IMG/VR virus record: IMGVR_UViG_638341087_000014 | Span: 1-34,255 of that record | Strand: one strand, 5' to 3' | Source of the DNA: a virus | Taxonomy: Duplodnaviria > Heunggongvirae > Uroviricota > Caudoviricetes | Length of the DNA: 34,255 bases | Shown: positions 1-34,255 of the stretch, in pieces | Position numbering within the stretch: the stretch's first letter is position 1 | Layout of the letters: every line of letters begins with the position of its first letter | The notes under the pieces: model-generated | The model's input: only the letters and a program-made list of their open reading frames with translations | Databases searched by the model: none | Told to the model about the DNA's origin: nothing | Position numbers and translations under genes: made by a program

Positions 1-57
1 ATGAACGGCAAATCTAGGTTAGCCTCTTACGTGCCGAAAGGCAAGGAGAAGCAGGCT

Positions 58-213
58 ATGAAGCAGCAAAAGGCGATGTTAATCGCCCTGATCGTCATCT
101 GTTTAACCGTCATAGTGACGGCACTGGTAACGAGGAAAGACCTCTGCGAGGTACGAATCCGAACCGGCCAGACGGAGGTTGCTGTCTTCGTGGGCTACGA
201 ATCTGAGAAGTAA
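58..213 (+). CDS. hokD: Hok/Gef-family type I toxin (HokD/RelF-like), 51 aa
   Basis: Translation MKQQKAMLIALIVICLTVIVTALVTRKDLCEVRIRTGQTEVAVFVGYESEK has the Hok length, single TM helix and conserved C-terminal motif; AAGGAGA precedes the ATG at 58. The track ORF 1-213 is an upstream in-frame extension. Confidence 0.8.
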   Translation: MKQQKAMLIALIVICLTVIVTALVTRKDLCEVRIRTGQTEVAVFVGYESEK

Positions 214-284
214 GAGTGACCAGGCGGGAGAGTAATCTCCCCGCCACCTCTGATGTGTCGGCATCCTCAATGCACCCGTGCTTA

Positions 285-308
285 ACCCGCTTCGGCGGGT
301 TTATTTTA
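285..308 (+). terminator. Intrinsic terminator / 3' stem-loop of the hok transcript
   Basis: ACCCGC-TTCG-GCGGGT stem-loop followed by TTATTTTA. Confidence 0.55.
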
Positions 309-946
309 TCTGTAAATATTTTTATAAAAATAATGCCCACACACAGCATAAAACAAAAAGTATCACAGATAAAAAAGGAGCGTAATGTGCAGATTTGTTG
401 TTTTCCATATTTACTCACTTTAACATAATCAATATTGATATGGTTGTTGTTTCGGTGGTTTCAAACGAGATGTTATGGTGATCTGGTAAAATTGCATAAC
501 ATTAAAATTTAATTTATCTAATCGCTTTTAATAATAAGCGTTGTGTTTATCCCAGCAATCTGTTGTTTGACTTTTATTCCATTAATGTAGGGGCTTTACA
601 CTGGAACCAGTTTATTTATACTTTATACGCCAGCCTGAACAACTGGCACCTGCTGCGCCAGCAGAGACAACCGATGGCGCACAATACCAAACATCACAAT
701 TCTGATACCGACCTTGCCAGCAGGCACGGGCGGCGTTCTCATGCATTCAAATCTGACTGGTTCCAGCATGATCCATGCACTGAAGAACAGCCGAATGGCT
801 GATTCAGAACTACCGCAGACGTGGTTACGAGTTTCAGAAAGACCTCAGTCTCGACTTCCGACACTGGATCATCTCAGTCAGACTGCCTTACTCTGAACGC
901 CCACCGCGTCCGTCCCGCACATTCCAGCAACGGATCTGGAGGTAAC

Positions 947-1690
947 GTGCGGGTATTGCTTCGACCTGTTCCGGTACCGGAACTCGGGCTGGTGGTCCTT
1001 AAGCCTGGTCGTGAATCCATGCAGGTATTTCATAACCCTCGAGTGCTGGTGGAGCCGGAACCGAAAAGCATGCGCGGTCTGCCGTCCGGAGTTGTTCCTG
1101 CCATTCACCAGCCGCTGGCGGAAGACAAATCATTGCTGCCATTTTTCAGCAATGAGCGGGTAATTCGTGCTGCCGGTGGCACTGGTGCACTGTCTGACTG
1201 GCTCCTGCGTCATGTTAAATCCTGCCAGTGGCCTCATAGTGACTACCATCACAGTGAAATCGTCATACATCGTTATGGTACCGGAGCGATGGTGTTGTGC
1301 TGGCACTGCGACAACCAACTGCGTGACCAGACATCCGAATCACTCGAGCAACTTGCTCATCAAAACCTGTCTGCATGGATGATTGACGTCATACGCAATG
1401 CAATGAATGGTACGCAAGAGCGGGAATTATCGCTGGCTGAGTTATCCTGGTGGGCGGTCTGCAATCAGGTGGCGGACGCGCTACCGGAGGCAGTATTACG
1501 TCGTTCGTTGGGATTACGTACGGAAAAAATCCGCTCTGTGTACCGCGAGAGCGACATCGTACCGGGAGAACAGACAGCCACCAGCATACTGAAGCAGCGC
1601 ACAAAAAATATGTGCTACGCTCACGCCACAGCAACAGAACTCACCACAGGAAAAGACGTGTCAGTATTGCCGTTGATCCGGAGTCTGTGA
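947..1690 (+). CDS. DUF968-like phage protein, N-terminal portion (ends at in-frame TGA 1688-1690)
   Basis: Long ORF in same frame as the downstream conserved Cys/His region; GTG at 947 preceded by GGAGG. Start is uncertain (track ORF begins at 821; ATG at 1019 is an alternative). Confidence 0.45.
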   Translation: MRVLLRPVPVPELGLVVLKPGRESMQVFHNPRVLVEPEPKSMRGLPSGVVPAIHQPLAEDKSLLPFFSNERVIRAAGGTGALSDWLLRHVKSCQWPHSDYHHSEIVIHRYGTGAMVLCWHCDNQLRDQTSESLEQLAHQNLSAWMIDVIRNAMNGTQERELSLAELSWWAVCNQVADALPEAVLRRSLGLRTEKIRSVYRESDIVPGEQTATSILKQRTKNMCYAHATATELTTGKDVSVLPLIRSL

Positions 1691-1723
1691 ATCTTTCATG
1701 AAGCGAGTAAACGTCGCCGTTGG

Positions 1724-1987
1724 GTGAATGAGAAATACACGCGTTGGGTAAAGACACAGCCGTGTGCGTGTTGTGGTAAGCCAGCAGACGATCCCCATCA
1801 CGTGATTGGTCATGGTCAGGGCGGGATGGGGACAAAATCTCACGATATTTTCACGCTACCGCTGTGTCGGGAGCATCACAACGAGCTTCATGCGGACCCG
1901 CTGGCGTTCGAAGAAAAGCATGGTTCCCAGATTGATTTAATTTTTCGTTTTCTTGATCACGCCTTTGCAACCGGCGTGCTCGGGTAA
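1724..1987 (+). CDS. DUF968-like phage protein, conserved C-terminal Cys/His-rich portion
   Basis: Motif WVKTQPCACCGKPADDPHHV...LCREHHNELH; same reading frame as 947-1690, separated by a single TGA and 11 sense codons. Confidence 0.5.
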   Translation: MNEKYTRWVKTQPCACCGKPADDPHHVIGHGQGGMGTKSHDIFTLPLCREHHNELHADPLAFEEKHGSQIDLIFRFLDHAFATGVLG

Positions 1988-1999
1988 AAGAGGTTACTG

Positions 2000-2359
2000 A
2001 TGCGTATAGAGTTTGTTTTGCCTTACCCGCCAACGGTGAACACCTACTGGCGACGTCGTGGCAGTACATATTTTGTATCAAAAGCCGGTGAGCGTTATCG
2101 CCGTGATGTGGCGCTCATTGTTCGCCAGCAGCGACTGAGATTAAACCTGTCCGGAAGGCTGGCAATAAAAATTACTGCAGAGCCACCGGATAAGCGCCGC
2201 CGTGACCTGGACAATATTCTGAAAGCACCACTGGATGCGTTGACGCATGCGGGGTTGCTTATCGACGACGAGCAGTTTGATGAAATCAATATTGTGCGCG
2301 GTCAGGTCGTTCCTGGTGGTCGGTTGGGCGTGAAGATTTACAAAATTGAAAGTGAGTGA
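2000..2359 (+). CDS. rusA: Holliday junction resolvase RusA
   Basis: 119 aa; RusA hallmarks (PPTVNTYWRRRG, DKRRRDLDNILKAPLDALTHAGLLIDDEQ); AAAGAGG before the ATG; sits immediately upstream of the Q-like gene as in lambdoid nin regions. Confidence 0.9.
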   Translation: MRIEFVLPYPPTVNTYWRRRGSTYFVSKAGERYRRDVALIVRQQRLRLNLSGRLAIKITAEPPDKRRRDLDNILKAPLDALTHAGLLIDDEQFDEINIVRGQVVPGGRLGVKIYKIESE

Positions 2360-2367
2360 GCGTAAAT

Positions 2368-2922
2368 ATGATATACCCGGAAATTACAGGCAAAAGCGGT
2401 GAGCATTTACGCCTGAAAACGCTGGAAAGTGTCTGGCTCCAGGGGAAACTGCGTATGTGGGGGCGTTGGTCGTATATTGGCGGCGGTAAGACGGGAAATA
2501 TGTTCAACCAATTACTGACCTCTAAAAAGCTGACAAAAACGGCAATTAACGAGGCGCTCCGGAGGATGAAAAAAGCGGGTCTGGACAAACCTGAACTTGA
2601 GGCTTTTTTGCGGGATATGATCAACGGCAATCAAAAAAGCTGGCTGGCACATTGTACCGATTCAGAGGCGTTAATAATCGACAGGGTTATTGGTGAAGCC
2701 CTGGCCGGTTATCCCGGGCTGCTCAATGTCCTGAGTCAGCGTTATGTGGGGCGGGGGATGACTAAGCGCAAAATGGCTGAACTGCTGAATGATGCACACC
2801 CGGAATGGAGTTTAAGAACCTGTGAAAGACGCATTGAGCATTGGCTAAAGGTGGCAGAATTTATTTTGTACAAACCAATGGTTATGGCTTTTTGTATAGA
2901 GAAAAAAGTTATTGCTTTTTGA
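2368..2922 (+). CDS. Putative late-gene antiterminator (Q-like), assigned mainly by position
   Basis: About 184 aa, directly after rusA and directly before a strong intrinsic terminator, the lambdoid Q/pR'/tR' arrangement. I do not confidently recognise the family; GTG at 2356 is an alternative start. Confidence 0.5.
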   Translation: MIYPEITGKSGEHLRLKTLESVWLQGKLRMWGRWSYIGGGKTGNMFNQLLTSKKLTKTAINEALRRMKKAGLDKPELEAFLRDMINGNQKSWLAHCTDSEALIIDRVIGEALAGYPGLLNVLSQRYVGRGMTKRKMAELLNDAHPEWSLRTCERRIEHWLKVAEFILYKPMVMAFCIEKKVIAF

Positions 2923-2999
2923 CGTAAAAACTGCTTCAATGCCGGTACGCTTCGCAAAGCTGTACCGCGAGGCGAATAGCAGACATGGACATTTGAAAG

Positions 3000-3025
3000 A
3001 GCCCGCTTTTTGCGGGTTTTTTTTT
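3000..3025 (+). terminator. tR'-like intrinsic terminator downstream of the Q-like gene
   Basis: GCCCGC-TTTTT-GCGGG stem-loop followed by a 9-T run, about 80 bp after the Q-like stop. Confidence 0.6.
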
Positions 3026-3148
3026 ATGCCTGAAAAACGGTACAGGACGTTAAACGCGCTGATGGTTGCGAATACCGGTCTTTCAGCTTGCTGGCTTTTT
3101 CGACAAGAGCTATTGGTATGTCACGTTAACCAGAAAAGGAAAAAAGAC

Positions 3149-3346
3149 ATGCTAAAACAGCAGGATATGACCGAAACTGCCAGAGTGGTGTTTAATGAAT
3201 TAAGCGTCACCGAACCGGCGACCGTCGGGGAAATTGCGCAGAATACGTACCTTTCACGCGAACGCTGCCAGTTAATACTGACTCAGCTTGTTATGGCGGG
3301 TCTGGCAGATTATCAGTTCGGTTGTTACAGACGCCTTCCGCAGTGA
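3149..3346 (+). CDS. Small hypothetical protein (65 aa), possible helix-turn-helix
   Basis: ATG at 3149 preceded by AAAGGAAAAAAG; translation MLKQQDMTETARVVFNELSVTEPATVGEIAQNTYLSRERCQLILTQLVMAGLADYQFGCYRRLPQ; the stop lies inside a terminator hairpin. Confidence 0.4.
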   Translation: MLKQQDMTETARVVFNELSVTEPATVGEIAQNTYLSRERCQLILTQLVMAGLADYQFGCYRRLPQ

Positions 3347-3357
3347 AGGCTTTTTTA
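3333..3357 (+). terminator. Intrinsic terminator
   Basis: GCCTTC-CGCAGT-GAAGGC stem-loop followed by TTTTTTATTT. Confidence 0.5.
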
Positions 3358-3496
3358 TTTGTGGTAATGGGCGGCTGGTGGGTGTTAGCGGCACCTGCCA
3401 GCCATCTGCTCATGCGTTGGGGTCACAAGCAAACCTCAGGCCCATCTGCTTTGCGCAAAAGCGGTATGAGCCTATCAGAGAAGTGCTTATTGATCT

Positions 3497-4543
3497 ATGG
3501 CTAATACTGTAAAAATATCCAGTTGTGAGTTAATCAACGCTGATTGCCTGGAATTTATCCAGACTTTACCGGAAAACTCTGTCGATCTGATAGTCACAGA
3601 CCCGCCATACTTTAAAGTGAAGCCCGAGGGCTGGGATAACCAGTGGAAGGGCGACGATGATTACCTGAAATGGCTGGATCAGTGTCTGGCGCAATTCTGG
3701 CGGGTACTGAAACCTGCCGGAAGTCTCTACCTGTTCTGTGGTCATCGCCTGGCATCTGATACCGAAATCATGATGCGTGAGCGCTTTAATGTGCTGAACC
3801 ACATTATCTGGGCGAAGCCGTCCGGACGCTGGAACGGATGCAACAAGGAAAGCCTGCGGGCGTATTTCCCGGCAACAGAGCGCATTCTGTTTGCTGAACA
3901 TTATCAGGGGCCCTACCAGCCCAAAAATGACGGCTATGTGGCACAGGGGCGCAAGCTTAAACAGCACGTCATGGCCCCGCTGATTTCTTACTTTCGTGAT
4001 GCGCGTGAATCACTGGGAATAACGTCAAAACAGATAGCGGAAGCCACCGGAAAGAAAAATATGGCTTCGCACTGGTTTGGTGCCAGTCAGTGGCAGTTAC
4101 CGAACGAAGCTGATTACAGAAAACTGCAGGCATTGTTTGCGCGTGTTACAGCAGAAAAGCATCAGCGCGGGGAACTGGAAAAGCCACACCACCAGCTGGT
4201 CAGCGCATACAGTGAACTGAACCGTCAATACGCCAGCCTGCTGGAAGAGTACAAATCTTTGCGGCGTTATTTTTCCGTATCAGCTGCCGTTCCGTATACG
4301 GATGTCTGGACGCACAGGCCTGTGCAGTATTATCCGGGCAAACATCCCTGTGAAAAACCGGCGGATATGTTGCGGCAGATAATTGAGGCCAGCAGTCGCC
4401 CCGGTGATTTGGTTGCTGATTTTTTTATGGGGTCAGGTTCCACAATAAAGGCAGCATTGTCACTGGAGCGTCGGGCTATTGGTGTGGAACTGGATGAAGG
4501 GCGATTTAATCAGACTGTAACTGAAATAAAAAATATCTGTTAA
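3497..4543 (+). CDS. DNA methyltransferase, beta-class N6-adenine/N4-cytosine type (orphan, no restriction partner in window)
   Basis: 348 aa; N-terminal DPPY motif (LIVTDPPYF) and C-terminal FxGxG AdoMet motif (DFFMGSGST): motif IV before motif I. Confidence 0.85.
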   Translation: MANTVKISSCELINADCLEFIQTLPENSVDLIVTDPPYFKVKPEGWDNQWKGDDDYLKWLDQCLAQFWRVLKPAGSLYLFCGHRLASDTEIMMRERFNVLNHIIWAKPSGRWNGCNKESLRAYFPATERILFAEHYQGPYQPKNDGYVAQGRKLKQHVMAPLISYFRDARESLGITSKQIAEATGKKNMASHWFGASQWQLPNEADYRKLQALFARVTAEKHQRGELEKPHHQLVSAYSELNRQYASLLEEYKSLRRYFSVSAAVPYTDVWTHRPVQYYPGKHPCEKPADMLRQIIEASSRPGDLVADFFMGSGSTIKAALSLERRAIGVELDEGRFNQTVTEIKNIC

Positions 4544-4623
4544 TTGTGCATGGTGTTATTTCTGATAATTCCGGAATAATAAAAATATATATGTATATTT
4601 ACAATTGCTGACGAGCATTTTTA

Positions 4624-4651
4624 TTGAAAGCGTCCGGGTTATTCGTATTAT
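4624..4651 (+). promoter_or_regulatory. Candidate sigma70 promoter for the tRNA cluster
   Basis: TTGAAA (4624-4629), 16-bp spacer, TATTAT (4646-4651), about 30 bp upstream of the first tRNA. Confidence 0.3.
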
Positions 4652-4683
4652 TGTGCCGCGTCAGAGCAATGATGCAATGGACA

Positions 4684-4760
4684 GGCCCTTTAGCTCAGTT
4701 GGTCAGAGCGAGCGACTCATAATCGCCAGGTCGCTGGTTCAAGTCCAGCAAGGGCCACCA
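4684..4760 (+). tRNA. tRNA with CAU anticodon, ileX-like (tRNA-Ile2, lysidine type), often auto-annotated as tRNA-Met
   Basis: 77 nt cloverleaf folded by hand: acceptor GGCCCTT/AAGGGCC, T-arm GCTGG-TTCAAGT-CCAGC, anticodon loop CTCATAA, 3' CCA encoded. Confidence 0.8.
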
Positions 4761-4761
4761 G

Positions 4762-4838
4762 CCGCCACTAGCTCATCCGGATAGAGCATCAACCTTCTAA
4801 GTTGATGGTGCGAGGTTCGAGTCCTCGGTGGCGGGCCA
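4762..4838 (+). tRNA. tRNA-Arg (anticodon UCU)
   Basis: 77 nt: acceptor CCGCCAC/GTGGCGG, anticodon stem-loop TCAAC-CTTCTAA-GTTGA, T-arm CGAGG-TTCGAGT-CCTCG, CCA encoded. 5' end could shift by 1 nt. Confidence 0.8.
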
Positions 4839-4840
4839 GT

Positions 4841-4916
<76 letters not shown>

Positions 4917-4919
4917 TAT

Positions 4920-4994
<75 letters not shown>

Positions 4995-5246
4995 GAGCGA
5001 GATAGGTAGTTTTTTGGCACTGACACATTTTATGTAGGGCGTTTTTCCTGACTCCTTACCTCGCCCTGTACTGTAATGAGTGATATCGGTTGCAGTACCA
5101 GTGCTGTTTTTTACGCCACCGGAATGGTGCATTATTGGTAGAGATTTGCAATGTCTCTGGCAGGGGCCGGTGATGCATCATCCCGATGTTGTAAACATCG
5201 CTCAGATAACGTTGAAATCAATCAAACCCAGGAAATACATCTTTAA

Positions 5247-5270
5247 CCGCCGCACCAGGCGGTTTTTTTT
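5247..5270 (+). terminator. Intrinsic terminator downstream of the tRNA cluster
   Basis: CCGCC-GCACCA-GGCGG stem-loop followed by an 8-T run. Confidence 0.55.
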
Positions 5271-5646
5271 ATTCTTAATTCGAAGAAAAAGAAAACACGG
5301 ACATTGATAATGTCCGCGTGGCAATGCCATGTAAGTTAGCGATGAATATGGCGCAAAAAAAAGCGCGGCCGTCGGATTAACGCCGCGGGACAAAGTCCGT
5401 GAAGAATCATAAGCATCTGTCTCCTCCGGGAGACGAGTTGATATTACTAAGCTTTAAAAATGGTTTAAATCCTCAGATTAACCTTAATTTTCGGTAAGTC
5501 TTATTTCATTTCTTCGCGCCACGCCCGGCGCACATCAAAAAACCACAGAGCCTTTCAGGGGTGAGCTTACGGGATGGTCAGTGTGACTTTCTCTGTGGGC
5601 TGGTCACCCCCGGGCGCAGGCTCACCCACTAAAAGGAAAAGTCACG

Positions 5647-6072
5647 ATGTTTGGTATTTTCAAAAAGAAAACCCGCAAGGCCATTACCGAAGTGAAGAAG
5701 ATGGAGAACCGCGACGCAGTGGAGGCGACCGTCTGGGGCGCGTATTCCATTGCATATGCTGACGGCACCTGCGATGCGAAAGAAATCGCTGTGCTGGAGA
5801 AAACCATTGCAGCACTTCCTGCTTTTGCGCCGTTCTCGGGTGAGATTGCACAAATGAGTGCAAATATCCGCGCCCGTTATGAAGCGTCGCCGCGCTCTGC
5901 CAATGCTGAAGCCCTTCGCCAGCTGGCTGATGTTGCCGGTACTGATGATGCAGTTAATGTACTGTGCCTGTGTCTGGATATCGCAGACCAGGATGGCATT
6001 GGTCCGGATGAAGAAGCGCAGCTCAAGAAAATTGCTCAGGCGCTGCAGTTACCGCTGGAGCAGTACCTGTGA
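5647..6072 (+). CDS. TerB-like (tellurite-resistance TerB family) domain protein, 141 aa
   Basis: Pattern resembling TerB (two helical repeats with conserved AxxDG...EE/DEE, e.g. SIAYADGTCDAKEIAVLEK and LDIADQDGIGPDEEAQLKKIAQAL); AAAAGGAAAAG before ATG 5647. Family call from remembered pattern, not a search. Confidence 0.6.
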   Translation: MFGIFKKKTRKAITEVKKMENRDAVEATVWGAYSIAYADGTCDAKEIAVLEKTIAALPAFAPFSGEIAQMSANIRARYEASPRSANAEALRQLADVAGTDDAVNVLCLCLDIADQDGIGPDEEAQLKKIAQALQLPLEQYL

Positions 6073-6221
6073 AAAGTGCGCGCCTTGTGCTGGCTGCCAT
6101 CCTGCTGTTTCTGGTAGTGGCGGTGGATTTCACCGGACGGCTGATGTCGGTGCTGGCAGATGGTGTGCTGGTGGCGATGGCGCTGGTCGTGCTCCGGCCT
6201 TTACTGCGTAAATCTGAATAA
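6069..6221 (+). CDS. Candidate small membrane protein (50 aa, two hydrophobic segments), start overlapping the TerB-like stop (GTGA)
   Basis: Translation from GTG 6069: MKSARLVLAAILLFLVVAVDFTGRLMSVLADGVLVAMALVVLRPLLRKSE; below the 60-aa cut-off of the ORF track; ends just before a hairpin and terminator. Confidence 0.3.
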   Translation: MKSARLVLAAILLFLVVAVDFTGRLMSVLADGVLVAMALVVLRPLLRKSE

Positions 6222-6269
6222 CACCACACAAAAGGCATCTGCGGGTGCCTTTAACGGGGTGTTTTTTAC

Positions 6270-6296
6270 GGGCCGCTGGTGGCCCTTTTTTATTTA
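6270..6296 (+). terminator. Intrinsic terminator immediately upstream of the lysis genes
   Basis: GGGCC-GCTGGT-GGCCC stem-loop followed by TTTTTTTATTT; the holin ribosome-binding site follows directly. Confidence 0.6.
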
Positions 6297-6310
6297 CAGG
6301 AGAAAAAAGT

Positions 6311-6703
6311 ATGTCTGAACCCTTATCCGGTTCCGGCACGGCTGCGGCGCTCGGTGGGGCGACGGTGTACGGGCTGTTTACCGGAACGGATTTCGGGATT
6401 GTGTTTGGTGCGTTCGCCGGGGCGTTATTTGTGGCAACGATGCCGCAGGCGCTTTCAGCCTGGCGTGTGGCGGCGCATTTTCTGGTGTCGTTCATTATCG
6501 GCGTGCTGGGCGCAGAGGTTCTGGCATCCTGGCTGGTAAAGCATACAGAGTTTGACGGTGCACCTGTCGACGCATTGTGTGCAGTACTGGTGTCAGTGGT
6601 GTCGGTGAAGATTCTCTCGTTCATCCACCAGCAGGATATTGCATCGCTGGTGTCCGGCCTGTTCTCCCGCCTGCGGGGTGGAGGAGGCGGCAATGTTAAG
6701 TAA
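6311..6703 (+). CDS. Putative holin (three predicted TM segments)
   Basis: 130 aa, AGGAGA before ATG 6311, three hydrophobic helices, first gene of a cassette ending in an endolysin. Confidence 0.55.
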   Translation: MSEPLSGSGTAAALGGATVYGLFTGTDFGIVFGAFAGALFVATMPQALSAWRVAAHFLVSFIIGVLGAEVLASWLVKHTEFDGAPVDALCAVLVSVVSVKILSFIHQQDIASLVSGLFSRLRGGGGGNVK

Positions 6704-6968
6704 CCTTCCCGGATTACTGAATGTGGCGTTATGCACGGTTATCGTGCTGACGCTCTTTTTTTATCGTCGCCGTGATTCCAGGCATAAACCGCTGATGTCA
6801 TGGCTGGCCTGGTTGCTGATGCTGCTGTATGCCTTTGCGCCCCTCAGCTATCTGTGTGGTCGCCCGTTAGCAACGGGCTGGCTGGAAGTGTTTTTTAATC
6901 TGTTGTTCTGCGTGCTGGTAATACGCGCACGCGGGAACGTCGCAAGAATCTTTCCATTGTTGAGGTGA
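6693..6968 (+). CDS. Putative second holin / holin-associated membrane protein
   Basis: 91 aa, three hydrophobic segments, GGAGGAGG before ATG 6693, overlaps the previous gene by 11 nt, directly upstream of the endolysin. Confidence 0.45.
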   Translation: MLSNLPGLLNVALCTVIVLTLFFYRRRDSRHKPLMSWLAWLLMLLYAFAPLSYLCGRPLATGWLEVFFNLLFCVLVIRARGNVARIFPLLR

Positions 6969-6970
6969 AT

Positions 6971-7348
6971 ATGTCGGGTAAATTCAGATTTAGTCGTCGC
7001 AGTGAAAAAAATCTGGAGGGCGTTAAACCACAGCTGGTTGCTGTCGTTCGCCGTGCGCTGGAGCTGACGGAGGTTGATTTCGGTATTACGGAAGGGCTGC
7101 GCACGAAAGAACGCCAGAAACAGCTGGTCGCGGAAGGGAAAAGCCAGACCATGAACAGCCGCCACCTGACCGGTGATGCGGTGGATGTTGTTGCCTGGGT
7201 TGGCAGCCAGGTGTCATGGGACTGGCCTCTGTACGAGAAAATCGCGCAGGCATTTAAGCAGGCTGCCGCAGAGCTGGGAACCGCCATCGAATGGGGCGGG
7301 GACTGGAAAACACTGAAAGACGGGCCTCACTTTCAGTTGAAACGCTGA
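6971..7348 (+). CDS. Endolysin, peptidase M15 family (L-alanyl-D-glutamate peptidase type)
   Basis: 125 aa; zinc-peptidase motifs SRHLTGDAVD and GGDWKTLKDGPHFQ; GAGGTG before ATG 6971. Confidence 0.8.
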   Translation: MSGKFRFSRRSEKNLEGVKPQLVAVVRRALELTEVDFGITEGLRTKERQKQLVAEGKSQTMNSRHLTGDAVDVVAWVGSQVSWDWPLYEKIAQAFKQAAAELGTAIEWGGDWKTLKDGPHFQLKR

Positions 7349-7362
7349 TAACCAGGTGGGTT

Positions 7363-7545
7363 ATGAGCAGAAAACACTGGACACACAGAATGCCGCGAAC
7401 GGCGGCGAAATGGGCGCTGGTAGCGATACTGGTGCCTTTTTTATTGGTGGGATGCGTCAGCCTGGATAAGGCGCGCCTGTTTTTTGACGCTGCTTCTCAG
7501 GCCTGCCAGTTGATTGATGGCATCCGGCAGTGTACGCAGAACTGA
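7363..7545 (+). CDS. Small lipoprotein, possible o-spanin (Rz1-like)
   Basis: 60 aa; signal peptide with lipobox LLVGC, short mature part; sits at the end of the lysis cassette. No partner i-spanin identified. Confidence 0.4.
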   Translation: MSRKHWTHRMPRTAAKWALVAILVPFLLVGCVSLDKARLFFDAASQACQLIDGIRQCTQN

Positions 7546-7716
7546 TCGCAGGTAAGAGCAGAATATTTTGCTGAAAAATGAGGGGTGCGTCAGCGCACGG
7601 AAAGCATGAAATTCTGCGTTTGTGGTTATTCAATAAAATAAATTCTTTCTATCGCCGCGAATACTCAAATGTTGATCAGTGCCCGGTGCGGCGACAGGCT
7701 TTGATATCAGGAGACG

Positions 7717-8115
7717 ATGATGGAAAAAACAGAAAACAAACCGATTGCAATTGGTGCTGATGCTGCTCCGTTTAAGTTTGAGTTGTCTCAACTGGTGGAG
7801 ATGCGCATCAGTGATGAATGGGGTGAGGTTAAAGCCCGCGCGCAGTATGCGGATGGCGAAAACCAGTACTTGATCCACTACAAGGCAGCTGACGGTCGCG
7901 CCACGACGGAGTGGTTTGGTGAGTCAATGCTGGAAGCAACAGAAGATGATCGTCATCCAGGTTGTCCGGTATTTGCCGGTATGAAATTACCGGAAGGCGC
8001 AGTGGTTGAGCTGCAGCCGGGTGAGATGTTCGTAATGACAGACATCATTGATGGTAAACCGCAGTATTCGCGTATTGAAATGAATGATAAGAGTGCTCGC
8101 CTGATTCGTGAGTAA
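7717..8115 (+). CDS. Hypothetical protein (132 aa), family not recognised
   Basis: Clean ORF with CAGGAGACG before tandem ATGs (7717/7720); no TM or signal peptide; between the lysis cassette and cos. Confidence 0.6.
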   Translation: MMEKTENKPIAIGADAAPFKFELSQLVEMRISDEWGEVKARAQYADGENQYLIHYKAADGRATTEWFGESMLEATEDDRHPGCPVFAGMKLPEGAVVELQPGEMFVMTDIIDGKPQYSRIEMNDKSARLIRE

Positions 8116-8122
8116 CAGGCAT

Positions 8123-8160
8123 TACAGCAGTCCTTCACTCTAAGGGGCTGCTGTAATGTG
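8123..8160 (+). other. Stable hairpin (11-bp perfect stem) just after the 7717-8115 stop
   Basis: CATTACAGCAG ... CTGCTGTAATG inverted repeat; no U-tract on either strand. Confidence 0.4.
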
Positions 8161-8482
8161 AGAAATAAAAAACCGGTCACAGGGAGCAGCTACACAGAAC
8201 CGGCCGGCGAAGACCGCCAATACCACTCATGCATTGATGCAACATACTAATGACAATAGCCGCTATTGATGTAAATGCAACGTTATGCATCAACGAAAAT
8301 AAAAAACCGGCAGGGGAAATCCATTGAAGATTTGCCGGTGGCAAAAGAGGGCCATGTTTTTAACCTTAGTCGCAGAGTTACGGAGTGCAACTACGAATGC
8401 TGCCGGTATATGGCTGAATGGCGTTTCAATGATGTACGTCATCTTATCTGTAAATGTTAATGATAAACGCTCCCATTTGTGC

Positions 8483-8676
8483 GGGTCCTTTCCGGGAGTT
8501 GAAACACCGGGGGTCATAGCACGCGCAAAAACGCGCTATTTATGAAAATTTTTCAGGAAAAAGCATGTCGGTACTTCTCGCGCATAACTATTTGTTTTTT
8601 CTGACATCACATCAGTAAAAGGTCCGACATGAAAACACCCGAAAAAGGACATTTTAAGCGTTTTCATGTCGGACCC
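8483..8676 (+). promoter_or_regulatory. cos site region (cosQ-like, predicted cosN near 8500-8530, cosB-like terminase-binding repeats)
   Basis: GGGTCCTTTCCGG and CGCTATTTATGAAAATTTT are as I recall them flanking lambda cosN; three CATGTCGG-type elements (8564-8574, 8621-8636 inverted, 8660-8675) with a perfect 16-bp inverted repeat, directly upstream of the Nu1-like gene. Confidence 0.6.
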
Positions 8677-8699
8677 TGTATTTGATAGAGAAATGTATT

Positions 8700-9248
8700 G
8701 TGAAAGTTAACAAAAAGAAACTTGCCGAAATTTTCAACGTGGATCCGCGAACGATTGAACGCTGGCAGTCTCAGGGGCTATCTTGCGTCTCCGGAGGTAG
8801 CAAGGGTGTTGAATCTGTGTTTGATACCGCGATGGCAATTCAGTGGTACGCGCAGAGAGAAACTGATATCGAAAACGAAAAGCTCCGCAAAGAACTGGAA
8901 GATTTGCGTGCGGCTGCAGAATCAGATTTACAACCCGGCACCATTGACTATGAACGCTACCGGCTCACCAAAGCACAGGCTGACGCACAGGAGCTGAAAA
9001 ATGCCCGTGAAGAAGGGCTGGTGCTGGAAACGGAATTGTTTACCTTCATTCTGCAACGTGTGGCACAGGAGATTTCGGGGATACTTGTACGTGTGCCGCT
9101 GACATTACAGCGTAAATATCCGGATATTTCACCGTCACACCTTGATGTGGTGAAAACTGAAATCGCGAAAGCCTCCAATGTTGCAGCTAAAGCCGGTGAA
9201 AACGTGGGCAGGTGGATTGATGATTTCAGACGCACAGAAGGCAGCTAA
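8700..9248 (+). CDS. Terminase small subunit (lambda Nu1-like)
   Basis: Strong similarity to lambda Nu1 as I recall it ([59 protein letters not shown]). GTG 8700 chosen by alignment to the lambda N-terminus; track ORF starts at TTG 8682. Confidence 0.9.
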
Positions 9249-11136
9249 TGCAGCCGGTGCGATAGCTACAGGGCTTTTATCTCTCAATATTCCGGTTCCA
9301 CTGACGACGGTTCAGTGGGCTGATCAACATTATTATCTACCGAAAGAATCTTCATACACTCCCGGACAATGGGAAACCCTGCCGTTTCAGGTTGCCATTA
9401 TGAACAGCATGGGAAATGACCGGATCCGCACCGTTAATCTGATTAAATCGGCGCGCGTTGGTTACACCAAAATGCTGTTGGGGGTGGAGGCTTATTTTAT
9501 TGAGCATAAATCCCGTAACAGTCTGCTTTTTCAGCCAACAGATTCTGCGGCAGAAGATTTCATGAAATCTCATGTTGAGCCAACGATCAGGGATGTCCCT
9601 GCATTGCTGGAGCTGGCTCCATGGTTCGGAAGAAAGCACCGCGATAATACACTCACCCTGAAGCGTTTTTCCTCCGGTGTGGGTTTCTGGTGCCTGGGTG
9701 GTGCCGCTGCTAAAAACTACCGTGAAAAATCTGTGGATGTGGTCTGCTATGACGAACTCTCCTCGTTTGAACCGGATGTGGAAAAAGAAGGTTCGCCGAC
9801 GCTGCTTGGTGATAAACGTATCGAAGGTTCGGTATGGCCTAAATCCATACGCGGCTCAACGCCAAAAATCAAAGGTTCCTGTCAGATTGAGAAAGCCGCG
9901 AATGAATCTGCGCATTTCATGCGGTTTTATGTCCCTTGCCCTCATTGCGGGGAGGCCCAGTATCTGAAGTTTGGTGATGATGCGACGCCGTTTGGCCTGA
10001 AATGGGAGAAGGGTAAACCGGAAACGGTGTATTACCTGTGTGAACATAATGGCTGTGTGATCCGGCAGTCGGAACTCGACCAGACCGACGGACGCTGGAT
10101 TTGTGACAATACCGGGATGTGGACGCGCGACGGCCTGGCATTTTACAGCGCCGGTGATGAGGAGATGCCGCCACCGCGCTCCGTCACTTTCCACATCTGG
10201 ACGGCGTACAGTCCGTTCACCACCTGGGTACAGATTGTTTATGACTGGCTGGATGCGCTGAAGGATCCGAACGGCGTCAAGACGTTTATTAACACCACGC
10301 TCGGGGAACCCTATGAAGAGGCTGTGGCGGAAAAACTGAGCTTTGAGTTGTTGCTGGAAAAAGTCTGTCACTATGGTGCGCAGGTTCCCTTGCGGGTGGT
10401 TTACCTGACTGCCGGGATCGACTCCCAGAAAGATCGCTATGAAATTTATGTGTGGGGCTGGGCTCCCGGCGAAGAAGCCTTTCTGATTGATAAGCAAATT
10501 ATCATGGGGCGACCGGAAGACGAGGACACCCTTAAACGTGTTGATACGGTGATCCGGAAAAAATATCGTCATGCTGACGGTACTGAAATTTCCATTTCCC
10601 GTGTCTGCTGGGATACCGGTGGTATCGACCAGGACATTGTGTATCAACGTTCCAGGAAACACGGCACTTTTTTTGTGCTTCCCATAAAAGGGGCATCGGT
10701 GTACGGCAAGCCGGTGATCACCATGCCCAAAAAGCGCAACCAGCGTGGTGTGTTTTTGTGTGAGGTGGGCTCCGATACCGTCAAGGAAATGCTGTACGCC
10801 CGTTTTGCCCTGCCGGTGGTATCTGCCAGTGAAGCCGCCCCGTACACCTTCCGTTTTCCGGATAACCCCGACATTTTTTCGGAAGAAGAGGCGCGTCAGA
10901 TCGTGGCGGAAGAGCTGGTGGAGAAGGTGGTTAATGGCAGGGTGAAACTGCTGTGGGATAAAAAAGGGCGACGCAACGAAGCCCTCGACTGCCTGGTATA
11001 TGCCTATGCTGCCCTGCGTATTTCAGTTCAGCGGTGGCAGCTGGATCTTGAAGCACTGGCCCGTGCCAGAAGAGATGAGCAGGACGACGATGAGATGAGT
11101 CTGGAAGAAATCGCGGCTGCGCTGAGTGGAGGATAA
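9220..11136 (+). CDS. Terminase large subunit (lambda gpA-like)
   Basis: Near-colinear with lambda gpA ([56 protein letters not shown]). ATG 9220 (GGTGG upstream) fits the lambda N-terminal length better than ATG 9178. Confidence 0.95.
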
Positions 11137-11139
11137 AGA

Positions 11140-11349
11140 ATGGTTTATACGCATGAAATGCTTTGTGATGCCCGCCGGGCATTACATGAACTGATGATCG
11201 GACGTGCTGTGGTTTCCGTCAGTAAGGACGGGCGTCAGGTTCAGTATTCGCGGGCGACGATTGGTGAACTGCGTCAGTATATTGAAGAGCTGGAAAGTGC
11301 GCTGGGCGTATCCGGACGGCGTCGCGGCCCGGCAGGAGTGGGGCTGTGA
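11140..11349 (+). CDS. Head-tail joining protein (lambda gpW-like)
   Basis: 69 aa; resembles lambda W (ARRALHELMIGRAVVSVSKDGRQVQYSRATIGELRQYIEELE...RRRGPAG). Confidence 0.85.
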   Translation: MVYTHEMLCDARRALHELMIGRAVVSVSKDGRQVQYSRATIGELRQYIEELESALGVSGRRRGPAGVGL

Positions 11350-12917
11350 ACGGGGAACTGGTGGACCTTCACGGGCAGCCACTGCGGCAGAGTATGGGGT
11401 ATTCCGGAGGGGGTACCGGATTTGGCGGGCAGCTTGCGGAATGGATGCCTGCACCGGAAAGCGCCGATGTGGCGCTCTTACCTTCCATTCAGCTGGGTAA
11501 CGCCCGTGCGGATGATCTGGTCCGCAATAACGGTATTGCCGCAAACGCCGTTGAAATTCATAAAGACCATATCGTCGGACACATGTTTCGTCTGAGTTAC
11601 CGGCCCAACTGGCGCTGGCTGGGGATGTCGGAAGCCGATTCACATGCCTTTATTGAAGATGTGGAGGCGGCGTGGATGGAATTCTGCGATCCGGTGTTTG
11701 GTTCGATGGATGTGGAGGGGCGTCGCTCGTTTACCGAATTTATTCGTGAAGGGGTGGGCGTTCATACATTTAACGGTGAAATTTTTGTCCAGCCCGTATG
11801 GGATACGGAATCCACGTCATTATTCCGGACGAAATTCAAAACCATCAGCCCGAAACGTGTCAGTACACCCGGTTATGGTACCGGCGATCGTTTTATGCGT
11901 GCCGGGGTGGAAATCAACCGGTACGGAAAAGCACTGGCCTACCATGTTCAGGAAGATGACTGGCCCGGTTACGGTGTCAGCAACTGGACGCGGATTGCGG
12001 CGACGCTGCCCTCCGGGCGACCGGGAATGATCCATGTGTTTCAGCCGCAGGAGGACGGGCAGACGCGCGGGGCCAACCAGTTTTATTCTGTCATGGAGCG
12101 CCTCAAGATGCTCGACACACTGCAGGCCACGCAATTGCAGTCGGCGGTGGTGCGGGCGATGTATGCCGCGACGATTGAATCCACGCTGGATTCGGAAAAA
12201 GCATTTGAATATATCGCCGGGGTGGGAGATGGCGGTAAAAATCCCCTGAACACCATCATGAAAGGCTACGCGCGTTATTACGCCACCAATACGGTAAAGC
12301 TGGGCGGGGTCCGTATTCCGCATCTTTATCCGGGGGATTCACTGAATCTGCAGACAGCGCAGAATGCAGATAATGGTTTCTCTGAACTGGAAAAGGCGCT
12401 GTTACGTTACATCGCTGCCGGACTGGGGGTGTCCTATGAACAGCTTTCCCGTGATTATTCACAGGTCAGTTATTCCAGTGCCAGGGCATCCGCCAATGAG
12501 TCGTGGCGGTATTTTATGGGCAAACGAAAATTTGTGGCCAGCCGGCTGGCATCACAGATGTTTGCCTGCTGGCTGGAGGAAGCTCTTATTCGCGGTGTGA
12601 TCCGCCCGCCGAAATCCCGTTTTTCATTCTGGGAGGCCCGTTCCGGATGGTGTCGTGCCGAGTGGATTGGTGCCGGTCGCATGGCGATTGATGGCCTTAA
12701 GGAAGTGCAGGAAGCGGTGATGCGTATTGAAGGTGGTTTAAGCACGTACGAGAAAGAGCTGGCCCTGATGGGCGATGACTATCAGGAGATTTTCCGCCAG
12801 CAACTGCGTGAAAGCCAGGAGCGACAGGCAGCGGGTCTTCCCCGCCCCATCTGGATAAAGGACACGTTTGTGCAGCAGATCCGACAGACAACGGGAGAAA
12901 AAGGCGATGCGTCGTAA
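11346..12917 (+). CDS. Portal protein (lambda gpB-like)
   Basis: 523 aa colinear with lambda B (GGGTGFGGQ, DGQTRGANQFYSVMERLKMLDTLQ, LLRYIAAGLGVSYEQLSRDY); GTG start overlaps the W stop, AGGAG upstream. Confidence 0.95.
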   Translation: MNGELVDLHGQPLRQSMGYSGGGTGFGGQLAEWMPAPESADVALLPSIQLGNARADDLVRNNGIAANAVEIHKDHIVGHMFRLSYRPNWRWLGMSEADSHAFIEDVEAAWMEFCDPVFGSMDVEGRRSFTEFIREGVGVHTFNGEIFVQPVWDTESTSLFRTKFKTISPKRVSTPGYGTGDRFMRAGVEINRYGKALAYHVQEDDWPGYGVSNWTRIAATLPSGRPGMIHVFQPQEDGQTRGANQFYSVMERLKMLDTLQATQLQSAVVRAMYAATIESTLDSEKAFEYIAGVGDGGKNPLNTIMKGYARYYATNTVKLGGVRIPHLYPGDSLNLQTAQNADNGFSELEKALLRYIAAGLGVSYEQLSRDYSQVSYSSARASANESWRYFMGKRKFVASRLASQMFACWLEEALIRGVIRPPKSRFSFWEARSGWCRAEWIGAGRMAIDGLKEVQEAVMRIEGGLSTYEKELALMGDDYQEIFRQQLRESQERQAAGLPRPIWIKDTFVQQIRQTTGEKGDAS

Positions 12918-14523
12918 TTTATCGCATATTGCCGCCATGGCATTTAATGAGCCGCTTTTACTGGAACCCGCCTATGCGCGGGTTTTCTTTTGCGCGCTGG
13001 GTAAAGAGATGGGGGCCGGCAGCCTTGCCGTTCCTCAGCAGGCTGTTCAGCTTGATGCTGATGGTATGCAACTGGCTGTGACTGACTATATGGCGGGCGG
13101 TCAGCGTCCGGCAAAGAGTTACCAGGTGAAGAATGGCATCGCCATTCTGCCGGTGAGCGGCACGCTGGTGCATAAACTGGGTACCCTGCGGCCTTACTCC
13201 GGCATGACTGGCTATGACGGCCTGACGGCCCGCCTTCAGATGGCGGTGAATGATCCGGATGTGCGTGGCATTTTGCTGGATATCGACAGCCCGGGCGGTC
13301 AGGCTGCCGGGGCGTTTGACTGTGCTGACATGATTTACCGTCTGCGGGAACAGAAGCCCGTGTGGGCGCTGTGTAATGACATGGCCTGTTCAGCCGCCAT
13401 GTTGCTGGCGGCAGCCTGTACCCGTCGGCTGGTCACGCAGACGGCAAAAATTGGTTCGATTGGCGTGATGATGGCGCACACCAGTTACGAGAAACAACTG
13501 GCACAGGAAGGGGTGGACATCACGCTGATTTACTCCGGGCAGCACAAGGTTGACGGCAACAGTATTCAGGCATTGCCGGCAGGTGTGCGTGCAGATTTTC
13601 AGCGCCGTATTGATGAGGCCCGCCGGATGTTTGTCGACAAGGTGGCGCTTTATACGGGGCTGAGTTCAGAGGCGGTGATGAATACCGAGGCTGCCGTTTA
13701 TGACGGTCAGGCAGGCATTGATGCAGGCCTGGCTGATCAACTGATTAATGCTGCAGATGCCGTTGAAGTGATGGTTTCTGCACTGAATGACTCTGTTACG
13801 AAGGAGAATGCAATGACTGTTAAAAATCTCACCGTTGCTGAAGCGGTGGCCCAGGAAAATCAGCGCGTGATGGGGATCCTGAATTGTCAGGAGGCGAAAG
13901 GGCGCGAGCAACTGGCGCAAATGCTGGCAGGTCAACCTGGAATGACGGTTGAGCAGGCGAAAACGTTGCTGGCTGCTGCGCCGGTTGCCGGTACTGACAG
14001 CACGGGTGATCAGATTATGGCGCTGCCGGAAGCAAAGGGGCGTGAGCAACTGGCACAGATGCTGGCAGGTCAACCGGGGATGACGGTGGCGCAGGCGAAA
14101 GCGTTTCTGGCGGCAGCCCCTGCTGCCGGTGCTGCAGGCACAGGCGATCAGATTATGGCGTTACCAGAAGCAAAAGGGCGTGAACAACTCGCGCAGGCGC
14201 TGGCTGAACAGCCGGGAATGACCGTTGACCAGGCCAAAACGTTACTGGCAGCGGCACCGGTTGCGGGTTCTGCAAGTGTCGGCGAGCAGATTATGGCGCT
14301 GCCGGAGGCGAAAGGGCGCGAACAACTTGCACAGGCACTGACAGAACAGCCAGGAATGACGGTGGCGCAGGCGAAAACGCTGCTGGCAGCCGCGCCGGCG
14401 GCATCGCAACCGTCACAGGAAACTCTTTTTGATCGCTTTATGGCACAGCATGCTGCCAGTGCGGTTTCCGGTGGCGGAACTGCCGGGCACGGAGAAGAAG
14501 ATCTGCTGATGAGTATGCCGTAA
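12907..14523 (+). CDS. Head maturation protease / scaffold (lambda gpC-Nu3-like, S49 peptidase family) with expanded C-terminal repeat region
   Basis: N-terminus matches lambda C (IAAMAFNEPLLLEPAYARVFFCAL, SPGG, LVTQTAKIGSIGVMMAH); ATG 12907 overlaps the portal end as in lambda. C-terminal part holds 3.7 tandem 46-aa repeats. Confidence 0.9.
   Translation: MRRNLSHIAAMAFNEPLLLEPAYARVFFCALGKEMGAGSLAVPQQAVQLDADGMQLAVTDYMAGGQRPAKSYQVKNGIAILPVSGTLVHKLGTLRPYSGMTGYDGLTARLQMAVNDPDVRGILLDIDSPGGQAAGAFDCADMIYRLREQKPVWALCNDMACSAAMLLAAACTRRLVTQTAKIGSIGVMMAHTSYEKQLAQEGVDITLIYSGQHKVDGNSIQALPAGVRADFQRRIDEARRMFVDKVALYTGLSSEAVMNTEAAVYDGQAGIDAGLADQLINAADAVEVMVSALNDSVTKENAMTVKNLTVAEAVAQENQRVMGILNCQEAKGREQLAQMLAGQPGMTVEQAKTLLAAAPVAGTDSTGDQIMALPEAKGREQLAQMLAGQPGMTVAQAKAFLAAAPAAGAAGTGDQIMALPEAKGREQLAQALAEQPGMTVDQAKTLLAAAPVAGSASVGEQIMALPEAKGREQLAQALTEQPGMTVAQAKTLLAAAPAASQPSQETLFDRFMAQHAASAVSGGGTAGHGEEDLLMSMP
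13891..14400 (+). repeat. In-frame tandem repeat, 138-bp unit, about 3.7 copies, inside the protease/scaffold gene
   Basis: Copies at 13891-14028, 14029-14166, 14167-14304 and a partial fourth, each encoding EAKGREQLAQ(M/A)L(A/T)(G/E)QPGMTV(E/A/D)QAK(T/A)(L/F)LAAAP...GDQIMALP. Confidence 0.9.
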
Positions 14524-14561
14524 GCGATATCCGGAATTCAGATAAATCAGGAGACTGAAAA

Positions 14562-14897
14562 ATGATTAAAACCACCACGGAAAAGCGCGCGAATGTGCAT
14601 ATTTTTGCCGGAAGCGATCCGGCGCATATTGCAACCGCCACCAGTGGTATCAGTGCTGCCACGCCTGCACTGACGCCACTGATGCTGGATGACGCCACCG
14701 GCAAACTGGTGGCATGGGATGGTCAGAAAGCCGGAACGGCAGTGGGCGTGCTGGCTCTGGCGCTTGCCGGAACAGAACCCACACTGACGTACTACAAAAG
14801 CGGTACGTTTGCCACTGAGTCGCTGGTCTGGCCTGACTCTGTGGATGCGGTGAAAAAAGCCAACGCATTTGTGGAAAGTGCCATCAGCCACGCCTGA
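14562..14897 (+). CDS. Head decoration protein (lambda gpD-like)
   Basis: 111 aa; resembles lambda D (SDPAHIATATSG, TPLMLDDATGKLVAWDG, YYKSGTFATESLVWP); CAGGAGA before the ATG. Confidence 0.9.
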   Translation: MIKTTTEKRANVHIFAGSDPAHIATATSGISAATPALTPLMLDDATGKLVAWDGQKAGTAVGVLALALAGTEPTLTYYKSGTFATESLVWPDSVDAVKKANAFVESAISHA

Positions 14898-14921
14898 TGG
14901 TGAAGTGATTGACTGAAAAAA

Positions 14922-14950
14922 CGGGTCGCGATGCGGCCCGTTTGTGTTTC
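14922..14950 (+). terminator. Terminator-like hairpin between the decoration and major capsid genes
   Basis: A-run, imperfect CGGGTCGCG/GCGGCCCG stem, then TTTGTGTTT. Confidence 0.4.
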
Positions 14951-14966
14951 TGAAGGAAAATAAATT

Positions 14967-15995
14967 ATGGGGTTATTTACCACGCGTCAGTTACTCGGGT
15001 ACACCGAGCAGAAAGTGAAATTTCGTGCGCTGTTTCTGGAGCTGTTCTTTCGTCGCACGATCACTTTCCATACTCAGGAAGTCATGCTGGATAAAATTAC
15101 CGGCAAAACACCGGTTGCGGCGTATGTGTCTCCGGTGGTGTCAGGCAAAGTGCTGCGCAGCCGTGGTGGTGAAACCCGCGTGTTACGTCCCGGTTATGTA
15201 AAACCCAAACACCGCTTTGATTATCAGCAGGCAGTGGAACGTCTTCCGGGGGAAGATCCGGCCCGTCTTAATGACCCGGCCTACCGCCGCCTGCGTATTC
15301 TGACGGACAACCTGAAGCAGGAAGAGCAGGCGATTGTGCAGGTGGAAGAAATGCAGGCGGTCAGTGCCGTTCTGCAGGGTAAGTACACCATGAGCGGGGA
15401 ACAGTTTGAGACGGTGGAAGTGGATTTTGGGCGCTCTGCCACCAATAACATTACTCAGGCTGGCGGCAACAGATGGTCACAGCAGAATGCTGACACCTTT
15501 GATCCAACGCACGATCTGGATGCGTACTGCGATTTTGCCTCCGGGACCATCAATATCGCGATTATGGATGGCACGGTCTGGCGTATGCTGAATGGCTTTA
15601 AGCTTTTCCGTGAAAAACTGGATACCCGTCGTGGTTCAAAATCGGAACTGGAAACCGCGCTGAAAGACCTGGGCTCCGTAGTCTCTTTTAAGGGTTATTA
15701 CGGTGATCTGGCTATTGTGGTGGCGAAAACCGCTTACGTCGATGAAAACGGGGATGAACAGCGTTATCTGCCGGAAGGCACACTGATTCTGGGGAACACT
15801 CAGGCGGAAGGCGTCCGTTGTTATGGTGCCATTCAGGATAATCAGGCACTGAGTGAAGGGATCACCTCTGCGATTCGTTATCCGAAACACTGGTTAGAGG
15901 TGGGGGACCCGGGGTGCGAATATACCATGACGCAGTCTGCGCCGTTGATGGTGCTGCCGGATCCGGATGCGTTTGTGGTGGTTCAGGTGAAATAA
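14967..15995 (+). CDS. Major capsid protein (lambda gpE-like)
   Basis: 342 aa colinear with lambda E (YVSPVVSGKVLRSRGG, PGYVKPKH, VEEMQAVSAVLQGKYTM, RRGSKSELETALKDLG, MTQSAPLM). Confidence 0.95.
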   Translation: MGLFTTRQLLGYTEQKVKFRALFLELFFRRTITFHTQEVMLDKITGKTPVAAYVSPVVSGKVLRSRGGETRVLRPGYVKPKHRFDYQQAVERLPGEDPARLNDPAYRRLRILTDNLKQEEQAIVQVEEMQAVSAVLQGKYTMSGEQFETVEVDFGRSATNNITQAGGNRWSQQNADTFDPTHDLDAYCDFASGTINIAIMDGTVWRMLNGFKLFREKLDTRRGSKSELETALKDLGSVVSFKGYYGDLAIVVAKTAYVDENGDEQRYLPEGTLILGNTQAEGVRCYGAIQDNQALSEGITSAIRYPKHWLEVGDPGCEYTMTQSAPLMVLPDPDAFVVVQVK

Positions 15996-16000
15996 GACGG

Positions 16001-16026
16001 GGCGGGATATTCCCGCCTTTTTCTTT
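16001..16026 (+). terminator. Intrinsic terminator after the major capsid gene
   Basis: GGCGGGA-TAT-TCCCGCC stem-loop followed by TTTTTCTTT, 6 nt after the stop. Confidence 0.6.
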
Positions 16027-16045
16027 AGCGCACGGGAGAGATGTG

Positions 16046-16411
16046 ATGACAAAAGAGCAGATGACTGAACGTTTGCAGGAACTGGCAGTGATTCTGGGGC
16101 GTGAAGCAGATATTTCAGGTTCAAAAGCCGATCTTGAGCAGCGCCTGGCGGAATGGGAAGAGGAGGCCGCCGGATTCGATGGGGAGGAGACAGGGAAGGA
16201 AGAGGTGGGCAACGATGCATCCGGCGACGGAATGCATTCTGAGCGGGGACTCGCCCGGGTGCGTATGCTGAAAACGGCGCATATGCCAGCCTGTGATGCT
16301 GTAACGGGAAAAATGTTGATGTTTGCCCGGGCCTCCAGTGTTGTGCTGGTTAATGAAGCCGCAGTTCCTGCGTTGCTGGCGGACGGTCTGGCAGAAAAAA
16401 TCCGGGAGTGA
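16046..16411 (+). CDS. DNA packaging / head completion protein (lambda gpFI-like)
   Basis: N-terminus MTKEQMTERLQEL resembles lambda FI (MTKDELIARLRSL); position after the capsid gene; C-terminal ERGLARV also resembles lambda FI. Confidence 0.7.
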   Translation: MTKEQMTERLQELAVILGREADISGSKADLEQRLAEWEEEAAGFDGEETGKEEVGNDASGDGMHSERGLARVRMLKTAHMPACDAVTGKMLMFARASSVVLVNEAAVPALLADGLAEKIRE

Positions 16412-16815
16412 TGATGTTAGATAATCTGTTCGATCAGGCCATGAGTGATGCGGATGACATCATCCTGGATACGATGGGGACGGAAATCAGCATATATCCG
16501 GGCGGCACGGAAAGAAGAATCCGTGCCGTTTTTGATGCCCCGGCAGAAAACACCGGGATGAACACTGGCAGCGGCGAAATTCGTAATACTGCGCCAGTTT
16601 TATTTACCCGGAGCGCATGGGTTGCCGGACTGAAAAAATATGACAGGGTCATGATCCACGGTGAACCCTATCAGGTAGTCGATCCCGGCTGGGATGAGTC
16701 GGGTACTGCGGGGCATGGTGTGATTACCATTACTCTCGCGCGGGGAGAACCCGGAAGAAGTACGCCTGCCGCCCCTGTCAGACCGAGTAAACGTTATGGC
16801 AGTCAGAGAGCATGA
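16411..16815 (+). CDS. Head-tail connector (lambda gpFII-like)
   Basis: Resembles lambda FII (DNLFDQAMSDADDII..MGT, RAVFDAP, PVLFTRS); start overlaps the FI-like stop (GTGATGATG). Confidence 0.75.
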   Translation: MMLDNLFDQAMSDADDIILDTMGTEISIYPGGTERRIRAVFDAPAENTGMNTGSGEIRNTAPVLFTRSAWVAGLKKYDRVMIHGEPYQVVDPGWDESGTAGHGVITITLARGEPGRSTPAAPVRPSKRYGSQRA

Positions 16816-17518
16816 ACGAAGCAGTGCCCGGCAGCGACGGCTGGCACGAAACCTCGTCGTCGATATTGATGAAGATGAGGTGCTGAAAATTATCGCTAAA
16901 CTGGGTGGTTCAAAAAGCCAGATCCGTAAAGCCTGGGGCGTGGCGCTGAAAAGAGCCGCGTCCGCACTGCGGATGAAGGCCATGGCAGAGTTTAAAAAAC
17001 AGGTTGCGCCACGCAGTCAGAAAATGATCAAAAACCGTGTCCTGAATGCTTTTATCATTCGTCGAAATGGCGATGAGTTTGATGAGGCGAAGGTATGGTT
17101 TGGCCTGAACGCCATCAAAGTGCGTGACCTGCGCGGACGTATTACCGGCGGAAGGCGTGGCGAACGCCATCAGTTGCGTGATGAACGGGGACGTTTTGCA
17201 CCGGCCACACGCCGAAGACAGGCGAGGGAGATTCGTTTTAAACCTGCCGGGGAGGCAATACCGGTCACCACCTGGTCAGGTGAAGAGGCTTTCATTAATG
17301 AATTTGAGTCTGAAAACCGGAGCGGACGCATTTCACGACGTAAGACGGTCCTGGTCCGGCAGGCATCCGGACGACGAAGGGTACGCGAAGCAGAAATTGA
17401 TATTTATGAAGCCATGCTGAACCGTATAGAGGATTTTGTTTTCCCTGATGCGGAAGCACTGATCCTGAAAAATTTTGAGCATGAACTGAAATTCCGGGTA
17501 TTTAAGGGGCTGGAGTGA
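16796..17518 (+). CDS. Putative virion morphogenesis / tail completion protein (Arg-rich), family not securely recognised
   Basis: 240 aa ORF between head-completion genes and the baseplate module; start overlaps the FII-like gene end. Confidence 0.45.
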   Translation: MAVREHERSSARQRRLARNLVVDIDEDEVLKIIAKLGGSKSQIRKAWGVALKRAASALRMKAMAEFKKQVAPRSQKMIKNRVLNAFIIRRNGDEFDEAKVWFGLNAIKVRDLRGRITGGRRGERHQLRDERGRFAPATRRRQAREIRFKPAGEAIPVTTWSGEEAFINEFESENRSGRISRRKTVLVRQASGRRRVREAEIDIYEAMLNRIEDFVFPDAEALILKNFEHELKFRVFKGLE

Positions 17519-18081
17519 TGGAACCATTGATGATGGGAGCCTGGCATCAGGCGGTGATTGACAGTCTGAAACAAATTCCCTGGGTGGAAGATGCCGATGA
17601 GTACCCGGAAAAAGTGACGCAACTGGTGACGCCTGCCGTGTTTGTGGATGTACCGGGCTGGGACAAGGCTCAGTTTGCTGACGGGCAGATGCGGGTCACG
17701 CTGAAATGCGATCTGTTTGTGGTGACTGACAGGTCCGGGAAGACGGAGAACGTGTCAAAACCGCAGATATTTGCCCGCTGTCTGGCAATGGATTTATCTG
17801 ACTGGATTGATGGAGCCACGTTCGGGCTGGATAACGTTGATCCGGCGGTTTTTATTGATGCTGAGGTGGATACCTTCGACCGGCTGATGGACGACTACAT
17901 CGTTTTCCGGGTCTCTTTTGAACAGGACATTCCGGCCGGCGAAGATCCGTTTGCGGTTCCGGCAGGTGCGCCGTTACGGGAAGTCTGGCTGGGGAAAGTA
18001 CCGGAAACCGGTAAAAAGTATGTGCAGGATTATCGTCTTATCTGGAAAGCGGAGGGCACCGGCGATGAGTCTGGCGGATGA
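17518..18081 (+). CDS. Putative neck / tail completion protein, family not securely recognised
   Basis: 188 aa ORF tightly coupled to its neighbours; start overlaps the previous stop (GTGATGG). Confidence 0.45.
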   Translation: MEPLMMGAWHQAVIDSLKQIPWVEDADEYPEKVTQLVTPAVFVDVPGWDKAQFADGQMRVTLKCDLFVVTDRSGKTENVSKPQIFARCLAMDLSDWIDGATFGLDNVDPAVFIDAEVDTFDRLMDDYIVFRVSFEQDIPAGEDPFAVPAGAPLREVWLGKVPETGKKYVQDYRLIWKAEGTGDESGG

Positions 18082-18688
18082 AGTGGCAGAGTTACGCCGC
18101 AGGGTGGCGGATATGGTCCGTCGCGGCGTGGTGGAAGAGGTGATCCCGGGTAGCCCTGTGATGGTCCGGGTGGATATCGGGGATGTGCTTTCACCGCCGT
18201 TGCCCTGGATTCAGGTGCAGTCCGGGCGTTACATGCAGGTCAGTAATTACCCGGCTCCCGGAGATGCGGTAACGGTGATATCGGAGGCGGGTGATCTGCG
18301 TAATGGTCGGGTGTATCCGGGAGCCAACATTGACGCGATTCCGGTACCGGCGGGCAGTGAACACGAGCATGTTATTTTGTTTGATACCGGAACGGAGATC
18401 CGTTACGACCGTCAGGCTAATGCCCTGTTCATCACGCTGGCTGAAGGCGGCAGCTATAAAATTACCGGCAGGGGAACCCTGGACGGTCCGGTGGAAATCA
18501 CGGACACCCTGACTGTGCAGGGAAAAACGAAGATTAATGCCGATACGCAGGTTCTGGGCAATATCGGTGCCTCACAGGAGATCACCGACAAAACCGGTAG
18601 CATGAGTAAAATTCGCGAAATTTATAATACTCATGATCACCCCGGCGACAGCGGGGGAACCACCCGTAAACCTAACCAGGAAATGTGA
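18065..18688 (+). CDS. Baseplate spike / assembly protein V (P2 gpV-like)
   Basis: 207 aa; C-terminal H(D/K)HPGDSGGTT motif as in P2 gpV; ATG 18065 overlaps the upstream gene end. Confidence 0.85.
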   Translation: MSLADEVAELRRRVADMVRRGVVEEVIPGSPVMVRVDIGDVLSPPLPWIQVQSGRYMQVSNYPAPGDAVTVISEAGDLRNGRVYPGANIDAIPVPAGSEHEHVILFDTGTEIRYDRQANALFITLAEGGSYKITGRGTLDGPVEITDTLTVQGKTKINADTQVLGNIGASQEITDKTGSMSKIREIYNTHDHPGDSGGTTRKPNQEM

Positions 18689-18722
18689 ACGCCGCACCGG
18701 CGTTTTTTTTCGGAAAAATTTC

Positions 18723-19079
18723 ATGATTGGTATTGATTCCGCCACCGGAAGATATCTGTACGGTAACGAACATCTGCGTCAGTCCGTCACCGATATTCTG
18801 TCAACACCGGTCGGCAGCCGGGTCCTGCTCAGGGAATACGGCAGCAGGCTGTTCAGTCTGCTTGATAACCCGCAGGATGATTTCACACGGGTGAGGATTG
18901 TCCGTGAAACGGCAACCGCCCTCGAACGCTGGGAACCCCGCCTGACCCTTCGCCGGGTGGAGGTGACGTGGACCGGAGAAGGCTGCGCCTGGCTGACGCT
19001 TGTCGGGGTGAATAACGAAACACAGGAAACGATTCGACTCGAGGAGATAAAAATTGGCAACGTCTCAGGCAATCATTGA
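18723..19079 (+). CDS. Baseplate protein W (GPW/gp25 family)
   Basis: 118 aa; resembles P2 W (SVTDILSTPVGSRVLLREYGS, ERWEPRLTL). Confidence 0.85.
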   Translation: MIGIDSATGRYLYGNEHLRQSVTDILSTPVGSRVLLREYGSRLFSLLDNPQDDFTRVRIVRETATALERWEPRLTLRRVEVTWTGEGCAWLTLVGVNNETQETIRLEEIKIGNVSGNH

Positions 19080-19968
19080 TCTGTCCGCGATACCGGTACC
19101 GGATGCGGTGGAGGTGCCGGACACTGCTGTGCTGGTCACTCAGATAGTGGCGAAGTATCAGGAGCTGGACACGTTGTTTTCGGCCCTGGTGGAATCCGAA
19201 CCGGCGTATAAATGGGCAGAGGCACTGGCTTTTCGCGTGGCGCTGATGCGCCAGCAGGTCAATGATGCTGTCCGGGGTGTACTGCTTGCCAGCGCCCGGA
19301 GGAACGACCTGGATCAGATTGGTGCGAATTTTCAGGTGCAACGTCTGGTGATTACCCCGGCAGATGACAGCACCATCCCGCCCACGCCTGCGGTGTATGA
19401 AGATGATGATGCTTTTCGCGAACGTATCCAGTTGTCATGGGCACGACTCAGCACCGCTGGCGCGAAAAATGCGTATCACTATTTTGCACAAAGTGCTGAT
19501 CCTGATGTGCTGGATGTGAAGGCTTACGGGCCGGAAACGCATTCGCAGGAAGGCCGGGTTTTTCTTTATGTGTTATCCCGCTCCGGAAATGGCACTGCAT
19601 CACAACCCCTGCTGGATAAGGTGGCAGCATCAGTCTGTGATGATGAAACCCGTCCCCTGACGGATTTTGTCAGTGTCCGGACGGCAGAAATTATTCCCTA
19701 CGATGTGGTGGCGGATATTCATATTCCCTACGGACTGGATGGTGAACTGGTTATGGCAAATGCCCGCAAGGCGCTGCAGTCATACACTGACAGCGTCCAC
19801 CGGATTGGCTCGGTGGCATCCCGTTCTGGCATGGATGGTGCCCTTCACCAGACCGGGGTGATTACGGTGAATCTGACCTCTCCGGGCAGTGATATCGTTC
19901 CTGCGATGGGGCAGGCACCGTGGTGCCGTAAGGTAACGCTGAATAAGGTGGAGACAACTGATGAATGA
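19054..19968 (+). CDS. Baseplate assembly protein J (P2 gpJ-like)
   Basis: 304 aa beginning IIDLSAIPVPD as in P2 J (MPIIDLNQLPAPD); TTG start with GAGGAG seven nt upstream; overlaps the W-like gene end. Confidence 0.85.
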   Translation: MATSQAIIDLSAIPVPDAVEVPDTAVLVTQIVAKYQELDTLFSALVESEPAYKWAEALAFRVALMRQQVNDAVRGVLLASARRNDLDQIGANFQVQRLVITPADDSTIPPTPAVYEDDDAFRERIQLSWARLSTAGAKNAYHYFAQSADPDVLDVKAYGPETHSQEGRVFLYVLSRSGNGTASQPLLDKVAASVCDDETRPLTDFVSVRTAEIIPYDVVADIHIPYGLDGELVMANARKALQSYTDSVHRIGSVASRSGMDGALHQTGVITVNLTSPGSDIVPAMGQAPWCRKVTLNKVETTDE

Positions 19969-20551
19969 CGATATCAGGAGCATACTGCCGGTCAGTGCCA
20001 GCCGGGCAGAGCGGGTGGTGGACTGTGTCGCCGGAGATATGCTGTCAGACATAGCGGTCTGCCTGATCCGCTATGTGAAAAATCCCGATTTATGTCCTGC
20101 TGAATTGCTGCCATGGCTGGCTTGGGAAATGGCGGTGGATACCTGGAATGAACACTGGACGGAGACGGAAAAAAGGTCTGCGATAAAACGTGCTGCTTAC
20201 ATCCACCGCCACAGAGGGACTAAAGCGGCGCTGATGGCATCGCTGGCTGACAGTCCCTTCCGGTCGCAGATTGTTGAGTGGTATGAGCAGACCCCACCCG
20301 GGGAGCCGTATACCTTTCGTCTGAACGTGGAGCAGAAGGATTTACCGGTGCTGATGAATGATCATCAGGATCTGAAGCATGCGGTGCTCCGTGCCAAAAA
20401 TCTGCGCAGCTGGTTCAGTATTCACGTTTACGGGAACAGCACAGGGCGTGGATTTGGTTACGGCTATGTGATGGCGACAGAAAAAATCAGAAGTACCGGT
20501 GTGACAACAAAGACAGTGCCCACAGGCGGGCAGAGTGAGGCAGGTGTATGA
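19961..20551 (+). CDS. Tail/baseplate protein I (P2 gpI-like)
   Basis: 196 aa in the position and with the overall pattern of P2 gpI; start overlaps the J-like stop. Confidence 0.8.
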   Translation: MNDDIRSILPVSASRAERVVDCVAGDMLSDIAVCLIRYVKNPDLCPAELLPWLAWEMAVDTWNEHWTETEKRSAIKRAAYIHRHRGTKAALMASLADSPFRSQIVEWYEQTPPGEPYTFRLNVEQKDLPVLMNDHQDLKHAVLRAKNLRSWFSIHVYGNSTGRGFGYGYVMATEKIRSTGVTTKTVPTGGQSEAGV

Positions 20552-21933
20552 ATGGACTGATTCTGACAACGTCCGGCGCTGCAGAAATTGAAGCAGCATA
20601 TCAGAACGGGCAAATCGTGACCGTCCGGCATGTTCTGCTTGGTGACGGGGGCGGGCGGGCATTGCCATCCACGCCGGATGAAATGGCAGCAATGACATCG
20701 TTGTACGGCGAATTCGGGCAGGAACCCTTTTCCGACGGTGCGGTGGAGGAGGGCTTCATCAGCGGGGATATTGTGATTGACTGTAAATCATACCCCGGTA
20801 AAACCCTTCGTGAACTGGGGATGATCAGCGACAGAGGTACGCTTATCGCGTACGGACGTTATCCGGACACCTTTTTACCAGACCAGACGGACTCCGTTAT
20901 CAAGGAAGTTATTCTGACGCTGGTTCTTGGACTGACGCACGCACAAAACGTGGTGCTGGAAGTTGATCCGGACAGGGCCATTATTACTCAGGAAATCGGA
21001 GACAGACGCTATCTGCAACGAAAAAAGAATCTTTCGGATGTGGAAGACAAGGATGAGGCTGTTGAAAGCCTCGGATTAAAACCTACGGTGGACAAGGCAA
21101 AAAATGCCGTTCAGCGTGATGGTGACACCATGACCGGGGAACTGAAAATCCGTGGTGTTAATGCGCTGAGGATTTTCAACGAAGCCTTTGGTCTGATTTT
21201 TCGTCGTTCGGAAGAGTGCCTGCACCTTATCCCTACCAGTGAAGGTCAGGGCGAGAATGGCGATATTGGTCCACTTCGACCGTTCACTATTAATCTGCGG
21301 ACGGGTGAAATATCCATGTCGCATAAAGTGTCTGTTGGCGGCGGTTCTCAGGTCAATGGTGCGCTGGGTATCGGCGTTCAGAACGCGCTGGGCGGAAACT
21401 CAATTGCTTTCGGGGATAACGATACAGGTATAAAACAAAACGGTGACGGCATTCTGGATGTTTATGCGAATGGGCAGCATGTATTTCGTTTCCAGAATGG
21501 TGTGGCGATAGCGTTAAAAAATATTCAGGCCGGAAATGCTAAAAAATTCACGTTATCCAGCGCCAACAACTCCACGAAAAACGCAACGTTTAATTTATGG
21601 GGCAATTCATCCCGCCCTGTAGTTGCAGAGCTTGGTGATGATTCTGGCTGGCATTTTTACAGTCAAAGGAATACGGATAACAGCATAACGTTCGCTGTAA
21701 ACGGGCAGATGGTTCCATCAAACTACGGAAACTTTGATGCCCGCTATCAGACCAAAACAGGCGGTGTGCAGGATGTGCGTCTGGGAAGCGCCATTGGTAT
21801 TGGACGCGGGGGAAATGCGCCATCAGGTCACCTTATCAGCGGTCTTGACGGTGGTGAAAGTATGGACTGGGCCAATGCCCGCCCGGTGCAGGTTCTGATT
21901 AATGGGGTCTGGCGGAATGTAGCGAGTTTGTAA
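20548..21933 (+). CDS. Tail fibre protein (P2 gpH position; N-terminal tail-collar-type domain)
   Basis: 461 aa after the I-like gene; N-terminal domain typical of myovirus tail fibres, Gly/Asn-rich distal part; followed by an assembly chaperone gene. Confidence 0.75.
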   Translation: MNGLILTTSGAAEIEAAYQNGQIVTVRHVLLGDGGGRALPSTPDEMAAMTSLYGEFGQEPFSDGAVEEGFISGDIVIDCKSYPGKTLRELGMISDRGTLIAYGRYPDTFLPDQTDSVIKEVILTLVLGLTHAQNVVLEVDPDRAIITQEIGDRRYLQRKKNLSDVEDKDEAVESLGLKPTVDKAKNAVQRDGDTMTGELKIRGVNALRIFNEAFGLIFRRSEECLHLIPTSEGQGENGDIGPLRPFTINLRTGEISMSHKVSVGGGSQVNGALGIGVQNALGGNSIAFGDNDTGIKQNGDGILDVYANGQHVFRFQNGVAIALKNIQAGNAKKFTLSSANNSTKNATFNLWGNSSRPVVAELGDDSGWHFYSQRNTDNSITFAVNGQMVPSNYGNFDARYQTKTGGVQDVRLGSAIGIGRGGNAPSGHLISGLDGGESMDWANARPVQVLINGVWRNVASL

Positions 21934-21935
21934 TT

Positions 21936-22481
21936 ATGATGCACTTAAAAAATATTACGGCACAAAACCCTAAAACAATTGAGCAATATCAGCTGGCGCG
22001 ACAGCATAAATTTTTATTGTGGCTGTTCTCCGATGATGGTCAGGAATGGCACGAAGCCCAGGAAAAATTTCAGCCAGACACTCTGAAAGTTATTTATGTT
22101 GAAACTGGCGAGGTGGTCTGGGTCGGAAAAGACATCACCTCAATCTGCCCGGAAAATAAAAGCGTGATTGAGCTACCGGATATTACCGCCAATCGTCGCA
22201 TTGAGGCGTCGGGTTACTGGTTCTACCGCAATGATGCATTTGTTTTTGACTACAAACTTAAAGCGGAAGACGAGCGTGATGCACTGTTAAAACAGGTCAG
22301 CATCATGACCAGCGAATGGGAAAAAGACCTGCTGCTGGGATTAATCAGTGACGAAGACAGGGAGAAGCTGAAAGCGTACCGCATTTACGCGAAATCGCTG
22401 CAGGCGATGGATTTCAGCGCTATTACGGATAAGACCACTTACAACAATATTAGCTGGCCTGAGCAGCCACAAAATACCTGA
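21936..22481 (+). CDS. Tail fibre assembly chaperone (Tfa, P2 gpG position)
   Basis: 181 aa immediately after the fibre gene, with the usual acidic, W/Y-containing profile. Confidence 0.7.
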   Translation: MMHLKNITAQNPKTIEQYQLARQHKFLLWLFSDDGQEWHEAQEKFQPDTLKVIYVETGEVVWVGKDITSICPENKSVIELPDITANRRIEASGYWFYRNDAFVFDYKLKAEDERDALLKQVSIMTSEWEKDLLLGLISDEDREKLKAYRIYAKSLQAMDFSAITDKTTYNNISWPEQPQNT

Positions 22482-22501
22482 AAAAGAAGTTAATCATCTG
22501 A

Positions 22502-22522
22502 CCGCCTGAGGGCGGTTTTTTT
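22502..22522 (+). terminator. Intrinsic terminator between the fibre-chaperone and sheath genes
   Basis: CCGCC-TGAG-GGCGG stem-loop followed by a 7-T run. Confidence 0.6.
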
Positions 22523-22535
22523 ATGGGAGAAATGT

Positions 22536-24011
22536 ATGTCCGGATTACATGGTGTTGAAACCATTGAACTGACGACAGGCACGGTTGCCGTGCAGACCAT
22601 CTCCACGGCAGTGATTGGCCTGGTGGGGACAGCACCGGACGCCTCTGGTGGTGTGTGCGCTTCCGGCACAGCCGGCTCCTGGCTGCTGGGAACGGCGCTG
22701 GATTTCACGGCGAAACAGGAAGGTCGGGCCGGTAATAAGATTTCGGTTGTTGCTGTGGCTGCCACAGAACAAAACGCGCAGACAGTGGCCTCGCTGAAAG
22801 GCACAACCCTGACGATAATACTGGGGACGGACGAACACCGCCAGATTAACGCCACAGCGGACCGTGTGACTGAAGTGGTGAATGCGCTGGGGGATTCGCC
22901 TGTGACGGCGGCTGTCAGCACCCTGAATGCAGGAGACGCTGAAAATAAAGTGGTGTTGCCGTTCAGCCTGACGTTATCCGGCGGAGAAGATGAGGCGTTC
23001 CCGGTCAATACACCAGTGGTGGTGGCAGGGGCCATTACTCAGGCTGGGAAACTGGGCACAGCCGGAACATTATACCCGGCCCTGCGAGATATTTTTGACC
23101 AGACTGGTGCGCTGGTGATTGTGGTGCGCGCAGAAAGTAAAACAAAGGCGAAAGAGGCCGAACAGCGTGCGGCGGTGATTCAGGCCATGGAGGCGCTGAC
23201 AGAAAGTAAGGGCGTGACAGGCTATCAACCGCGCATCCTCATTGCCACGGGGTACAGTGAGGATGATGGCGTGGCAAAGGCGCTGGAAACGTATGCCGTG
23301 AAGCTGCGGGCTGTGGCCTATATTGACTCGCCTTCAATGGCAACGCCGCAGGATGTGGTTCAGCGGCGCGCGTCATTTGGTGGGCGTGTGGAGCTGCTGC
23401 GTCCGCGCGTGTCAGTGACGGATGACAGCGGGCAAACGATATTTCGTCCATATTCGGCTCGTGCTGCCGGGCTGCGTGCCCGTATTGATTACGAAAAAGG
23501 GTGGTGGTGGTCCAAATCAAACCAGGACGTGATGAATATCACCGGTCTGGAGCAGGTGGATACGTTTATTCTCGGGGAGCAGAACTGCACGGCAAACCTG
23601 CTGAACATGGAAAATATCTCCACCATTATTCGCCATGACGGTTTTAAACACTGGGGTAACCGTCTGTGCACATCCCACAGTCAGTGGCGTTTTGAGCCGG
23701 TACGCCGCACTGCAGATGTGATTGAGGACAGCATCCAGGAGGCCATGCTGCCTTATGTCGATCGCCCGCTTGATCGGGATGTGGCAGACGACATTCTTGG
23801 CAGCATTAATGCCTATATGCGTCAGCTTAAAAATCTGGGCGCGATCCACGGTGGCAATGCATGGCTGAACGATGAACTGAACACTGCAGAAACCCTGGCG
23901 GCAGGGCAGTTGTATATTGATTATGACTTTGGGCCGAAGTCACCGCTGGAGCGCCTGACACTGCGGGCAATGATTAACAATAAACTGGCGCTGGAGGAAC
24001 TGACAGTATGA
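22536..24011 (+). CDS. Tail sheath protein (P2 gpFI-like)
   Basis: 491 aa; conserved sheath segments (RAKIDYEKGWWWSKSN, IRHDGFKHWGNR, AGQLYIDYDFGPKSPLE); GGGAGA before the ATG. Confidence 0.9.
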   Translation: MSGLHGVETIELTTGTVAVQTISTAVIGLVGTAPDASGGVCASGTAGSWLLGTALDFTAKQEGRAGNKISVVAVAATEQNAQTVASLKGTTLTIILGTDEHRQINATADRVTEVVNALGDSPVTAAVSTLNAGDAENKVVLPFSLTLSGGEDEAFPVNTPVVVAGAITQAGKLGTAGTLYPALRDIFDQTGALVIVVRAESKTKAKEAEQRAAVIQAMEALTESKGVTGYQPRILIATGYSEDDGVAKALETYAVKLRAVAYIDSPSMATPQDVVQRRASFGGRVELLRPRVSVTDDSGQTIFRPYSARAAGLRARIDYEKGWWWSKSNQDVMNITGLEQVDTFILGEQNCTANLLNMENISTIIRHDGFKHWGNRLCTSHSQWRFEPVRRTADVIEDSIQEAMLPYVDRPLDRDVADDILGSINAYMRQLKNLGAIHGGNAWLNDELNTAETLAAGQLYIDYDFGPKSPLERLTLRAMINNKLALEELTV

Positions 24012-24526
24012 TGACGGGTGAAAAAAAACTGTTGCGCGCATGGGCGTTATTTCTTCCTGGCGGGATCCGCCTTCAGGGGGCGCATGAATACACGCCGCCA
24101 GCCATTAATATCACGACAGTGGATATCAAAACCGGCGCAATGGATGCACCGGTGGCAGTGGATGACGGCATGGAAGCGCTGACCTGTTCGTTTAAGATTT
24201 ATGGCTATGATGTTGCCATGCTGACGCTGCTGGGATTACAGGCCGGGCTTTATTCGCCGGAGATTGTTGTCCGCCAGGGCTATCAGGTGGGGAATGCGAC
24301 CAGCGGACAGGTGGAAACCCTGCAGGGGATGATCACCAGTATCACGCCGGATGCACGTCCGGCAACATCGCAGGCAGACGCCTCGGTGACGGTGGAAATG
24401 TCACTGAGTTATTACCGTCAGGCTGTTGACGGTGTGGAAACCATCTGCATTATTCCGGAGGAGTTTGTACGTCGTATTAATGGCGTTAATGTTCTGGCGG
24501 ATCTGAAAAAAATCATCCGGGTTTAA
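24008..24526 (+). CDS. Tail tube protein (P2 gpFII-like)
   Basis: 172 aa directly after the sheath gene with overlapping start/stop (ATGATGA). Confidence 0.85.
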   Translation: MMTGEKKLLRAWALFLPGGIRLQGAHEYTPPAINITTVDIKTGAMDAPVAVDDGMEALTCSFKIYGYDVAMLTLLGLQAGLYSPEIVVRQGYQVGNATSGQVETLQGMITSITPDARPATSQADASVTVEMSLSYYRQAVDGVETICIIPEEFVRRINGVNVLADLKKIIRV

Positions 24527-24545
24527 TCCGGGATCCTGTCATTCA

Positions 24546-24572
24546 GGCGGCTCAGGCCGCCTTTTCTTTTTT
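24546..24572 (+). terminator. Intrinsic terminator-like hairpin between the tube and tail-chaperone genes
   Basis: GGCGGC-TCAG-GCCGCC stem-loop followed by TTTTCTTTTTT. Confidence 0.5.
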
Positions 24573-24585
24573 AAAGGAGATGCTT

Positions 24586-24888
24586 ATGTCGGAAAAAAAC
24601 AGCGTTCCTGCCAGCAGCGTGGAAATTGTGTTATCCGTGCCGTATGTCACCGCATCCGGACAGACGATCACGCACGTCACCATGCGTGCGCCCACCGTCC
24701 GCGATCGTCTGTTGCATCGCCGGAGTACCAAACCGGAAGCAGAGGCTGATCTGGATATGATCGCCGGTCTGTGCGGGATGGACGCGGCGGACATGATGAA
24801 CATGGAAGCGTGTGATTACCTGGCCCTGGAGCGTCAGTTTAATGTTTTTTTGCTGCCGCCGGTCCGGCGGAAGAAGAAAGCATCCTGA
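24586..24888 (+). CDS. Tail assembly chaperone (P2 gpE-like), zero-frame product
   Basis: AAAGGAGA before ATG 24586; ORF ends shortly after a TTTTTTT-G slippery heptamer. Confidence 0.8.
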   Translation: MSEKNSVPASSVEIVLSVPYVTASGQTITHVTMRAPTVRDRLLHRRSTKPEAEADLDMIAGLCGMDAADMMNMEACDYLALERQFNVFLLPPVRRKKKAS

Positions 24889-25025
24889 CAGCGATACGGC
24901 GCGCCGGTGCCTGGTTCGGGTGGTCTCCCGGAGATGTGATGGCGCTGCCGTATACGGATTTTGTGGCAATGATGCTGGCGGAGTCGGAAGAGAGGAAGCA
25001 ACGTTATGGCAACGGTGGGCGATAA
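24586..25025 (+). CDS. Tail assembly chaperone frameshift product (P2 gpE+E'-like), -1 frameshift at 24845-24852
   Basis: After the T7-G slip site the -1 frame stays open for 58 codons to TAA 25023-25025, overlapping the tape-measure ATG (25006), the conserved P2-like arrangement. Confidence 0.6.
24845..24852 (+). other. Programmed -1 ribosomal frameshift slippery site (TTTTTTTG)
   Basis: Seven T followed by G in codon context GTT TTT TTG, in the last fifth of the chaperone gene, just before the tape-measure gene. Confidence 0.6.
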
Positions 25026-26658
25026 CCTTAAAGCGAATATCCGGATCGGAGGCACGATAGATCCGTCGTGGAAAAAATCGGTTGATGGACTGAAGCACGG
25101 ATTATCAGGGGCAACACAGGAAGTGGCTCGCCTGACACGCCAGCAGGACGTACTGAAACGAAAAATTCAGGCTGGCGTACTGGCTGGACAGGATATTACT
25201 GATCTGCGAAAGCAGTATGAAAAGCTGGGTAAAAAAATTCATGATGCCACCGGAGAGCAGGACAAATTTAACCGTAAACTGGCTCGTGCGGAACGCCTGG
25301 AACGCTGGAAAGGGCGGGCGGGGACGGTCCTTAAAACCGGTTTTGGGCTTTCGGTTGGTTCCGGGTTGACGCTGGCAGCGGGCACTGCCGCTGTGCTTAA
25401 CCGGAATACGGAGACGGCAGAGCGGGCAGGGATAGCCCGCAGTTATGGGGTGGATTATGAAACCTATGCGTCATGGGATTCTCTGGCTCGACTGATGGGG
25501 CTGAACGGTGAAAACATCGGTGATCTGTTTGAGGAGTACCGGAACAAGGTTTTTGACGATGATAATGGTGCCACGGATAAAGGGGCCATTCAGGAGGTCT
25601 TTGGTAAACTGGGACTGAAAGCCGGGGTGATGGCAGGGAAAAGTAACCAGGAGCAGGTCGAATTTTTATTTGATCGCTTACTGCAGGTAGAGAATGAACA
25701 GGTGGCTGCCGGAATGGCAGATGCGTTGTTCGGTGGTGAGGCCAATAAAATTCTGACCTGGATGCGTCTGTCAGGGAAAACTTATCGGGAGCTTATCAGT
25801 GAGCAGAAACGCTATAACCTGGTGACAAAGGCAGGGGCTGATGGCGCAGTTCAGGGACATGTGGCACTGTCAAATCTCCGTAATGTTCTGAGTTCTTCCA
25901 TTGATGAAATCAGCGGACAGCTGGGTAATGAACTTGCCCCACATATTCAACAGGTGACGGATGACCTTGCGGCCTGGTTTAAGAATGGTGGGCTGGAAAA
26001 AATCCGGGCATTTATTCGTGATGATGCCCTGCCGGCGCTGATCGACATGGCTGCCTGGATGTGGAAATTTGGAAAAGTTCTGGCCGGAATAACGCAGAAA
26101 GCCATTGAGTGGGGGCTGGCAGATGATCCGCGTCAGGACCGGCGAGAGGTACTGGAATATCTGGCAAAAATGGGGTCGCCGGAGCTGGCGAGAGCGGTGG
26201 CGCAGAAAAACGGCCAGGGAGAATGGTTTGATGAACTGCTCAGGCAAAATCCGGACCTGACGAAACAGGTTGTACAGGCTTATAAAGACACCCGCGGTTA
26301 TCTCCCCTGGAATCATGACGATAAAAAGTTTGATGCATTTCTCGACCCTCTGCTGGGGCCGAAAGAAGAACCTGATTTTAAGGCGATAAAAGAGAAATCC
26401 CGCACCTACATTGATGGACTTCATGCAGCAGATCCGGGGCAGGGTAATTCGGATCCCCTCTCAGCTCTTCAGTATACACCCGGCAGTGTCAGCCAGGTGG
26501 AAGTAAAACCCACATATCAGATACGGGCGGAATTTAACATCACTCAGAAGCCCGGCGAGGATGCCGGACAACTGGCAGACAGGGTAACGAAAAATCTGGG
26601 AGATATTAATTTTGGTCAGCGTTCCCGCATGACTGATGGTGATGCATTCTGGGGGTGA
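25006..26658 (+). CDS. Tail tape measure protein
   Basis: 550 aa, helical and Gly/Ala-rich, located after the E/E' pair and before the U-like gene. Confidence 0.85.
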   Translation: MATVGDNLKANIRIGGTIDPSWKKSVDGLKHGLSGATQEVARLTRQQDVLKRKIQAGVLAGQDITDLRKQYEKLGKKIHDATGEQDKFNRKLARAERLERWKGRAGTVLKTGFGLSVGSGLTLAAGTAAVLNRNTETAERAGIARSYGVDYETYASWDSLARLMGLNGENIGDLFEEYRNKVFDDDNGATDKGAIQEVFGKLGLKAGVMAGKSNQEQVEFLFDRLLQVENEQVAAGMADALFGGEANKILTWMRLSGKTYRELISEQKRYNLVTKAGADGAVQGHVALSNLRNVLSSSIDEISGQLGNELAPHIQQVTDDLAAWFKNGGLEKIRAFIRDDALPALIDMAAWMWKFGKVLAGITQKAIEWGLADDPRQDRREVLEYLAKMGSPELARAVAQKNGQGEWFDELLRQNPDLTKQVVQAYKDTRGYLPWNHDDKKFDAFLDPLLGPKEEPDFKAIKEKSRTYIDGLHAADPGQGNSDPLSALQYTPGSVSQVEVKPTYQIRAEFNITQKPGEDAGQLADRVTKNLGDINFGQRSRMTDGDAFWG

Positions 26659-26660
26659 AT

Positions 26661-27149
26661 ATGGTGGATTTGCTGGGCTGGGGCGTAAACCGGCTTGAGC
26701 GTGAAGCATGGGACGCGGTGGGATCATTAACGGATGTCGCCTCCCGCGTCATGCTGTCGTTTGGTGAGTTTGAATTCAGTATTGATACTGCTGCTTATAA
26801 CGCCATGAAGCGCACGATGGAATGGCGATGGGATGAACAACAGCTTATCGGAAAAAACGACCTGCTGCAGTATACCGGCAAGGGGGCCAGAACAATAACC
26901 CTTGAAGGTATGGTGCATGCAGGATTTCGTGACGGTGTGGGAATGGACGCTCTTGATACACTGGTTCAGATGGTGGATGACAATCCGGCCCCGCATCTTC
27001 TGGTCTCGAGCACAGGTGATGTGATGGGGTATTTCGTGGCAACTGCCTATTCAGATAACACCACGTCCTTTCTTCCCGGCGGTGCGCCGAAGAACAAAAC
27101 GTTCACACTGGAGCTGAAATACTATGGCGAAAAACTGGCGGACCACTGA
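26661..27149 (+). CDS. Tail protein U (P2 gpU-like)
   Basis: 163 aa in P2 gpU position; ATG 26661 (GTG 26655 is the alternative used by the ORF track). Confidence 0.8.
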   Translation: MVDLLGWGVNRLEREAWDAVGSLTDVASRVMLSFGEFEFSIDTAAYNAMKRTMEWRWDEQQLIGKNDLLQYTGKGARTITLEGMVHAGFRDGVGMDALDTLVQMVDDNPAPHLLVSSTGDVMGYFVATAYSDNTTSFLPGGAPKNKTFTLELKYYGEKLADH

Positions 27150-27342
27150 CGGCGATATGCTGGATGATATCTGTCAGAGACACTATGGCAGCGCCGGACT
27201 TAACCAGTCACTGGCGGCGGTACTGGAAGCCAATCCCGGACTGGCTGATATTGGTCCGATCTATCCGGCGGGAGTGGAAATCGTGTTGCCGGACTGGGTG
27301 TATGAACCGGAGGAAAAGGAGACGTTTCAGCTATGGGACTGA
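27124..27342 (+). CDS. Tail protein X (P2 gpX-like)
   Basis: 72 aa small ORF between the U- and D-like genes, overlapping both. Confidence 0.75.
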   Translation: MAKNWRTTDGDMLDDICQRHYGSAGLNQSLAAVLEANPGLADIGPIYPAGVEIVLPDWVYEPEEKETFQLWD

Positions 27343-28421
27343 ATGAGTATCAGCCGGATTTCAGCCTGACAGCAGAGGGGGAGGATATCACGAAGGCCAT
27401 AAAGCGGGGGCTGGCTGAACTGCGTTATACCGATAATGGTGCTGCCACAAAGCGCTCCGATGAACTGATGATAACCCTGTTCAGTGAGACGATGGCGCTG
27501 CCACCAAAAGGTGCGGTGTTAACGCTGGGACTGGGATTCAACGGAAACCTGGTCAATAAAGGCAGCTTTACAGTCTGTCAGGTGGCAAGCGGCGGTCCTC
27601 CCCGCCGGATCACCATTTATGCCACCGCAGCCCCCATGAATGCGTCAAAACATGGCGCAGACGTGACCGCACTGAAAACCCGGGCTTTCAGCGATATCAC
27701 ACTGGGCGACCTGGTGAACACCATCGCCACTGAAAATAATCTGGTGGCGCGCGTCTCATCGGTGCTTGCTGATATTCATATCCCGTGGGTGATGCAGTCA
27801 TCAGAATCTGATGCTGCCCTCTTGTCCCGCATTGCAGGTATGTACGGCGCCACCAGTAAACCGACCAATGGCTACTGGTTATTTCTGGAATACGGGGCAT
27901 CACAGAGTACGGGGGGCAGAAATGCGCCTGAGATAACCATTACGCCGGGTATGGTATCAGACTGGGGTTATCGTGAAGGTGAGCGACAGGGCGCTGCGGG
28001 TGGTGCGAAGGGGGATAAAAAGAGCGGGAAAGTTGGGGTCCGGTATTTTGATGCCCGTGACGGACGCACACGTGAAGTTAAAGTTGACGTGGAGTCAACA
28101 GATAAGCGGCATCCGTTTACCCAGCCTGACCAGGGCACCGCAAAACACTGTGCAGAGTCGAAGGTTAAACGTGTGCAGAAAGCCGGACGCCAGATGACGA
28201 TAACGTTGCCCTGCAGGCCGGAACTGCTGAAAGCAGGGGCGGAGATGCGTTTTGTCACGCAGGGATTTGGTGTGCGTGAGGACCATCACTGGCAGGCTGA
28301 GTCTGTGGAGTTTTCACTGGTACCGGGACAGGGATTTACGCTGAATCTGTCACTGACCACGGATATTTCTGCAAAGGGGAAAGCCAGTGGCAAGAAAAAA
28401 GGCGTCAATTATTTTGGTTAA
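27333..28421 (+). CDS. Tail protein D (P2 gpD / late control D-like)
   Basis: 362 aa terminal gene of the P2-like tail operon. Confidence 0.85.
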   Translation: MGLNEYQPDFSLTAEGEDITKAIKRGLAELRYTDNGAATKRSDELMITLFSETMALPPKGAVLTLGLGFNGNLVNKGSFTVCQVASGGPPRRITIYATAAPMNASKHGADVTALKTRAFSDITLGDLVNTIATENNLVARVSSVLADIHIPWVMQSSESDAALLSRIAGMYGATSKPTNGYWLFLEYGASQSTGGRNAPEITITPGMVSDWGYREGERQGAAGGAKGDKKSGKVGVRYFDARDGRTREVKVDVESTDKRHPFTQPDQGTAKHCAESKVKRVQKAGRQMTITLPCRPELLKAGAEMRFVTQGFGVREDHHWQAESVEFSLVPGQGFTLNLSLTTDISAKGKASGKKKGVNYFG

Positions 28422-28445
28422 TGTTTTCTGAATCAGGAAATAAAC

Positions 28446-31400
28446 ATGTCTGTATTAATTTCGGGTGTGCTGACGGATGGCACGGGACTCCCCATGTCCG
28501 GATACCATATTATTCTGAAAGCCCGACAGAATACATCCGCAGTGGTCATGAGAACGGTGGCAACAGTGGTGACGGGGCCGGCCGGAGAATATGCATTTGA
28601 GGCTCAGACCGGAAGATATGACGTTTATCTTCGGTCGTGTATTGAAAGAGAATATTGTGTTGGTGACATTTCGGTTTACGACGATTCAAAGCCCGGCACA
28701 CTGAATGATTTTCTGACCGCTCTCGATGAAGGCGACCTCAAACCCGACGTGGTGAAACGCTTTGAGGAAATGGTGGCACAGGCGCAGCAGAGCGCCGAAG
28801 CCGCAGCGGAAAGCGAGCAGCAGGCCGGGCAACATGTCGCTGATGCGCAACAAATCAAGAGCGACTGCGAGACGCTGGCGGATAACGTACAGCAGAACGC
28901 AGAGGCCGTTACCGAAGATAAAAAGCAGGTGGCACAGCTGGCATCATCTGCCACACAGGATGCCGCCCGGGCAGAACAGGCGGTCAAAGATGCCGATAAG
29001 ATAGTCCAGAAAGCGGTCGATAAACTTGCTGATGCCGCAACGCTGACCGGTGAGGCAAAAGCCAGCGCCGAAGCGGCAGCAAAAAGCGAGCAGAGCGCGA
29101 AACAGCACAGGGACGAGGCGCAACGGATAGTTGATGACCTGAAGGGAACCAACGCCAGCACGACGCAAAAAGGCCTGGTGCAACTCTGTAGTGATACAGA
29201 CAACGACAGCGAAGAACTGGCCGCCACGCCAAAAGCCGTCAAAACCGTCATGGACGAGACGAAAACAAAAGCGCCACTGGACAGCCCGGCATTCATCGGC
29301 ACGCCCACCACACCAACCCCGCCGGACGATGCGACCGGGCTGGAGATGGCGAACGCGGCATTTGTTCGCAAACTGCTTGCTGCGCTGGTTGACTCGTCAC
29401 CGGAAGCCCTGGACACACTGAACGAGCTGGCAGCTGCGCTGGGCAATGACCCGGAGTTTGCGACAACAATCATGAACGCGCTGGCGGGTAAACAACCACT
29501 CAGCGACGTGTTAACCGCAATCAGTAATCTGGAAGAACGGGCAGATAATCTTCTGTGCTTTAATCAGGACGGGAATGCTTCGCTGTCTCCACTGTCAGAA
29601 AAAGCCCGGTCACTGCTGGCACAGGCCACAGTGGAAGCCATGCGCACGGAGCTTGAGCTGAAAAGCGCGGCGGTAAAGGACATTCAGACAGACCTTTACG
29701 ACAGCACGGAAGGCCGTGTTGCGCTACCAGGTGCATTTGGTTACGGAATGACGGACGCCGGAGCAAGTTCAATTATTGCCCGCGATATGGCGACCATAGC
29801 CAAAAGTGCGCATAACCTGCACCCGGGACGGTATTACACCTTTTCCACACAAACGGAAGAGACGACCGGAATAACAGAAATTATCTGGCTGGATAATGGC
29901 TGGGACGACAAAACCAGCCAGACAGCAACAAAGCTGGTTCTGTTTTTTGGAAAAGACGGACGGATCCTTATGACCGTTCGTGGCGATAATATCTCCGCTC
30001 CGGTCACCTGGACGAATCTGACGCCACAACTGGGCAATGCAGCACAGAAGGATGCGCAGGAGAATATTTACGACCGCACCGAAGGCCGACTGGCGATTCC
30101 TGGCATGTTCGGGTTCGGGAAAATATTTGGCCACGAAGACAGAGTAGAGTTCAGAACGCGTTCAGCATTACTGGCGTGGGCAAAAACAGCGAAGCCGGGG
30201 AGGTATCATTGTTTTGGTGACATTAAAGACCTCATTCCAGGTTTGCCACAGATCTACGGGATTATTGAAGTAATCTGGCCCTATGACTCTACAGGAAGCG
30301 CCGTTGAAAATGTTAGCAAAACACTGATTTACAATGCTGGTCGCAACCTTTTTTTAAGTACGTATGTACCTACCGGAGATGGATGGCTTACTGACTGGGA
30401 GAACCTGAAGGTTGATGAGGCCTCACTCAGAGCGCTGATTGAAACCCGCGCACCGCTGAAAAGCCCGGCACTGACCGGAACACCGTCCACGCCAACACCG
30501 CCGGATGATGCAGCAGGTAATGAAATAGCCAATGCGGCGTTTGTCCGCAAACTGCTCGCTGCGCTGGTTGGCTCATCACCGGAAGCTCTCGACACGCTGA
30601 ACGAACTGGCAGCGGCGCTGGGCAATGACCCGAACTTTGCGACAACGGTAACTAAAGCACTGGCAGGTAAACAGCCGCTTAATGACGTGTTAACGGCTGT
30701 CAGCCAGATAACACCGGAAGAAAACACGCTGCCTTATTTCAGTTCAGAGGGCCGGATTTTACTGGCGCAGCTGTCAGAAAAAGCCCGCGCATTACTGGCG
30801 CTGGACACGCCTGAGGCCATGCGCACGGAGCTTGAACTGAAAGCGGCTGCGACGATGGAACCCCAGAGCGATATCCGCGACCGCACACCGGGCAGGCTGG
30901 CACTGTCCGGCATGCATGGATTTGGTCAGGCATTTACCAGCACTGAAGCCCTGGCGTTTGAGGGACTGTCTGATTTCGTTGAATGGCTGAAGAAAGTCAC
31001 GCCGGGGCGGTATGCGGTCAGTATTACTGATTCATCACAACTGCTTACCGGTACCACGCAATTTAACGGCATTATTGACGTGATGTGGTCCCCGTACGCC
31101 AACAGTGAATCTGACACAGTCCGCAAATTTAAAACCCTGATGTGTTACAACCAGTATTATCAGGGTGAACACTGTATTCACTATATGCAGTACCGGTACA
31201 ACGACAGCGATAACAGCTGGAACATGTCATCGCGGGTAGTTGTCTACGACGGAGATTCACTGGCGTACCTGTTGTCCAGGATGGCGGGCTCAGGCTCATA
31301 TTTCAAATACCCGGCAGTGGGTGTTCCGGTGCTGGCTGTTTATCGCGGAACAACTTCCGGGGATAAAGAAATCAAAATTGGCCTGGGTGATGTGGTGCAG

Positions 31401-31586
31401 GGGTCACAACTGGGCGGAGTTAATCTTTCGTGCACAATATCTTCTGCCGGGCCTGGCTCTTACGGTTCAACACCAAGTGCAGGAGCAACAGGGTACACTT
31501 TTCCGGGGCGTTATATGGCGTTATCCGGGGTCAGGGACTCTTACGGAACAAGCGGTCGTATCTGCCTGTTTGTGCGCATCGAGTAA
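28446..31586 (+). CDS. Large tail fibre protein (lambda Stf-type N-terminus, Ala-rich coiled coil, duplicated collar-repeat modules)
   Basis: 1046 aa; prophage tail-fibre-type N-terminus; two copies of the fibre repeat (SPAFIGTPTTPTPPDD...ANAAFVRKLLAAL...LNELAAALGNDP); three TEGR/PGRY-containing distal domains. Confidence 0.85.
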   Translation: MSVLISGVLTDGTGLPMSGYHIILKARQNTSAVVMRTVATVVTGPAGEYAFEAQTGRYDVYLRSCIEREYCVGDISVYDDSKPGTLNDFLTALDEGDLKPDVVKRFEEMVAQAQQSAEAAAESEQQAGQHVADAQQIKSDCETLADNVQQNAEAVTEDKKQVAQLASSATQDAARAEQAVKDADKIVQKAVDKLADAATLTGEAKASAEAAAKSEQSAKQHRDEAQRIVDDLKGTNASTTQKGLVQLCSDTDNDSEELAATPKAVKTVMDETKTKAPLDSPAFIGTPTTPTPPDDATGLEMANAAFVRKLLAALVDSSPEALDTLNELAAALGNDPEFATTIMNALAGKQPLSDVLTAISNLEERADNLLCFNQDGNASLSPLSEKARSLLAQATVEAMRTELELKSAAVKDIQTDLYDSTEGRVALPGAFGYGMTDAGASSIIARDMATIAKSAHNLHPGRYYTFSTQTEETTGITEIIWLDNGWDDKTSQTATKLVLFFGKDGRILMTVRGDNISAPVTWTNLTPQLGNAAQKDAQENIYDRTEGRLAIPGMFGFGKIFGHEDRVEFRTRSALLAWAKTAKPGRYHCFGDIKDLIPGLPQIYGIIEVIWPYDSTGSAVENVSKTLIYNAGRNLFLSTYVPTGDGWLTDWENLKVDEASLRALIETRAPLKSPALTGTPSTPTPPDDAAGNEIANAAFVRKLLAALVGSSPEALDTLNELAAALGNDPNFATTVTKALAGKQPLNDVLTAVSQITPEENTLPYFSSEGRILLAQLSEKARALLALDTPEAMRTELELKAAATMEPQSDIRDRTPGRLALSGMHGFGQAFTSTEALAFEGLSDFVEWLKKVTPGRYAVSITDSSQLLTGTTQFNGIIDVMWSPYANSESDTVRKFKTLMCYNQYYQGEHCIHYMQYRYNDSDNSWNMSSRVVVYDGDSLAYLLSRMAGSGSYFKYPAVGVPVLAVYRGTTSGDKEIKIGLGDVVQGSQLGGVNLSCTISSAGPGSYGSTPSAGATGYTFPGRYMALSGVRDSYGTSGRICLFVRIE

Positions 31587-31599
31587 CGGGGAATAAAAC

Positions 31600-32178
31600 A
31601 TGAAAATCAGAGCGGTAAAAGGCATCAGAAACGCGCATTATCTTGAAAATGGCGCGGTTGACTGCGAGGTGTTATTTGAAGGTGAAACGGAATTCGTCCC
31701 GTATACCGCCATGCAGGATGATACCGCCCCGACAGGCCAGCGCATCTGGGGAGGGTTACAGAGCGGCAAATGGGGTGAAATCGCCCCGTTCAACGTCACG
31801 CCGGAACTTATCGCGGCAGCAAAGGAGGCCAAAAAACGGGAAATCGAGCTCTGGCGCACAGAACAGGAAGCGCAGCCGTTCACGTTTGAATGGAACGGTC
31901 GCACCTGGAATGCTGGCCCAGACTCACTGGCCCGTCTCTATCCGGTGGTAATGGCTGCAAAATCTGATACGGCACGAACCGCCCTTGCGTGGGGCGACGC
32001 TGATAATCAACAGGTGAAACTGTCGATGCAGGAACTTGAAGAACTGGCGGCAGCACTGGCGCAGGCGCAGGTCAATCGCAACGACGAGATTTATCGTCGA
32101 CAGCGGGAGATGAAAGAAGAACTGAATAACTTGGATGATTTGCGCTCAATTAGAGCGATTGCAATTAACAGTAATTAG
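31600..32178 (+). CDS. Tail fibre assembly chaperone (Tfa)
   Basis: 192 aa directly after the large fibre gene; its C-terminal coding sequence is duplicated as a remnant at 33581-33658. Confidence 0.8.
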   Translation: MKIRAVKGIRNAHYLENGAVDCEVLFEGETEFVPYTAMQDDTAPTGQRIWGGLQSGKWGEIAPFNVTPELIAAAKEAKKREIELWRTEQEAQPFTFEWNGRTWNAGPDSLARLYPVVMAAKSDTARTALAWGDADNQQVKLSMQELEELAAALAQAQVNRNDEIYRRQREMKEELNNLDDLRSIRAIAINSN

Positions 32179-32216
32179 CTCAGAAAATGCAAATAACAAG
32201 TTGTCATATCATAGAG

Positions 32217-32240
32217 TAGTGAGGGGGGCGCCCCTCACTA
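32217..32240 (+). terminator. Strong hairpin between convergent genes (possible bidirectional terminator)
   Basis: Perfect 10-bp stem TAGTGAGGGG / CCCCTCACTA around a GC core, followed on + by TTTATT; lies 5 nt beyond the stop of the minus-strand gene. Confidence 0.5.
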
Positions 32241-32244
32241 TTTA

Positions 32245-32790
32245 TTACCACCAGCTATCAGCTTTACTCTCTCGTGCTTTTCCCTCACTTTGCAACAATT
32301 CTTTGGTACCAGTTGAAATATTACGCCGAGCATCCGCTTCTGATTGAATAACGTCAGTTTGTGCAGCCCGCTCCTTGAGTTCTTGGTCCAGAAAATCGTT
32401 TGCTCTATTTACCCTGGCCCTTTTAGCTTCGAGTTCGAGTTTTCGGTTTTCTAGCTCAAGTTGGCGTAATTGATCTTCATAATCTTGATCGCGTTTTTTA
32501 TCTGCCGCCATCTCCGCTTCGAGCTTAGCTTTACGCTCAAACTCAGCCGCTCGTCGTTGTTTTTCTTTTGCTGCTGCCATAGCCGCTGCTTTCTCTTTGC
32601 GAATCCTTTCCGCATTGGCACGTTGGCGCTCTTGTTCTTTACGTGCATCTTCAATACGTTTTTCTTCGGCTTTACCTTCATTTTCGGCTTGCGCAATAGC
32701 CGCTAATTGTTCCTGTAAAGAAGACGCGTTAACGTAAAAAGTGCTTAGGCACGGCAAAGCTAATAGTATATATAAAGCAAGACGTGTCAT
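32245..32790 (-). CDS. Secreted, highly charged coiled-coil protein (TolA-domain-II-like K/E/A/R-rich helix)
   Basis: 181 aa; N-terminal signal peptide (MTRLALYILLALPCLSTFYVNA), then a low-complexity charged helix; AT-rich codon usage unlike the phage structural genes. Confidence 0.6.
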   Translation of the reverse strand: MTRLALYILLALPCLSTFYVNASSLQEQLAAIAQAENEGKAEEKRIEDARKEQERQRANAERIRKEKAAAMAAAKEKQRRAAEFERKAKLEAEMAADKKRDQDYEDQLRQLELENRKLELEAKRARVNRANDFLDQELKERAAQTDVIQSEADARRNISTGTKELLQSEGKARESKADSWW

Positions 32791-32802
32791 CTGAAATGGC
32801 CA

Positions 32803-33315
32803 TTATTTATTATCAGGGCATGTTGCATTTGGTTGAATACGTGTTTCGTTTTCTTTAGTTGAAATCATGGCTGCTAATCCAGGCGCAAATTGGCAAGTTC
32901 TACCAACTTGAGTCGATGTATAAACTTTTGTACCTTCTTTGTATGTTAGAGAAACGCCTTCAACAATTGTTTTATCTTTGACTAATGAACCAGCGGCTGC
33001 ACCAAGTGCGGTTCCACCTACAGCCCCTGCGGTGGTTGCCAGTTTCGAACCACTTTTGGTGTTATGTCCAATTACTCCTCCAGCAACGGCACCAACTACA
33101 GCACCGAATGTTTGTGCTGCTTCTTTATTCTCTTTGTTGTCCACAGCAATTTTTGCAGGAAGAACCGAAATGATAGTTATCATTTTGGTTTCTTGTTTGG
33201 AATTAACCTGAGTGGTGTCATAAACATCTGCAGCAAGATGTTCTGCAGTAGACTGACACCCACTTAATACAAAGGCAGCTAATAAAGAAATGGTTGCTTT
33301 ATTTAATTTCAACAT
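32803..33315 (-). CDS. Outer-membrane lipoprotein, SlyB/PCP-like (glycine-zipper)
   Basis: 170 aa; lipobox LSGC; Gly-zipper GAVVGAVAGGVIGH...GAVGGTALGAAAG and overall SlyB-like pattern; AT-rich; 12 bp upstream of the coiled-coil gene on the same strand. Confidence 0.7.
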   Translation of the reverse strand: MLKLNKATISLLAAFVLSGCQSTAEHLAADVYDTTQVNSKQETKMITIISVLPAKIAVDNKENKEAAQTFGAVVGAVAGGVIGHNTKSGSKLATTAGAVGGTALGAAAGSLVKDKTIVEGVSLTYKEGTKVYTSTQVGRTCQFAPGLAAMISTKENETRIQPNATCPDNK

Positions 33316-33580
33316 TTTACTTGCTCTCCTAGTTTCTGAGAAACTGCAAATATATTTACCTGAGCTTTTGTGTCAATATTTTTTTGGTTGTTTTGTTGTC
33401 TTTAATCAAAAAAGTATCCTGCTCATATAGTTCTGTTTAGTGTTTTTATGTTTTTTAATGAATTTTATAAATAGCTGAATTTATTGATATCAATATATAA
33501 ACTTATCGTGCATACATTGCCAAAAATACAGTTTCAGAAGGGGGGCTGGTTGTTGTTGGGGGCAATGTTATCAGTGGGAA

Positions 33581-33658
33581 ATGCAGGATGAACTGAATAA
33601 TCTGGATGATTTACGCTCAATCAGAGAGATGACGATTAGCGGCAATCACGCTCGATAA
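33581..33658 (+). pseudogene. Remnant 3' end of a tail fibre assembly (tfa) gene
   Basis: Encodes MQDELNNLDDLRSIREMTISGNHAR, matching the C-terminus of the Tfa at 31600-32178; 33590-33626 is a near-identical direct repeat of 32119-32155. Confidence 0.5.
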
Positions 33659-33662
33659 AATT

Positions 33663-33688
33663 AACCCCGGTGATCATCCGGGGTTTTG
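33663..33688 (+). terminator. Hairpin terminator between the tfa remnant and the convergent antirepressor-like gene
   Basis: AACCCCGG-TGATCAT-CCGGGGTT stem-loop followed by TTTTG. Confidence 0.55.
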
Positions 33689-33694
33689 CATTCA

Positions 33695-34255
33695 TTAAAA
33701 CCGCATCAACCGTTCCACCAGTTGTTCTTTATGGGCAACGATCCAGCCGCGTTGTTCCAGATAAAATTTGAACCGTTCCAGAGTGCATACCATCGCATCG
33801 GCGGGGACTTTTTCCGTGAACTCGACCTGACCGTGTTTATCGAAGTGGATCAGTAATGCGAATCCATCATTTTTGGTGGCGGAGTTTTGTGCTGCTGGTG
33901 GTTGTTTTTGGCTGAAATAACAGCCTTCGAGTTTTTCGAACACTTCCCACGCCTGATCGGTTTCGAGCATTTTTGCGTGGCGGGCTGCGCCACGTTCTGT
34001 CCAGAGGATGAGGTGCTTTGTACGCGGTGCAACTAAGTTACTTTGAGTAACCTTGTTCTTAAATTCCCGCAACTCAGCTCCTTCCAATTTGAAGTAGTGT
34101 TTCCCACAAACAAAACGCTCGGCATTGCGTGTATAGTTCACTTTGATGTTATTAGTTTCGGTGCCATAAAGTTGTGCCAAAAGCTCGGTAGTAATGACAG
34201 GGATTTGGTTATGGGGGAGCGGGGAAAGAGTTTCAACTGAGATTTGAATAGCCAC
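33695..34255 (-). CDS. Antirepressor-like protein (ORF6N/ORF6C-type), possibly truncated at the window edge
   Basis: 186 aa with an N-terminal region resembling ORF6N-type phage antirepressors; the ORF begins with GTG at the last three bases of the window, so the true start may lie beyond it. Confidence 0.5.
   Translation of the reverse strand: MAIQISVETLSPLPHNQIPVITTELLAQLYGTETNNIKVNYTRNAERFVCGKHYFKLEGAELREFKNKVTQSNLVAPRTKHLILWTERGAARHAKMLETDQAWEVFEKLEGCYFSQKQPPAAQNSATKNDGFALLIHFDKHGQVEFTEKVPADAMVCTLERFKFYLEQRGWIVAHKEQLVERLMRF

Follow-up and report, generated by a model that had tools for sequence, protein, structure and literature searches.

In published descriptions, DUF968 proteins have a zinc-finger HNH motif fused to a DNA-binding region that resembles Orf; they are classed in the His-Me finger superfamily together with DUF1364 (YbcO, PDB 3g27) and are usually encoded next to rusA and Q (PMC4118853, PMC5714182). 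YbcO, classed with DUF968 in this scheme, also neighbours rusA (PMC5714182). In the DLP12 prophage, the DNA-binding protein (YbcN, Orf-like) and the HNH protein (YbcO) are products of separate genes, whereas the DUF968 family is encoded as one polypeptide. Phage P1 Ref is a RecA-dependent HNH nuclease (PDB 3plw). The protein considered here shares family (DUF968, PF06147), length class (348–352 aa) and neighbourhood (small ORF, DUF968, rusA, Q-like antiterminator) with prophage proteins such as YdfU of E. coli Qin, a likeness drawn at the level of the family.

We analysed a DUF968 gene that appears split in a 34,255-nt viral sequence (IMG/VR record IMGVR_UViG_638341087_000014). This whole stretch of DNA is called the window below, and positions and base changes refer to its plus strand. 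Compared with DUF968 (PF06147) prophage proteins such as Qin YdfU, the interruption occurs only in the deposited sequence of E. coli E22, and the apparent split is not homologous to the ybcN/ybcO arrangement of DLP12. Window positions 1–9043 are 100.000% identical to positions 182–9224 of the E22 contig AAJV02000004.1 (GCA_000167855.1). The strain is said to have been sequenced by Sanger shotgun, by Rasko et al. in 2008. Its record, AAJV00000000, represents an EPEC O103:H2 strain and is an unfinished draft of 127 contigs with a quality score of 3 (PMC2974192). Judging from the comparison of the deposited sequences, we consider it very likely that the interruption is an assembly or base-calling artefact and not a feature of the organism.

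The split DUF968 gene as deposited

The ORFs 947–1690 and 1724–1987 lie in one shared frame, as the first-pass annotation had claimed. A TGA occupies 1688–1690, 33 bases (11 codons) follow up to the GTG at 1724, and the downstream ORF indeed carries the Cys/His motif CACCGKPADDPHH...CREHHNELH. It was also correct to regard DUF968 as a single-polypeptide family with a C-terminal Cys/His cluster, and both ORFs match this one family. Pfam DUF968 aligns with the first ORF over profile positions 1–61 (51.2 bits) and with the second over positions 89–171 (153.1 bits; gathering cut-off 27.8 for both), while PHROG 96 ("HNH endonuclease", 334 positions) covers positions 1–222 in the first and 249–333 in the second. 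Thus, the split of a single gene is real in the window sequence and does not reflect a chance pairing. No one polypeptide spans the whole DUF968 profile in the window as written, since positions 62–88 of the Pfam profile and 223–248 of PHROG 96 are absent between the ORFs. With some 26 profile positions lost between the pieces, a lone stop codon is insufficient as an explanation. The view that the ORFs are separated only by the TGA and 11 sense codons was therefore wrong, and DNA alignment shows nine separate 1-base deletions in this region.

The gene starts with the GTG at 947, with a GGAGG 5 nt upstream, and follows its native frame through residues 1–221 (947–1611), which are identical to those of the intact 349-aa protein from a near-identical prophage (L153, see below). 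A corrupted patch with nine 1-base deletions and shifting frames follows at 1612–1708, in place of residues 222–257 of the intact protein. From 1709 to the TAA stop at 1987, the native frame is resumed (KRRRWVNEKY...) and encodes the C-terminal HNH (His-Me finger) domain, which matches Pfam DUF968 positions 89–171 and HNHc_6. The product of this last part differs from the L153 protein in one residue. The difference comes from a private C>G at 1802 (CCT>CGT), which yields HHVIGHG for HHLIGHG and adjoins the catalytic His pair. The Val variant of the repaired protein does not occur in a collection of 15 billion proteins that does contain the Leu form. Exact look-ups of the window's fragment proteins in the protein collection were likewise negative, which fits the E22 record, where no gene has been called between hok and rusA.

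Nine deleted bases and the intact gene in near-identical prophages

Full-length E. coli homologues are single ORFs of 1047–1059 nt. In DNA alignments, the window gene is 9 nt shorter than all of them, and the shortfall lies within a stretch of about 100 nt. Elsewhere within the gene, there are no indels relative to the homologues, neither in the 659 nt upstream of the patch nor in the 278 nt downstream. Alignment to full-length homologues, the check that the first-pass annotation had proposed, bore out one split gene but replaced the lone stop with nine separate 1-base deletions (1611–1707). The first is a TT>T after 1611. Two CC>C changes follow around 1618–1620, CCC>CC and CC>C around 1625–1629, and two GG>G at 1659–1661. 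The last two deletions, at 1687 and 1707, are CCT>GT changes, i.e. each comes with an adjacent C>G. All nine deleted bases were taken from runs of two or three identical bases, which has a probability of about 1e-3 given that 47% of the patch bases lie in runs. The chance that all nine would be packed into 98 nt when the gene has 1050 nt is about 5e-8, and that of ten differences within 200 nt of the 9 kb compared about 1e-13.

As the net loss amounts to nine bases, the frame is restored after the patch. Outside the family's frame are the 97 bases from 1612 to 1708, corresponding to the 26 codons ahead of the TGA and the six behind it. The native peptide can be recovered from this stretch in pieces distributed over three frames (RTKN, QQQNSPQEKT, VSIAVDPES, ESFMKR and KRRRWVN). 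The patch covers the linker and the conserved VDPESPESFMKRP segment. The TGA results from reading this multiply frameshifted stretch in the frame of 947; it spans a deletion site, being an out-of-frame reading of ...GAGTCTG-TGAATC... where the intact gene has GAG TCT CCT GAA TCT. Inactivation by a single nonsense mutation had been the first suggestion for this gene, and its premise does not hold: the stop did not arise by substitution, and the codons around it (1612–1708) are out of the family's frame.

Four independent assemblies served for close comparison, namely GCA_013047345.1 (L153) over 9.2 kb, GCA_013353265.1 (L152/L159) over 4.6–5.2 kb, GCA_017721195.1 (L160) over about 3 kb up to a module boundary, and ENA ERZ27268948 (L161) through position 2112. 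In the stretches compared closely, they agree with one another at every site at which they disagree with the window, and the differences are thus private to one assembly. Bases 1–9224 of the E22 contig differ from L153 at 13 sites, all at contig positions 146–1983; there is no difference in contig positions 1984–9224. The sites comprise ten 1-base deletions, one 1-base insertion and two isolated substitutions, and each of the 11 indels is a run-length change, the ten deletions shortening runs and the insertion lengthening a run of C. Private sites within the window are an inserted C at 242, the loss of a G at 790, the nine deletions in the DUF968 gene, two of them with the adjacent C>G, and the C>G at 1802. 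A further E22-private difference lies at contig position 146, outside the window. The extra C at 242 (CCC>CCCC) is in non-coding DNA downstream of hok and is missing in L153, L152/L159 and L160, whose sequences match the window in all other respects at this place. The loss of one G (GG>G) after 790 frameshifts a conserved 90-aa ORF at 674–945, and the repaired 90-aa protein has exact matches in 443 contigs.

All four assemblies encode the same intact 349-aa DUF968 protein as one ORF. Restoring the lost bases in the window gives exactly this protein, which is present in the protein collection. In the four near-identical assemblies, one polypeptide covers the whole Pfam profile (positions 1–171), so that the profile gap in the window belongs to the deposited sequence.

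The shortened version of the gene was not found elsewhere. Among 5426 complete E. coli genomes searched, 4471 had a match and none carried it. Four sub-strings of the patch were absent from IMG/VR, where the intact string occurs in more than 120 contigs; the longest patch string was absent from the GTDB species representatives and one patch string from the JGI metagenomes. When full-length copies of the gene were extracted from fetched loci, at least 102 of 104 were intact ORFs, and the two copies that appeared disrupted had no frameshift (one proved intact on inspection and one had been clipped by 2 nt during extraction). The neighbouring genes tell the same story. The exact RusA protein of the window occurs in 525 blocks of the collection, with an intact DUF968 gene upstream in 10 of the 10 contexts shown, and the exact DUF1133 protein is likewise accompanied by DUF968 as one ORF of 348–352 aa in 10 of 10 contexts shown. 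For the exact methyltransferase, this holds for four of the five contexts that were long enough; the fifth is the window's own source record. Relatives with two separate genes, which would have undermined the notion of a split gene, were not seen: every close relative examined with the same neighbours has a single ORF of 348–352 aa.

Origin of the interruption

Of the explanations offered at first, a sequencing error is the one that gained support. The deletions are private, clustered and run-shortening, and near-identical prophages have the intact gene. Zero substitutions over 7 kb mean that there was essentially no time for mutations to build up, and when nearly all changes are deletions that shorten runs, and all of them lie in the opening 2 kb of a draft contig, this is the signature of poor read support. 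The differences are of a technical type, run-length miscounts, and all fall in what would be a low-coverage zone. At the level of the reads, we infer that coverage of the first 2 kb of AAJV02000004.1 would have been thin and of low quality, as at a contig end, and that the consensus would have lost single bases from short runs (nine in 1611–1707, one at 790). The same 2 kb would also have acquired one extra base at 242 and one isolated substitution at 1802. The spacing of the presumed errors (1802, 1707, 1687, 1659–1661, five in 1611–1629, then clean sequence) resembles the decaying tail of one minus-strand read, and three changes at CCT, which is AGG on the minus strand, suggest a context-dependent miscall. 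On the other side, a consensus that keeps nine errors per about 100 bases would be a very poor stretch, the net loss of exactly nine bases with restoration of the frame amounts to a 1-in-3 coincidence, and the four comparison assemblies represent other isolates and not E22 itself.

An artefact of this kind calls for caution. In-frame "interrupted genes" in old drafts, especially near contig ends, can be stacked base-calling errors. Such small errors may total a multiple of three and should not be tallied as pseudogenes, recoding candidates or split genes. The first 2 kb or so of the E22 contig should be treated as unreliable in any use.

That E22 carries a real, private pseudogene appears unlikely. 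Here, a localised burst of mutations, e.g. by error-prone repair synthesis with −1 slips in runs, would have ruined the part of the DUF968 gene that encodes the linker and struck the neighbouring ORF as well. The changes are present in the deposited sequence and affect two adjacent genes, and decay of prophage accessory genes does occur. However, apart from the private sites there are no substitutions relative to L153 over 9.2 kb, which leaves essentially no divergence time for decay, and 11 of the 13 difference sites are 1-base indels, with all 13 located within 2 kb of the start of a draft contig. In the collections searched, none of the deletions turned up in a donor or sister sequence, and no repeat or quasi-palindrome able to template the changes was found. 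Were the deletions real, which we regard as decidedly improbable, one localised episode of slippage-prone DNA synthesis in E22 would have shortened about ten short runs by a base each within 1 kb of the prophage. This would be a natural mutation shower consisting almost entirely of −1 frameshifts that left the surrounding 7 kb untouched.

There is hardly any chance that the arrangement is functional, be it through readthrough or recoding of the TGA or through a natural split in which the HNH protein is translated separately from an N-terminal protein, as with YbcN and YbcO of DLP12. Both ORFs share a frame, and distant relatives include short proteins that match the N-terminal part only or the C-terminal part only; moreover, DLP12 has Orf-like and HNH-like proteins as separate genes (PMC4118853, PMC5714182). 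Yet 32 codons around the TGA are outside the family's frame, so that its flanking codons are not family sequence, and more than 100 close homologues all lack a stop at this position. Readthrough, another of the initial proposals, would not restore the protein, as the product would still lack three residues of the VDPExPxxFMxRPK segment, D246 and P257, which are nearly invariant, and K258, which is invariant. Independent translation of the C-terminal part had also been put forward for checking; no Shine-Dalgarno sequence precedes the GTG at 1724, where the DNA reads AAACGTCGCCGTTGG-GTG, and stand-alone C-terminal relatives start near residue 240 and not at residue 263.

That the lesion came by gene conversion or mis-assembly from a paralogous, decayed copy of the prophage within this genome has a negligible probability: the module is repeated within E. 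coli genomes, in up to nine copies, and the gene is a mosaic with different nearest relatives for 947–1480, 1481–1605 and 1713–1990, but the whole mosaic including its junctions is intact in L153, L159, L160 and L161 and is therefore older than the lesion, and a copy carrying the deletions was found nowhere in the collections searched.

Several other candidate causes were dropped. A gradient of private substitutions into the patch, suggested by an alignment of 87 sequences, dissolved into ordinary allele variants once closer relatives were included, and only the change at 1802 is private. A recombination junction as the cause was rejected because the same mosaic is intact in four assemblies, and templated mutation because no nearby inverted or direct repeat was found. 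The intact patch has a predicted folding energy of −23.2 kcal/mol and the window version one of −12.5 kcal/mol. Gel compression at a hairpin was nevertheless discarded, as about five of the nine deletions fall in predicted stems where 44% are expected, which is not significant. The changes are deletions and not adenine-directed substitutions, and no reverse transcriptase was noticed among the genes examined, which speaks against a diversity-generating retroelement.

The intact protein and its prophage setting

With the interruption set aside as a probable artefact, the real gene is a single 349-aa ORF whose product is predicted, from its sequence and a structural model of a homologue, to have a disordered linker between an N-terminal domain and a zinc-binding HNH (His-Me finger) domain at the C-terminus. 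The intact or repaired protein matches Pfam DUF968 contiguously over positions 1–171 with 258.8 bits. The sequence encoded at 1724–1987 contains the CxxC...DDPHH...CxxHHxxLH pattern of His-Me finger proteins, marking a putative nuclease, and the match of Pfam HNHc_6 to this ORF is weak. An AlphaFold model was made for the homologue P0021 from 29 diverse sequences. It has a mean pLDDT of 86.4, with only residues 227–240 below 50 (disordered), and shows strand-strand-helix at residues 285–319. As disorder is limited to residues 227–240, the first seven deletions would lie in or beside the linker, which is disordered, and the last two would hit a conserved segment. An alignment that included 29 full-length relatives, with identities down to 26%, shows conservation of VDPExPxxFMxRPK; K258 is invariant in it, and D246 and P257 nearly so. 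The window frame loses this segment.

In a fold search, run on the homologue's model and not on the window protein, P1 Ref was together with YbcO the closest match to the predicted C-terminal domain. Compared with Ref, the DUF968 protein has an additional N-terminal part of about 220 residues and the linker. Sequence-level searches of the PDB gave no significant match, and NCBIfam has no model for the DUF968 protein. The protein is most likely a metal-dependent HNH nuclease that would act with phage and host recombination machinery. The underlying gene codes for a common, uncharacterised prophage protein, and the fold link to P1 Ref is a reasonable lead for studies of rusA-linked recombination modules, independent of the window.

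A second Cys/His cluster is located in the N-terminal part (CQWPHSDYHH...LCWHCDNQL, window 1220–1330, residues ~93–125). Its motif order parallels that of the C-terminal HNH motif, and residues 105–125 are modelled as strand-strand-helix; the similarity is not significant in BLASTP (E = 0.45). This cluster may be a degenerate second His-Me finger, judging from the model.

The DUF968 gene is modular, one N-terminal part being joined to either of two HNH modules (loci L139 and L148). One of them (...PESPESFMKRPKRRRWVNEKY...) gives proteins of 348/349 aa; the other (...PESPAQYLQRQKPQREEMPVY...) gives proteins of 352 aa, and a different rusA and Q come after it. The switch from one module to the other occurs at the conserved string GTTGATCCGGAGTC (window ~1675–1690). 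A heptamer, A AAA AAT at window 1602–1608, is phased for a −1 ribosomal slip and occurs in 83 of 86 distinct homologues. In the −1 frame, a conserved TGA follows 25–26 codons later, so that a slip would yield an N-terminal-only product. The conservation of the heptamer may simply stem from the conserved T-K-N codons. The Logan assembly P0060 has A6>A5 at this heptamer.

The gene just precedes rusA and belongs to the recombination (nin-like) module of a lambdoid prophage. Genes are arranged locally in the order hok, the 90-aa ORF, DUF968, rusA, DUF1133 (Q-like), a small ORF, a DNA methyltransferase and tRNA genes, and the same order is found in thousands of E. coli genomes. The 90-aa ORF ends with a TAA within GGAGGTAAC-GTG, the region in which the DUF968 gene starts. 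This overlap with the ribosome-binding site suggests translational coupling of the two genes. The intact downstream neighbour at 2000–2359 matches Pfam RusA (Holliday junction resolvase). Four prophage tRNA genes are present downstream of the methyltransferase, at 4684–4994 (anticodons CAT, TCT, TGT and TCC); relatives have two to four.

The window as a whole represents a lambdoid prophage in which the head genes are lambda-like and the contractile-tail genes P2-like. Its early region (1–8400) is a mosaic that differs between the window's strain and E. coli 52F4. Positions 8482–34255 share 99.89% identity with a 52F4 prophage located next to an ompW remnant. Terminase, portal and head genes of this late region are lambda-like, and its sheath, tube and baseplate tail genes are P2-like.

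Follow-up and report, generated by a model that had tools for sequence, protein, structure and literature searches.

Why does a temperate phage carry a DNA methyltransferase that stands alone in its late region, and how would the lysogen be spared its activity? The question is raised by the left part of a 34,255-nucleotide stretch from a tailed virus (IMG/VR record IMGVR_UViG_638341087_000014; the whole stretch is called the window here). An earlier reading of the DNA letters, the sequence-only reading, had proposed that a Q-like gene, a tR'-like terminator, an ORF of 65 aa and an orphan methyltransferase follow each other on one strand. All four elements were present at the coordinates it gave (Table 1).

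Table 1. Features of the methyltransferase locus (window coordinates).
Feature	Position	Strand	Basis or detail
Q-like late antiterminator gene, 188 aa	2356..2922	+	Pfam, PHROG
Candidate PR'	2912..2940	+	TTGCTT 2912-2917, 17-nt spacer, TG 2932-2933, TTCAAT 2935-2940
tR'-like intrinsic terminator, 12-bp hairpin and nine U	2995..3025 (hairpin 2995-3023)	+	Folding
Promoter-like block 5' of the small ORF	3087..3124	+	TTGCTG 3088-3093, 17 nt, TATTGG 3111-3116, then TATGTCAC
Small (predicted) winged-helix protein gene, 65 aa	3149..3346	+	Selection, fold model, linkage
t2, terminator-like hairpin holding the small-ORF stop, then T6	3333..3356 (hairpin 3333-3350)	+	Terminator scan
Structured 5' leader of the methyltransferase mRNA, 138 nt, candidate bistable translational switch	3359..3496	+	Covariance model
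Leader domain I: P1alt (3367-3371 with 3409-3413) around hairpin P2 (3373-3384 with 3392-3403)	3367..3413	+	
Sequestor helix, 5' strand (GGUC, AAGC)	3421..3430	+	Long-range, covariation
Sequestor helix, 3' strand (GCUU, GAUC)	3485..3495	+	nt -12 to -2 from AUG
M.EcoGII-family beta-class N6-adenine DNA methyltransferase, 348 aa	3497..4543	+	Pfam and alignment

The methyltransferase is an orphan of the M.EcoGII family

The methyltransferase ORF matched the Pfam family N6_N4_Mtase (PF01555) over residues 29-340 (E 1.4e-43, 149.8 bits, cut-off 26.7). Its motifs, DPPY at residues 35-38 and FxGxG (F-M-G-S-G) at 310-314, are arranged as motif IV, TRD and motif I, the order of the beta class, with an insertion of around 130 residues separating the catalytic halves. 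The occurrence of DPPY instead of SPPY fits N6-adenine specificity. Relatives in the PDB included M.RsrI, M.MboIIA, CcrM and DpnA, the alignment being confined to the catalytic halves. No restriction gene was detected by Pfam in the neighbourhood of the methyltransferase, nor was one seen in the annotation read for related loci, and the sole PADLOC call was a type II/orphan methyltransferase, the neighbours being blank. The Pfam match, the motif order and the missing restriction gene confirm that the enzyme is an orphan of the beta class.

The sequence-only reading had also called it an orphan; it is one, but not a generic one, as it was 84% identical (294/348 residues) and 92% similar over its full length to the non-specific enzyme M.EcoGII, an identity that may be about 1% off because the M.EcoGII reference was a machine-read PDF table (Supplementary Table S1 of the SUPREM paper, PMC11551740). 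The four-helix TRD aligned without gaps, and the differences from M.EcoGII amounted to 54 substitutions and two one-residue gaps. M.EcoGII and M.EcoGI, prophage enzymes of E. coli O104:H4 C227-11 (PMC5778455), are of the same family and have the DPPY...FxGxG order; like M.EcoGII, the window enzyme is prophage-borne and an orphan. Whatever the sequence context, M.EcoGII methylates adenine; by itself it has full, non-specific activity in vitro, where it methylates RNA too, and it is unexpressed in the lysogen and deleterious if constitutive (PMC5778455). From the identity between the two proteins, we infer that the window enzyme is a non-specific N6-adenine methyltransferase, so that no target motif needs to be predicted; as M.EcoGII also accepts RNA in vitro, the protection of DNA need not be its sole role.

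Phage 1720a-02, cited as carrying an enzyme very similar to M.EcoGII (PMC5778455), has a 93%-identical enzyme and carries the small ORF, the leader described below and the methyltransferase in the same order between Q and stx. O111 STEC strains with 92-94% similar homologues showed only GATC, CTGCAG and CRARCAG methylation in culture (PMC6602927). On regulation, the papers on the M.EcoGII prototype report just silence in lysogens and toxicity when expressed; they describe neither the upstream small ORF nor the leader, and the word 'upstream' is absent from Murray et al. 2018 (PMC5778455). A 16S rRNA methyltransferase originally called a 'DNA adenine methyltransferase' (PMC10810198) was considered as a possible identity of the gene and rejected, being of the MT-A70 type (DPPW) and encoded as gp5 near the left end of its prophage. 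No data on native induction or on methylomes of EcoGII-type enzymes turned up in a literature search.

The phage orphan enzymes of the Dam type (T4 Dam, P1 Dmt, VT2-Sa Dam) are likewise phage-borne adenine methyltransferases without a restriction partner, and they are thought to shield phage DNA from restriction. They are GATC-specific, mostly of the alpha class and encoded in early regions, whereas the window enzyme has a predicted non-specific activity and is encoded by the first late gene. PMC6602927 refers to VT2 Dam.

The methyltransferase is placed as the first late gene

The Q-like gene matched DUF1133 (E 1e-104), Phage_antitermQ (29.2 bits, cut-off 26) and PHROG 753, 'anti-termination protein Q-like' (E 5e-80); NCBIfam has no family for it. 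The candidate PR' was not called by the consensus promoter scan; its hexamers and spacing were maintained in loci with a Q just 77% identical, and we regard it as the putative late promoter. The tR'-like terminator (dG -16.5 kcal/mol, z -4.4, none of 200 shuffles equally stable) was not picked up by a simple terminator scan. In each of the 25 aligned related loci, and also in N15-like, Vibrio and Aeromonas phages, an equivalent GC-rich hairpin with a T-run lies 5' of the cassette, and tR' is the start of homology between phages carrying different Q genes.

The same-strand neighbours are DUF968/HNH, RusA and Q upstream, and four tRNAs, TerB, a holin and an M15 endolysin downstream. Q, the terminator, the holin and the endolysin on one strand make up the layout of a Q-dependent late operon, with PR' as its predicted part; Pfam and folding agree with the sequence-only reading in placing the methyltransferase 3' of Q and tR' on the strand of the lysis genes. 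The consensus scan found no promoter-like site on the + strand of 2923-4543. As the stretch from tR' to the methyltransferase start has no predicted sigma-70-like promoter, Q-dependent late expression is the natural reading, and the enzyme would be timed accordingly. The protection of progeny DNA that had been suggested is plausible, and the same rationale is given in the literature for the family prototype.

The slot of the cassette equals the Q-stx interval in phiP27 and Stx2a phages, and like stx in Stx phages the cassette begins directly after tR'. The locus also resembles those of lambda 6S RNA, StxS (PMC7547250) and IsrK of Gifsy-1 in its order of Q gene, constitutive late promoter, short structured RNA and strong terminator; unlike these lambdoid relatives, its Q is of the DUF1133 type and its PR'-tR' RNA would be only ~80 nt. 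In an Rfam scan of 2800-5200 (E<=1), this RNA scored 19.8 bits against IsrK (cut-off 50) and gave a Trp-leader match, both sub-threshold. StxS itself was rejected as the PR'-tR' RNA, as it belongs to another Q/PR' type; methyltransferases are unmentioned in that paper (PMC7547250).

Small ORF, leader and methyltransferase are linked

The methyltransferase lay 150-195 nt 3' of the small ORF in 23 of the 24 species-representative genome loci found via the small ORF, which answers positively whether this ORF recurs in related loci. The leader was present in 80/80 IMG/VR loci found via the methyltransferase and the small ORF in all but 4, these being loci with little or no sequence upstream of the leader. 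In Providencia-clade loci (n=80), at least a short leader form was found in all but 1, and the small ORF was absent from 4. A DNA-pattern scan of IMG/VR, which sampled chiefly Providencia-type and more distant leaders, gave 8 true leaders, each followed by the methyltransferase at 62-70% aa identity. Of 5426 complete E. coli genomes, 2708 had any match to the leader, 2733 to the methyltransferase and 2824 to the small ORF; about half of these genomes thus contain the leader, and none of its listed matches has an annotated feature beneath it.

The leader was always 5' of the methyltransferase or of a Com-like gene preceding it, in lambdoid, N15-like, Vibrio and Aeromonas phages. The covariance model placed it 5' of the methyltransferase in phiKO2, PY54, N15 and VHML, with 23-67 bits across the seven phages tested. 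In ARM81ld (Aeromonas) and ST2-1pr (Vibrio), the AUG of the leader opens a Com-like zinc-ribbon gene (PF10122, 27.9 bits, cut-off 22.9), which overlaps or precedes an M.EcoGII-like methyltransferase. The small ORF was missing in loci L162, L167 and L172 and a pseudogene in L024, with leader and methyltransferase intact; consequently, it is not strictly required.

The small ORF encodes a predicted winged-helix protein

An AAGGA Shine-Dalgarno sequence precedes the small ORF by 9-13 nt, and the ORF's dN/dS of 0.03-0.13 against relatives near or at synonymous saturation indicates purifying selection. It is a member of PHROG 331 (unknown function, E 1e-37), and a distant homologue family is N15 gp51 (hhalign probability 91%, E 9e-7), which likewise adjoins the leader and the methyltransferase. 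Longer database calls of 94-106 aa reach into a region deleted in many lineages. The TGA stop (3344-3346) lies, as the sequence-only reading had noted, inside the t2 hairpin, which is followed by T6. The hairpin (dG -8.9 kcal/mol, z -2.0) covaries across Enterobacteriaceae and is absent in the Providencia type, and its run of T is degenerate in loci that are not of the E. coli type.

The best AF2 model of the protein was a winged helix (H-H-H-beta-beta) with a pLDDT of 89.7, a confidence reached by one of five models only. Foldseek matched this model to winged-helix domains (TM 0.7-0.82, E-values ~1e-3), among them RNA-binding SelB domains, and the PDB sequence search gave a chance-level match alone (E 0.63). 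The predicted fold is thus of a nucleic-acid-binding type, in line with the helix-turn-helix-like segment first noticed in this ORF. As the ORF is present in related loci and the fold is of this type, a regulatory or accessory role remains likely.

Which role is it? The top Foldseek matches were the N-terminal winged-helix dimerisation domains of the SAM-dependent O-methyltransferases RedM, PigF and DsyB; the net charge counted from the sequence, about -1 to 0, is not what a nucleic-acid binder usually has, and helix 3 is invariant and hydrophobic (CQLILTQLVMAGL). Such features would suit a subunit that, instead of regulating through nucleic acid, binds the methyltransferase and alters its activity, dimerisation or substrate (DNA or RNA), the leader acting independently or sensing some other signal. 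A methyltransferase of the MT-A70 type from an Stx prophage depends on a small adjacent partner that retargets it to 16S rRNA (PMC10810198), and the in vitro methylation of RNA by M.EcoGII (PMC5778455) points the same way. However, M.EcoGII alone has full and non-specific activity in vitro, the Foldseek scores are weak and the small ORF is absent from some intact cassettes, and we consider a subunit of this kind rather unlikely.

C proteins (C.PvuII, C.AhdI) have an Xre-type HTH and come with a restriction gene and a C-box. The sequence-only reading had speculated about such a controller arrangement, and the locus resembles C-protein systems in that a small protein of DNA-binding type is encoded upstream of a modification gene, presumably timing its expression. 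As a C-protein-like transcription factor, the small protein would act at an operator near its own gene and time the transcription of the methyltransferase, to which it is directly 5' and tightly linked. The promoter-like block in front of the small ORF could then be an autoregulated promoter: its 17-nt spacing was fixed in every lambdoid-type lineage examined, including those with small ORFs ~41% identical. Some copies of the ORF are moreover named 'TrmB family transcriptional regulator' in RefSeq. This name reflects only a weak winged-helix resemblance, as the score against Pfam TrmB (PF01978) was sub-threshold (18.0 bits, gathering 25.6, E 0.0026) and NCBIfam had no family for the ORF. Pfam gave no match to HTH_3 (Xre-type) at E<=0.01, the predicted fold is a winged helix and a restriction gene is absent. 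No palindrome resembling a C-box operator was conserved across lineages in 3087-3124, a CAGA-N4-TCTG repeat is not maintained in the Providencia type, and the promoter scan predicted nothing from the small ORF to the methyltransferase. Finally, the conserved element between the two genes behaves as RNA, with covariation that includes G-U pairs, unlike the pattern of protein-binding DNA. The controller analogy was not borne out, and a transcription factor of the C-protein kind is distinctly unlikely here.

The TATTGG of the block is without the -7 T, making it a poor match to sigma-70 that was uncalled in the promoter scan; the block may act as an operator or as the promoter of a moron. Two other readings of the TTGCTG block were rejected, a sigma-54 promoter as the upstream GG is not conserved, and a minus-strand promoter as there is no -10 element.

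A conserved leader RNA with two predicted competing folds

The account given by the sequence-only reading did not include the 138-nt leader between t2 and the methyltransferase. Its nucleotide identity was 0.70-0.79, compared to 0.33-0.54 at third codon positions of both flanking genes, and it is the most constrained part of the locus, above either flanking gene. The unpaired junction bases are also highly conserved in sequence. The leader covariance model had one match in the window (126 bits, 3359-3499). Rfam 15 (4227 families, including all SAM/SAH classes) gave no match to the leader at E<=1 in 2800-5200 on both strands, the scan returning only tRNAs and chance-level matches elsewhere. A coding spacer (ORFs 3288-3512 and 3322-3504) was rejected, as single-nucleotide indels between lineages break every frame. 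The structure was assigned to the + strand because of its frequent G-U pairs.

Fold S2, the minimum free energy structure in the window (-61.4 kcal/mol, z -3.8), had 94.8% of cells paired (23-44% in slid controls, matched by 0/500 shuffles) and 9 pairs with two-sided changes; the alternative fold S1 had 85.8% of cells paired. In domain I, P1alt was paired in 45/45 full-length sequences, and P2 had four pairs with two-sided changes and whole-helix replacements that preserve pairing (GACAGUGAGGAUG/CAUCCCCACUGUC in L161 and GACCGAUGAGUG/CACACAUCGGUC in L173). The 5' strand of the sequestor helix also provides the alternative helix P3 (3407-3414 with 3424-3431) with its 3' arm. Pairs 74/136 and 75/135 of alignment A2 switch from A-U/G-C to G-C/A-U between clades, and the P3 pair 51/77 is C-G, U-A or A-U inside the E. 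coli-type clade. In ARM81ld, the 5' strand changes from AUGGGC to CGUGGC and both alternative partners become GCCACG; in VHML, the strand is GUGGGC and the partners are GCUCAC and GCCCAC. The start-region bases 3485-3495 had a pairing probability of 0.7-1.0 in the window, Kluyvera, Providencia and L190 leaders, while the minimum free energy structure of N15-type leaders is the alternative three-way junction. GGAG, GAGG and AGGA were all absent within 15 nt of the methyltransferase AUG, where a Shine-Dalgarno sequence was looked for.

Covariation supports two mutually exclusive leader folds, one of which pairs the 12 nt before the AUG; as it largely splits two major clades, it represents few independent events. 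Helix P5 and the inner part of P3 were poorly conserved. P5 (3465-3471 with 3485-3491) was rejected as it was just 75-77% paired and weak in the Providencia clade, and a local helix ATCAG/CTGAT beside the AUG because no compensating change goes with its frequent T-to-C substitution.

With its length and nearly perfect pairing, the domain I hairpin is of a size suited to RNase III, and the leader might be an element of RNA processing or stability (for instance an RNase III site in the ~20 bp of P1alt and P2) next to an unrelated moron that travels with it. The small ORF is moron-like in its promoter-like block, its own Shine-Dalgarno sequence and its terminator, and it is dispensable in a few loci. 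Against processing stand the high conservation of both sequence and structure, unpaired junction bases included, a 5' strand that covaries with both alternative partners and a start-covering helix kept even when the downstream gene is com-like; the small ORF, for its part, remains adjacent in N15-like phages despite their other arrangement. We regard this explanation as unlikely. A metabolite riboswitch, responding to SAM, SAH or another nucleotide-derived signal and coupling synthesis to the cofactor independently of the small protein, seems very unlikely. A three-way junction that competes with a start-masking helix, the highly conserved junction sequences and the SAM dependence of the enzyme would all be expected of it, but the leader is unlike any Rfam family, it precedes com-like genes as well and the short-form leaders of one clade are without the junction.

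Proposed layered control and the comparison with com-mom

The gene identities, terminators, linkage, conservation and covariation described above are probably best explained by a late lambdoid cassette in which a toxic pan-adenine methyltransferase is under layered control by terminators, a leader switch and the winged-helix protein. The cassette would be the first of the late operon in a lambdoid prophage. After induction, Q-modified RNA polymerase would pass tR' and t2, and the methyltransferase would be synthesised during phage DNA replication and packaging, so that progeny DNA may become resistant to many adenine-sensitive restriction systems. As the enzyme is harmful to the cell, we propose that its expression is blocked at several levels: two intrinsic terminators upstream, an AUG without Shine-Dalgarno sequence, and the leader with its two folds. 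The default fold would pair the 12 nt in front of the AUG with the upstream segment, and translation should be off; in the alternative three-way-junction fold, the upstream segment would be held in P3 and the start region freed. As the effector of this switch, or as a factor accessory to it, the small winged-helix protein would be the most likely candidate, in a role functionally analogous to that of Com, the activator of toxic Mom translation in phage Mu; the cassette would thus follow the plan of com-mom with components that are not related to it.

Mu Com binds mom mRNA, whose translation it activates (PMC6483171), and in Mu-like prophages com homologues are found 5' of non-specific adenine methyltransferases (com-hin1523, hia5, nma1821; PMC3299994). 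Mom is a late, host-toxic, adenine-modifying anti-restriction enzyme, and the window enzyme may be likened to it on these points. Both systems have a small protein gene immediately upstream on the same transcript; an RNA structure occludes the enzyme start in Mu, and a predicted, covariation-supported helix would mask it here. The mom position in Mu-like prophages holds a non-specific adenine methyltransferase, as predicted for the window enzyme. By contrast, the small protein of this locus has two Cys (C40, C59) and a predicted winged-helix fold and did not match PF10122 (Zn_ribbon_Com), while Com is a four-Cys zinc ribbon. The window enzyme is of the beta class, unrelated to Mom and different from the Dam-like Hin1523 group (alignment in PMC3299994). 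The leader has 138 nt and two competing folds instead of a single stem-loop, and in the E. coli type a terminator separates the small ORF from the methyltransferase, which is not so in com-mom.

More tentatively, and as a possibility that we hold with less than even confidence, 3359-3496 may represent an undescribed class of bistable cis-regulatory RNA that gates pan-adenine methyltransferases or Com-like genes, with the 65-aa protein as its trans-acting effector. If true, this RNA class would span lambdoid and N15-like phages of Enterobacterales to phages of Vibrio and Aeromonas, and the winged-helix protein would correspond to Mu Com by convergence, without homology.

M.EcoGII is in standard use for chromatin and protein-DNA footprinting, and its family moves as a three-part cassette of winged-helix gene, structured leader and methyltransferase at the head of the late operon. 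If the layered-control model holds, it would explain why an enzyme methylating every adenine, when carried by a temperate phage, does not harm the lysogen, it would add a common, unannotated regulatory RNA to the annotation of E. coli, and it would provide a second, independent case of the com-mom logic of Mu. The model predicts that many lambdoid, Stx and N15-like phages have heavily N6-methylated virion DNA, which would bear on their evasion of restriction, on their sensitivity to m6A-dependent type IV systems and on their long-read sequencing.

Gene order at the early-to-late junction

The window holds the early-to-late junction of a lambdoid prophage, with all of the tabulated genes on the + strand. 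The gene for the Q-like antiterminator is directly followed by a tR'-like terminator (12-bp GC-rich hairpin and nine U; dG -16.5 kcal/mol, z -4.4), and the TGA stop of the small ORF is enclosed by a second hairpin followed by T6 (t2; dG -8.9 kcal/mol, terminator scan and folding), which is convincing as a terminator in the E. coli type only. Profile search and PADLOC revealed no restriction gene in the window neighbourhood. The sequence-only reading had described an orphan beta-class methyltransferase behind a small HTH-like ORF in the Q-dependent late transcript; as an observation it was correct in every particular, since Q, both terminators, the small ORF with its stop in a hairpin and the methyltransferase were all present at the positions given for them.

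Features at the locus (window coordinates)
Feature	Position	Strand	Basis
DUF968/HNH gene, two ORFs (821-1690, 1724-1987)	821-1987	+	ORF, profile search
RusA	2000-2359	+	profile search
Q-like antiterminator	2356-2922	+	DUF1133 E 1e-104; Phage_antitermQ 29.2 bits vs 26
PR', candidate late promoter	2912-2940		TTGCTT-17-TTCAAT
tR'-like terminator	2995-3025		hairpin, U-run
Promoter-like block	3087-3124		TTGCTG-N17-TATTGG
Small ORF, 65 aa	3149-3346	+	ORF
t2 hairpin	3333-3350		terminator scan, folding
Leader	3359-3496	+	multiple alignment
S2 P1alt	3367-3371 with 3409-3413
S2 (and S1) P2	3373-3384 with 3392-3403
S2 (and S1) P4	3448-3452 with 3458-3462
S2 long-range helix, outer	3421-3424 with 3492-3495
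S2 long-range helix, inner	3427-3430 with 3485-3488
S1 P1	3368-3372 with 3440-3444
S1 P3	3407-3414 with 3424-3431
Methyltransferase, 348 aa	3497-4543	+	ORF, profile search
Four tRNAs	4684-4994	+	tRNA search
TerB-like gene	5647-6072	+	profile search
Holin	6245-6703	+	profile search
M15 endolysin	6965-7348	+	profile search

The candidate PR' is kept in relatives with a 77%-identical Q. The short RNA expected between PR' and tR' (2944-3025, ~80 nt) is predicted to form two hairpins (-33.8 kcal/mol, z -4.5). In Rfam it matched IsrK of Salmonella Gifsy-1 weakly and below threshold (19.8 bits vs 50, E 0.23), and it may be distantly analogous to the terminated late-leader RNAs of the lambda 6S, StxS and IsrK class. 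The promoter-like block 5' of the small ORF, which continues into TATGTCAC, was present with the exact 17-nt spacing in all lambdoid-type lineages, even at ~41% small ORF identity. Its second hexamer is without the -7 T, so that the block could be a moron promoter that is weak or needs activation, or else an operator.

The two ORFs of the DUF968/HNH gene match profile positions 1-61 and 89-171 of what is a single 1047-bp gene in E. coli TUM1881 (L002:1642-2688), so that a frameshift or internal stop is likely, making it a pseudogene or a sequencing error. Downstream of the methyltransferase, a promoter-like TTGAAA-16-TATTAT (4624-4651) lies 5' of the four tRNA genes (CAT, annotated in relatives as tRNA-Ile/ileZ; TCT-Arg; TGT-Thr; TCC-Gly). 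This cluster fills the slot of ileZ-argN-argO and stx in Stx phages, for which a tRNA-driving promoter between tR' and stx2 was reported (Sy et al. 2020). The TerB-domain gene (PHROG 632, 'tellurite resistance', E 4e-65) lies between the tRNAs and the holin, where Stx phages carry stx, and terminator-like hairpins (5245-5264, 5418-5435) lie 5' of it.

The methyltransferase belongs to the M.EcoGII family

The enzyme matched Pfam N6_N4_Mtase (E 1.4e-43) and has its motifs in the beta-class order (DPPY at 35-38, FxGxG at 310-314). In a structure-database sequence search, solved structures covered only the two catalytic halves and not the central 130 residues. Compared with M.EcoGII (reference sequence machine-read, i.e. 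OCR-derived, from Table S1 of the SUPREM paper, PMC11551740), it was 84% identical and 92% similar over the full length, TRD included, and this places it by sequence within the M.EcoGII family, as a new member of a known and well-characterised group. In the same comparison, the enzyme of phage 1720a-02, already named as the bearer of a very similar enzyme (Murray et al. 2018, PMC5778455), was 93% identical.

Regardless of sequence context, M.EcoGII methylates adenine in dsDNA, ssDNA and RNA; it is not expressed in the lysogen, and its constitutive expression sickens cells (Murray et al. 2018, PMC5778455). In a methylome study of O111 STEC, such prophage enzymes are described as M.EcoGI/GII homologues with the predicted specificity 'nonspecific' (PMC6602927). 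Non-specific adenine activity is strongly predicted for the window's enzyme. One candidate identity, the rRNA methyltransferase described by Gong et al. (2023), was rejected, as that is an MT-A70 type enzyme encoded by a different gene near the prophage left end.

A conserved leader with two predicted folds

The leader between the small ORF and the methyltransferase was better conserved than the small ORF itself in the multiple alignment. Its nucleotide identity to distant loci was 0.70-0.79 (pairwise, gaps counted as mismatches), compared to 0.33-0.54 at the third codon positions of both flanking genes in the same loci. The spacer is the most conserved part of the locus and, judging from the alignments, behaves as a structured RNA; a conserved reading frame is ruled out by single-base indels between loci, and frequent G-U pairs assign the structure to the + strand. 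No Rfam 15 family matched it at E<=1. A covariance model, built with the two uncontested hairpins only, found exactly one copy in the window (3359-3499, 126 bits), and the resulting alignment was used to count both folds.

Fold S2 includes a long-range helix and was paired in 94.8% of the cells (23-44% in slid controls), with two-sided changes at nine pairs; the observed values were reached by 0 of 500 shuffles, a control that takes no account of phylogeny, and a large share of the covariation distinguishes two clades. S2 is also the single-sequence MFE fold of the window leader (-61.4 kcal/mol, z -3.8). It pairs nucleotides -2 to -12 before the methyltransferase AUG, with base-pair probabilities of 0.7-1.0 in four lineages; sequence inspection revealed no Shine-Dalgarno sequence at this AUG. 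Fold S1 is a three-way junction of P1, P2, P3 and P4, mutually exclusive with P1alt and the long-range helix. It was paired in 85.8% of the cells and shows covariation of its own, for example at pair 51/77 of alignment A2, which is C-G, U-A and A-U inside one clade.

The small ORF encodes a predicted winged-helix protein

Compared with relatives from ~20 Enterobacterales species, the small ORF had a dN/dS of 0.03-0.13 at near or full saturation of synonymous sites, and it is a real gene. It falls in PHROG 331 (function unknown, E 1e-37), and its match to Pfam TrmB was below threshold (18 vs 25.6 bits). AlphaFold2, run with a 27-sequence alignment, predicted three helices followed by a beta hairpin; the best model had a pLDDT of 89.7 and the other four 57-65, so that only one model is confident. 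Foldseek matched it to winged-helix domains (TM 0.7-0.82, E about 1e-3), including IclR-type regulators, N-terminal dimerisation domains of O-methyltransferases, the RNA-binding domain of SelB, and OhrR. The product is thus predicted to be a winged-helix protein. The suggested kinship with restriction-modification controller proteins did not hold, because HTH_3 gave no match, a restriction gene is lacking and no palindrome is conserved across lineages. Helix 3 (RCQLILTQLVMAGL) hardly varies, also in relatives whose remaining sequence is ~50% identical. Its DNA (3263-3306, CGCTGCCAGTTAATACTGAC...ATGGCGGG) retains ~90% nucleotide identity in E. coli copies otherwise without a blastn match, hinting at a constraint beyond the protein sequence.

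Linkage and natural variants

When 24 species-representative genomes were collected through the small ORF, 23 had the methyltransferase 150-195 nt 3' of it; the single exception (L021) is a remnant. The leader was present in 80/80 IMG/VR loci found through the methyltransferase, and the small ORF in all but four, whose records contain little or no sequence 5' of the leader. With the Providencia enzyme as anchor, 80 loci were compared: about 64 had the full leader, and a distant subgroup had a shorter one; three of these loci (L162, L167, L172) keep leader and methyltransferase without the small ORF, while in L168 a deletion took the small ORF together with most of the leader. In 5426 complete E. 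coli genomes, the leader was found in 2708, the methyltransferase in 2733 and the small ORF in 2824, and no annotated feature lay under the leader among the matches listed. In phiP27, 1720a-02 and many Stx2 phages, DNA searches also located the module of small ORF, methyltransferase and tRNAs, with Q on one side and stx on the other.

Four natural variants could serve as mutants for the model: L031 (2903-3003), in which a deletion between two ATCTGCT repeats removed P3/P1' of the leader; L168 (1444-1503), as described; L021 (4170-4302), with a truncated small ORF, a decayed leader and no methyltransferase; and L024 (4001-4060), with a premature stop in the small ORF.

The cassette in other phages

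In phage genomes searched by tblastn, enzymes 50-61% identical were found in N15, phiKO2, PY54, Vibrio VHML, MAR and ST2-1pr, and Aeromonas phiARM81ld and phiO18P. The covariance model found the leader in seven phages. It is followed by the methyltransferase in phiKO2 (66.6 bits), PY54 (58.5), VHML (49.0), N15 (35.1) and an Enterobacter N15-like phage (33.7), and by a Com-like zinc-ribbon ORF in ST2-1pr (38.4) and ARM81ld (23.2). In these last two, the Com-like ORF (PF10122, 27.9 bits vs 22.9) starts at the AUG that ends the leader, and it overlaps or precedes the methyltransferase. Every leader-bearing phage has an intrinsic terminator 5' of the leader, annotated as the late-promoter terminator in N15 and phiKO2.

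The MFE folds of N15-type leaders adopt the S1 junction and those of the lambdoid and Providencia types S2. Distant leaders have changed in concert at a strand and its two alternative partners: in ARM81ld, a CGUGGC strand faces two GCCACG partners, and VHML has a GUGGGC strand with GCUCAC and GCCCAC partners. Fold differences and concerted changes match what a bistable switch predicts, from few independent events.

N15 gp51, phiKO2 gp51 and PY54 ORF59, encoded a short way 5' of the late promoter, show distant homology to the small ORF (hhalign probability 91.4%, E 9e-7); the winged-helix gene, too, is thus an old companion of the cassette. The sequence after tR' (3017-3040, TTTTTATGCCTGAAAAA) matches the N15-like junction of terminator T-run and GTGCCTGAAAATGGGCG at the leader start (L201, L204 and L206, around 1355-1380), so that the lambdoid arrangement resembles the N15 one with a small-ORF cassette inserted at the leader's 5' edge. 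In the P2-like Aeromonas phage phiO18P (L205:899-2547), the M.EcoGII-like enzyme (51% identity) lies between holin and muramidase, with a DksA/TraR-type zinc-finger gene two genes 5' of it and no leader detected by the covariance model, so that this enzyme family has another regulatory setting there.

Discussion

Late-operon placement and the self-protection idea are already known for such enzymes. In the literature on EcoGII-type enzymes and StxS we found no description of the obligatory structured leader or its candidate two-state, start-masking architecture, nor mention of the linked winged-helix gene or the spread of the cassette over lambdoid, N15-like, Vibrio and Aeromonas phages; the leader is also absent from Rfam and RefSeq annotation.

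Gene identities and order, terminators, linkage, conservation and covariation are shown by the analysis; from there on, we infer a layered control. In the lysogen, PR' transcripts would end at tR', any polymerase that reads through or starts locally at the small ORF would be stopped at t2, and in any leader RNA made the fold would mask the start region. After induction, Q-modified polymerase would pass both terminators; the winged-helix protein, folding kinetics or a ligand would flip the switch, and the methyltransferase would be translated and methylate progeny DNA on most adenines. Two points argue against a strict need for the small protein: a few cassettes are intact without it, and its net charge is near neutral.

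Phage Mu offers a parallel. Its Mom protein, a toxic anti-restriction enzyme that is made late and modifies adenine, requires Com for its translation, and Com attaches to the mRNA close to a stem-loop that masks the start (PMC6483171). In Mu-like prophages com lies 5' of non-specific adenine methyltransferases (PMC3299994). The parallel is strengthened by the true Com-like genes inserted in the cassette of the Vibrio and Aeromonas phages. As in Mu, a toxic late modification enzyme would be under multilayer control, here built from unrelated parts.

Follow-up and report, generated by a model that had tools for sequence, protein, structure and literature searches.

The overlapping gene pair at 5647-6221 of the window (the whole 34,255-nucleotide stretch of viral DNA analysed here) is almost certainly homologous to the tciA-tciB pair of phage P1, and positions 5516-6291 are, with the same near-certainty, a copy of a phage accessory cassette that is mobile and widespread and consists of a structured leader, tciA, a coupled tciB, and a terminator, housed in the cargo slot of a lambdoid E. 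coli prophage. The pair itself is already known from PGAP, Pfam, and PHROGs annotation and from its naming in P1; the novel lead is the RNA leader, which is strongly constrained, capable of forming a pseudoknot, predicted to bury the Shine-Dalgarno (SD) sequence, and found again before other accessory genes.

Position and spread of the cassette

The cassette and its surroundings comprise the following features, all encoded on the plus strand:

2356-2922, + strand: Q-like late antiterminator gene (Pfam DUF1133, E 1e-104; Phage_antitermQ, 29.2 bits against a cutoff of 26)
2999-3025, + strand: tR'-like intrinsic terminator directly 3' of Q, GAGCCCGC-TTTTT-GCGGG then T9, read from the sequence
4624-4651, + strand: sigma-70-like promoter match 5' of the tRNA array, TTGAAA-16-TATTAT, 10 of 12 positions, a consensus match only
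4684-4994, + strand: four tRNA genes (ARAGORN; Rfam tRNA, 58-70 bits)
5245-5270, + strand: intrinsic terminator after the tRNA array, forming the upstream bracket of the cassette, with a 7-bp stem, 5 GC pairs, and T8 (terminator scan)
5516-5646, + strand: structured RNA leader (covariance model, covariation, and coverage profile)
5647-6072, + strand: tciA, 141 aa (Pfam TerB and phrog_632)
6069-6221, + strand: tciB, 50 aa (DUF3927 and phrog_1470)
6232-6291, + strand: 3' end of the cassette, with a hairpin at 6232-6251 and an intrinsic terminator at 6270-6291 (terminator scan)
6311-7348, + strand: lysis cassette (Pfam and PHROG matches)

The tRNA array carries the anticodon CAT followed by Arg-TCT, Thr-TGT, and Gly-TCC; the CAT tRNA is Met by anticodon and is named tRNA-Ile by PGAP in relatives, as seen in locus L003. 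The lysis genes are a Phage_holin_8 holin (6311-6703), a Phage_holin_3_7 holin (about 6693 to 6968), and an M15 endolysin (6965-7348). A prior reading of the sequence alone had taken the interval between Q with its tRNAs and the lysis genes for a cargo slot bracketed by terminators, and both points held: positions 6128-6300 match Stx2e phage P27 just 5' of the holin, and the terminator scan placed the brackets at 5245-5270 and 6270-6291, in a region with nine intrinsic-terminator-like sites against 2.6 expected. Flanking DNA is common to the window, phage P27, and an LT-IIb prophage. The slot holds stx2e in P27 and extra genes in locus L004, and the order in O157:H7 prophages is Q, tRNAs, TerB, DUF3927, a nanS-p-type (SASA family) esterase, and holin; stx, LT-II, and nanS-p cargo hence share with tciAB a position 3' of Q and the phage tRNAs and 5' of the holin. 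A hairpin and T-run directly after tciB were also present in most of the divergent loci. The pair adjoined tRNA genes in 64 of 98 loci, as well as in P1 and phage Caitlin; early-left contexts had no tRNA neighbors, and tRNA adjacency was rejected as a universal feature.

The pairing of a TerB-like gene with a small membrane peptide, which that reading had inferred and did not know as a described system, proved to be a named unit, P1 tciA-tciB(-tciC), annotated in GenBank and RefSeq and with Pfam and PHROG families of its own. PGAP annotates the pair in at least 688 of 5,426 complete E. coli genomes, and tciAB is among the commonest uncharacterised cargo units of enterobacterial phages, occupying the Shiga-toxin slot of Stx phages. 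One paper treats the genes as a moron "in the tRNAs region" (PMC6799933), another refers to a "tciABC operon," which about half of P1-subgroup-1 phage-plasmids have lost (PMC9603915), and tciA, tciB, and tciC were scored non-essential for P1 by CRISPRi (PMC10695390). The words "inhibition of cell division" in the P1 gene name derive from homology only, and no experiment on the function of TciA or TciB was found in the literature searched.

The P1 and window loci share gene order, overlapping stop and start codons (TGATG in P1, GTGA in the window), a position adjoining phage tRNA genes, and an accessory, non-essential character; TciA is 86% identical at the amino acid level and TciB 52%, with a DNA identity of 79.5%. 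The loci differ in that P1 has a third peptide gene, tciC, confined to P1-like loci among those inspected, where a hairpin and terminator stand in the window; the structured leader is missing from P1; and the P1 genes belong to the C1-controlled ban operon, whereas those of the window lie in a Q-dependent late operon.

TciA, TciB, and the gene junction

Assignment of 5647-6072 to the TerB family, proposed earlier from the letters alone, was confirmed by profile search and agrees with the predicted fold. The Pfam TerB (PF05099) match scored 32.4 bits against a cutoff of 24.4 (E 1.2e-7) and spans only residues 11-57, aligned to profile positions 60-106, while phrog_632, "tellurite resistance," matches the full length (residues 1-141, E 4e-65). 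A PDB sequence search with TciA gave only insignificant PNPase and histone matches, so that a fold search was needed; the best PDB matches to the AlphaFold2 (AF2) model (pLDDT 87.9, six helices) were two TerB-like entries, 2h5n and 2ou3. TciA is acidic (pI 4.8) with a basic N-terminal tail (MFGIFKKKTRK), contains two DG...E motifs (39-46 and 114-123) and invariant Cys42, Cys107, and Cys109, and belongs to a stand-alone subfamily of ∼141 aa with 175 representative clusters among 1.84 billion proteins. The TerB of terZABCDE likewise combines a Pfam TerB match with a TerB-like fold, but its partner is the integral membrane protein TerC, whereas that of TciA is a 50-aa peptide; the gene neighborhood is not that of a ter operon, with no TerC, TerD, TerE, or TerZ neighbors in the window or the related loci inspected. 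A comparable arrangement is that of DjlA-type proteins, where a short hydrophobic stretch anchors a helical TerB-like domain to the inner membrane, but the proposed anchor of TciA is a separate polypeptide. TciA was rejected as a DjlA-type member, the NCBIfam match being insignificant (E 0.06, 12.9 bits against a cutoff of 162) and a J domain being absent.

The 50-codon ORF was found as described before, at 6069-6221, its GTG start overlapping the TGA stop of tciA as GTGA, and the survey of related loci bore out the conservation of both ORF and overlap. In 96 of 97 complete related loci tciB lies directly 3' of tciA, always with overlapping stop and start, as GTGA/TTGA in 90 loci plus the window and as TAATG/TGATG in six; the lone exception, L074, is truncated by rearrangement. 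That the ORF is an untranslated chance reading frame might be suggested by its shortness, its GTG start, and the lack of a separate SD sequence, but this is scarcely credible in view of an overlap kept in two forms, profile matches to DUF3927 (PF13064; 53.5 bits against a cutoff of 25, E 2.4e-14) and to phrog_1470, "TciB-like" (E 2.5e-24), 209 clusters of homologs, a dN/dS of 0.31, and the motifs DFT[GS][RK], LADG, and WP, which are retained at 31-98% identity. For tciA dN/dS was 0.047, with synonymous sites saturated (dS ∼1.5), and both genes are under purifying selection. The only fused TerB+DUF3927 protein (P0051, 196 aa) was rejected as a natural fusion and is a 1-nt frameshift of a P1-type locus.

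TciB is basic (pI 10.8, with basic ends) and hydrophobic (GRAVY 1.4). The "two-helix membrane peptide" of the initial description needs qualifying: hydropathy gives two hydrophobic stretches separated by the conserved DFTGR, but AF2, modelling TciB alone, draws one continuous helix (residues 2-47, pLDDT 92.9). As judged from its sequence, TciB is a conserved, translationally coupled hydrophobic membrane peptide and the obligatory, co-translated partner of TciA. An accessory role in lysis timing, in which the pair would serve the adjoining lysis cassette specifically, for instance as an antiholin or by modulating a holin, would suit a small membrane peptide encoded directly 5' of two holin genes in the window and most lambdoid loci; it is nevertheless quite improbable, as lysis genes are not adjacent in P1, early-left contexts, or phage Caitlin, the holins nearby are of unrelated families (Phage_holin_8 here, a class II holin beyond the nanS-p-type esterase gene in O157:H7), and TciB matched only DUF3927 and phrog_1470 in Pfam and PHROG, with no holin family among the matches.

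The leader RNA

Of the 650-bp structured leader previously described, the last ∼130 nt (5516-5646) proved conserved, with a covarying predicted fold, and the rest is mosaic spacer. This segment is the only part of the spacer common to 86-89 of 98 loci by coverage profile, and in 87 loci a covariance model detects it immediately 5' of a tciA-like gene. The following helices were assigned:

5516-5520/5527-5531, + strand: small hairpin (nested model)
5551-5555/5632-5636, + strand: helix P1 of the long hairpin, in which CCUUU pairs with the SD sequence AAAGG
5558-5566/5620-5627, + strand: helix P2 of the long hairpin, followed by inner helices P3 and P4
5543-5550/5591-5598, + strand: helix A, apical loop with the 5' flank (complementarity of loop 5583-5598)
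5583-5590/5638-5645, + strand: helix F, apical loop with the SD-AUG spacer (complementarity of loop 5583-5598)

In the nested helices 95.3% of cells were paired, and both sides had changed in 17 of 32 pairs, against 5.8 ± 1.4 in shuffled and 5-9 in slid controls. Helices A and F, for which covariation was counted on an alignment not fitted to them, had both sides changed in 8 of 16 pairs (shuffled, 2.5 ± 1.2; slid, 2-4). Compensatory changes occur in six helices, and type-9 leaders have their sequence fully replaced with pairing kept. Helices A and F may form in alternation with the nested hairpin, or all may coexist in one pseudoknotted fold. A first model, an H-type pseudoknot GGGTGAGCT:GGCTCACCC crossing helix A plus a long-range helix CGCCCGG:CCGGGCG, had one covarying pair on 44 close relatives and was discarded; the nested hairpin model was adopted after more divergent leaders had been added.

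Leader identity ranges from 65 to 98% independently of the gene behind it. In locus L205 the leader is 97.7% identical and tciA only 58% at the nucleotide level, and the same leader precedes two TciA classes that are 40-44% identical to each other and, once, a TAXI binding protein; whatever gene follows, the pairing covers the SD sequence and spacer at a fixed distance from the AUG. Related leaders stand 5' of other late cargo genes, including KilA-N and antirepressor-type genes, and phage Caitlin has the same architecture. The leader family was present in 1,261 of 5,426 complete E. coli genomes (23%), including O157:H7. It precedes the pair in late-operon contexts, is absent from P1 and early-left contexts, and is therefore not required for tciAB as such. 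Searches of 5000-5646 against Rfam 15 returned no match to the leader at E <= 1, the only match in that interval being a chance miRNA model at 5107-5198 (27.5 bits against a threshold of 100).

These patterns make it likely that the leader is a functional cis-acting RNA. Its conservation might instead reflect a role as DNA, either as a recombination "linker" for cargo swapping or as an insertion target, with no part played by RNA; mosaic joints at both leader ends, the use of one leader before two TciA classes and a TAXI binding protein, and an ISEc20 element inside the leader of PPompW prophages are compatible with this. Such a purely DNA-level role is distinctly unlikely, however, since compensatory changes extend over six helices and include the type-9 replacement, the G-U pairs work on the plus strand only, and the pairing covers SD and spacer at a constant distance from the start codon. 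The linker and RNA readings are not mutually exclusive. ISEc20 (IS110 family) was set aside as evidence of a specific target site, the 3' half of the leader being missing after the IS. Two further roles were rejected: an sRNA read from the minus strand and terminating at the T-run opposite 5537-5542, for which no promoter was found, would turn the G-U pairs into C-A mismatches, although the minus strand folds slightly better (z -2.6 vs -2.0), and a coding role is contradicted by the 62-aa ORF at 5574-5762, which appears only as frameshift fusions (P0004 type).

Whether the cis-acting RNA serves as a translational brake, relieved by processing or another trigger, is at best evenly balanced. Processing activates other SD-occluding leaders, among them that of lambda N, those at T7 RNase III sites, and those of inert type I toxin mRNAs (hok and tisB, for example). 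As in these, the window has a long interrupted hairpin with the SD sequence in its base, here inside a polycistronic phage transcript; it differs from them in having covarying loop-flank helices and shares no sequence or Rfam relation with them, and the likeness appears to be one of function and not of family membership. We tentatively regard the leader as the first representative of a so far undescribed class of cis-regulatory phage RNAs that gate translation of accessory genes (tciAB, KilA-N or antirepressor-type genes, and others) in lytic transcripts. With equal reserve, the apical loop of this family would pair with both flanks, as a double pseudoknot or a conformational switch, and the family would range from lambdoid prophages to an Erwinia jumbo phage; processing, a ligand, or a factor from phage or host is put forward, just as provisionally, as the signal to which it responds. 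Such a leader may account for the silence of potentially harmful accessory genes that phages carry within read-through transcripts.

Expression and proposed action of the pair

A consensus scan found no sigma-70-like promoter on the plus strand in 5270-5646, though a weak local promoter may escape such a scan. Because no such site lies between the terminator and the gene, read-through by Q-modified polymerase is the most economical route to expression in the window. A sigma-54 promoter, suggested by a GG-N10-GC-like match in CTGGTCACCCCCGGGC, was rejected on account of indels, varying spacing, and loss of the GG in relatives. Elsewhere, Enterobacter and Yersinia prophages carry the pair in early-left operons, flanked by the CI repressor on one side and kil/int on the other; in P1 it belongs to the ban operon, under C1 control, and it is also present in an Erwinia jumbo phage that is lytic. 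The sequence-only reading had the genes expressed exclusively late, under Q: for the window this agrees with the missing sigma-70-like site, but it is not a property of the module, given the early-left, ban-operon, and jumbo-phage copies. In addition, TciA peptides were detected in P1 virion preparations (PMC9024508), and P1vir lytic transcriptomes include tciA/B/C (bioRxiv 10.64898/2025.12.28.696737). From the pR' late, early-left, ban-operon, and jumbo-phage positions, the P1 virion peptides and P1vir transcripts, and the want of a promoter-like site in 5270-5646, expression in the lytic phase is indicated, and we propose that tciAB belongs to the lytic programme and not to lysogenic conversion.

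The alternative, a lysogenic-conversion moron through which a resting prophage expresses tciAB and renders its host resistant to tellurite, oxidative stress, or colicins, draws on homology to TerB of the ter operons, for which links to resistance against tellurite, phages, and colicins are reported (PMC11003894, PMC9603915), on the use of the same slot by Stx and LT-II toxin genes, and on the treatment of tciA/tciB as possible fitness morons in the literature (PMC6799933). It is improbable all the same, since a promoter-like site is lacking between the 5245-5270 terminator and the gene, the SD sequence is buried in the leader, the partners TerC, TerD, and TerE are missing, and copies of the pair are found in a jumbo phage that is strictly lytic and in early operons under repressor control. 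By comparison with classical morons, the cassette shows slot insertion and a terminator of its own (6270-6291); classical morons also carry their own promoter, whereas none was detectable for tciAB, whose translation is apparently gated by the leader.

The explanation of identity, expression, and action that we consider best overall, and advance with some hesitation, is as follows. The cassette, lacking a promoter of its own and lying behind intrinsic terminators, is probably transcribed from pR' by Q-modified polymerase. In the transcript, the basal helix of the leader and its apical-loop helix would cover the SD sequence and the spacer before the AUG, and translation of tciA, and through the GTGA overlap that of tciB, would be held back until the fold opens; the long interrupted hairpin resembles an RNase III-type substrate, and processing may relieve the brake. 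The acidic TerB-fold TciA would then be tethered to the inner membrane through its basic N-terminal tail and the co-made TciB, an arrangement for which a precedent appears in a passage of PMC11003894 (citing Turkovicova 2016) that has TerB interacting with the integral membrane protein TerC. During lytic growth the TciA-TciB complex might shield or condition the host cell's energised inner membrane, and possible effects are that superinfecting phage or pore-forming colicins are kept out or that the membrane does not fail too early. The roles that the sequence-only reading had proposed (membrane stress, lysis timing, or exclusion) likewise have the standing of hypotheses. On this account tciAB would not be a resistance factor of lysogenic conversion; it is dispensable for laboratory plaque formation. 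Membrane-tethered TerB action during lytic growth, taken separately, is possible but doubtful. If the gating RNA is real, the TerB/TciB module would be a conditionally deployed membrane device and not a constitutive "resistance" gene.

A toxic-peptide module would assign the parts differently, TciB damaging the membrane (host killing, division block, or abortive infection), TciA modulating or neutralising it, and the leader acting as a safety catch. The overlap of an upstream protein gene with one for a hydrophobic, basic 50-aa peptide fits this arrangement, as do a leader that sequesters the ribosome-binding site, much as 5' UTRs keep type I toxin mRNAs inert, the related leaders 5' of KilA-N and antirepressor-type genes, and the "inhibition of cell division" in the P1 name, itself given by homology only. 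We nonetheless consider it unlikely. Neither TciA nor TciB matched the PADLOC-DB 2.0 defence profiles at E <= 1, CRISPRi knock-down in P1 had no effect, though polarity would silence both genes, and TciA is far more constrained than TciB (dN/dS 0.05 vs 0.31), the reverse of most antitoxin/toxin pairs.

The tciA-tciB pair in the late region

All of the elements listed in the sequence-only reading (a TerB-like gene, a small ORF, bracketing terminators, and tRNAs) were found where it had placed them in the window, a lambdoid late region belonging to an E. coli prophage:

2000-2359, RusA
2356-2922, Q-like antiterminator (DUF1133/Phage_antitermQ)
2999-3025, strong tR'-like terminator
3149-3346, 65-codon ORF with its own terminator (3333-3356)
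3497-4543, DNA methyltransferase
4624-4651, promoter-like site
4684-4994, four tRNA genes
5245-5270, terminator
5647-6072 and 6069-6221, tciA and tciB ORFs
6232-6291, hairpin and terminator
6311-7348, two holins and M15 endolysin
after the M15 endolysin, Nu1/gpA-type terminase genes

Phage P1 carries the best annotated relative of the locus (79.5% DNA identity over tciA), and positions 5000-6300 matched at least 688 of 5426 complete E. coli genomes. The sequence-only reading did not know the pairing as a described system; however, the genes are named in P1, RefSeq annotates them as “tellurite resistance TerB family protein” and “DUF3927 family protein,” and published descriptions include a “tciABC operon” and morons “found in the tRNAs region,” their function being called untested there (PMC9603915, PMC6799933). 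All three tci genes of P1 were scored non-essential by CRISPRi (PMC10695390), and P1 virion preparations contained TciA peptides (PMC9024508). As a discovery the pair is ordinary, both genes having been known and annotated before, and the function of tciAB is not a new question; the observation was confirmed, and its earlier interpretation was supported in part.

The small ORF and its overlap with tciA were compared across 98 related loci, some of them from reference genomes and others from viral contigs. Among the 97 loci with a complete tciA, a small ORF lies directly 3′ of it in 96, the lone exception (L074) being cut by a rearrangement, and the junction is always overlapping, either as GTGA (TTGA once) or as TAATG/TGATG, two interchangeable forms that both fit translational coupling.

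Other features of the late region were also recorded. The 65-codon ORF, located just 3′ of Q between the tR'-like and a second terminator, corresponds to a “hypothetical protein” (WP_000917767) kept at the equivalent place in related prophages, and had no family match except a weak one to PADLOC SWIM_XIII (E 0.0035). The CAT-anticodon tRNA at 4684-4760 was called tRNA-Met by ARAGORN and tRNA-Ile by PGAP in near-identical prophages, the latter fitting an ileX/ileZ-type tRNA with a lysidine modification, such as Stx phages carry. The spacer 3′ of the tRNAs contains two minus-strand terminator-like hairpins, 5295-5319 (-) and about 5350-5390 (-); between these and tciA, no minus-strand ORF was convincing. 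An unannotated stretch of LT-IIb prophage fragment KU052038 shares 85% identity with 5355-5537.

TciA and TciB proteins

TciA (141 aa) scored above the Pfam TerB cutoff, with the match limited to residues 11-57, and matched phrog_632 “tellurite resistance” end to end. A confident AlphaFold2 model built with 62 homologues (pLDDT 87.9, pTM 0.81) has six helices, and its best solved-structure matches were two TerB-like entries (2h5n and 2ou3), bearing out the assignment to the TerB family. The protein is acidic (pI 4.8), with a basic N-terminal tail modeled at low confidence, two DG...E motifs, and three invariant cysteines. A search of 1.84 billion representative proteins recovered only 175 TciA clusters, nearly all of them stand-alone proteins of 140-150 aa, and purifying selection is very strong (median dN/dS 0.047).

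TciB (50 aa) matched Pfam DUF3927 and phrog_1470 “TciB-like,” is very hydrophobic with basic ends, and contains the conserved motifs DFT[GS][RK], LADG, and WP. It had been described as a two-helix membrane peptide; two hydrophobic stretches were indeed seen by hydropathy, but AlphaFold2 gave one uninterrupted helix. Selection on TciB is clear but weaker than on TciA (dN/dS 0.31), and it diverges much faster (31-98% identity, versus 68-100% for TciA). TciB could alternatively act as a toxic peptide with a modulator; no PADLOC defense model matched TciA or TciB.

A second TciA class of 142-143 aa, 40-44% identical to that of the window, was found in seven loci (L189, L130, L198, L209, L134, L143, and L205), with the same leader 5′ of it and, still overlapping its stop, a TciB of 44-53% identity. 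In O157:H7 (L225:4627-5222), the gene at the equivalent position encodes 143 aa. N-terminally extended variants (P0004, P0007, and P0048, 165 aa) stem from single-base indels in A/T runs at the tciA start, and an apparent TerB+DUF3927 fusion (P0051, 196 aa) was rejected as a domain fusion owing to a single-base indel at the tciA/tciB junction; all are likely sequencing or assembly errors. Several labels look like contamination or misassignment, specifically “Actinobacillus phage vB_Apl-pPE4” (PP818812.1, L002), which across the region shares 95-99% identity with prophage DNA of E. coli, and records labeled Bacillota MAG, Pseudomonas lundensis, and Kocuria sabuli (L005, L011, and L018), whose TciA copies are 87-96% identical.

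The conserved leader RNA

Specialist interest lies in the leader (5516-5646), a common, strongly constrained, pseudoknot-capable RNA with no match in Rfam 15, which is predicted to cover the ribosome-binding site of accessory genes in phages. The tRNA-to-tciA gap of 650 bp had been read as one structured leader; only its last ∼130 nt proved to be shared by most loci (86-89 of 98), the upstream remainder being covered by 11-35 loci, and an intrinsic terminator lies directly 5′ of the conserved block in most relatives. Divergent leader types share one architecture:

5516-5520/5527-5531, small hairpin
5551-5555/5632-5636, helix P1, base of the long hairpin, CCUUU pairing with the Shine-Dalgarno AAAGG
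5558-5566/5620-5627, helix P2, invariant
inner helices P3 and P4, sequence varying with pairing kept
5543-5550/5591-5598, helix A, apical loop complementary to the 5′ flank
5583-5590/5638-5645, helix F, apical loop complementary to the SD-AUG spacer

When 82 distinct sequences were aligned with the covariance model, pairing held in 95.3% of cells, and both sides had changed in 17 of the 32 pairs, versus 5.8 ± 1.4 in shuffles and 5-9 in slid controls; because this alignment is fitted to the model, it favors the structure. Helices A and F, which are absent from the model, showed both-side changes in 8 of 16 pairs (2.5 ± 1.2 in shuffles), and the most divergent leaders have helix F swapped outright, from GUGACU:AGUCAC to UUCGUC:GACGAA, UUACGUC:GACGUAA, or UUGCGUC:GACGUAA. 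The leader could instead be conserved at the DNA level; its G-U pairs are consistent with the plus strand only. In the RNA, helices A and F would either coexist with the nested hairpin in a pseudoknotted fold or alternate with it as a switch.

A pattern scan of viral contigs yielded about 79 distinct leader versions. Leaders stay 65-98% identical even though tciA has reached saturation at synonymous sites (dS about 1.5), and the leader is uncoupled from the gene downstream, preceding also the second TciA class and, once, an unrelated TAXI-type binding protein; leader and gene have been recombined independently. By BLAST, the family occupies 2693 places in E. coli, spread over 1261 of the 5426 complete genomes. 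With the covariance model, a 48-bit copy was found 5′ of tciA in an Erwinia jumbo phage, and weaker, clearly related leaders (29-65 bits) precede other late-region cargo, comprising KilA-N genes, an O157:H7 antirepressor gene, and 246-262-aa proteins of unknown function.

These weaker copies of the architecture share prophages with the leader and lie 3′ of the lysis genes (L002:6928-7065, L225:8922-9063, L007:7481-7599, L008:9368-9486, L173:1252-1369(-), and L199:13536-13677); the window has no second copy. Each carries a small hairpin, AGAGYCUUUCA, a long GAGCC...GGCUC hairpin, CUAAAAGG, and, after 5-10 nt, the AUG, directly 5′ of the cargo genes. A set of PPompW and Stx2a-associated prophages carries ISEc20, an element of the IS110 family, within the leader (L224, PPompW_132418, 3499-4997), right after ...CCACAGAGCCTTTCGGGGG, and the remaining leader and cargo are missing.

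Genomic contexts and possible role

The reading of the site as the Shiga-toxin slot was right: the DNA just 5′ of the holin matches Stx2e phage P27, the spacer is in part matched by an LT-IIb prophage, and the O157:H7 order is Q, tRNA-Ile, tRNA-Arg, TerB, DUF3927, a SASA family (nanS-p-type) carbohydrate esterase, and holin. Expression only at late times under Q had also been proposed. This is not a property of the module, since Enterobacter and Yersinia prophages have the pair between the CI repressor and kil/int genes, P1 has it in its C1-controlled ban operon, and the lytic Erwinia jumbo phage Caitlin has it after tRNA-Cys near the genome start; in the window, however, dependence on Q-modified polymerase is a reasonable inference because no promoter-like site was found between the 5245 terminator and tciA. 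Judged from these arrangements, expression during lytic growth would be common to all contexts, which argues against the alternative of a simple lysogenic-conversion factor. A lysis-timing accessory is another alternative, the pair being followed by the holins in the window but lying away from lysis genes in P1, in the early-left prophage contexts, and in Caitlin.

In the mechanism that we propose, the cassette would be transcribed within lytic transcripts (in the window from pR' under Q), and the leader would hold the tciA ribosome-binding site closed until processing or a trigger, with RNase III-type processing as our best guess by analogy with the lambda and T7 leaders. On completing tciA, ribosomes would reinitiate at the overlapping GTG to produce TciB in step, and the acidic, TerB-fold TciA would be kept at the inner membrane jointly by TciB and its own basic tail, mirroring the TerB-TerC interaction reported in PMC11003894. 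There, TciA would protect or condition the membrane of the infected cell, a tentative role that we consider less likely than not.

The pair adjoins phage tRNA genes in three unrelated phage types, specifically lambdoid late regions (64 of 98 loci; window 4684-4994), P1 (L001 2116-3776, with tRNAs on both sides), and the Erwinia jumbo phage (L226 1123-1198); in early-left prophage contexts it is not adjacent to tRNA genes. In a viral contig (L200:4754-5884), the leader is followed by a 281-aa signal-peptide protein of the TAXI/TRAP solute-receptor type, whose stop is overlapped by a 59-aa TciB-like membrane ORF, and in Caitlin (L226 1199-2830) the order is tRNA-Cys, leader, tciA, tciB, and TAXI protein, suggesting a recurrent link between TciB and TAXI proteins.

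Follow-up and report, generated by a model that had tools for sequence, protein, structure and literature searches.

A candidate antisense small RNA gene with tandem terminators in the late region of a lambdoid prophage

Prophage small RNAs (sRNAs) encoded at the "moron" site that is equivalent to the position of the Shiga toxin genes reprogramme the host, with AsxR targeting FnrS and affecting haem use, and AgvB targeting GcvB. They are located in lambdoid late regions, where terminators are numerous and are passed by Q-modified polymerase only. To our knowledge, the catalogue of moron-site prophage sRNAs stems almost entirely from EHEC and EPEC reference strains. In EHEC prophages, convergent sRNA pairs occupy the moron site 3′ of PR′ (Tree et al. 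2014, PMC4104026), and the anti-sRNAs AsxR and AgvB combine conserved 3′ parts with variable 5′ parts (PMC4104026). In EPEC E2348/69, the antisense sRNAs PasA and PasC are located just upstream of the holin gene, and the neighbourhood of PasA often includes TerB, RusA, and DUF3927 genes (Pearl Mizrahi et al. 2021, PMC8550237; Zhu, Shabalina & Storz 2026, bioRxiv 10.64898/2026.05.13.724894).

The window, i.e., the whole 34,255-nt stretch of viral DNA that was analysed, is a lambdoid prophage late region with the features listed in Table 1. Its interval between the tRNA genes and the lysis genes corresponds to the site that holds stx in Stx phages and "morons" in other lambdoid prophages. Within this interval, upstream of a TerB-family gene, the – strand probably encodes an unannotated sRNA of ca. 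80 nt (5434→5355), antisense to the late operon and equipped with tandem terminators, as judged from the sequence and that of its relatives.

Table 1. Annotated and predicted features of the window (positions counted from its first nucleotide).
Feature	Position	Strand	Remarks
DUF968 and RusA genes	late region of window	+	gene order
DUF1133/Q-like antiterminator gene	2356–2922	+	
DNA methylase gene	3497–4543	+	
four tRNA genes	4684–4994	+	
650-nt spacer	between tRNA genes and TerB		
predicted intrinsic terminator	5245–5270	+	stem AACCGCC/GGCGGTT and T8 (5263–5270); terminator scan
H1 with U-rich tract (5294→5283)	5283–5319	–	predicted distal, back-up Rho-independent terminator of leftward transcript
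small hairpin UGGC-AUU-GCCA	5319–5329	–	just before H1
H2 (CGCGGC/GCCGCG, 5364–5387) with U8 (5362→5355)	5355–5387	–	predicted proximal Rho-independent terminator and 3′ end
small hairpin GGAC-UUU-GUCC	5388–5398	–	directly 5′ of terminator; conserved 3′ module
predicted single-stranded body AGAUGCUUAUGAUUCUUCAC	5399–5418	–	ca. 20 nt; candidate seed region; fold of 5434→5355
32-codon ORF VKNHKHLSPPGDELILLSFKNGLNPQINLNFR	5399–5497	+	GTG start here, ATG in most relatives
H3 (GTCTCC/GGAGAC)	5419–5434	–	5′ stem-loop of predicted sRNA; G5434 is predicted +1
predicted sigma-70 promoter	5441–5469	–	–35 TTTAAA (5469→5464), 17-nt spacer, –10 TAATAT (5446→5441)
conserved stretch upstream of sRNA promoter	5470–5535	undefined	conservation profile, variant table
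TerB–DUF3927 cargo (moron)	5540–6221	+	107-nt leader (5540–5646), TerB CDS and DUF3927
TerB-family CDS	5647–6072	+	Pfam match
DUF3927 gene	6069–6221	+	Pfam match
terminator	6270–6290	+	fits classical late-operon picture
two holin genes (Phage_holin_8, 3TM holin), then M15 endolysin gene	from 6311	+	

The layout of this element resembles that of AsxR, AgvB, and STnc100 in that it occupies the moron site, preceded by Q/PR′ and the tRNA genes and followed by the lysis genes. This is the location (i.e., 3′ of Q/PR′, between moron or tRNA genes and the lysis cassette) by which the AsxR/AgvB class is recognised. As for AsxR and AgvB, the predicted RNA would be antisense to the late operon, its terminator would stand back to back with a + strand terminator, and a conserved 3′ module would be joined to a variable 5′ or body region; the promoter of its own and the convergent terminator that further mark this class are computational predictions here. 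However, AsxR and AgvB measure 51–60 nt versus a predicted ca. 80 nt (or ca. 150 nt for a long form) for the present element, and share no sequence or structure homology with it. Specifically, neither AsxR (RF02703) nor AgvB (RF02702) nor STnc100 (RF02076) gave an Rfam match at E ≤ 1 to 10 in the window and related loci. The covariance model built here had no match in the AsxR/STnc100 locus of Sakai prophage Sp5, where Rfam, as a positive control, recovered STnc100 (208 bits, + strand) and AsxR (88 bits, – strand) with abutting terminators, a geometry that matches the present one. More generally, the Rfam search that the initial annotation had proposed (with the whole window at gathering thresholds, 4000–7000 and 5200–5700 at permissive thresholds, and nine related loci) yielded no family for the hairpin-bearing block, returning only tRNAs or chance-level scores. 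The best cis-regulatory matches on the + strand of 5200–5700 were isrD (17.5 bits; gathering threshold of 37) and THF-II (15 bits; gathering threshold of 41), both of which are chance-level terminator look-alikes.

A similar comparison holds for PasA, which is likewise antisense, 84 nt long, provided with an intrinsic terminator, and intergenic just before the holin gene. The lysis cassettes differ, with a class II holin and RrrD lysozyme there versus Phage_holin_8, a 3TM holin, and an M15 peptidase here. Homology to PasA or PasC was considered and rejected, as blastn (word size 7) found similarity in the DUF3927 gene only and the covariance model was without match in the pasA and pasC loci. 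A full-text literature search with five diagnostic 16–18-mers of the element found no paper. Because the layout is shared and homology is absent in Rfam, blastn, covariance model, and literature searches, the element would on paper be of the same kind as AsxR/AgvB and PasA, i.e., a candidate additional sRNA of this kind and not a homologue.

The three hairpins in question (further referred to as H1, H2, and H3) had initially been assigned to a 5′ untranslated leader of the TerB gene, and this assignment did not survive comparison with related loci. The hairpins are part of a block of ca. 250 nt (about 5285–5540) that recurs in the late regions of Escherichia lambdoid prophages, within the same surrounding gene order. 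In complete E. coli genomes, this block is followed by TerB–DUF3927 (e.g., SE11 and strain 504838), by unrelated cargo (TUM1881), or directly by the holin gene (CV839-06, M15, and the SerU-LTIIb phage), so that the same module also stands immediately upstream of holin genes in loci that lack TerB. Alignment of the junctions with those of cargo-free loci placed the insertion point of TerB–DUF3927 with its own leader at ca. 5540 and the resumption of the holin leader at ca. 6213–6229, and relatives carry either no cargo or a different cargo at this insertion point. Since all three hairpins are located left of the cargo junction, in a block that is independent of TerB, they do not constitute a TerB-specific leader.

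The TerB-proximal leader itself (5540–5646) contains a long imperfect hairpin (ca. 5544–5627) with interleaved complementary segments, i.e., CCACAGAG (5544–5551) with CTCTGTGG (5592–5599) and GGGTGAGC (5561–5568) with GCTCACCC (5620–5627), that could form alternative pairings or a pseudoknot. It is almost invariant in nine distinct TerB loci (and thereby too uniform for covariation), and no sigma-70-like promoter was seen in it. Two further hairpins (GGCATCTGCGGGTGCC, and a terminator GGGCCGCTGGTGGCCC followed by T6) were found at 6236–6310, immediately 5′ of the holin ribosome-binding site, and are conserved in cargo-free loci. As this terminator precedes the holin ribosome-binding site, the lysis genes lie behind a terminator and presumably need Q-modified polymerase.

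At the other end of the spacer, the tRNA gene at 4684–4760 was called Met by ARAGORN (anticodon CAT) and is annotated as tRNA-Ile in related E. coli prophages. We take it to resemble ileZ of Stx phages, in which case the Ile reading would follow lysidine modification. A promoter-like TTGAAA-16-TATTAT sequence is located just 5′ of this first tRNA gene (4624–4651). In the LT-IIb-converting phage SerU-LTIIb, the segment from tRNA over spacer to holin is duplicated (1122–2456 and 3028–4395) and the sRNA-like block is retained in the first copy only; the enterotoxin genes of this phage are located after the endolysin gene and not at the tRNA–holin site.

With regard to the hairpins as such, the palindrome CGGACATT-GAT-AATGTCCG (CGGACATTGATAATGTCCG) was found exactly where it had been described (5298–5316). 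The CGCGGC/GCCGCG stem and the GTCTCC-TCCG-GGAGAC hairpin exist as well, at slightly shifted positions, i.e., 5364–5369/5382–5387 (2 nt left of the 5366–5389 given initially) and 5419–5434 (1 nt from the 5418–5433 given initially), respectively. Folding of 5270–5650 agreed with a structured region, the native sequence being more stable than its shuffled counterparts on both strands (z = –4.74 for the + strand and –4.37 for the – strand; 0 of 100 shuffles as stable). It is the conservation in homologous loci that lends the hairpins their significance, with all three being conserved and showing compensatory changes in each.

The palindrome had been proposed to be the operator of a dimeric repressor, which would control TerB or the late genes. 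In this window, it indeed offers perfect 8-bp arms around a 3-bp spacer, and the symmetry extends to 5295–5319 with a single A·C mismatch on the + strand. Nevertheless, one palindrome of such size is expected by chance in 34 kb; perfect inverted repeats of this class (arms of at least 8 bp, loops of 3–10 nt, nested repeats counted) numbered 12 in the 34-kb window and 4.6 ± 2.5 in dinucleotide shuffles, and the palindrome alone is not beyond chance. Moreover, no DNA dyad is conserved among the 54 distinct homologues: the perfect palindrome is found in this window only (1 of 54), and the other 13 variants of H1 carry one or two mismatches that break the dyad, being A·C on the + strand and G·U on the – strand, and thereby keep the RNA pairing of the latter. 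The commonest alternatives (mainly CACGGACACTGATAATGCCCGTG and CACGAGCATCCAGGAATACTCGTG) preserve the hairpin through two-sided changes. The search for further copies returned none in the window at up to three mismatches, nor any array of half-sites, and this single-copy element lies between two terminators at ca. 350 nt from the TerB start, not at a promoter. An operator function is thus extremely improbable and is the least supported of the readings considered.

Read on the – strand, H1 has the shape of a terminator, with 11 pairs followed by the U-rich tail UUUCUUUUUC (TTTCTTTTTC), and was flagged as such by the terminator scan. Its pairs change on both sides (from A-U to G-C), and G·U pairs occur on the – strand only. 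Because its mismatches are A·C on the + strand and G·U on the – strand, the – strand hairpin is the more stable one in all 14 distinct variants (mean of –12.0 vs. –7.6 kcal/mol).

Homologues were collected by pattern scans of IMG/VR, metagenome contigs, and species-representative genomes and from E. coli loci, yielding 54 distinct stretches, and pairing was assessed for five – strand helices comprising 29 pairs in 30 sequences. All five helices were retained among the homologues and four of them show compensatory changes, six pairs changing on both sides, although these changes come from few recombining sequence types and represent few independent events. Read on the – strand, 98.1% of the cells were paired, versus 92.7% for the same columns on the + strand, and non-Watson-Crick cells were G·U in 50 cases on the – strand and in three on the + strand. 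None of 500 shuffles reached the observed pairing or covariation score, and sliding the partner columns lowered pairing to 34–51%. A 98-column alignment of the sRNA (27 sequences) gave the same covariation picture.

The earlier suggestion of a regulatory RNA structure therefore holds as far as the helices are concerned, since these are conserved with covariation, but the strand of the RNA appears to be the opposite one, and the structure is not a TerB leader. The – strand is indicated by the asymmetry in G·U pairs, the U-tracts, and the conserved promoter-like element. The H2 and H3 of this window contain Watson-Crick pairs only and fold equally well on both strands, so that the strand call rests on the relatives. 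An alternative is that the hairpins work within the late mRNA of the + strand, where they would form a leader with a regulatory or stabilising role for TerB and the lysis genes, possibly as sites of processing by RNase III or RNase E, as pause sites, or as attenuators. The late transcript must after all cross this region, the + strand fold has the z-score of –4.74 given above, and H2 and H3 of this window are equally stable on that strand. We nevertheless consider such a leader quite unlikely, given that none of the three hairpins is followed by a U-tract on the + strand, that H1 and H3 of relatives display A·C on the + strand where the – strand has G·U, that the block is independent of the downstream gene, and that no cis-regulatory family of Rfam was matched.

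The terminator-like elements further point to leftward transcription. GC-rich stem-loops followed by a U-tract are predicted for H1 and H2 on the – strand and for 5245–5264 with its U8 on the + strand. In this they resemble the lambdoid late-operon terminators (lambda tR′ etc.), with the difference that two of the three noted hairpins have their U-tracts on the opposite strand; H1 and H2 can therefore not serve the late operon as terminators and would bring leftward transcription to a stop. The + strand terminator, which is predicted to close the tRNA cluster and its trailer, has a conserved stem and a variable loop (17 distinct variants). It is situated ca. 25 nt left of the H1 terminator and faces it, and since the U-tracts of H1 and H2 are on the – strand and that of 5245–5270 on the + strand, the arrangement is one of convergent terminators.

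A candidate promoter for such leftward transcription was found directly upstream of H3. TTTAAA, a spacer of exactly 17 nt, and TAnnnT are present at this place in 54 of 54 distinct family members (137 loci), with TAGTAT, TAATAT, TATGAT, and TATACT as –10 hexamers, and this pattern is expected about 0.013 times per 120-mer of the same composition. In the window, 6 nt separate the –10 box from the first G of H3, and each body type examined has the same 6-nt gap followed by a hairpin, with the sequences of spacer, gap, hairpin, and body diverging between subtypes. The promoter itself is moderate, with four of six matches per hexamer, and fell below the threshold of the promoter scan. A + strand promoter within the block (TTAACC-17-TTATTT) was rejected, its match to the consensus being too poor by eye. 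Upstream of the – strand promoter, 5470–5535 is conserved beyond what a simple promoter needs and could hold a regulator site or an UP-like element. It includes an invariant dyad ATTAACCTTAAT at 5477–5488 (–43 to –54) and a GCGCC/GGCGC hairpin (5516–5531) with C-G to U-A compensation in three loci, the latter hairpin being absent from the second copy of the element in the IMG/VR prophage L031.

This promoter also bears on the possibility that the region is an insulator only, i.e., that convergent intrinsic terminators separate the tRNA unit from the cargo and lysis genes without there being an sRNA gene or a functional RNA. Three terminator-like elements do face each other within 150 nt, additional hairpins and a terminator precede the holin gene, and lambdoid late regions are known for terminators passed only by Q-modified polymerase. 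However, the invariant TTTAAA-17-TAnnnT with its 6-nt gap and 5′ hairpin is left unaccounted for by insulation, as are the conservation of the GGAC-UUU-GUCC module and the reuse of promoter and 3′ module, with other bodies, in a different mobile element. We therefore regard an insulator without sRNA gene as unlikely.

Conservation in part of the block might also stem from a protein of 32 residues encoded on the + strand (Table 1). In 48 of 54 distinct variants, the ORF remains open over its full length, and its pN/pS is 0.36, but its overlap with a constrained hairpin and promoter by itself lowers this ratio. Variable columns are about equally frequent at the three codon positions (13/11/15), without third-position bias, five variants are frameshifted and one has an ATT start, and the Shine-Dalgarno sequence is weak. 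L074, L127, and the second L031 copy, all of which keep promoter and terminator, lack the ORF. A contribution of such a protein is accordingly very unlikely. On the – strand, a 27-codon ORF starting at 5416 behind a good Shine-Dalgarno sequence was rejected because its ATG is lost in the commonest variant of the alignment.

Taking up the antisense sRNA again, transcription would start at ca. G5434 from the sigma-70-type promoter and proceed leftward through H3 as 5′ stem-loop, a body of ca. 20 nt, the GGAC-UUU-GUCC hairpin, and H2 with its U8, to give an RNA of ca. 80 nt. This succession of stem-loop, single strand, small hairpin, and terminator with U8 is a standard design of enterobacterial sRNAs. 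Read-through transcripts would stop at H1 and its U-rich tract (5319→5283), back to back with the + strand terminator at 5245–5270, yielding a long form of ca. 150 nt.

The individual parts differ in how they vary among relatives. In H3, U-A and C-G pairs switch, with U·G on the – strand only. The body varies between family subtypes. The four pairs of the GGAC-UUU-GUCC hairpin never vary in the aligned sequences (30 of 30 and 27 of 27), with one loop base differing in two relatives, and this hairpin is also retained in divergent body types. H2 forms a stem of 6–9 bp followed by U8 on the – strand; its pair 5369–5382 is C-G in 16 and U-A in 11 sequences, the next pair is seen as C-G, U-A, and U·G, and L031 carries a compensated GCGACC/GGTCGC variant. 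The small hairpin just before H1 (helix 4) reads GGAC-GUU-GUCC in the commonest variant, with two of its four pairs changing on both sides and 100% of its cells being paired. That same commonest variant has an interrupted U-tract behind H2 (CUACUUUUC) and U7 behind H1, i.e., the reverse of the window's variant. This reversal in U-tract quality makes the two terminators look complementary, and the broken H2 U-tract of the commonest variant means that the short 80-nt form may be specific to the window's variant.

As to function, we infer that the RNA may work in trans together with Hfq, as do AsxR, AgvB, and PasA at the corresponding position, or in cis against late transcripts that read through, or both. 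The convergent terminators may in addition insulate lysis genes and tRNA genes from each other in the lysogen.

The + strand sequence facing the element (5048–5270) was observed to contain a conserved CTGACT (5048–5053), 18 nt, and TGTAAT (5072–5077), followed by ca. 185 nt that include a long hairpin and run up to the terminator at 5245–5270 (fold z = –2.3). Rfam did not recognise it as STnc100. It is possibly the + strand partner RNA of a convergent pair, but a 3′ trailer of the tRNA operon is just as plausible.

The distribution of the element was examined with a covariance model (R1) trained on 27 sequences. It gave a single match in the window (5344–5438, – strand, 103 bits), and subtypes left out of the training scored 51–57 bits (E of about 1e-9 to 1e-11). 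At least part of the 5285–5540 block was matched in 497 of 5426 complete E. coli genomes, with coverage of at least 80% in 104, and carriers include commensal, ETEC, and APEC strains. Among species-representative genomes, a first pattern found nothing and a second found Escherichia ruysiae only, for which reason the family seems confined to Escherichia. A REP- or MITE-like repetitive element was rejected as explanation, since the window contains a single copy and the median number of places per genome is one.

Several observations concern copies outside the setting described so far, among them two of the subtypes left out of the training, one beside zinT and the other the second copy of L031. 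Between a tyrosine integrase gene and zinT, i.e., in a different mobile element, E. coli EC17GD31 and ten IMG/VR contigs carry TTTAAA-17-TATGAT with a 3′ module GGACUUUGUCC, a terminator, and a different body (…GGGAAAUUCAACAACUCUUGGAAAUUAU…), located at ca. 3001–3135 on the – strand in L127 and also seen in L131–L140. The L031 prophage has two diverged family copies (3448–3541 and 4457–4544) on either side of TerB–DUF3927; the second, with TATACT as –10 box, a new body, and the GCGACC/GGTCGC terminator stem, stands directly before the holin gene, where PasA sits in EPEC. Many other E. coli genomes contain partial matches to the terminator module only (5353–5398 of the window, ca. 90% identity). 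We tentatively propose, at somewhat less than even confidence, that these elements form a previously undescribed, modular, and Escherichia-restricted sRNA family, in which a fixed cassette of promoter, 5′ hairpin, and 3′ module holds an exchangeable middle seed part, the body types being at least four or five in number and found both in lambdoid late regions and beside the integrase next to zinT.

For annotation, the locus teaches that both strands should be checked before hairpins preceding cargo genes in phage late operons are called leaders or operators. If the RNA is expressed, it adds a widespread family that is absent from Rfam, and the combination of fixed promoter and terminator with a swappable body would offer a clean model for the evolution of new seeds by mobile elements. 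Finally, if the modular family is real, its prophages could rewire sRNA or mRNA networks of the host in the manner of AsxR and AgvB, and the RNA might also restrain leaky transcription of late or lysis genes as a cis-antisense brake.

Follow-up and report, generated by a model that had tools for sequence, protein, structure and literature searches.

A phiP27-type lysis cassette with a 60-residue lipoprotein and no recognisable i-spanin in a lambdoid Escherichia coli prophage

A lysis cassette composed of two holin-family membrane proteins, an M15 endolysin and a 60-residue lipoprotein, with no recognisable i-spanin, was characterized in a lambdoid Escherichia coli prophage. The window (the whole stretch of 34,255 nucleotides that was analysed) holds this complete cassette, of the phiP27 type, at positions 6311-7545 as four tightly packed late genes on the plus strand. 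The arrangement is already on record, as the phiP27-type cassette in the survey of Kongari et al. (2018; PMC6139136). The absence of an i-spanin is, however, a better description of the lipoprotein family than the phiP27 pairing published there, because that i-spanin call fails on comparison. On the sequence evidence laid out below, we lean towards the view that the lipoprotein performs, or substitutes for, the outer-membrane lysis step without a canonical partner.

Organization and transcription of the cassette

The prophage follows the order Q antiterminator, four tRNA genes, two inserted accessory genes (TerB-like and DUF3927), lysis genes and Nu1/gpA terminase. The region is present in 326 of 5,426 complete E. 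coli genomes, and no isolated plaque-forming phage with the exact arrangement of the window was found in the phage collection searched. The relevant features are as follows.

2356..2922, plus strand: Q-type late antiterminator (PF06576 DUF1133, E 1e-104; PF06530 Phage_antitermQ)
6270..6295, plus strand: terminator-like GC hairpin and T-run, just 5' of holin 1
6311..6703, plus strand: holin 1, 130 aa (PF16931 Phage_holin_8, E 3e-22; phrog_198 holin, E 5e-43; Shine-Dalgarno motif GGAG)
6693..6968, plus strand: holin 2, or holin-like three-TM protein, 91 aa (PF05449 Phage_holin_3_7, E 1e-22; phrog_217 holin, E 6e-39)
6971..7348, plus strand: endolysin, M15 (VanY/T5-type) zinc peptidase, 125 aa (PF13539 Peptidase_M15_4, E 3e-12; phrog_465 endolysin, E 4e-75)
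7363..7545, plus strand: 60-aa prolipoprotein, last gene of the cassette (lipobox LVGC; phrog_7528, E 1e-34, function unknown)

The Q antiterminator is predicted to drive the late transcript that holds the cassette, and transcription under Q presumably passes through the hairpin at 6270..6295. A scan of 6100-8300 gave no sigma-70-like promoter. All four genes are preceded by a Shine-Dalgarno-like motif, and the lipoprotein gene starts 14 nt past the endolysin stop.

An earlier note on this DNA had described two overlapping genes for holin-type proteins, each with three hydrophobic segments. The profile matches bear out the family assignment, to Pfam families that are themselves only 'putative' holins, and the genes overlap by 11 nt. 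By a Kyte-Doolittle scan, used here in place of a dedicated topology predictor, holin 2 has the expected three segments, all uncharged, with an RRRDSRHK loop, whereas holin 1 has three clear segments and a weak Gly/Ala-rich N-terminal one (three to four in total). Both proteins thus combine a profile match, multiple TM segments, a basic C-terminus and a location upstream of the endolysin. They presumably permeabilise the inner membrane, and the second may be a holin, an antiholin or an accessory factor.

The M15 assignment that the earlier note gave to the endolysin is borne out by its PF13539 and phrog_465 matches and by its zinc ligands. The motif SxHxxGxAxD at S63-D72 and His120 provide the ligands H65, D72 and H120 (H-x6-D ... 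H), as read from the sequence, which places the protein with M15 peptidases of the VanY / T5 L-Ala-D-Glu peptidase type, its bond specificity being putative. No signal or SAR segment was found in the endolysin, which points to a cytoplasmic enzyme that would have to cross holin holes to cut peptidoglycan.

The 60-residue lipoprotein

The prolipoprotein can be divided into two parts.

7363..7452, plus strand: signal peptide (codons 1-30); its basic n-region (M-RKHWTHR-PR) is invariant and unusually long, and the h-region comes next (alignment A1)
7453..7542, plus strand: mature lipopeptide, 30 aa, CVSLDKARLFFDAASQACQLIDGIRQCTQN

The n-region contains five K/R residues and the h-region reads WALVAILVPFLLVG. 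By sequence rules for signal peptidase II, the lipobox is LVG|C31 and leaves a mature part of only 30 residues, in keeping with the very short one described in the earlier note. All 14 sequences of alignment A1 agree at the lipobox cysteine and around it, and almost all alleles of the 88 related loci drawn from IMG/VR retain these residues. Residue +2 is Val, so that, by the same kind of rules, the protein has the lipobox and outer-membrane sorting signal (no Asp at +2) of an o-spanin. No hydrophobic segment follows Cys31. The mature lipopeptide is a predicted amphipathic helix of net charge 0 (hydrophobic moment up to 0.55 over 18 residues), with no Pro and with two further conserved cysteines at mature positions 18 and 27, which probably form a disulfide, intra- or inter-chain. 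In the phiP27 lipoprotein, 25 of 30 residues are predicted to be helical (Kongari et al., 2018, suppl. file 3, PMC6139136). An AlphaFold2 model of the lipoprotein, a single long helix with a pLDDT of 70, is uninformative.

The lipoprotein ORF is a genuine gene under purifying selection rather than a fortuitous reading frame. In a set of 50 distinct alleles, its own frame gives a dN/dS of 0.22, and the two alternative frames give 0.98 and 1.9; the in-frame value is 0.23 for codons 1-16, and 0.21 in the 25 alleles from loci with nothing between endolysin and lipoprotein. Translation from Met10, which would give a 51-aa form, was rejected: Met10 lacks a Shine-Dalgarno motif and is not conserved in the alignment, and the start is therefore placed at Met1.

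Homology searches gave no link to a known function. No Pfam match at E <= 0.1 (PF02402 included), no NCBIfam match and no PADLOC match was obtained, and a PDB sequence profile matched only a designed repeat protein, a spurious hit. The sole PHROGs match was phrog_7528. When 1.84 billion representative proteins were searched exhaustively with an HMM, 23 clusters emerged: a handful of gene fusions, one repeat protein of no relation and, for the rest, very small proteins (44-79 aa) built in the same way, which leaves the lipoprotein without a tie to any larger family. No spanin, colicin lysis protein, entericidin or solved structure proved homologous to it in these searches. A scan of GTDB representative genomes yielded only four loci with the lipoprotein, one of them spurious.

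Search for an inner-membrane partner and comparison with phiP27

The claim that no i-spanin accompanies the lipoprotein, and that its gene is not embedded in another, was upheld by ORFs in all frames. No ORF with a TM segment occurs in any frame of 7300-7720, no Rz-like inner-membrane ORF in any frame of the cassette or its flanks, and no type II inner-membrane protein with a periplasmic domain stands next to the lipoprotein. Among the related loci with an intact lipoprotein, no Rz-like or Rz1-like ORF was found within ±3.5 kb; both scans recovered their positive controls. Three candidates were rejected: a 37-aa alternative-frame ORF at 7356-7469 and L32 of phiP27, each with no TM segment and a dN/dS of about 1 in that frame, and the downstream 132-aa gene (phrog_1935), which lacks a TM segment or signal.

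Stx2e phage phiP27 (NC_003356) is the closest published reference. Its L28, L29, L30 and unannotated lipoprotein correspond to the same two holins, the same M15 endolysin and a lipoprotein 80% identical to that of the window, with 93% nucleotide identity over 6200-7800. It differs in having about 470 bp between the endolysin and lipoprotein genes, a segment wholly absent from the window. Kongari et al. listed phiP27 as a 'separated' two-component spanin, in which the lipoprotein, read from the 51-aa Met10 start where alignment and Shine-Dalgarno motif favour the 60-aa Met1 start, is the o-spanin and a 64-aa ORF the i-spanin. With 62 periplasmic residues, this pair is the shortest of 528 systems (Kongari et al., 2018; PMC6139136). 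The 64-aa ORF starts with TTG, belongs to no family of its own and lies antisense to a 90-aa minus-strand gene of phrog_36812 (E 5e-20) carried by the insert. It is present in one of 91 loci, phiP27 itself, and is probably spurious.

The broader form of this proposal, that the lipoprotein is the o-spanin of a true two-component spanin whose i-spanin has gone unrecognised or been lost from the window, is improbable in our estimation. [quoted passage not shown] Besides the published phiP27 listing, this proposal draws on the two conserved periplasmic cysteines, as found in most o-spanins, and on the survey of loci. Extra small membrane-protein genes or inserted accessory genes lie between endolysin and lipoprotein in 38 of the 88 loci, so that a partner may exist in some lineages, and small TM genes sit 1-4 nt directly upstream of the lipoprotein in 35-38 of them. 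These genes are, however, missing from 49 of the 88, including the window and phiP27, where the lipoprotein is equally under purifying selection. Furthermore, one small TM gene family precedes either the lipoprotein or Rz (in GER2 and A34); since small TM genes also stand before a complete Rz/Rz1, they are not Rz substitutes. In addition, 30 mature residues together with a short holin loop cannot span the periplasm. A tblastn search with sTM57 was mostly masked by the low-complexity filter.

A different pair elsewhere in the prophage was also considered. The second lipoprotein of the window was detected by a lipobox scan with looser settings.

32803-33315, minus strand: Upf50.5-like glycine-zipper lipoprotein

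It lies beside a DUF5384 protein with an N-terminal hydrophobic segment and a long coiled coil (about 155 aa of charged helix), an architecture that superficially recalls a spanin pair (32245-33315, minus strand). That this remote pair is the true spanin of the prophage is nevertheless highly improbable: it is encoded on the opposite strand at the prophage end, it was not found in phiP27, Stx2k or pPE4, and in TL-2011b it directly follows a complete holin-endolysin-Rz cassette. In P7, the late operons do not include the pair (Upf50.5/Upf50.0), and a cleavable signal peptide is annotated for its DUF5384 member.

Linkage of the lipoprotein to the lysis module

In every one of the 88 loci, the lipoprotein gene closes a cassette of holin(s) and endolysin, even as its neighbours change. 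The endolysin is M15 or GH108, and the holins are the Phage_holin_8 and 3_7 pair or a lambda-S-type holin (in a Lelliottia locus). At least five types of terminase module are found downstream, a variability that argues against a receptor- or tail-linked role.

The lipoprotein was never found intact together with Rz/Rz1 in these loci. In E. coli A34 (L094), the same holin-holin-M15 cassette leads into a small TM gene and then Rz (PF03245, E 1e-38), in which Rz1 is embedded; the lipoprotein is missing there. Two loci with canonical spanins do carry a copy of the lipoprotein, decayed in both: three in-frame stops interrupt it in GER2, and in EC12 it is truncated and fused. In eight loci, the gene after the lipoprotein is bor, on the minus strand, just as bor comes after Rz/Rz1 in lambda. 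Modular recombination, instead of functional redundancy, could also account for the mutual exclusion with Rz/Rz1, for the A34 swap (n=1) and for the decayed copies (n=2).

These patterns bear on whether the lipoprotein is unrelated to lysis, namely a late accessory gene beside a spanin-less cassette, with a role such as receptor masking against progeny loss on debris, superinfection exclusion or envelope modification. We regard this as unlikely, although it accounts for several observations. The interval between endolysin and terminase is an insertion hot spot (KilA-N/Bro-N genes, an ais-like phosphatase, bor), the lipoprotein has no homology to any lysis protein, and spanin-less phages exist, 31 of them with an orphan lipoprotein of unknown role (Kongari et al., 2018; PMC6139136). 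Against it, the lipoprotein is encoded on the late strand in tight coupling with the preceding gene and lacks its own promoter and terminator, whereas bor and the Upf50.5 pair are on the opposite strand. It stays with the lysis module in combination with at least five different structural modules, whereas the receptor-blocking lipoproteins Cor and Llp sit with tail genes. The lack of an intact copy beside Rz/Rz1 and of a PADLOC match likewise speaks against an accessory function.

Comparison with known outer-membrane disruptors

The lipoprotein resembles lambda Rz/Rz1 in its last position in the cassette, its outer-membrane-type lipid anchor and its periplasmic Cys, and the two are interchangeable in one cassette backbone (L094). 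The mature parts are both short (40 aa in Rz1, 30 aa here). In contrast to lambda, there is no Rz partner and no embedding, and no sequence similarity (hhalign probability 0.3%). Rz1 has Pro at 10 of 40 residues and is unstructured, whereas the lipoprotein has none, is predicted to be helical and is too short to bridge the periplasm. With the unimolecular spanins (T1 gp11 type), it shares the design of a single lysis-cassette gene with an N-terminal lipobox; it differs from them in lacking a C-terminal transmembrane domain, in its mere 30 mature residues and in having two periplasmic cysteines where u-spanins have none.

The closest analogy for a stand-alone action of the lipopeptide would be the colicin lysis or bacteriocin release proteins (PF02402) and entericidin-type proteins, very small envelope-compromising lipoproteins to which it appears alike in size and lipid anchor. 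Their mature part is about 28-33 aa long. It differs from the colicin lysis proteins in having no PF02402 match, another sequence, extra Cys and a location in a phage late operon instead of a colicin operon.

Spanin-less disruption of the outer membrane by a cationic amphipathic peptide has been described for the phiKT gp28 'disruptin' (bioRxiv 10.1101/515445). Like gp28, the lipoprotein is a small amphipathic helical product of a spanin-less phage, proposed to break the outer membrane; it shows no homology to gp28, is net neutral, and is predicted to be exported by Sec/Lol and lipid-anchored. The cationic gp28, by contrast, reportedly has no signal sequence and reaches the outer membrane only after holin and endolysin action.

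Proposed mechanism

By sequence rules, the prolipoprotein is predicted to leave the cytoplasm through Sec, to receive its lipid and be cleaved at Cys31, and to be carried by Lol to the outer membrane, on its inner leaflet, because residue +2 is Val and not Asp. In the mechanism that we favour, which is speculative, the lipopeptide would build up there harmlessly during late infection and, once the peptidoglycan is gone, would weaken the membrane. It might do so directly, with the amphipathic helix inserting or oligomerising in the outer membrane, or indirectly through outer-membrane phospholipase A, as for colicin-release lipoproteins. Spanin-type membrane fusion is unlikely, since 30 residues are too short to bridge the periplasm and no partner adds to their length. 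The stronger claim, that this outer-membrane-anchored 30-residue lipopeptide alone is sufficient for the final step of E. coli lysis and replaces Rz/Rz1 in a widespread enterobacterial prophage family, is offered tentatively, as possible but short of probable.

Implications for phage lysis

It is a recognised problem in phage biology how the outer membrane is crossed when no spanin can be discerned. Kongari et al. (2018; PMC6139136) could identify no spanin in about 13% of the phages that infect Gram-negative hosts, so the present cassette might simply have no outer-membrane step. The system is a tractable case, with an E. coli host, a four-gene cassette, a sister cassette that has Rz/Rz1 in the same slot and an inducible reference phage, phiP27. 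The enterobacterial prophage family with the lipoprotein includes Stx2e and Stx2k phages.

Should the lipopeptide not act alone, the published spanin annotation of phiP27 would still need correction. If it is sufficient alone, it would join spanins and disruptins as a third class of outer-membrane disruptor and constitute a minimal module for breaking that membrane, a result of relevance to phage biology, to the release of Shiga toxin from Stx2e and Stx2k lysogens and to engineered lysis.

Organization and prophage setting of the lysis cassette

The window is a lambdoid E. coli prophage, the head genes of which are about 77% identical to those of phage 21 at the nucleotide level. The four-gene lysis cassette that the earlier note had placed at 6311-7545 was confirmed there; by their Pfam and PHROG matches the two membrane proteins fall into holin families and the metallopeptidase-type endolysin into the M15 peptidases.

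Genes of the cassette and its surroundings
58-213, + strand: Hok/Gef-family toxin ORF (PF01848, Pfam), left edge of the window
2000-2359: RusA (Pfam)
2356-2922: Q-type antiterminator (Pfam)
3497-4543: DNA methylase (Pfam)
4684-4994, + strand: four tRNA genes (Met-CAT, Arg-TCT, Thr-TGT, Gly-TCC), downstream of Q
5647-6072, + strand: TerB-like gene, between tRNA cluster and lysis genes
6069-6221, + strand: DUF3927/TciB-like gene, between tRNA cluster and lysis genes
6311-6703, + strand: holin 1 (PF16931 Phage_holin_8, phrog_198)
6693-6968, + strand: holin 2 (PF05449 Phage_holin_3_7, phrog_217)
6971-7348, + strand: endolysin (PF13539 Peptidase_M15_4, phrog_465)
7363-7545, + strand: prolipoprotein, 60 aa, starting 14 nt past the endolysin stop
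8682-9248: Nu1 (Pfam)
9178-11136: gpA terminase (Pfam)

The holin genes share 11 nt, an SD-like motif precedes each of the four cassette genes, and the endolysin carries the SxHxxGxAxD motif and C-terminal His with no export signal; holins and endolysin are unremarkable representatives of established families. Because no sigma-70-like promoter was found in 6100-8300, 6311-7545 reads as one stretch of a Q-dependent late transcript. Directly 5' of the ribosome-binding site of holin 1 stands a strong GC hairpin with a T-run (6270-6295, + strand), probably a terminator that transcription passes under Q antitermination; it also speaks against the longer start, GTG-6245, adopted for phiP27 L28. Where lambda has S-R-Rz/Rz1 in the tRNA-to-Nu1 position, the window has the TerB-like and DUF3927 genes and the four cassette genes. 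The former two (5647-6221) occupy the slot used for stx2e in phiP27. In addition, a 132-aa gene without TM or signal (7717-8115, + strand; phrog_1935) lies 3' of the lipoprotein gene and before the terminase genes in about half of the related loci.

Features and selection of the lipoprotein

The prolipoprotein reads MSRKHWTHRMPRTAAKWALVAILVPFLLVG up to the cleavage point and CVSLDKARLFFDAASQACQLIDGIRQCTQN beyond it. Its lipobox is canonical, with Val at +2, an outer-membrane sorting signal in E. coli, and the very short mature part ascribed to this 60-aa protein comes to 30 residues. The mature part is proline-free, has a net charge of 0, and is predicted to be helical; if so, it would be strongly amphipathic (hydrophobic moment up to 0.55 over 18 residues). 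Two further Cys, at positions 18 and 27, are conserved across the family.

The alignment assigns the true start to Met1. A start at Met10, giving the 51-aa form of some annotations and of Kongari et al. (2018; PMC6139136), was ruled out, since Met10 varies (M/V/T/Q) and no SD motif precedes it. Across 50 distinct alleles the ORF is under purifying selection (dN/dS 0.22, with 0.98 and 1.9 in the other two frames), and the ratio is alike in n-region, h-region and mature part. The unusually long, basic n-region M-RKHWTHR-PR (up to M-RKHWTHR-PR-AAKW, codons 1-16, 7363-7410) is invariant (dN/dS 0.23) and kept as strongly as the lipobox. Ordinary lipoprotein signals need no such long invariant basic n-region; here it may set when processing takes place, or may serve a separate function. 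Furthermore, a terminator-like hairpin of 11 pairs followed by TTTTTTATTGG (7412-7447, + strand) overlaps the h-region codons. Synonymous divergence over these codons (pS 0.087) is lower than in the flanking ones (0.22-0.25). An RNA-level signal could account for this dip, as could constrained codon use in the hydrophobic stretch, or chance.

The family is limited in both size and host range. Clustering at 90% identity gives about 144 clusters, every one from Enterobacterales (Escherichia, Salmonella, Citrobacter, Cronobacter, Yersinia), and a genome scan added a Lelliottia homologue. Only 23 representatives were found among 1.84 billion proteins; once the few gene fusions and a single unrelated repeat protein are set aside, these are 44-79 aa long and of the same design. 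Searches of Pfam, NCBIfam, PADLOC and PDB gave no match to the lipoprotein, and no similarity to canonical Rz1 was found.

Search for an i-spanin partner

In none of the frames of 7300-7720 is there an ORF with a TM segment, in agreement with the earlier remark that no Rz-like i-spanin is evident in the cassette, and the only TM-bearing ORFs in 5600-8200 are the holins and DUF3927. For phiP27, the nearest relative, a "separated" two-component spanin has been reported, comprising an i-spanin at 20348-20542 (64 aa, 32 periplasmic residues, coiled coil absent) and an o-spanin at 20706-20861 (51 aa); the pair is the shortest of 528 systems and each protein a family singleton (Kongari et al., 2018; PMC6139136). 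The 64-aa ORF has a TTG start and is antisense to a 90-aa ORF (7303-7497, + strand, and 7287-7559, - strand, of the phiP27 locus L001), both within about 470 bp missing from the window. The 90-aa ORF is a member of phrog_36812 (E 5e-20), with a homologue at 46% identity in a related locus (L060). No family matches the 64-aa ORF, which was found in one of 91 loci, phiP27 itself. On these grounds it was rejected as an i-spanin, and the published partner is probably a spurious antisense ORF, a mis-annotation.

A feature-based scan of the + strand within 3.5 kb on either side of the lipoprotein, for an N-terminal TM plus at least 50 further residues, recovered the controls (Rz in GER2 and the i-spanin of EC12) and gave no candidate in any locus with an intact lipoprotein. 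It is concluded that the family as a whole appears to be without an Rz-like partner; that the lipoprotein works with an unrecognised one seems rather improbable.

A further pair lies at the end of the prophage:
32245-32790, - strand: DUF5384 protein with a signal-like N-terminus (signal peptide) and a long charged helix
32803-33315, - strand: glycine-zipper/TraT-like lipoprotein, lipobox LSG|C20 (looser lipobox scan and direct translation)

This remote pair looks superficially spanin-like, but that it is the real spanin of the prophage is highly improbable. It corresponds to Upf50.5 (the lipoprotein) and Upf50.0 (the DUF5384 protein) of P7 and P1-like phages, where the genes lie outside late operons and both carry annotated cleavable signal peptides; in TL-2011b it directly follows a complete holin-endolysin-Rz cassette, and searches of phiP27, Stx2k and pPE4 did not turn it up. 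The pair represents accessory genes at the prophage end with no part in phage growth, and not the spanin of the 6311-7545 cassette. The name "DNA methyltransferase" given to the 32803-33315 lipoprotein by PHROGs and RefSeq looks wrong.

Conservation of the cassette and the Rz/Rz1 slot

Relatives were drawn from IMG/VR, GTDB, E. coli genomes and phage records, giving 88 loci with an intact lipoprotein. In every one the lipoprotein closes a holin-endolysin cassette, the endolysin being M15 in about 65 and GH108 in about 23; the holins are the Phage_holin_8 and 3_7 pair, replaced in Lelliottia by a lambda-S-family holin. The endolysin-lipoprotein gap is window-like (at most 20 nt) in 49 of the 88, and exactly 14 nt in 48 of these. 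The other 38 have inserts of 250-1100 bp at this junction, among them small C-terminal-TMD genes (sTM57/sTM60, phrog_4493/1115; sTM44, phrog_4906), a 93-aa gene, KilA-N/Bro-N genes and an ais-like phosphatase. Since at least five unrelated terminase types lie 3' of the cassette, the lipoprotein moves with the lysis module, not with the virion/receptor module.

The small TM genes recur just 5' of Rz/Rz1 or the lipoprotein in relatives and are absent from the window:
L002 4507-4680; L005 3662-3844 and 3862-3996; L094 3989-4207; L004 2630-2779: small C-terminal-TM proteins of 57-67 aa (phrog_4493/1115) and a 44-aa TM protein (phrog_4906)

By analogy with Lcc6 of Shewanella phage LambdaSo (bioRxiv 10.1101/2024.01.23.576932), they may be lysis accessory factors. 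Purifying selection on the lipoprotein is equal without them (dN/dS 0.21) and with them (0.24). In E. coli O139:H1 P15-25 (L093, 3572-5630), the junction has taken up an ais-like phosphatase and a DUF1441 fragment and the 3' end of the M15 gene is duplicated, with the lipoprotein intact after the duplicate. The record PP818812, "Actinobacillus phage vB_Apl-pPE4" (L003), is 89% identical in nucleotides to the E. coli prophage lysis region (TerB, both holins, M15, lipoprotein), and Actinobacillus seems doubtful as its host.

Four observations from these comparisons place the lipoprotein in the Rz/Rz1 slot. In E. coli A34 (L094) the same holin-holin-M15 cassette leads into an sTM60-like gene, after which comes Rz (PF03245, E 1e-38) with a proline-rich Rz1 embedded in it, and the lipoprotein is absent. 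In eight loci bor lies 3' of the lipoprotein on the opposite strand, resembling lambda, where bor comes after Rz/Rz1. The sTM57/60 family sits 5' of either Rz (GER2, A34) or the lipoprotein. Finally, an intact lipoprotein and an Rz1-like ORF never occur together in a locus; GER2 and EC12, with canonical spanins, carry wrecked lipoprotein copies (three in-frame stops, and truncation plus fusion, respectively). The A34 swap and the lack of co-occurrence involve small numbers, and modular recombination alone could produce them. A late lipoprotein unconnected with lysis, in a truly spanin-less cassette, is a less likely but serious alternative.

Proposed role and classification

On balance, and judging by comparative genomics, the lipoprotein probably supplies the outer-membrane step of lysis. 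Going by family membership, the holins would permeabilise the inner membrane, whereupon the cytoplasmic M15 peptidase would reach and cut the murein. Sequence rules predict that the lipoprotein is synthesized late and, after export and lipidation, comes to sit in the inner leaflet of the outer membrane. Its 30 mature residues span about 45 Å as a helix, too short to bridge the periplasm, and a spanin-type fusion machine is therefore unlikely. Speculatively, the lipid-anchored amphipathic helix could weaken the outer membrane, becoming decisive after murein loss, or there could be BRP-like activation of outer-membrane phospholipase; both match the size and anchor of the lipoprotein.

The lipoprotein shares lipobox and outer-membrane sorting with o-spanins, but it has neither the defining cognate i-spanin nor adequate length, and is not to be filed as a two-component spanin subunit. 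Nor is it a u-spanin, as it has no C-terminal TMD, and it resembles colicin-release lipoproteins and disruptin by analogy only. It is also not categorically new, because the class "orphan lipoprotein, no i-spanin" among spanin-less phages had been recognised and the phiP27 protein itself spotted (Kongari et al., 2018; PMC6139136). What is added here is that the published phiP27 partner is probably spurious, that across 88 loci the lipoprotein is as a rule an orphan, and that Rz/Rz1 appears as an alternative occupant of the same slot. Of moderate surprise to the specialist, the cassette provides a clean, directly testable case in E. coli.

What the first reader, a model, noticed from the sequence alone, without database searches (positions are those of the whole stretch)
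7546..8480. Unassigned gene and structured non-coding DNA in the slot between lysis genes and cos
The 132-aa ORF at 7717-8115 has a good ribosome-binding site and no recognisable family; it is followed by an 11-bp perfect hairpin (8123-8160) and about 320 bp of non-coding DNA with repeated AATAAAAAACCGG elements (8164-8176, 8298-8310) and a second hairpin (8308-8340) that would read as a terminator on the minus strand. This slot carries accessory genes in many lambdoid phages, so the ORF is a candidate cargo gene and the non-coding part may encode a small RNA.
Basis: seen in the sequence. Interest (0 to 1): 0.4.

Follow-up and report, generated by a model that had tools for sequence, protein, structure and literature searches.

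The report
Phage accessory gene and cos-side hairpins
A real but optional small phage gene, whose protein looks like the bacterial protease helper HspQ, lies next to a conserved stretch of non-coding hairpins just before the phage DNA-packaging site; no small-RNA gene could be shown, so the finding is mostly ordinary.

Summary

The non-coding DNA is a conserved module fixed about 145 bp left of cosQ. It holds a 17-pair stem-loop (8119-8159, more stable as plus-strand RNA) and two minus-strand terminator-like hairpins (8171-8205, 8306-8339). An optional 121-bp unit is bounded by the 13-bp repeats. The stretch has no coding signal, no Rfam match and no promoter-like site in three variants. Lambda lacks the module. 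A small RNA is possible but unsupported.

The parts
7363..7545 (+). 60-aa lipoprotein gene (lipobox LLVGC; phrog_7528). It is the left neighbour, and the ORF nearly always follows it.
   Evidence: Translation; phrog_7528 at E 4e-34; precedes the ORF in 74 of 77 IMG/VR relatives. It also occurs without the ORF in L004, L008 and L011.
7548..8118 (+). Optional 571-bp cassette: a 170-bp leader plus the ORF.
   Evidence: In phiSTEC1575-Stx2k (L004) the homologue of 7363-7547 ends 4 nt before the homologue of 8119.
7710..7713 (+). Shine-Dalgarno GGAG, 6 nt before ATG 7720.
   Evidence: Read from the sequence.
7720..8115 (+). Gene for a 131-aa acidic soluble protein (alternative start 7717). Residues ~17-83 form an HspQ/YccV-like SH3-type beta-barrel.
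8008..8108 (+). Optional in-frame C-terminal module of about 33 codons, absent from phiP27 L33 and the 98-aa forms. Boundaries are approximate.
   Evidence: BLAST breakpoints; protein alignment; length classes 396/393, 348 and 297 nt. Modelled as three beta-strands with pLDDT 62-72.
8119..8159 (+). Conserved 16-17-pair stem-loop right after the stop codon. It marks the left edge of the shared non-coding module.
   Evidence: -26.4 kcal/mol on the plus strand against -19.6 on the minus strand, z -6.2. Found in most relatives whatever gene precedes it. 92.4% of cells paired; 3 pairs with compensatory change.
8164..8176 (+). First copy of the 13-bp direct repeat AATAAAAAACCGG. On the minus strand it is the base of the T2 stem plus its U-run.
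8171..8205 (-). T2: weak terminator-like hairpin on the minus strand, followed by UUUUUUAUUU (8170->8161).
   Evidence: Fold at -11.1 kcal/mol, z -0.1. Present only in the 'long form'.
8177..8297 (.). Optional 121-bp unit between the two repeats. 'Short-form' relatives have one repeat copy and lack this unit.
   Evidence: Alignments. 45 loci with the unit and 54 without among those where the stem-loop was located. The unit is in 126 of 5426 E. coli genomes; the whole non-coding stretch is in 243.
8298..8310 (+). Second copy of AATAAAAAACCGG.
8306..8339 (-). T1: intrinsic-terminator-like hairpin on the minus strand, followed by UUUUUUAUUUU (8305->8295). It is the most conserved element of the module.
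   Evidence: Fold at -13.5 kcal/mol. 122 of 124 loci found with an independent anchor keep it, and the other 2 differ only in the loop. One recurrent substitution keeps pairing only on the minus strand.
8341..8482 (.). Non-coding spacer between T1 and cosQ, of nearly fixed length. The part 8434-8470 is hypervariable and changes together with the cos/terminase type on its right.
   Evidence: Alignment of 39 distinct variants with 1- and 2-nt indels. No codon periodicity. No conserved RNA structure on either strand.
8483..8489 (+). cosQ-like GGGTCCT. By alignment to lambda, cosN follows at about 8512-8524.
   Evidence: Alignment with the lambda right end and with L012. The identification of cosQ rests on my own knowledge of lambda.

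Best explanation
Two separate things lie side by side.

(1) 7720-8115 is a real, optional accessory gene of the phage late operon. It sits in a 571-bp cassette behind a small lipoprotein gene at the end of the lysis cluster. Its product is a small acidic cytoplasmic protein. Its core is an SH3-type beta-barrel remotely related to HspQ/YccV, a domain that in bacteria, mitochondria and plastids binds and tunes AAA+ proteases (Lon, ClpS-ClpAP, CLPXP). I infer that it is made late in infection and acts by binding a host macromolecule, most likely a protease or its adaptor. It lacks the HspQ tail that makes HspQ a Lon substrate.

(2) 8119-8482 is a conserved non-coding module that travels with cos. 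It has no gene of its own that I could demonstrate. The plus-strand stem-loop closes whatever cassette lies to its left, and probably protects the 3' side of that message or marks a processing point in the long late transcript. One or two minus-strand terminator hairpins stop leftward transcription coming from the cos side before it reaches the lysis genes or, in relatives, a minus-strand bor/DUF1398 unit. The 13-bp repeats are the shared stem base and U-run of the two terminators. Recombination between them explains why relatives with and without the 121-bp unit both exist.

Shown: the gene's reality, the fold, the cassette boundaries, the conservation and the strand bias. Inferred: expression timing, the protein's target, and the role of the hairpins.
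For: Gene:
- phrog_1935 at E 2e-70.
- Relatives in Escherichia, Salmonella, Yersinia, Edwardsiella, Enterobacter and Klebsiella, with ten invariant core residues.
- 653 distant clusters.

Fold:
- pLDDT 85.9 overall.
- hhalign against an HspQ alignment gives 89.1%, E 2.3e-6 over 73 columns, including DDRHPGCP aligned to QDEHPEQP.
- HspQ and YccV-like domains act as protease modulators (PMC6719616, PMC7647994, PMC7966870).

Cassette and late expression:
- Cassette boundaries from L004.
- No promoter-like site in 7000-9000.
- The start overlaps the stop of the preceding lysB-like gene in P2-like phages, and lies 7 nt after the o-spanin gene in Edwardsiella.
- Linked to the lipoprotein gene in 74 of 77 loci, across two endolysin types and three terminase types.

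Module:
- Present with at least three cos types and several left-hand neighbours, at nearly fixed distance from cosQ.
- Stem-loop statistics and compensatory changes.
- T1 conservation.
- In L012 the hairpin array lies just upstream, on the minus strand, of a promoter-like site for the DUF1398-bor unit.
- No coding signal.
Against: - No source of minus-strand transcription near cos was identified, so a terminator role has no known transcript to act on.
- The plus-strand stem-loop has no U-run, so it is not a canonical terminator.
- The strand-bias evidence is mixed: 17 cells pair only as plus-strand RNA and 6 only as minus-strand RNA.
- The strong conservation of the T1 loop sequence is more than a plain terminator needs.
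Confidence: 0.55

Rival explanations
1. The module encodes one or two small regulatory RNAs on the minus strand. Unit 1 would run from about 8440 to the T1 terminator at about 8298, and unit 2 from about 8297 to T2 at about 8164. They would be made in the lysogen, and perhaps be Hfq-bound.
For: - Two terminator-like hairpins with long U-runs on the minus strand.
- A U-rich stretch just 5' of T1.
- T1 kept in 122 of 124 loci.
- A substitution that preserves pairing only on the minus strand.
- A hypervariable part next to a conserved 3' part, a layout also seen in the prophage anti-sRNAs (PMC4104026).
- Prophages of pathogenic E. coli are rich in sRNA genes (PMC4104026, PMC8550237).
Against: - No promoter-like site on the minus strand in three variants.
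- No Rfam match even at E <= 10.
- RNAalifold finds only the terminator hairpin, with covariation near zero.
- T2 folds no better than shuffled sequence.
- The known Pas, AgvB and AsxR sRNAs lie elsewhere in lambdoid prophages.
Confidence: 0.2
2. The module is an extension of the packaging site: DNA sequence or DNA hairpins that terminase or a host bending protein needs when packaging ends at cosQ.
For: - Nearly constant spacing of about 145 bp between T1 and cosQ in all variants.
- The module always lies next to cos.
- A-tracts are present.
- The segment 8434-8470 changes together with the cos/terminase type.
Against: - Lambda has no homologue of the module. Yet L012 and L004 carry cosQ and cosN almost identical to lambda's next to the module. 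That cos type therefore works without it.
- The same module is used with three unrelated small-terminase types.
- phiP27 carries the ORF and the stem-loop but none of the rest.
Confidence: 0.1
3. The ORF is a lysogenic-conversion 'moron' expressed from the prophage, for example a defence or fitness factor, rather than a late gene.
For: - It is a discrete optional cassette in a slot that holds bor in lambda and in relatives.
- A 170-bp leader separates it from the gene before it.
- A strong stem-loop follows it.
Against: - No promoter-like site.
- The stem-loop has no U-run.
- It has the same orientation as the late operon.
- In P2-like and Edwardsiella phages it abuts or overlaps the preceding late gene.
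- No PADLOC match.
Confidence: 0.15
4. The ORF product serves lysis or packaging directly. It would be either a partner of the neighbouring lipoprotein that affects lysis timing, or a DNA-binding helper of the small terminase.
For: - It follows a lipoprotein or spanin gene in most contexts.
- Distant 59-60-aa relatives lie directly upstream of small-terminase genes. In one Yersinia P2-like phage the gene follows gpM.
- YccV was first described as a hemimethylated-DNA-binding protein (my own knowledge; mentioned in PMC6719616 only as a name).
Against: - It has no signal peptide or membrane segment, so it cannot be a spanin.
- It is optional: phiSTEC1575-Stx2k and others have the lipoprotein gene and terminase without it.
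- Its linkage holds across three terminase types, which argues against a specific terminase partner.
- In lambdoid genomes 'upstream of terminase' and 'after lysis' are the same slot.
Confidence: 0.1

Closest known systems
HspQ / YccV-like domain (Pfam PF08755; PDB 5YCQ)
   Same: - Profile-profile match over the whole domain, at 89% and E 2.3e-6.
- A small acidic cytoplasmic protein.
   Different: - No match to the Pfam model for any of 79 members.
- It lacks the ~16-residue insertion between the second and third strands.
- It lacks the C-terminal tail (HspQ 86-105) with Lys96, which governs degradation by Lon and Lon activation (PMC6719616).
- It carries an unrelated optional beta-strand C-terminal module.
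- It is phage-encoded in a late operon, not a heat-shock gene.
PHROG 1935 / phage phiP27 L33 (NP_543085) / RefSeq WP_000415816
   Same: Direct membership. The HMM matches at E 2e-70 over the whole profile. DNA identity to phiP27 over 7546-8007 is 95.5%. The protein is identical to the RefSeq protein of isolate AJ1.
   Different: All of these are annotated 'hypothetical' or 'unknown function'. phiP27 L33 lacks the 33-codon C-terminal module and is followed by an HNH endonuclease and a different cos.
Lambda bor region, the 'moron' slot between Rz and cos
   Same: - The same genome position.
- Variable content among relatives.
- Some relatives of this window carry bor and a DUF1398 gene there, next to the same non-coding module.
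   Different: - bor is on the minus strand with its own promoter, whereas this ORF is on the late strand without one.
- Lambda has no sequence related to the 8119-8440 module.
Prophage sRNAs of pathogenic E. coli (AgvB/AsxR anti-sRNAs; PasA-D)
   Same: - Intergenic, in lambdoid prophages.
- They end in an intrinsic terminator.
- Conserved 3' part with variable 5' part (PMC4104026; bioRxiv 10.64898/2026.05.13.724894).
   Different: - Those lie downstream of PR' before the holin gene, or between tail genes I and J for PasB.
- The Rfam models for AgvB and AsxR do not match this window, and the PasB intergenic region has no match in it.
- Expression here is unknown.

Membership tests
PHROG 1935 (phage protein family of unknown function) | Significant full-length match to the family HMM | tested here: met
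   E 2e-70, residues 2-117 on profile positions 1-116 of 116.
HspQ / YccV-like domain (PF08755) | Match to the Pfam model above its gathering score | tested here: not met
   No Pfam family for the ORF. None of the 79 aligned relatives hits PF08755 even at E <= 10.
HspQ / YccV-like domain (PF08755) | Fold: five-stranded SH3-type barrel that superposes on HspQ | tested here: met
   [not shown]
HspQ / YccV-like domain (PF08755) | Sequence-profile relatedness over the whole domain | tested here: inconclusive
   hhalign gives 59.7%, E 8.9e-5 against one HspQ sequence. Against a narrow alignment of 20 HspQ sequences it gives 89.1%, E 2.3e-6. This is suggestive, but below the level usually taken as proof.
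HspQ / YccV-like domain (PF08755) | C-terminal tail with the Lys96 region that controls Lon degradation and activation | tested here: not met
   The alignment ends at HspQ residue 85. The phage C-terminus is an unrelated optional module. Role of Lys96: PMC6719616.
HspQ / YccV-like domain (PF08755) | Binding or activation of Lon, inhibition of ClpS, or binding of hemimethylated DNA | not testable with these tools
   Needs biochemistry.
Moron (independent promoter-gene-terminator unit in a late operon) | Present in some and absent from other closely related phages at the same site | tested here: met
   The cassette 7548-8118 is absent in L004. Other genes occupy the slot in L005-L014.
Moron (independent promoter-gene-terminator unit in a late operon) | Own promoter upstream and intrinsic terminator downstream | tested here: not met
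   No sigma-70-like site in 7000-9000. The downstream stem-loop has no U-run on the plus strand. Weak or activator-dependent promoters are not excluded.
Spanin (i-, o- or u-spanin) | N-terminal membrane segment or lipoprotein signal | tested here: not met
   The highest 19-residue hydropathy is 0.78, and there is no lipobox. The neighbouring 60-aa gene has the lipobox.
Trans-acting sRNA gene with intrinsic terminator | Stem-loop followed by a U-run on the transcribed strand | tested here: met
   T1 (8339->8306 plus UUUUUUAUUUU) and T2 (8205->8171 plus UUUUUUAUUU) on the minus strand.
Trans-acting sRNA gene with intrinsic terminator | Promoter at a suitable distance upstream | tested here: not met
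   No promoter-like site in the window or in two other variants. Reading by eye found only poor hexamer pairs.
Trans-acting sRNA gene with intrinsic terminator | Match to a described RNA family | tested here: not met
   Rfam 15 at gathering scores finds only four tRNAs in the window. At E <= 10 it finds only microRNA noise.
Trans-acting sRNA gene with intrinsic terminator | A discrete transcript | not testable with these tools
   No expression data are available here.
Lambda-type cos (cosQ-cosN-cosB) | GGGTCCT about 30 bp left of the nicking site, and the lambda-like CGCTATTTATGAAAATTTT right of it | tested here: met
   8483-8489 and 8534-8552, from the alignment with lambda and the sequence. 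The cut positions are inferred, not shown.

The most novel reading that the evidence does not exclude
The ORF family is a phage-made mimic of HspQ that has kept the barrel that contacts AAA+ protease machinery but has lost the tail that makes HspQ a Lon substrate. Made late in infection, it would block or redirect Lon or ClpS-ClpAP. That could stabilise phage proteins, or prevent protease-triggered abortive-infection systems from firing. Independently of this, the cos-side module could encode a pair of minus-strand sRNAs that are made only when cos is joined, that is, in the prophage or the circular genome.
Probability: 0.15. Interest if true: 0.6.

Novelty: new variant of a known kind. Interest (0 to 1): 0.3.

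Why it matters
The protein family is large: 653 clusters at 50% identity. It is spread over lambdoid, P2-like and other phages, and it is unannotated everywhere. A testable link to HspQ would give it a first functional lead. Few phage-encoded modulators of host AAA+ proteases are known; to my knowledge T4 PinA is the classic case. The non-coding module matters mainly for annotation. It explains a recurrent unannotated ~350-bp gap next to cos in about 4% of complete E. coli genomes. It also marks recombination joints between the lysis, cargo and packaging modules. Neither point changes current understanding unless experiments confirm the protease link or find a transcript.

Tried and rejected
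- Rfam at gathering scores and at E <= 10 found nothing relevant.
- Sigma-70 promoter scans of the window and of two other variants found nothing in the module.
- Known prophage sRNAs were checked. AgvB and AsxR lie downstream of PR'. PasA, PasC and PasD lie next to the holin gene, and PasB lies between tail genes. The PasB intergenic region has no match in the window.
- A full-text search for the T1 sequence found no paper. A search for ETEC transcriptome papers was not useful.
- Coding reading of 8116-8480: the 61-aa plus-strand ORF, the 50/75-aa minus-strand ORF and the CDSs annotated in L004 and L011 were rejected. The reasons are frame-breaking indels between variants, no codon periodicity, and a minus-strand ORF that would run through its own terminator.
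- A mobile-element reading of the 121-bp unit was rejected because it has no terminal inverted repeats; I judged this by eye on the sequence.
- The first AlphaFold run, with 34 close sequences, gave pLDDT 44.7 and was discarded.
- PDB sequence searches with both alignments found nothing. BFVD returned only uncharacterised proteins. afdb50 was not available.
- The single genome-contig scan was wasted on a 16-base pattern. It returned chance matches in unrelated phyla (loci L143-L262, left out of all later analyses).
With the closer alignment it returned only near relatives.
- A count of substitutions by codon position in the ORF failed, because most relatives differ in length.

Full report
**Setting.** The window is a lambdoid E. 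coli prophage.
- Reading rightwards it holds four tRNA genes (4684-4991), a TerB-like gene, a DUF3927 gene, two holin genes, an M15 endolysin (6965-7348) and a 60-aa lipoprotein gene (7363-7545).
- Next come the finding itself, a lambda-type cos, Nu1 (8682-9248) and the large terminase.
- The nearest complete genome is 99.6% identical over the finding. There the ORF is annotated 'hypothetical protein' and nothing is annotated between it and the small terminase gene.

**Checking the observation.** Every feature is present.
- ORF start: GGAG at 7710-7713 is better spaced for ATG 7720 than for 7717, and RefSeq uses the 131-aa form.
- Stem-loop: the 11-bp perfect arms are 8120-8130 and 8148-8158. 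With G.U pairs the stem grows to 17 pairs (8119-8159), at -26.4 kcal/mol and z -6.2.
- Repeats: AATAAAAAACCGG occurs exactly at the two stated places, against 0.04 expected.
- Minus-strand hairpins: on the minus strand, 8339->8306 folds at -13.5 kcal/mol and is followed by UUUUUUAUUUU. A weaker twin lies at 8205->8171.

**The ORF is a real gene.**
- It matches phrog_1935 over the whole profile (E 2e-70).
- It has 106 close relatives in Escherichia, Salmonella, Yersinia, Edwardsiella, Enterobacter and Klebsiella, with ten invariant residues in the core.
- A profile search of 1.84 billion cluster representatives finds 653 clusters. Many are stand-alone proteins of 57-65 residues that correspond to residues ~18-75 here.
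- Residues ~98-130 are an optional in-frame module. phiP27 L33 and the common 98-aa forms lack it.
- Pfam, NCBIfam, PADLOC and PDB sequence searches are all negative.

**Fold.**
- With 34 close sequences AlphaFold failed (pLDDT 44.7). With 79 diverse sequences it gave pLDDT 85.9 overall and 96-98 in the core.
- hhalign gives E 8.9e-5 against the E. coli HspQ sequence. Against 20 HspQ sequences it gives 89.1% probability, E 2.3e-6 over 73 columns, covering the whole HspQ domain and aligning DDRHPGCP with QDEHPEQP.
- The phage protein lacks HspQ's loop insertion. It also lacks the tail, 86-105, that carries Lys96. According to PMC6719616, Lys96 decides whether Lon degrades HspQ and whether HspQ stimulates Lon.
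- YccV-like domains also modulate CLPXP in mitochondria (PMC7647994) and belong to the plastid Clp adaptor ClpF (PMC7966870).
- I therefore call the protein HspQ-like in fold and probably in ancestry, but not a member of PF08755.

**Context of the ORF.**
- phiSTEC1575-Stx2k has the lipoprotein gene ending 4 nt before the stem-loop. That defines 7548-8118 as a 571-bp optional cassette.
- In 74 of 77 IMG/VR relatives the ORF follows the lipoprotein gene. This holds whichever endolysin (M15 or GH108) and whichever packaging module (Nu1, DUF1441-type, or HNH plus phiP27-type) flank the pair.
- In an Edwardsiella lambdoid prophage it starts 7 nt after the o-spanin gene. In P2-like Enterobacter phages its start overlaps the stop of the lysB-like gene. 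In a Yersinia P2-like phage it follows gpM.
- Two distant 59-60-aa relatives lie directly upstream of small-terminase genes. In lambdoid genomes that is the same slot.
- No promoter-like site precedes the ORF. The protein is acidic (pI 4.7) and has no membrane segment.
- Together these points favour a late-expressed, dispensable accessory protein over a lysogen-expressed cargo gene, a spanin or a terminase partner.

**The non-coding DNA.**
- BLAST finds 8116-8480 in 243 of 5426 complete E. coli genomes, never annotated apart from occasional tiny CDS calls.
- I aligned 14 annotated loci and about 120 IMG/VR loci. They show a fixed order: stem-loop; T2 with a 121-bp unit (optional); T1; about 140 bp of spacer; cosQ.
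- Relatives that lack the unit have exactly one copy of the 13-bp repeat where this window has repeat-unit-repeat. The two states therefore interconvert by recombination within the repeat.
- The left neighbour of the stem-loop varies. It can be this ORF, a KilA-N-like ORF, small ORFs, IS3, or bor plus a DUF1398 gene on the minus strand.
- The right neighbour varies too, with at least three cosN types and three terminase types. The hypervariable stretch 8434-8470 changes together with the right-hand side.
- Variants differ by 1- and 2-nt indels, and variable columns fall 25/21/29 over the three phases, so the stretch is not coding.

**Structure and strand.**
- The stem-loop keeps 92.4% of its cells paired over 14 distinct variants, and three pairs change on both sides. 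In most variants it is 2-10 kcal/mol more stable as plus-strand RNA.
- The bias is not clean: 17 cells pair only on the plus strand and 6 only on the minus strand.
- T1 is kept in 122 of 124 loci found with an anchor outside T1, and the two exceptions differ only in the loop. A recurrent T-to-C change keeps pairing only on the minus strand.
- RNAalifold on either strand recovers only T1, with covariation near zero.
- In L012 the hairpin array lies just before a minus-strand promoter-like site for the DUF1398-bor unit. That fits a role as a barrier to leftward transcription.

**Is it a small RNA?**
- Against: no Rfam match; no promoter-like site in three variants; T2 folds no better than chance; and the known prophage sRNAs map elsewhere.
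- For: two terminators with long U-runs, a U-rich stretch before T1, and strong conservation of the T1 loop.
- I give it 0.2.

**Is it part of cos?**
- Lambda has no related sequence left of the ~40 bp around cosQ. L012 and L004 combine the module with cosQ and cosN almost identical to lambda's. So that cos type does not need the module.
- I give this 0.1.

**Verdict.** The gene is a real optional accessory gene with a new, testable HspQ-like assignment. The non-coding part is a conserved cos-linked hairpin and terminator module at a junction between exchangeable genome modules, with no demonstrated RNA gene. Interest is modest (0.3). The protease-mimic reading and the sRNA reading are the only routes to something more.

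Noticed in passing
window 7363-7545: A 60-aa lipoprotein gene (MSRKHW...LLVGC..., phrog_7528) closes the lysis cluster. No inner-membrane spanin partner is visible nearby, and the mature part has three cysteines and no C-terminal membrane segment. It could be an unusual o-spanin or a bacteriocin-release-like lysis lipoprotein. It co-travels with the ORF in 74 of 77 relatives.
   Followed up: partly
window 8616-8636 and 8660-8680: A 21-nt inverted repeat (90% complementary, 23 nt apart) lies between cosN and the Nu1 start. A partial third copy of CATGTCGG sits near 8565. These are probably the small-terminase binding sites (cosB).
   Followed up: partly
window 7585-7598: A further minus-strand terminator-like hairpin (GTGCGCTGACGCAC followed by CCCTCATTTT) lies at the left end of the ORF cassette, just after the lipoprotein gene.
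   Followed up: no
window 8420-8433 and 8434-8470: The invariant block GGCGTTTCAATGAT separates a moderately variable left part from a hypervariable right part. The right part exists in at least five sequence types and matches the cos/terminase type, so this looks like a recombination joint.
   Followed up: partly
window 4684-4991: Four tandem tRNA genes sit upstream of the lysis cluster. Related prophages carry different tRNA sets at the same place (L002, L003, L008).
   Followed up: no
window 5647-6221: A TerB-like gene (phrog_632) and a DUF3927 gene precede the holins. A distant relative of the ORF (P0225, locus L294) also lies directly after a DUF3927 gene.
   Followed up: no
proteins P0042, P0111, P0177, P0183, P0197: Some family members carry two tandem copies of the barrel. 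Others fuse it to other modules, such as an Lcl_C-like domain or long repeat-containing C-terminal regions.
   Followed up: no
L012 2403-2430 (minus strand): A promoter-like site (TTGAGA, 16-nt spacer, GACAAT) lies between the stem-loop and the DUF1398-bor genes in a relative. It suggests how that alternative cargo is expressed.
   Followed up: no

Follow-up and report, generated by a model that had tools for sequence, protein, structure and literature searches.

How does a phage with the packaging and head genes of lambda come to carry the contractile tail genes of a P2-like phage, and do both sets of genes serve one virion? This question is raised by the window analysed here, a DNA stretch of 34,255 nt whose gene content marks it as the late region of a temperate lambdoid prophage that sits at ompW in E. 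coli. Judged from the genes, the combination of a lambda-type head with a contractile tail of the P2/R-pyocin type in one phage is real and cleanly modular; it is also ordinary rather than new, as the same combination had been described before in other phages and is found often among E. coli sequences. It seems likely, at a probability of roughly 85%, that a lambda-type head, a neck of a gpZ-like protein and a terminator, and a P2/R2-type tail are encoded in a single Q-antiterminated array, with FII as the interface at which modules are exchanged. The following sections report as observed which genes are present and in what order, where the frameshift site and the module boundaries lie, which natural swap partners exist and how common the prophage is.

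Head, tail and late regulation

The virion genes form one array, all on the same strand, and 27 of the 27 virion ORFs from Nu1 through the DUF4376 gene are intact in the window. The E-values of the head and tail gene assignments (1e-13 to 1e-96) rule out chance. The features are as follows:

2356..2922, + strand: Q-like late antiterminator, DUF1133/Phage_antitermQ (PF06576, 1e-104; PF06530, 29.2 bits, which passes the 26-bit cut-off in a DUF1133 protein)
6245..7348, + strand: lysis cassette encoding two holins plus an M15 endolysin (PF16931, PF05449, PF13539; 93% nt to phiP27)
8480..8700, no strand: putative cos region (aligned with the phage 21 left end; blastn similarity from 8536)
8700..9248, + strand: Nu1 small terminase (PF07471, 2.7e-82; 94.5% aa to phage 21, 52% to lambda)
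9220..11136, + strand: gpA large terminase, ATPase and nuclease (PF05876 and PF20454; 66% aa to lambda)
11140..11349, + strand: gpW head-tail adaptor (PF02831, 4e-25)
11394..12917, + strand: gpB portal, lambda family (PF05136, 5e-96; 62% aa to lambda)
12907..14523, + strand: gpC S49 protease with scaffold portion (PF01343)
14562..14897, + strand: gpD head decoration protein (PF02924, 1e-23)
14967..15995, + strand: gpE major capsid protein (PF03864, 1.4e-65; 59% aa to lambda, 82% to phage 21)
16046..16411, + strand: FI packaging chaperone (PF14000; phrog_92; blastn ends at 16164 against phage 21 and NS-NP030)
16411..16815, + strand: FII head-closure protein, tail docking ring (PF05354; phrog_82; 34% aa to lambda FII)
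16796..17518, + strand: divergent tail-completion protein of the lambda gpZ family, with an Arg-rich insertion (phrog_27, 8e-26)
17530..18081, + strand: putative tail terminator/collar, R2-pyocin PA0615-like, gpU fold (profile match to 6u5f PA0615, E 6e-4; phrog_1072)
18065..18688, + strand: gpV baseplate spike (27% aa to P2 V, E 3e-16; phrog_9992)
18723..19079, + strand: gpW/gp25-like sheath initiator (PF04965; 39% aa to P2 W)
19054..19968, + strand: gpJ baseplate wedge (PF04865; 41% aa to P2 J; PA0618, 1.3e-54)
19961..20551, + strand: gpI baseplate wedge (PF09684, 2e-35)
20548..21933, + strand: gpH-type baseplate tail fibre (PF12571 N-terminal domain; C-terminal part 52% aa to P2 H; 95% nt to phiP27 L54)
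21936..22481, + strand: gpG tail-fibre assembly protein (PF02413; 37% aa to P2 G; 93% aa to phiP27 L55)
22536..24011, + strand: tail sheath, 491 aa (PF04984, PF17482, PF22671; about 35-37% aa to P2 FI)
24008..24526, + strand: tail tube (PF04985, 2e-23)
24586..25025, + strand: gpE chaperone (stop 24888) with predicted -1 extension E' to 25025 (PF10109; -1 frame translation)
25006..26658, + strand: tape measure protein, 550 aa (several tape-measure PHROGs; PGAP name in 52F4)
26661..27149, + strand: gpU (PF06995, 1e-27)
27124..27342, + strand: gpX (PF05489, 1e-18; 44% aa to P2 X)
27333..28421, + strand: gpD baseplate hub (32-38% aa to P2 D, E about 1e-28; 6u5h_C of pyocin R2, 4e-17)
28446..31586, + strand: lambda Stf-type long fibre, 1046 aa, following D (PF08400, 3e-55)
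31600..32178, + strand: DUF4376 protein, probable partner of the Stf-type fibre (PF14301; phrog_1141; 76% aa to phiP27 L57)
32245-34255, - strand: accessory genes, non-virion

The Pfam families of Nu1, A, W, B, C, D, E, FI and FII all lie above cut-off and in lambda order over about 8682-16815, as the first-pass annotation had described. From Nu1 to E, protein identity to lambda is 50-66% (tblastn), with FII at 34% and FI found by profile only. Compared with phage 21, identity reaches 94.5% aa, and the head genes are 77% identical at the nucleotide level, with 72-82% in three blocks over 8536-16164 (blastn). The cosB-like part upstream of Nu1 aligns with phage 21 at high identity, and the bases at the 12-base cosN position differ from GGGCGGCGACCT and diverge from lambda and phage 21. 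The gpC gene holds 3.7 copies of a 138-nt tandem repeat (13890-14398; TRF). Together, cos and Nu1, A, W, B, C, D and E would build a gpD-decorated capsid of the lambda type that is closed by gpW and the FII ring.

The tail genes are P2-type on alignment, the point on which the earlier reading had staked itself beforehand: counterparts of P2 V, W, J, I, H, G, FI, FII, U, X and D are 22-52% identical in amino acid sequence (reciprocal tblastn, E 3e-4 to 1e-82), and the Pfam families Tail_P2_I, Phage_P2_GpU, Phage_tail_X and Phage_tube as well as sheath domains all match tail genes. At the nucleotide level, the tail has no match to any deposited phage. The sheath has an extra N-proximal domain compared to P2 and R2, and its match to PA0622 (1.6e-52) covers residues 149-487. 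A slippery T TTT TTG lies at 24846-24852, and the -1 frame has no stop for 58 codons, up to 25025, overlapping the start of T at 25006; E/E' is predicted to be a P2-style -1 frameshift pair, laid out like the annotated E/E+E' of P2. The tail would comprise the V spike, a W-J-I wedge, H fibres with their chaperone G, sheath, tube, E/E' chaperones, tape measure and a U-X-D hub. From these genes we infer a contractile tail and an infectious particle, and the particle morphology likewise.

The first-pass annotation had also inferred a lambdoid-regulated myovirus, and the genes agree with this. Upstream of the one late array lie the Q-like gene, tRNAs and the lysis cassette. A prophage of strain 52F4 that is 99.9% identical to the window, with attR in ompW and a size of about 48 kb (arithmetic from record coordinates), adds the part upstream of it: int-xis, a LexA-family repressor adjoining cro, YdaT and replication genes. 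The Q-like gene ahead of lysis and virion genes, together with divergent cI/cro, replication genes and int-xis in 52F4, would mark the prophage as lambdoid. Terminator-like hairpins appear in the gaps between D and E, E and FI, V and W, G and sheath, and tube and E; promoter and terminator calls here come from consensus scans only. Four intergenic gaps measured 34-59 nt, three of them with hairpins. The array may be read as one Q-antiterminated late transcript that passes through several internal hairpin terminators; the Ogr-activated operons of P2 would not be used, and no ogr homologue was found in the window by tblastn. The upstream DUF968 gene is split in the window, and 52F4 carries an ISEc12 insertion in the late region between the tRNA region and the holins, so that individual prophage copies may be defective.

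Neck genes and the joint between the modules

Two genes after FII had been left unassigned, and no lambda tail gene had been thought to follow the head. This absence holds for U, V, G, T, H, M, L, K, I and J (no window match at E <= 0.01) but not for Z. The product of 16796-17518 falls by profile in the gpZ family, sharing phrog_27 with lambda gpZ itself (3e-69). A broad alignment of its family matches the gpZ alignment with an hhalign probability of 98% (E 2.7e-13), and 34 of the 71 family members match PF06763, which the window protein itself misses. BLAST finds no match between the two proteins, a narrow profile comparison is likewise negative, and the AlphaFold2 (AF2) model is poor (pLDDT 60) with no fold matches, all of which speaks against the link to gpZ, a putative and remote homology. 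For the second gene, an AF2 model (pLDDT 76) has the R2 collar (2.6e-7), the Mu terminator (8.6e-7), T5 p142 and lambda gpU as its top Foldseek hits. As modelled, the product would be a tail terminator whose closest match is the R2-pyocin collar PA0615 and which is nearer to the terminators of myoviruses than to that of lambda. With these two genes assignable to the gpZ family and the gpU fold, colinearity with lambda extends beyond what had been stated.

These genes (phrog_27 and phrog_1072) occupy the position that R and S hold in P2, yet neither P2 R (terminator, phrog_65) nor P2 S (phrog_26) has a tblastn match in the window, and hhalign against both was negative. Comparison of swap partners shows that both genes belong to the tail module, which would thereby come with its own set of parts next to the neck, namely the completion protein of the gpZ family and the gpU-fold terminator (collar). 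By analogy with lambda gpU, the FII ring may be where the terminator docks. The genes for FII, the Z-like protein, the terminator and V overlap or abut, with no regulator or lysis genes in between.

Natural swap partners place the module joint at 16164-16730, a zone that starts within FI and reaches the 3' end of FII, rather than at the 16800-18100 first proposed. An E. coli NS-NP030 prophage shares the head, with 90.1% nt identity over 8101-16164, and has a swapped tail: after the equivalent of 16164, it continues with FI'-FII-Z-U-V-G-T-H-M-L-K-I-J-lom-stf-tfa, a lambda tail. Conversely, viral contig L031 shares the tail (88.5-88.9% nt identity from 16730 to at least 26237) behind a different, Gifsy-type head with a gpA-type terminase, a lambda-family portal, a ClpP-capsid fusion, a cement protein and an FII-family protein. 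FI itself diverges from the lambda/phage 21 type after codon 40, and there is no step in GC content between the head and tail modules. Among 80 viral contigs, each of the four possible pairings of head type with tail-gene order is present.

This is an unusually clean natural case of modular phage evolution, with one head on two tail types and one tail on two head types. That the joints fall within a 570-nt zone points to the FII-family ring plus the tail-borne gpZ-like protein and terminator as an exchangeable head-tail interface, and the ring would be the common surface that allows natural exchange of head and tail modules. Such an interface could be of use for engineering chimeric phages or for retargeting lambda-packaged cosmids with contractile tails. 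No concept is changed by this, as lambda/P2 chimeras and lambdoid myoviruses were known before.

Relatives and alternative readings

Lambda and phage 21 share with the window the colinear genes from Nu1 to FII, the cosB-like region, the gpZ-family and gpU-fold terminator genes in lambda positions and an Stf-type fibre; lambda differs by its V, G, T, H, M, L, K, I, J and lom, all absent from the window, and by its cosN 12-mer. The tail order V-W-J-I-H-G-sheath-tube-E/E'-T-U-X-D stands exactly as first listed (18065-28421; Pfam, tblastn), but it is not strictly that of P2. The blocks V-W-J-I-H-G and FI-FII-E-T-U-D follow P2, as does the T TTT TTG site of E/E'. In P2, however, X is the neighbour of L, V comes after R and S, and the array is broken by orf30 and fun(Z), whereas X of the window sits between U and D. 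The window's sheath is about 95 aa longer, its tape measure has 550 aa compared to 815 aa, its array leaves no room for Ogr-type promoters and its head is not P2-type. "Complete P2-like" was thus too strong a description of the module: R, S and ogr have no detectable homologue, the gpZ-like and PA0615-like genes stand in the R/S position, and X is relocated. The P2 head proteins (Q, P, O, N, M, L), Ogr, and replication and immunity proteins found no match in the window by tblastn, and as a phage it falls outside the Peduoviridae.

Among solved structures, those of the R2 pyocin (PA0615-PA0628) are nearest to the window's terminator (PA0615), J (PA0618), sheath (PA0622) and hub, and the ascending locus tags PA0615, PA0618 and PA0622 follow the gene order of the window. 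We take the pyocin cluster to have the order U-X-D, as in the window and unlike P2. It has no head, packaging genes or gpZ-like gene, whereas the window has a full head and a putative cos region. Phages WO of Wolbachia and XfP1/XfP2 of Xylella are described as joining a lambda-like terminase, portal and minor capsid protein C to a P2-like baseplate and tail, and the WORiC gene table has a minor tail protein Z ahead of V and the order TMP-U-X-D (PMC3235987). Their architecture is that of the window, as matched by description and gene table only, and they differ in their hosts, an alphaproteobacterial endosymbiont for WO and Xylella for the others. We know of no lambdoid Q-type late region reported for either group.

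The closest deposited tails are those of Citrobacter phage Chris1 and Hafnia phage yong2 (sheath 61-63% aa; Z-like protein, terminator and V 42-63%). Both have lambdoid early and late genes like the window's prophage, but a ClpP-type protease gene replaces C/D/E and the order is V-sheath-...-D-W-J-I-H-G. E. coli phage vB_EcoM-705R4 has exactly the architecture of the window, including the lambda D/E head, at only 26-62% identity. An Stf-type fibre is absent from all three. SfV and phiP27, which had been named for comparison, share lambdoid regulation and a contractile tail, but their annotated tail order is Mu-like and their head genes are not lambda-type. On comparison, neither shows head or core-tail similarity, and phiP27 shares only the lysis region (92-93% nt, including the region downstream of Q) and fibre genes (H C-terminus and G 95-96% nt; Stf N-terminus 65% aa; DUF4376 protein 76% aa).

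Lambdoid myoviruses usually have a tail of the Mu/SfV type. Among the fold matches of the window terminator, the one of Mu ranks third, and Chris1 and yong2 place sheath-tube-...-D ahead of W-J-I-H in an arrangement resembling that of Mu, but we consider a Mu/SfV-type tail the least probable reading of the window, as P2 homologues exist for V, W, J, I, H, G, FI, FII, U, X and D, the matched Pfam families are P2-named ones (Tail_P2_I, Phage_P2_GpU, Phage_tail_X and the FII family Phage_tube), the E/E' site T TTT TTG is P2-style, and at E <= 1e-3 nothing in the head or core tail matches SfV or phiP27 save a 45-residue stretch of V. Hardly more probable is a recent single cross in which a lambdoid prophage recombined with a resident P2-like one and the two were joined at 16800-18100. 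The nucleotide identity of the head to phage 21 (77%), a tail with no such match to deposited phages and the homology of the tail proteins to P2 would suit such a cross. Against it, identity to P2 is only 22-52%, P2 R, S, L and ogr are unmatched, the boundaries map to 16164 and 16730 with no GC step, and the same architecture recurs in lineages 26-62% aa apart and is known from publications on phage WO of Wolbachia and on the phages of Xylella. The arrangement is an established and widespread architecture, not a single mosaic event.

More serious, though still improbable, is the idea that the tail cluster represents an R-type tailocin that has been domesticated, or that the prophage is defective, so that head and tail genes build no single infectious virion. 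The order from the terminator to D follows the R2-pyocin tags, the nearest solved structures are those of R2, DUF968 is split in the window, ISEc12 sits in 52F4, and the D gene is apparently split in the related GenBank entry vB_EcoM-705R4. This is outweighed by the 27 intact virion ORFs, with terminase, portal, protease, D and E directly upstream of the tail in the same array, and by the contiguity of FII, the Z-like gene, the terminator gene and V without separate regulator or lysis genes. Moreover, the roughly 48-kb prophage of 52F4 suits a lambda-sized head, and the arrangement persists in about 70 E. coli genomes and a distant second lineage. About 70 complete E. coli genomes carry the prophage, the head-plus-tail arrangement is kept down to about 85-92% identity, and the second lineage has the same architecture at 26-62% aa identity across both modules.

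The Stf-type fibre

The first description of the mosaic virion, given as 8100-34255, holds for the virion genes and had not mentioned the Stf-type fibre gene after D. The N-terminal collar domain of this fibre is 45% aa identical to the lambda Stf N-terminus, and the protein has an internal duplication and matches Ur-lambda Stf (PDB 9e7m, 1.5e-17) and the XM1 collar spike (7kjk_A3, 1.2e-7). In Ur-lambda, twelve copies of the Stf N-terminal collar clamp the bare tube at the gpV/gpM junction, and in Vibrio myophage XM1 a homologous collar-spike domain attaches to the neck, where it contacts the rings of head closure and terminator. We tentatively propose, by analogy, that the virion might be equipped with two sets of fibres, the baseplate bearing six of the P2 H type, and Stf-type long fibres being redeployed as neck fibres on the FII/terminator rings; anchoring at the neck is suggested because the sheath is expected to cover the tube junction and the XM1 homologue binds the neck. 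The junction of D and Stf is conserved in about 70 E. coli genomes, and phiP27, a Mu-type myovirus, has the same two fibre sets, which argues that the gene is used and not a relic. The last 2 kb of the range first assigned to the virion (32245-34255) hold the minus-strand accessory genes.

Head module, linker zone and natural swap partners

The first-pass annotation had read the virion genes as a lambda-like head joined to a complete P2-like contractile tail. Its observation proved essentially right and its interpretation right in outline, with corrections to the position of the junction, the neck genes, the completeness of the "P2" part and the choice of comparators.

Features of the window (coordinates, strand, content)
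Upstream of the virion genes: split DUF968 gene and RusA
Upstream of the virion genes: DNA methylase and four tRNAs
Upstream of the virion genes: TerB-domain gene, two holins and M15 endolysin
8682-16815, + strand: Nu1, gpA, gpW, lambda-family portal, S49 protease C, D, E, FI and FII
16796-17518, + strand: predicted gpZ-family protein
17530-18081, + strand: tail terminator
18065-28421, + strand: V, W, J, I, H, G, sheath, tube, E, T, U, X and D
28446-32178: 1046-aa Stf-type protein, then DUF4376 protein
32245-34255, - strand: DUF5384 protein, glycine-zipper/TraT-like protein and ORF6N-domain protein

Colinearity of the head genes with lambda is borne out by the order of Pfam matches; the proteins from Nu1 to E share 50-66% identity with their lambda counterparts and FII shares 34%, while FI is detectable by profile only. 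Nucleotide similarity to phage 21 begins in the cos region, at 8536, and ends within FI, at 16164. At cos itself (8480-8700), the window aligns well to the cosB-like part of phage 21, and the 12 bases at the cosN position (about 8512-8523) are unlike the cohesive end of lambda and phage 21 (GGGCGGCGACCT), so this phage may have a different one. The S49 protease has 538 aa compared to 439 aa in lambda, a length accounted for by a 138-nt tandem repeat (3.7 copies with 79% matches, 13890-14398) in the C-terminal scaffold-like part of the gene.

The window has two natural swap partners, reciprocal in that one shares its head and the other its tail. The prophage at potB of E. coli NS-NP030 (L008; NZ_AP024126, 2068770-2088933) is 90.1% identical at the nucleotide level over 8101-16164, with 89-98% amino acid identity from Nu1 to E, and past the equivalent of 16164 it continues as FI'-FII-Z-U-V-G-T-H-M-L-K-I-J-lom-stf-tfa, i.e., with a true lambda siphovirus tail. 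The viral contig L031 (IMGVR_UViG_2917403263_000003, 2101-9286) matches the lysis region at 92% identity; similarity resumes at 16730, the 3' end of FII, and continues at 88.5-88.9% as far as the locus extends. The head encoded between these two stretches is a different one, comprising a gpA-type terminase, a lambda-family portal, a ClpP-capsid fusion, a cement protein and an FII-family protein of its own. Because similarity to these partners stops and starts at these points, the head module spans approximately 8100-16164, followed by a linker zone at 16164-16730 and a tail module from about 16730 that includes both genes previously left unassigned; the earlier placement of the junction at 16800-18100 was slightly off. 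The GC profile has no step between head and tail. No right-hand flank common to the window and its lambda-tailed sibling in NS-NP030 was found: the Stf of the latter is only 44% identical at its N-terminus, so the two have no recent joint in common there.

Neck genes and contractile tail

The two neck genes can now be assigned. ORF 16796-17518 (orf240) and lambda gpZ both fall into phrog_27 ("tail completion or Neck1"), at 8e-26 and 3e-69, respectively, and P2 S and R into other PHROGs. A narrow alignment of the orf240 family gave no hhalign signal against single lambda gpZ, P2 R or P2 S or against a gpZ alignment, and the link to gpZ emerged only once the family had been widened by a full-database profile search. 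This search retrieved 185 relatives, many of them around 185 aa long and matching in two stretches that flank an Arg-rich insertion. Pfam Minor_tail_Z was matched by 34 of the 71 aligned members, and hhalign linked the widened alignment to that of lambda gpZ with a probability of 98% (E = 2.7e-13). Judging by the PHROG, Minor_tail_Z and hhalign results, this ORF is a divergent gpZ-family protein at the lambda position. Its AF2 model was poor (pLDDT 60) with no Foldseek match below E = 1, and fold evidence was not used. The proposed absence of lambda tail genes after FII holds for U, V, G, T, H, M, L, K, I and J, which like lom have no match in the window, but not for Z.

ORF 17530-18081 is the tail terminator, with a profile match to the R2-pyocin collar PA0615 and an AF2 model (pLDDT 76) whose best matches are the R2 collar, the Mu terminator, T5 p142 and lambda gpU; an hhalign comparison of its alignment with P2 R was negative. 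With both assignments, colinearity with lambda extends through FII, the Z-like gene and the terminator, and no homologue of the P2 proteins for completion or terminator roles was detectable in the window.

The tail genes follow in the order listed by the first-pass annotation. This includes an E/E' slippery heptamer (T TTT TTG, 24846-24852) from which an open -1 frame of 58 codons runs to 25025, overlapping the start of T at 25006, a layout that agrees with the P2 annotation. When all P2 proteins were compared with the window by reciprocal tblastn, matches (22-52% identity) were confined to V, W, J, I, H, G, FI, FII, U, X and D; the window has no counterpart of the P2 head, lysis and replication genes or of R, S, ogr and int. 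Comparison with lambda and P2, suggested earlier as a check, thus assigns the head to the former and the tail to the latter, though the tail module is not "complete" in the P2 sense. By sequence, the tail is homologous to that of P2 but distant, and its organization is closer to R2 pyocin and the WO phages: compared to P2, X lies between U and D, the terminator immediately precedes V, and there are no interruptions by orf30 or fun(Z). Among proteins of solved structure, PA0615, PA0618, PA0622 and a hub protein of R2 come nearest. Alignment of the 491-aa sheath (22536-24011) to the 386-aa R2-pyocin sheath covers residues 149-487 only, so the approximately 110 extra N-proximal residues probably form an extra surface domain. 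The tape measure protein is 550 aa long, compared to 815 aa in P2. A minus-strand ORF at 22490-23035, which overlaps the sheath start and has no family match, was rejected as spurious.

The gaps E|FI, V|W, G|sheath and tube|E measure 34-59 nt, leaving no room for P2-type activator-dependent promoters. Given the Q-like gene upstream, a single antiterminated late transcript would be the simplest reading. Terminator-like GC-rich hairpins with T runs are present on the plus strand at D|E (14919-14943), E|FI (15999-16019), V|W (18687-18705), G|sheath (22500-22517) and tube|E (24545-24562).

Relatives and combinations of heads and tails

A megablast search of the phage collection with the tail region retrieved fibre segments only, and no close tail is deposited there. 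Hafnia phage yong2 and Citrobacter phage Chris1 are the nearest among deposited phages: their sheath is 61-63% identical and most other tail proteins approximately 40-60%, and H and G are weaker or undetected. They share lambdoid regulation with the window but encode a ClpP-type protease where the window has C/D/E, and their tail order is V-sheath-tube-E-T-U-X-D-W-J-I-H-G; the hairpins at 18687 and 22500 flank the W-J-I-H-G block that is located elsewhere in these two phages. E. coli vB_EcoM-705R4 in GenBank has exactly the architecture of the window at 26-62% amino acid identity. SfV and phiP27, which had been suggested as comparators, were ruled out as relatives of the head and core tail, in which neither shows similarity. 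All four combinations of head and tail order occur among 80 viral contigs encoding a terminator relative.

Head type and tail order among viral contigs encoding a terminator relative
Lambda D/E head, P2 order: 33 contigs
Lambda D/E head, Chris1 order: 2 contigs
Other head, P2 order: 11 contigs
Other head, Chris1 order: 26 contigs

Chimeric lambda/P2 virion modules have been reported for Wolbachia WO phages and Xylella XfP1/XfP2, and in the WORiC gene table minor tail protein Z comes ahead of V, and TMP, U, X and D appear in the order TMP-U-X-D (PMC3235987). The architecture is therefore already known, and the window is a further example. Our literature search found no paper on this E. coli lineage, nothing usable on the ompW site, and no micrographs of the lineage or of Chris1 and yong2.

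Prophage setting and a second fibre

The window comes from an E. coli prophage. Positions 16000-28500 are 99.9% identical to E. coli strain 52F4, where a split ompW gene marks the end of the element. In approximately 72-75 of 5426 complete E. coli genomes, the tail or the junction region is present over 80% or more of its length, and the prophage is already annotated in RefSeq genomes. Upstream of the window equivalent, the same prophage in 52F4 carries int-xis, an exonuclease, dicB, a LexA-family repressor gene beside cro, ydaT and replication genes, which is a lambdoid early region. Within the window, a DUF1133 protein upstream of the virion genes also passes the Pfam Q-antiterminator model. 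The DUF968 gene is broken into two ORFs (821-1690 and 1724-1987) compared to a single intact 348-aa gene in 52F4, and may be frameshifted or a pseudogene in this copy; in 52F4, in turn, ISEc12 has inserted upstream of the holins, where the window has no such element. The stretch 4684-6180, which follows the Q-like gene and the methylase, carries four tRNA genes (Met, Arg, Thr and Gly) and then the TerB-domain gene. The matching position in phiP27, with flanks 92-93% identical, holds tRNAs plus stx2e, whereas the window has no toxin gene there.

The most interesting remainder of our analysis is a conserved Stf-type fibre on a contractile-tailed phage. Its gene starts 24 nt after D, and this junction is kept in approximately 70 E. 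coli genomes. The N-terminal 123-134 residues constitute the attachment domain known from lambda Stf (PF08400 at 3e-55, with 45% identity to lambda). This domain matches the solved Stf collar of Ur-lambda (9e7m, 1.5e-17) and, from the Vibrio myophage XM1, the collar spike (7kjk, 1.2e-7). In Ur-lambda, twelve Stf copies encircle the gpV/gpM junction (PMC12617516), and the XM1 collar spike protein sits at the neck, attached to the head-closure and terminator rings (PMC10457771). The phage thus encodes two fibre systems, and the same two fibre sets are found in phiP27 (L54/L55 and L56/L57). Residues ~275-396 of the Stf-type protein are similar to ~666-785, an internal duplication. The minus-strand cassette at 32245-34255 has a low GC content (41-43%) and probably comprises lysogenic-conversion genes outside the virion module; it contains a candidate near-consensus sigma-70 promoter (TTGACA-16-TATATT) at 33376-33349.
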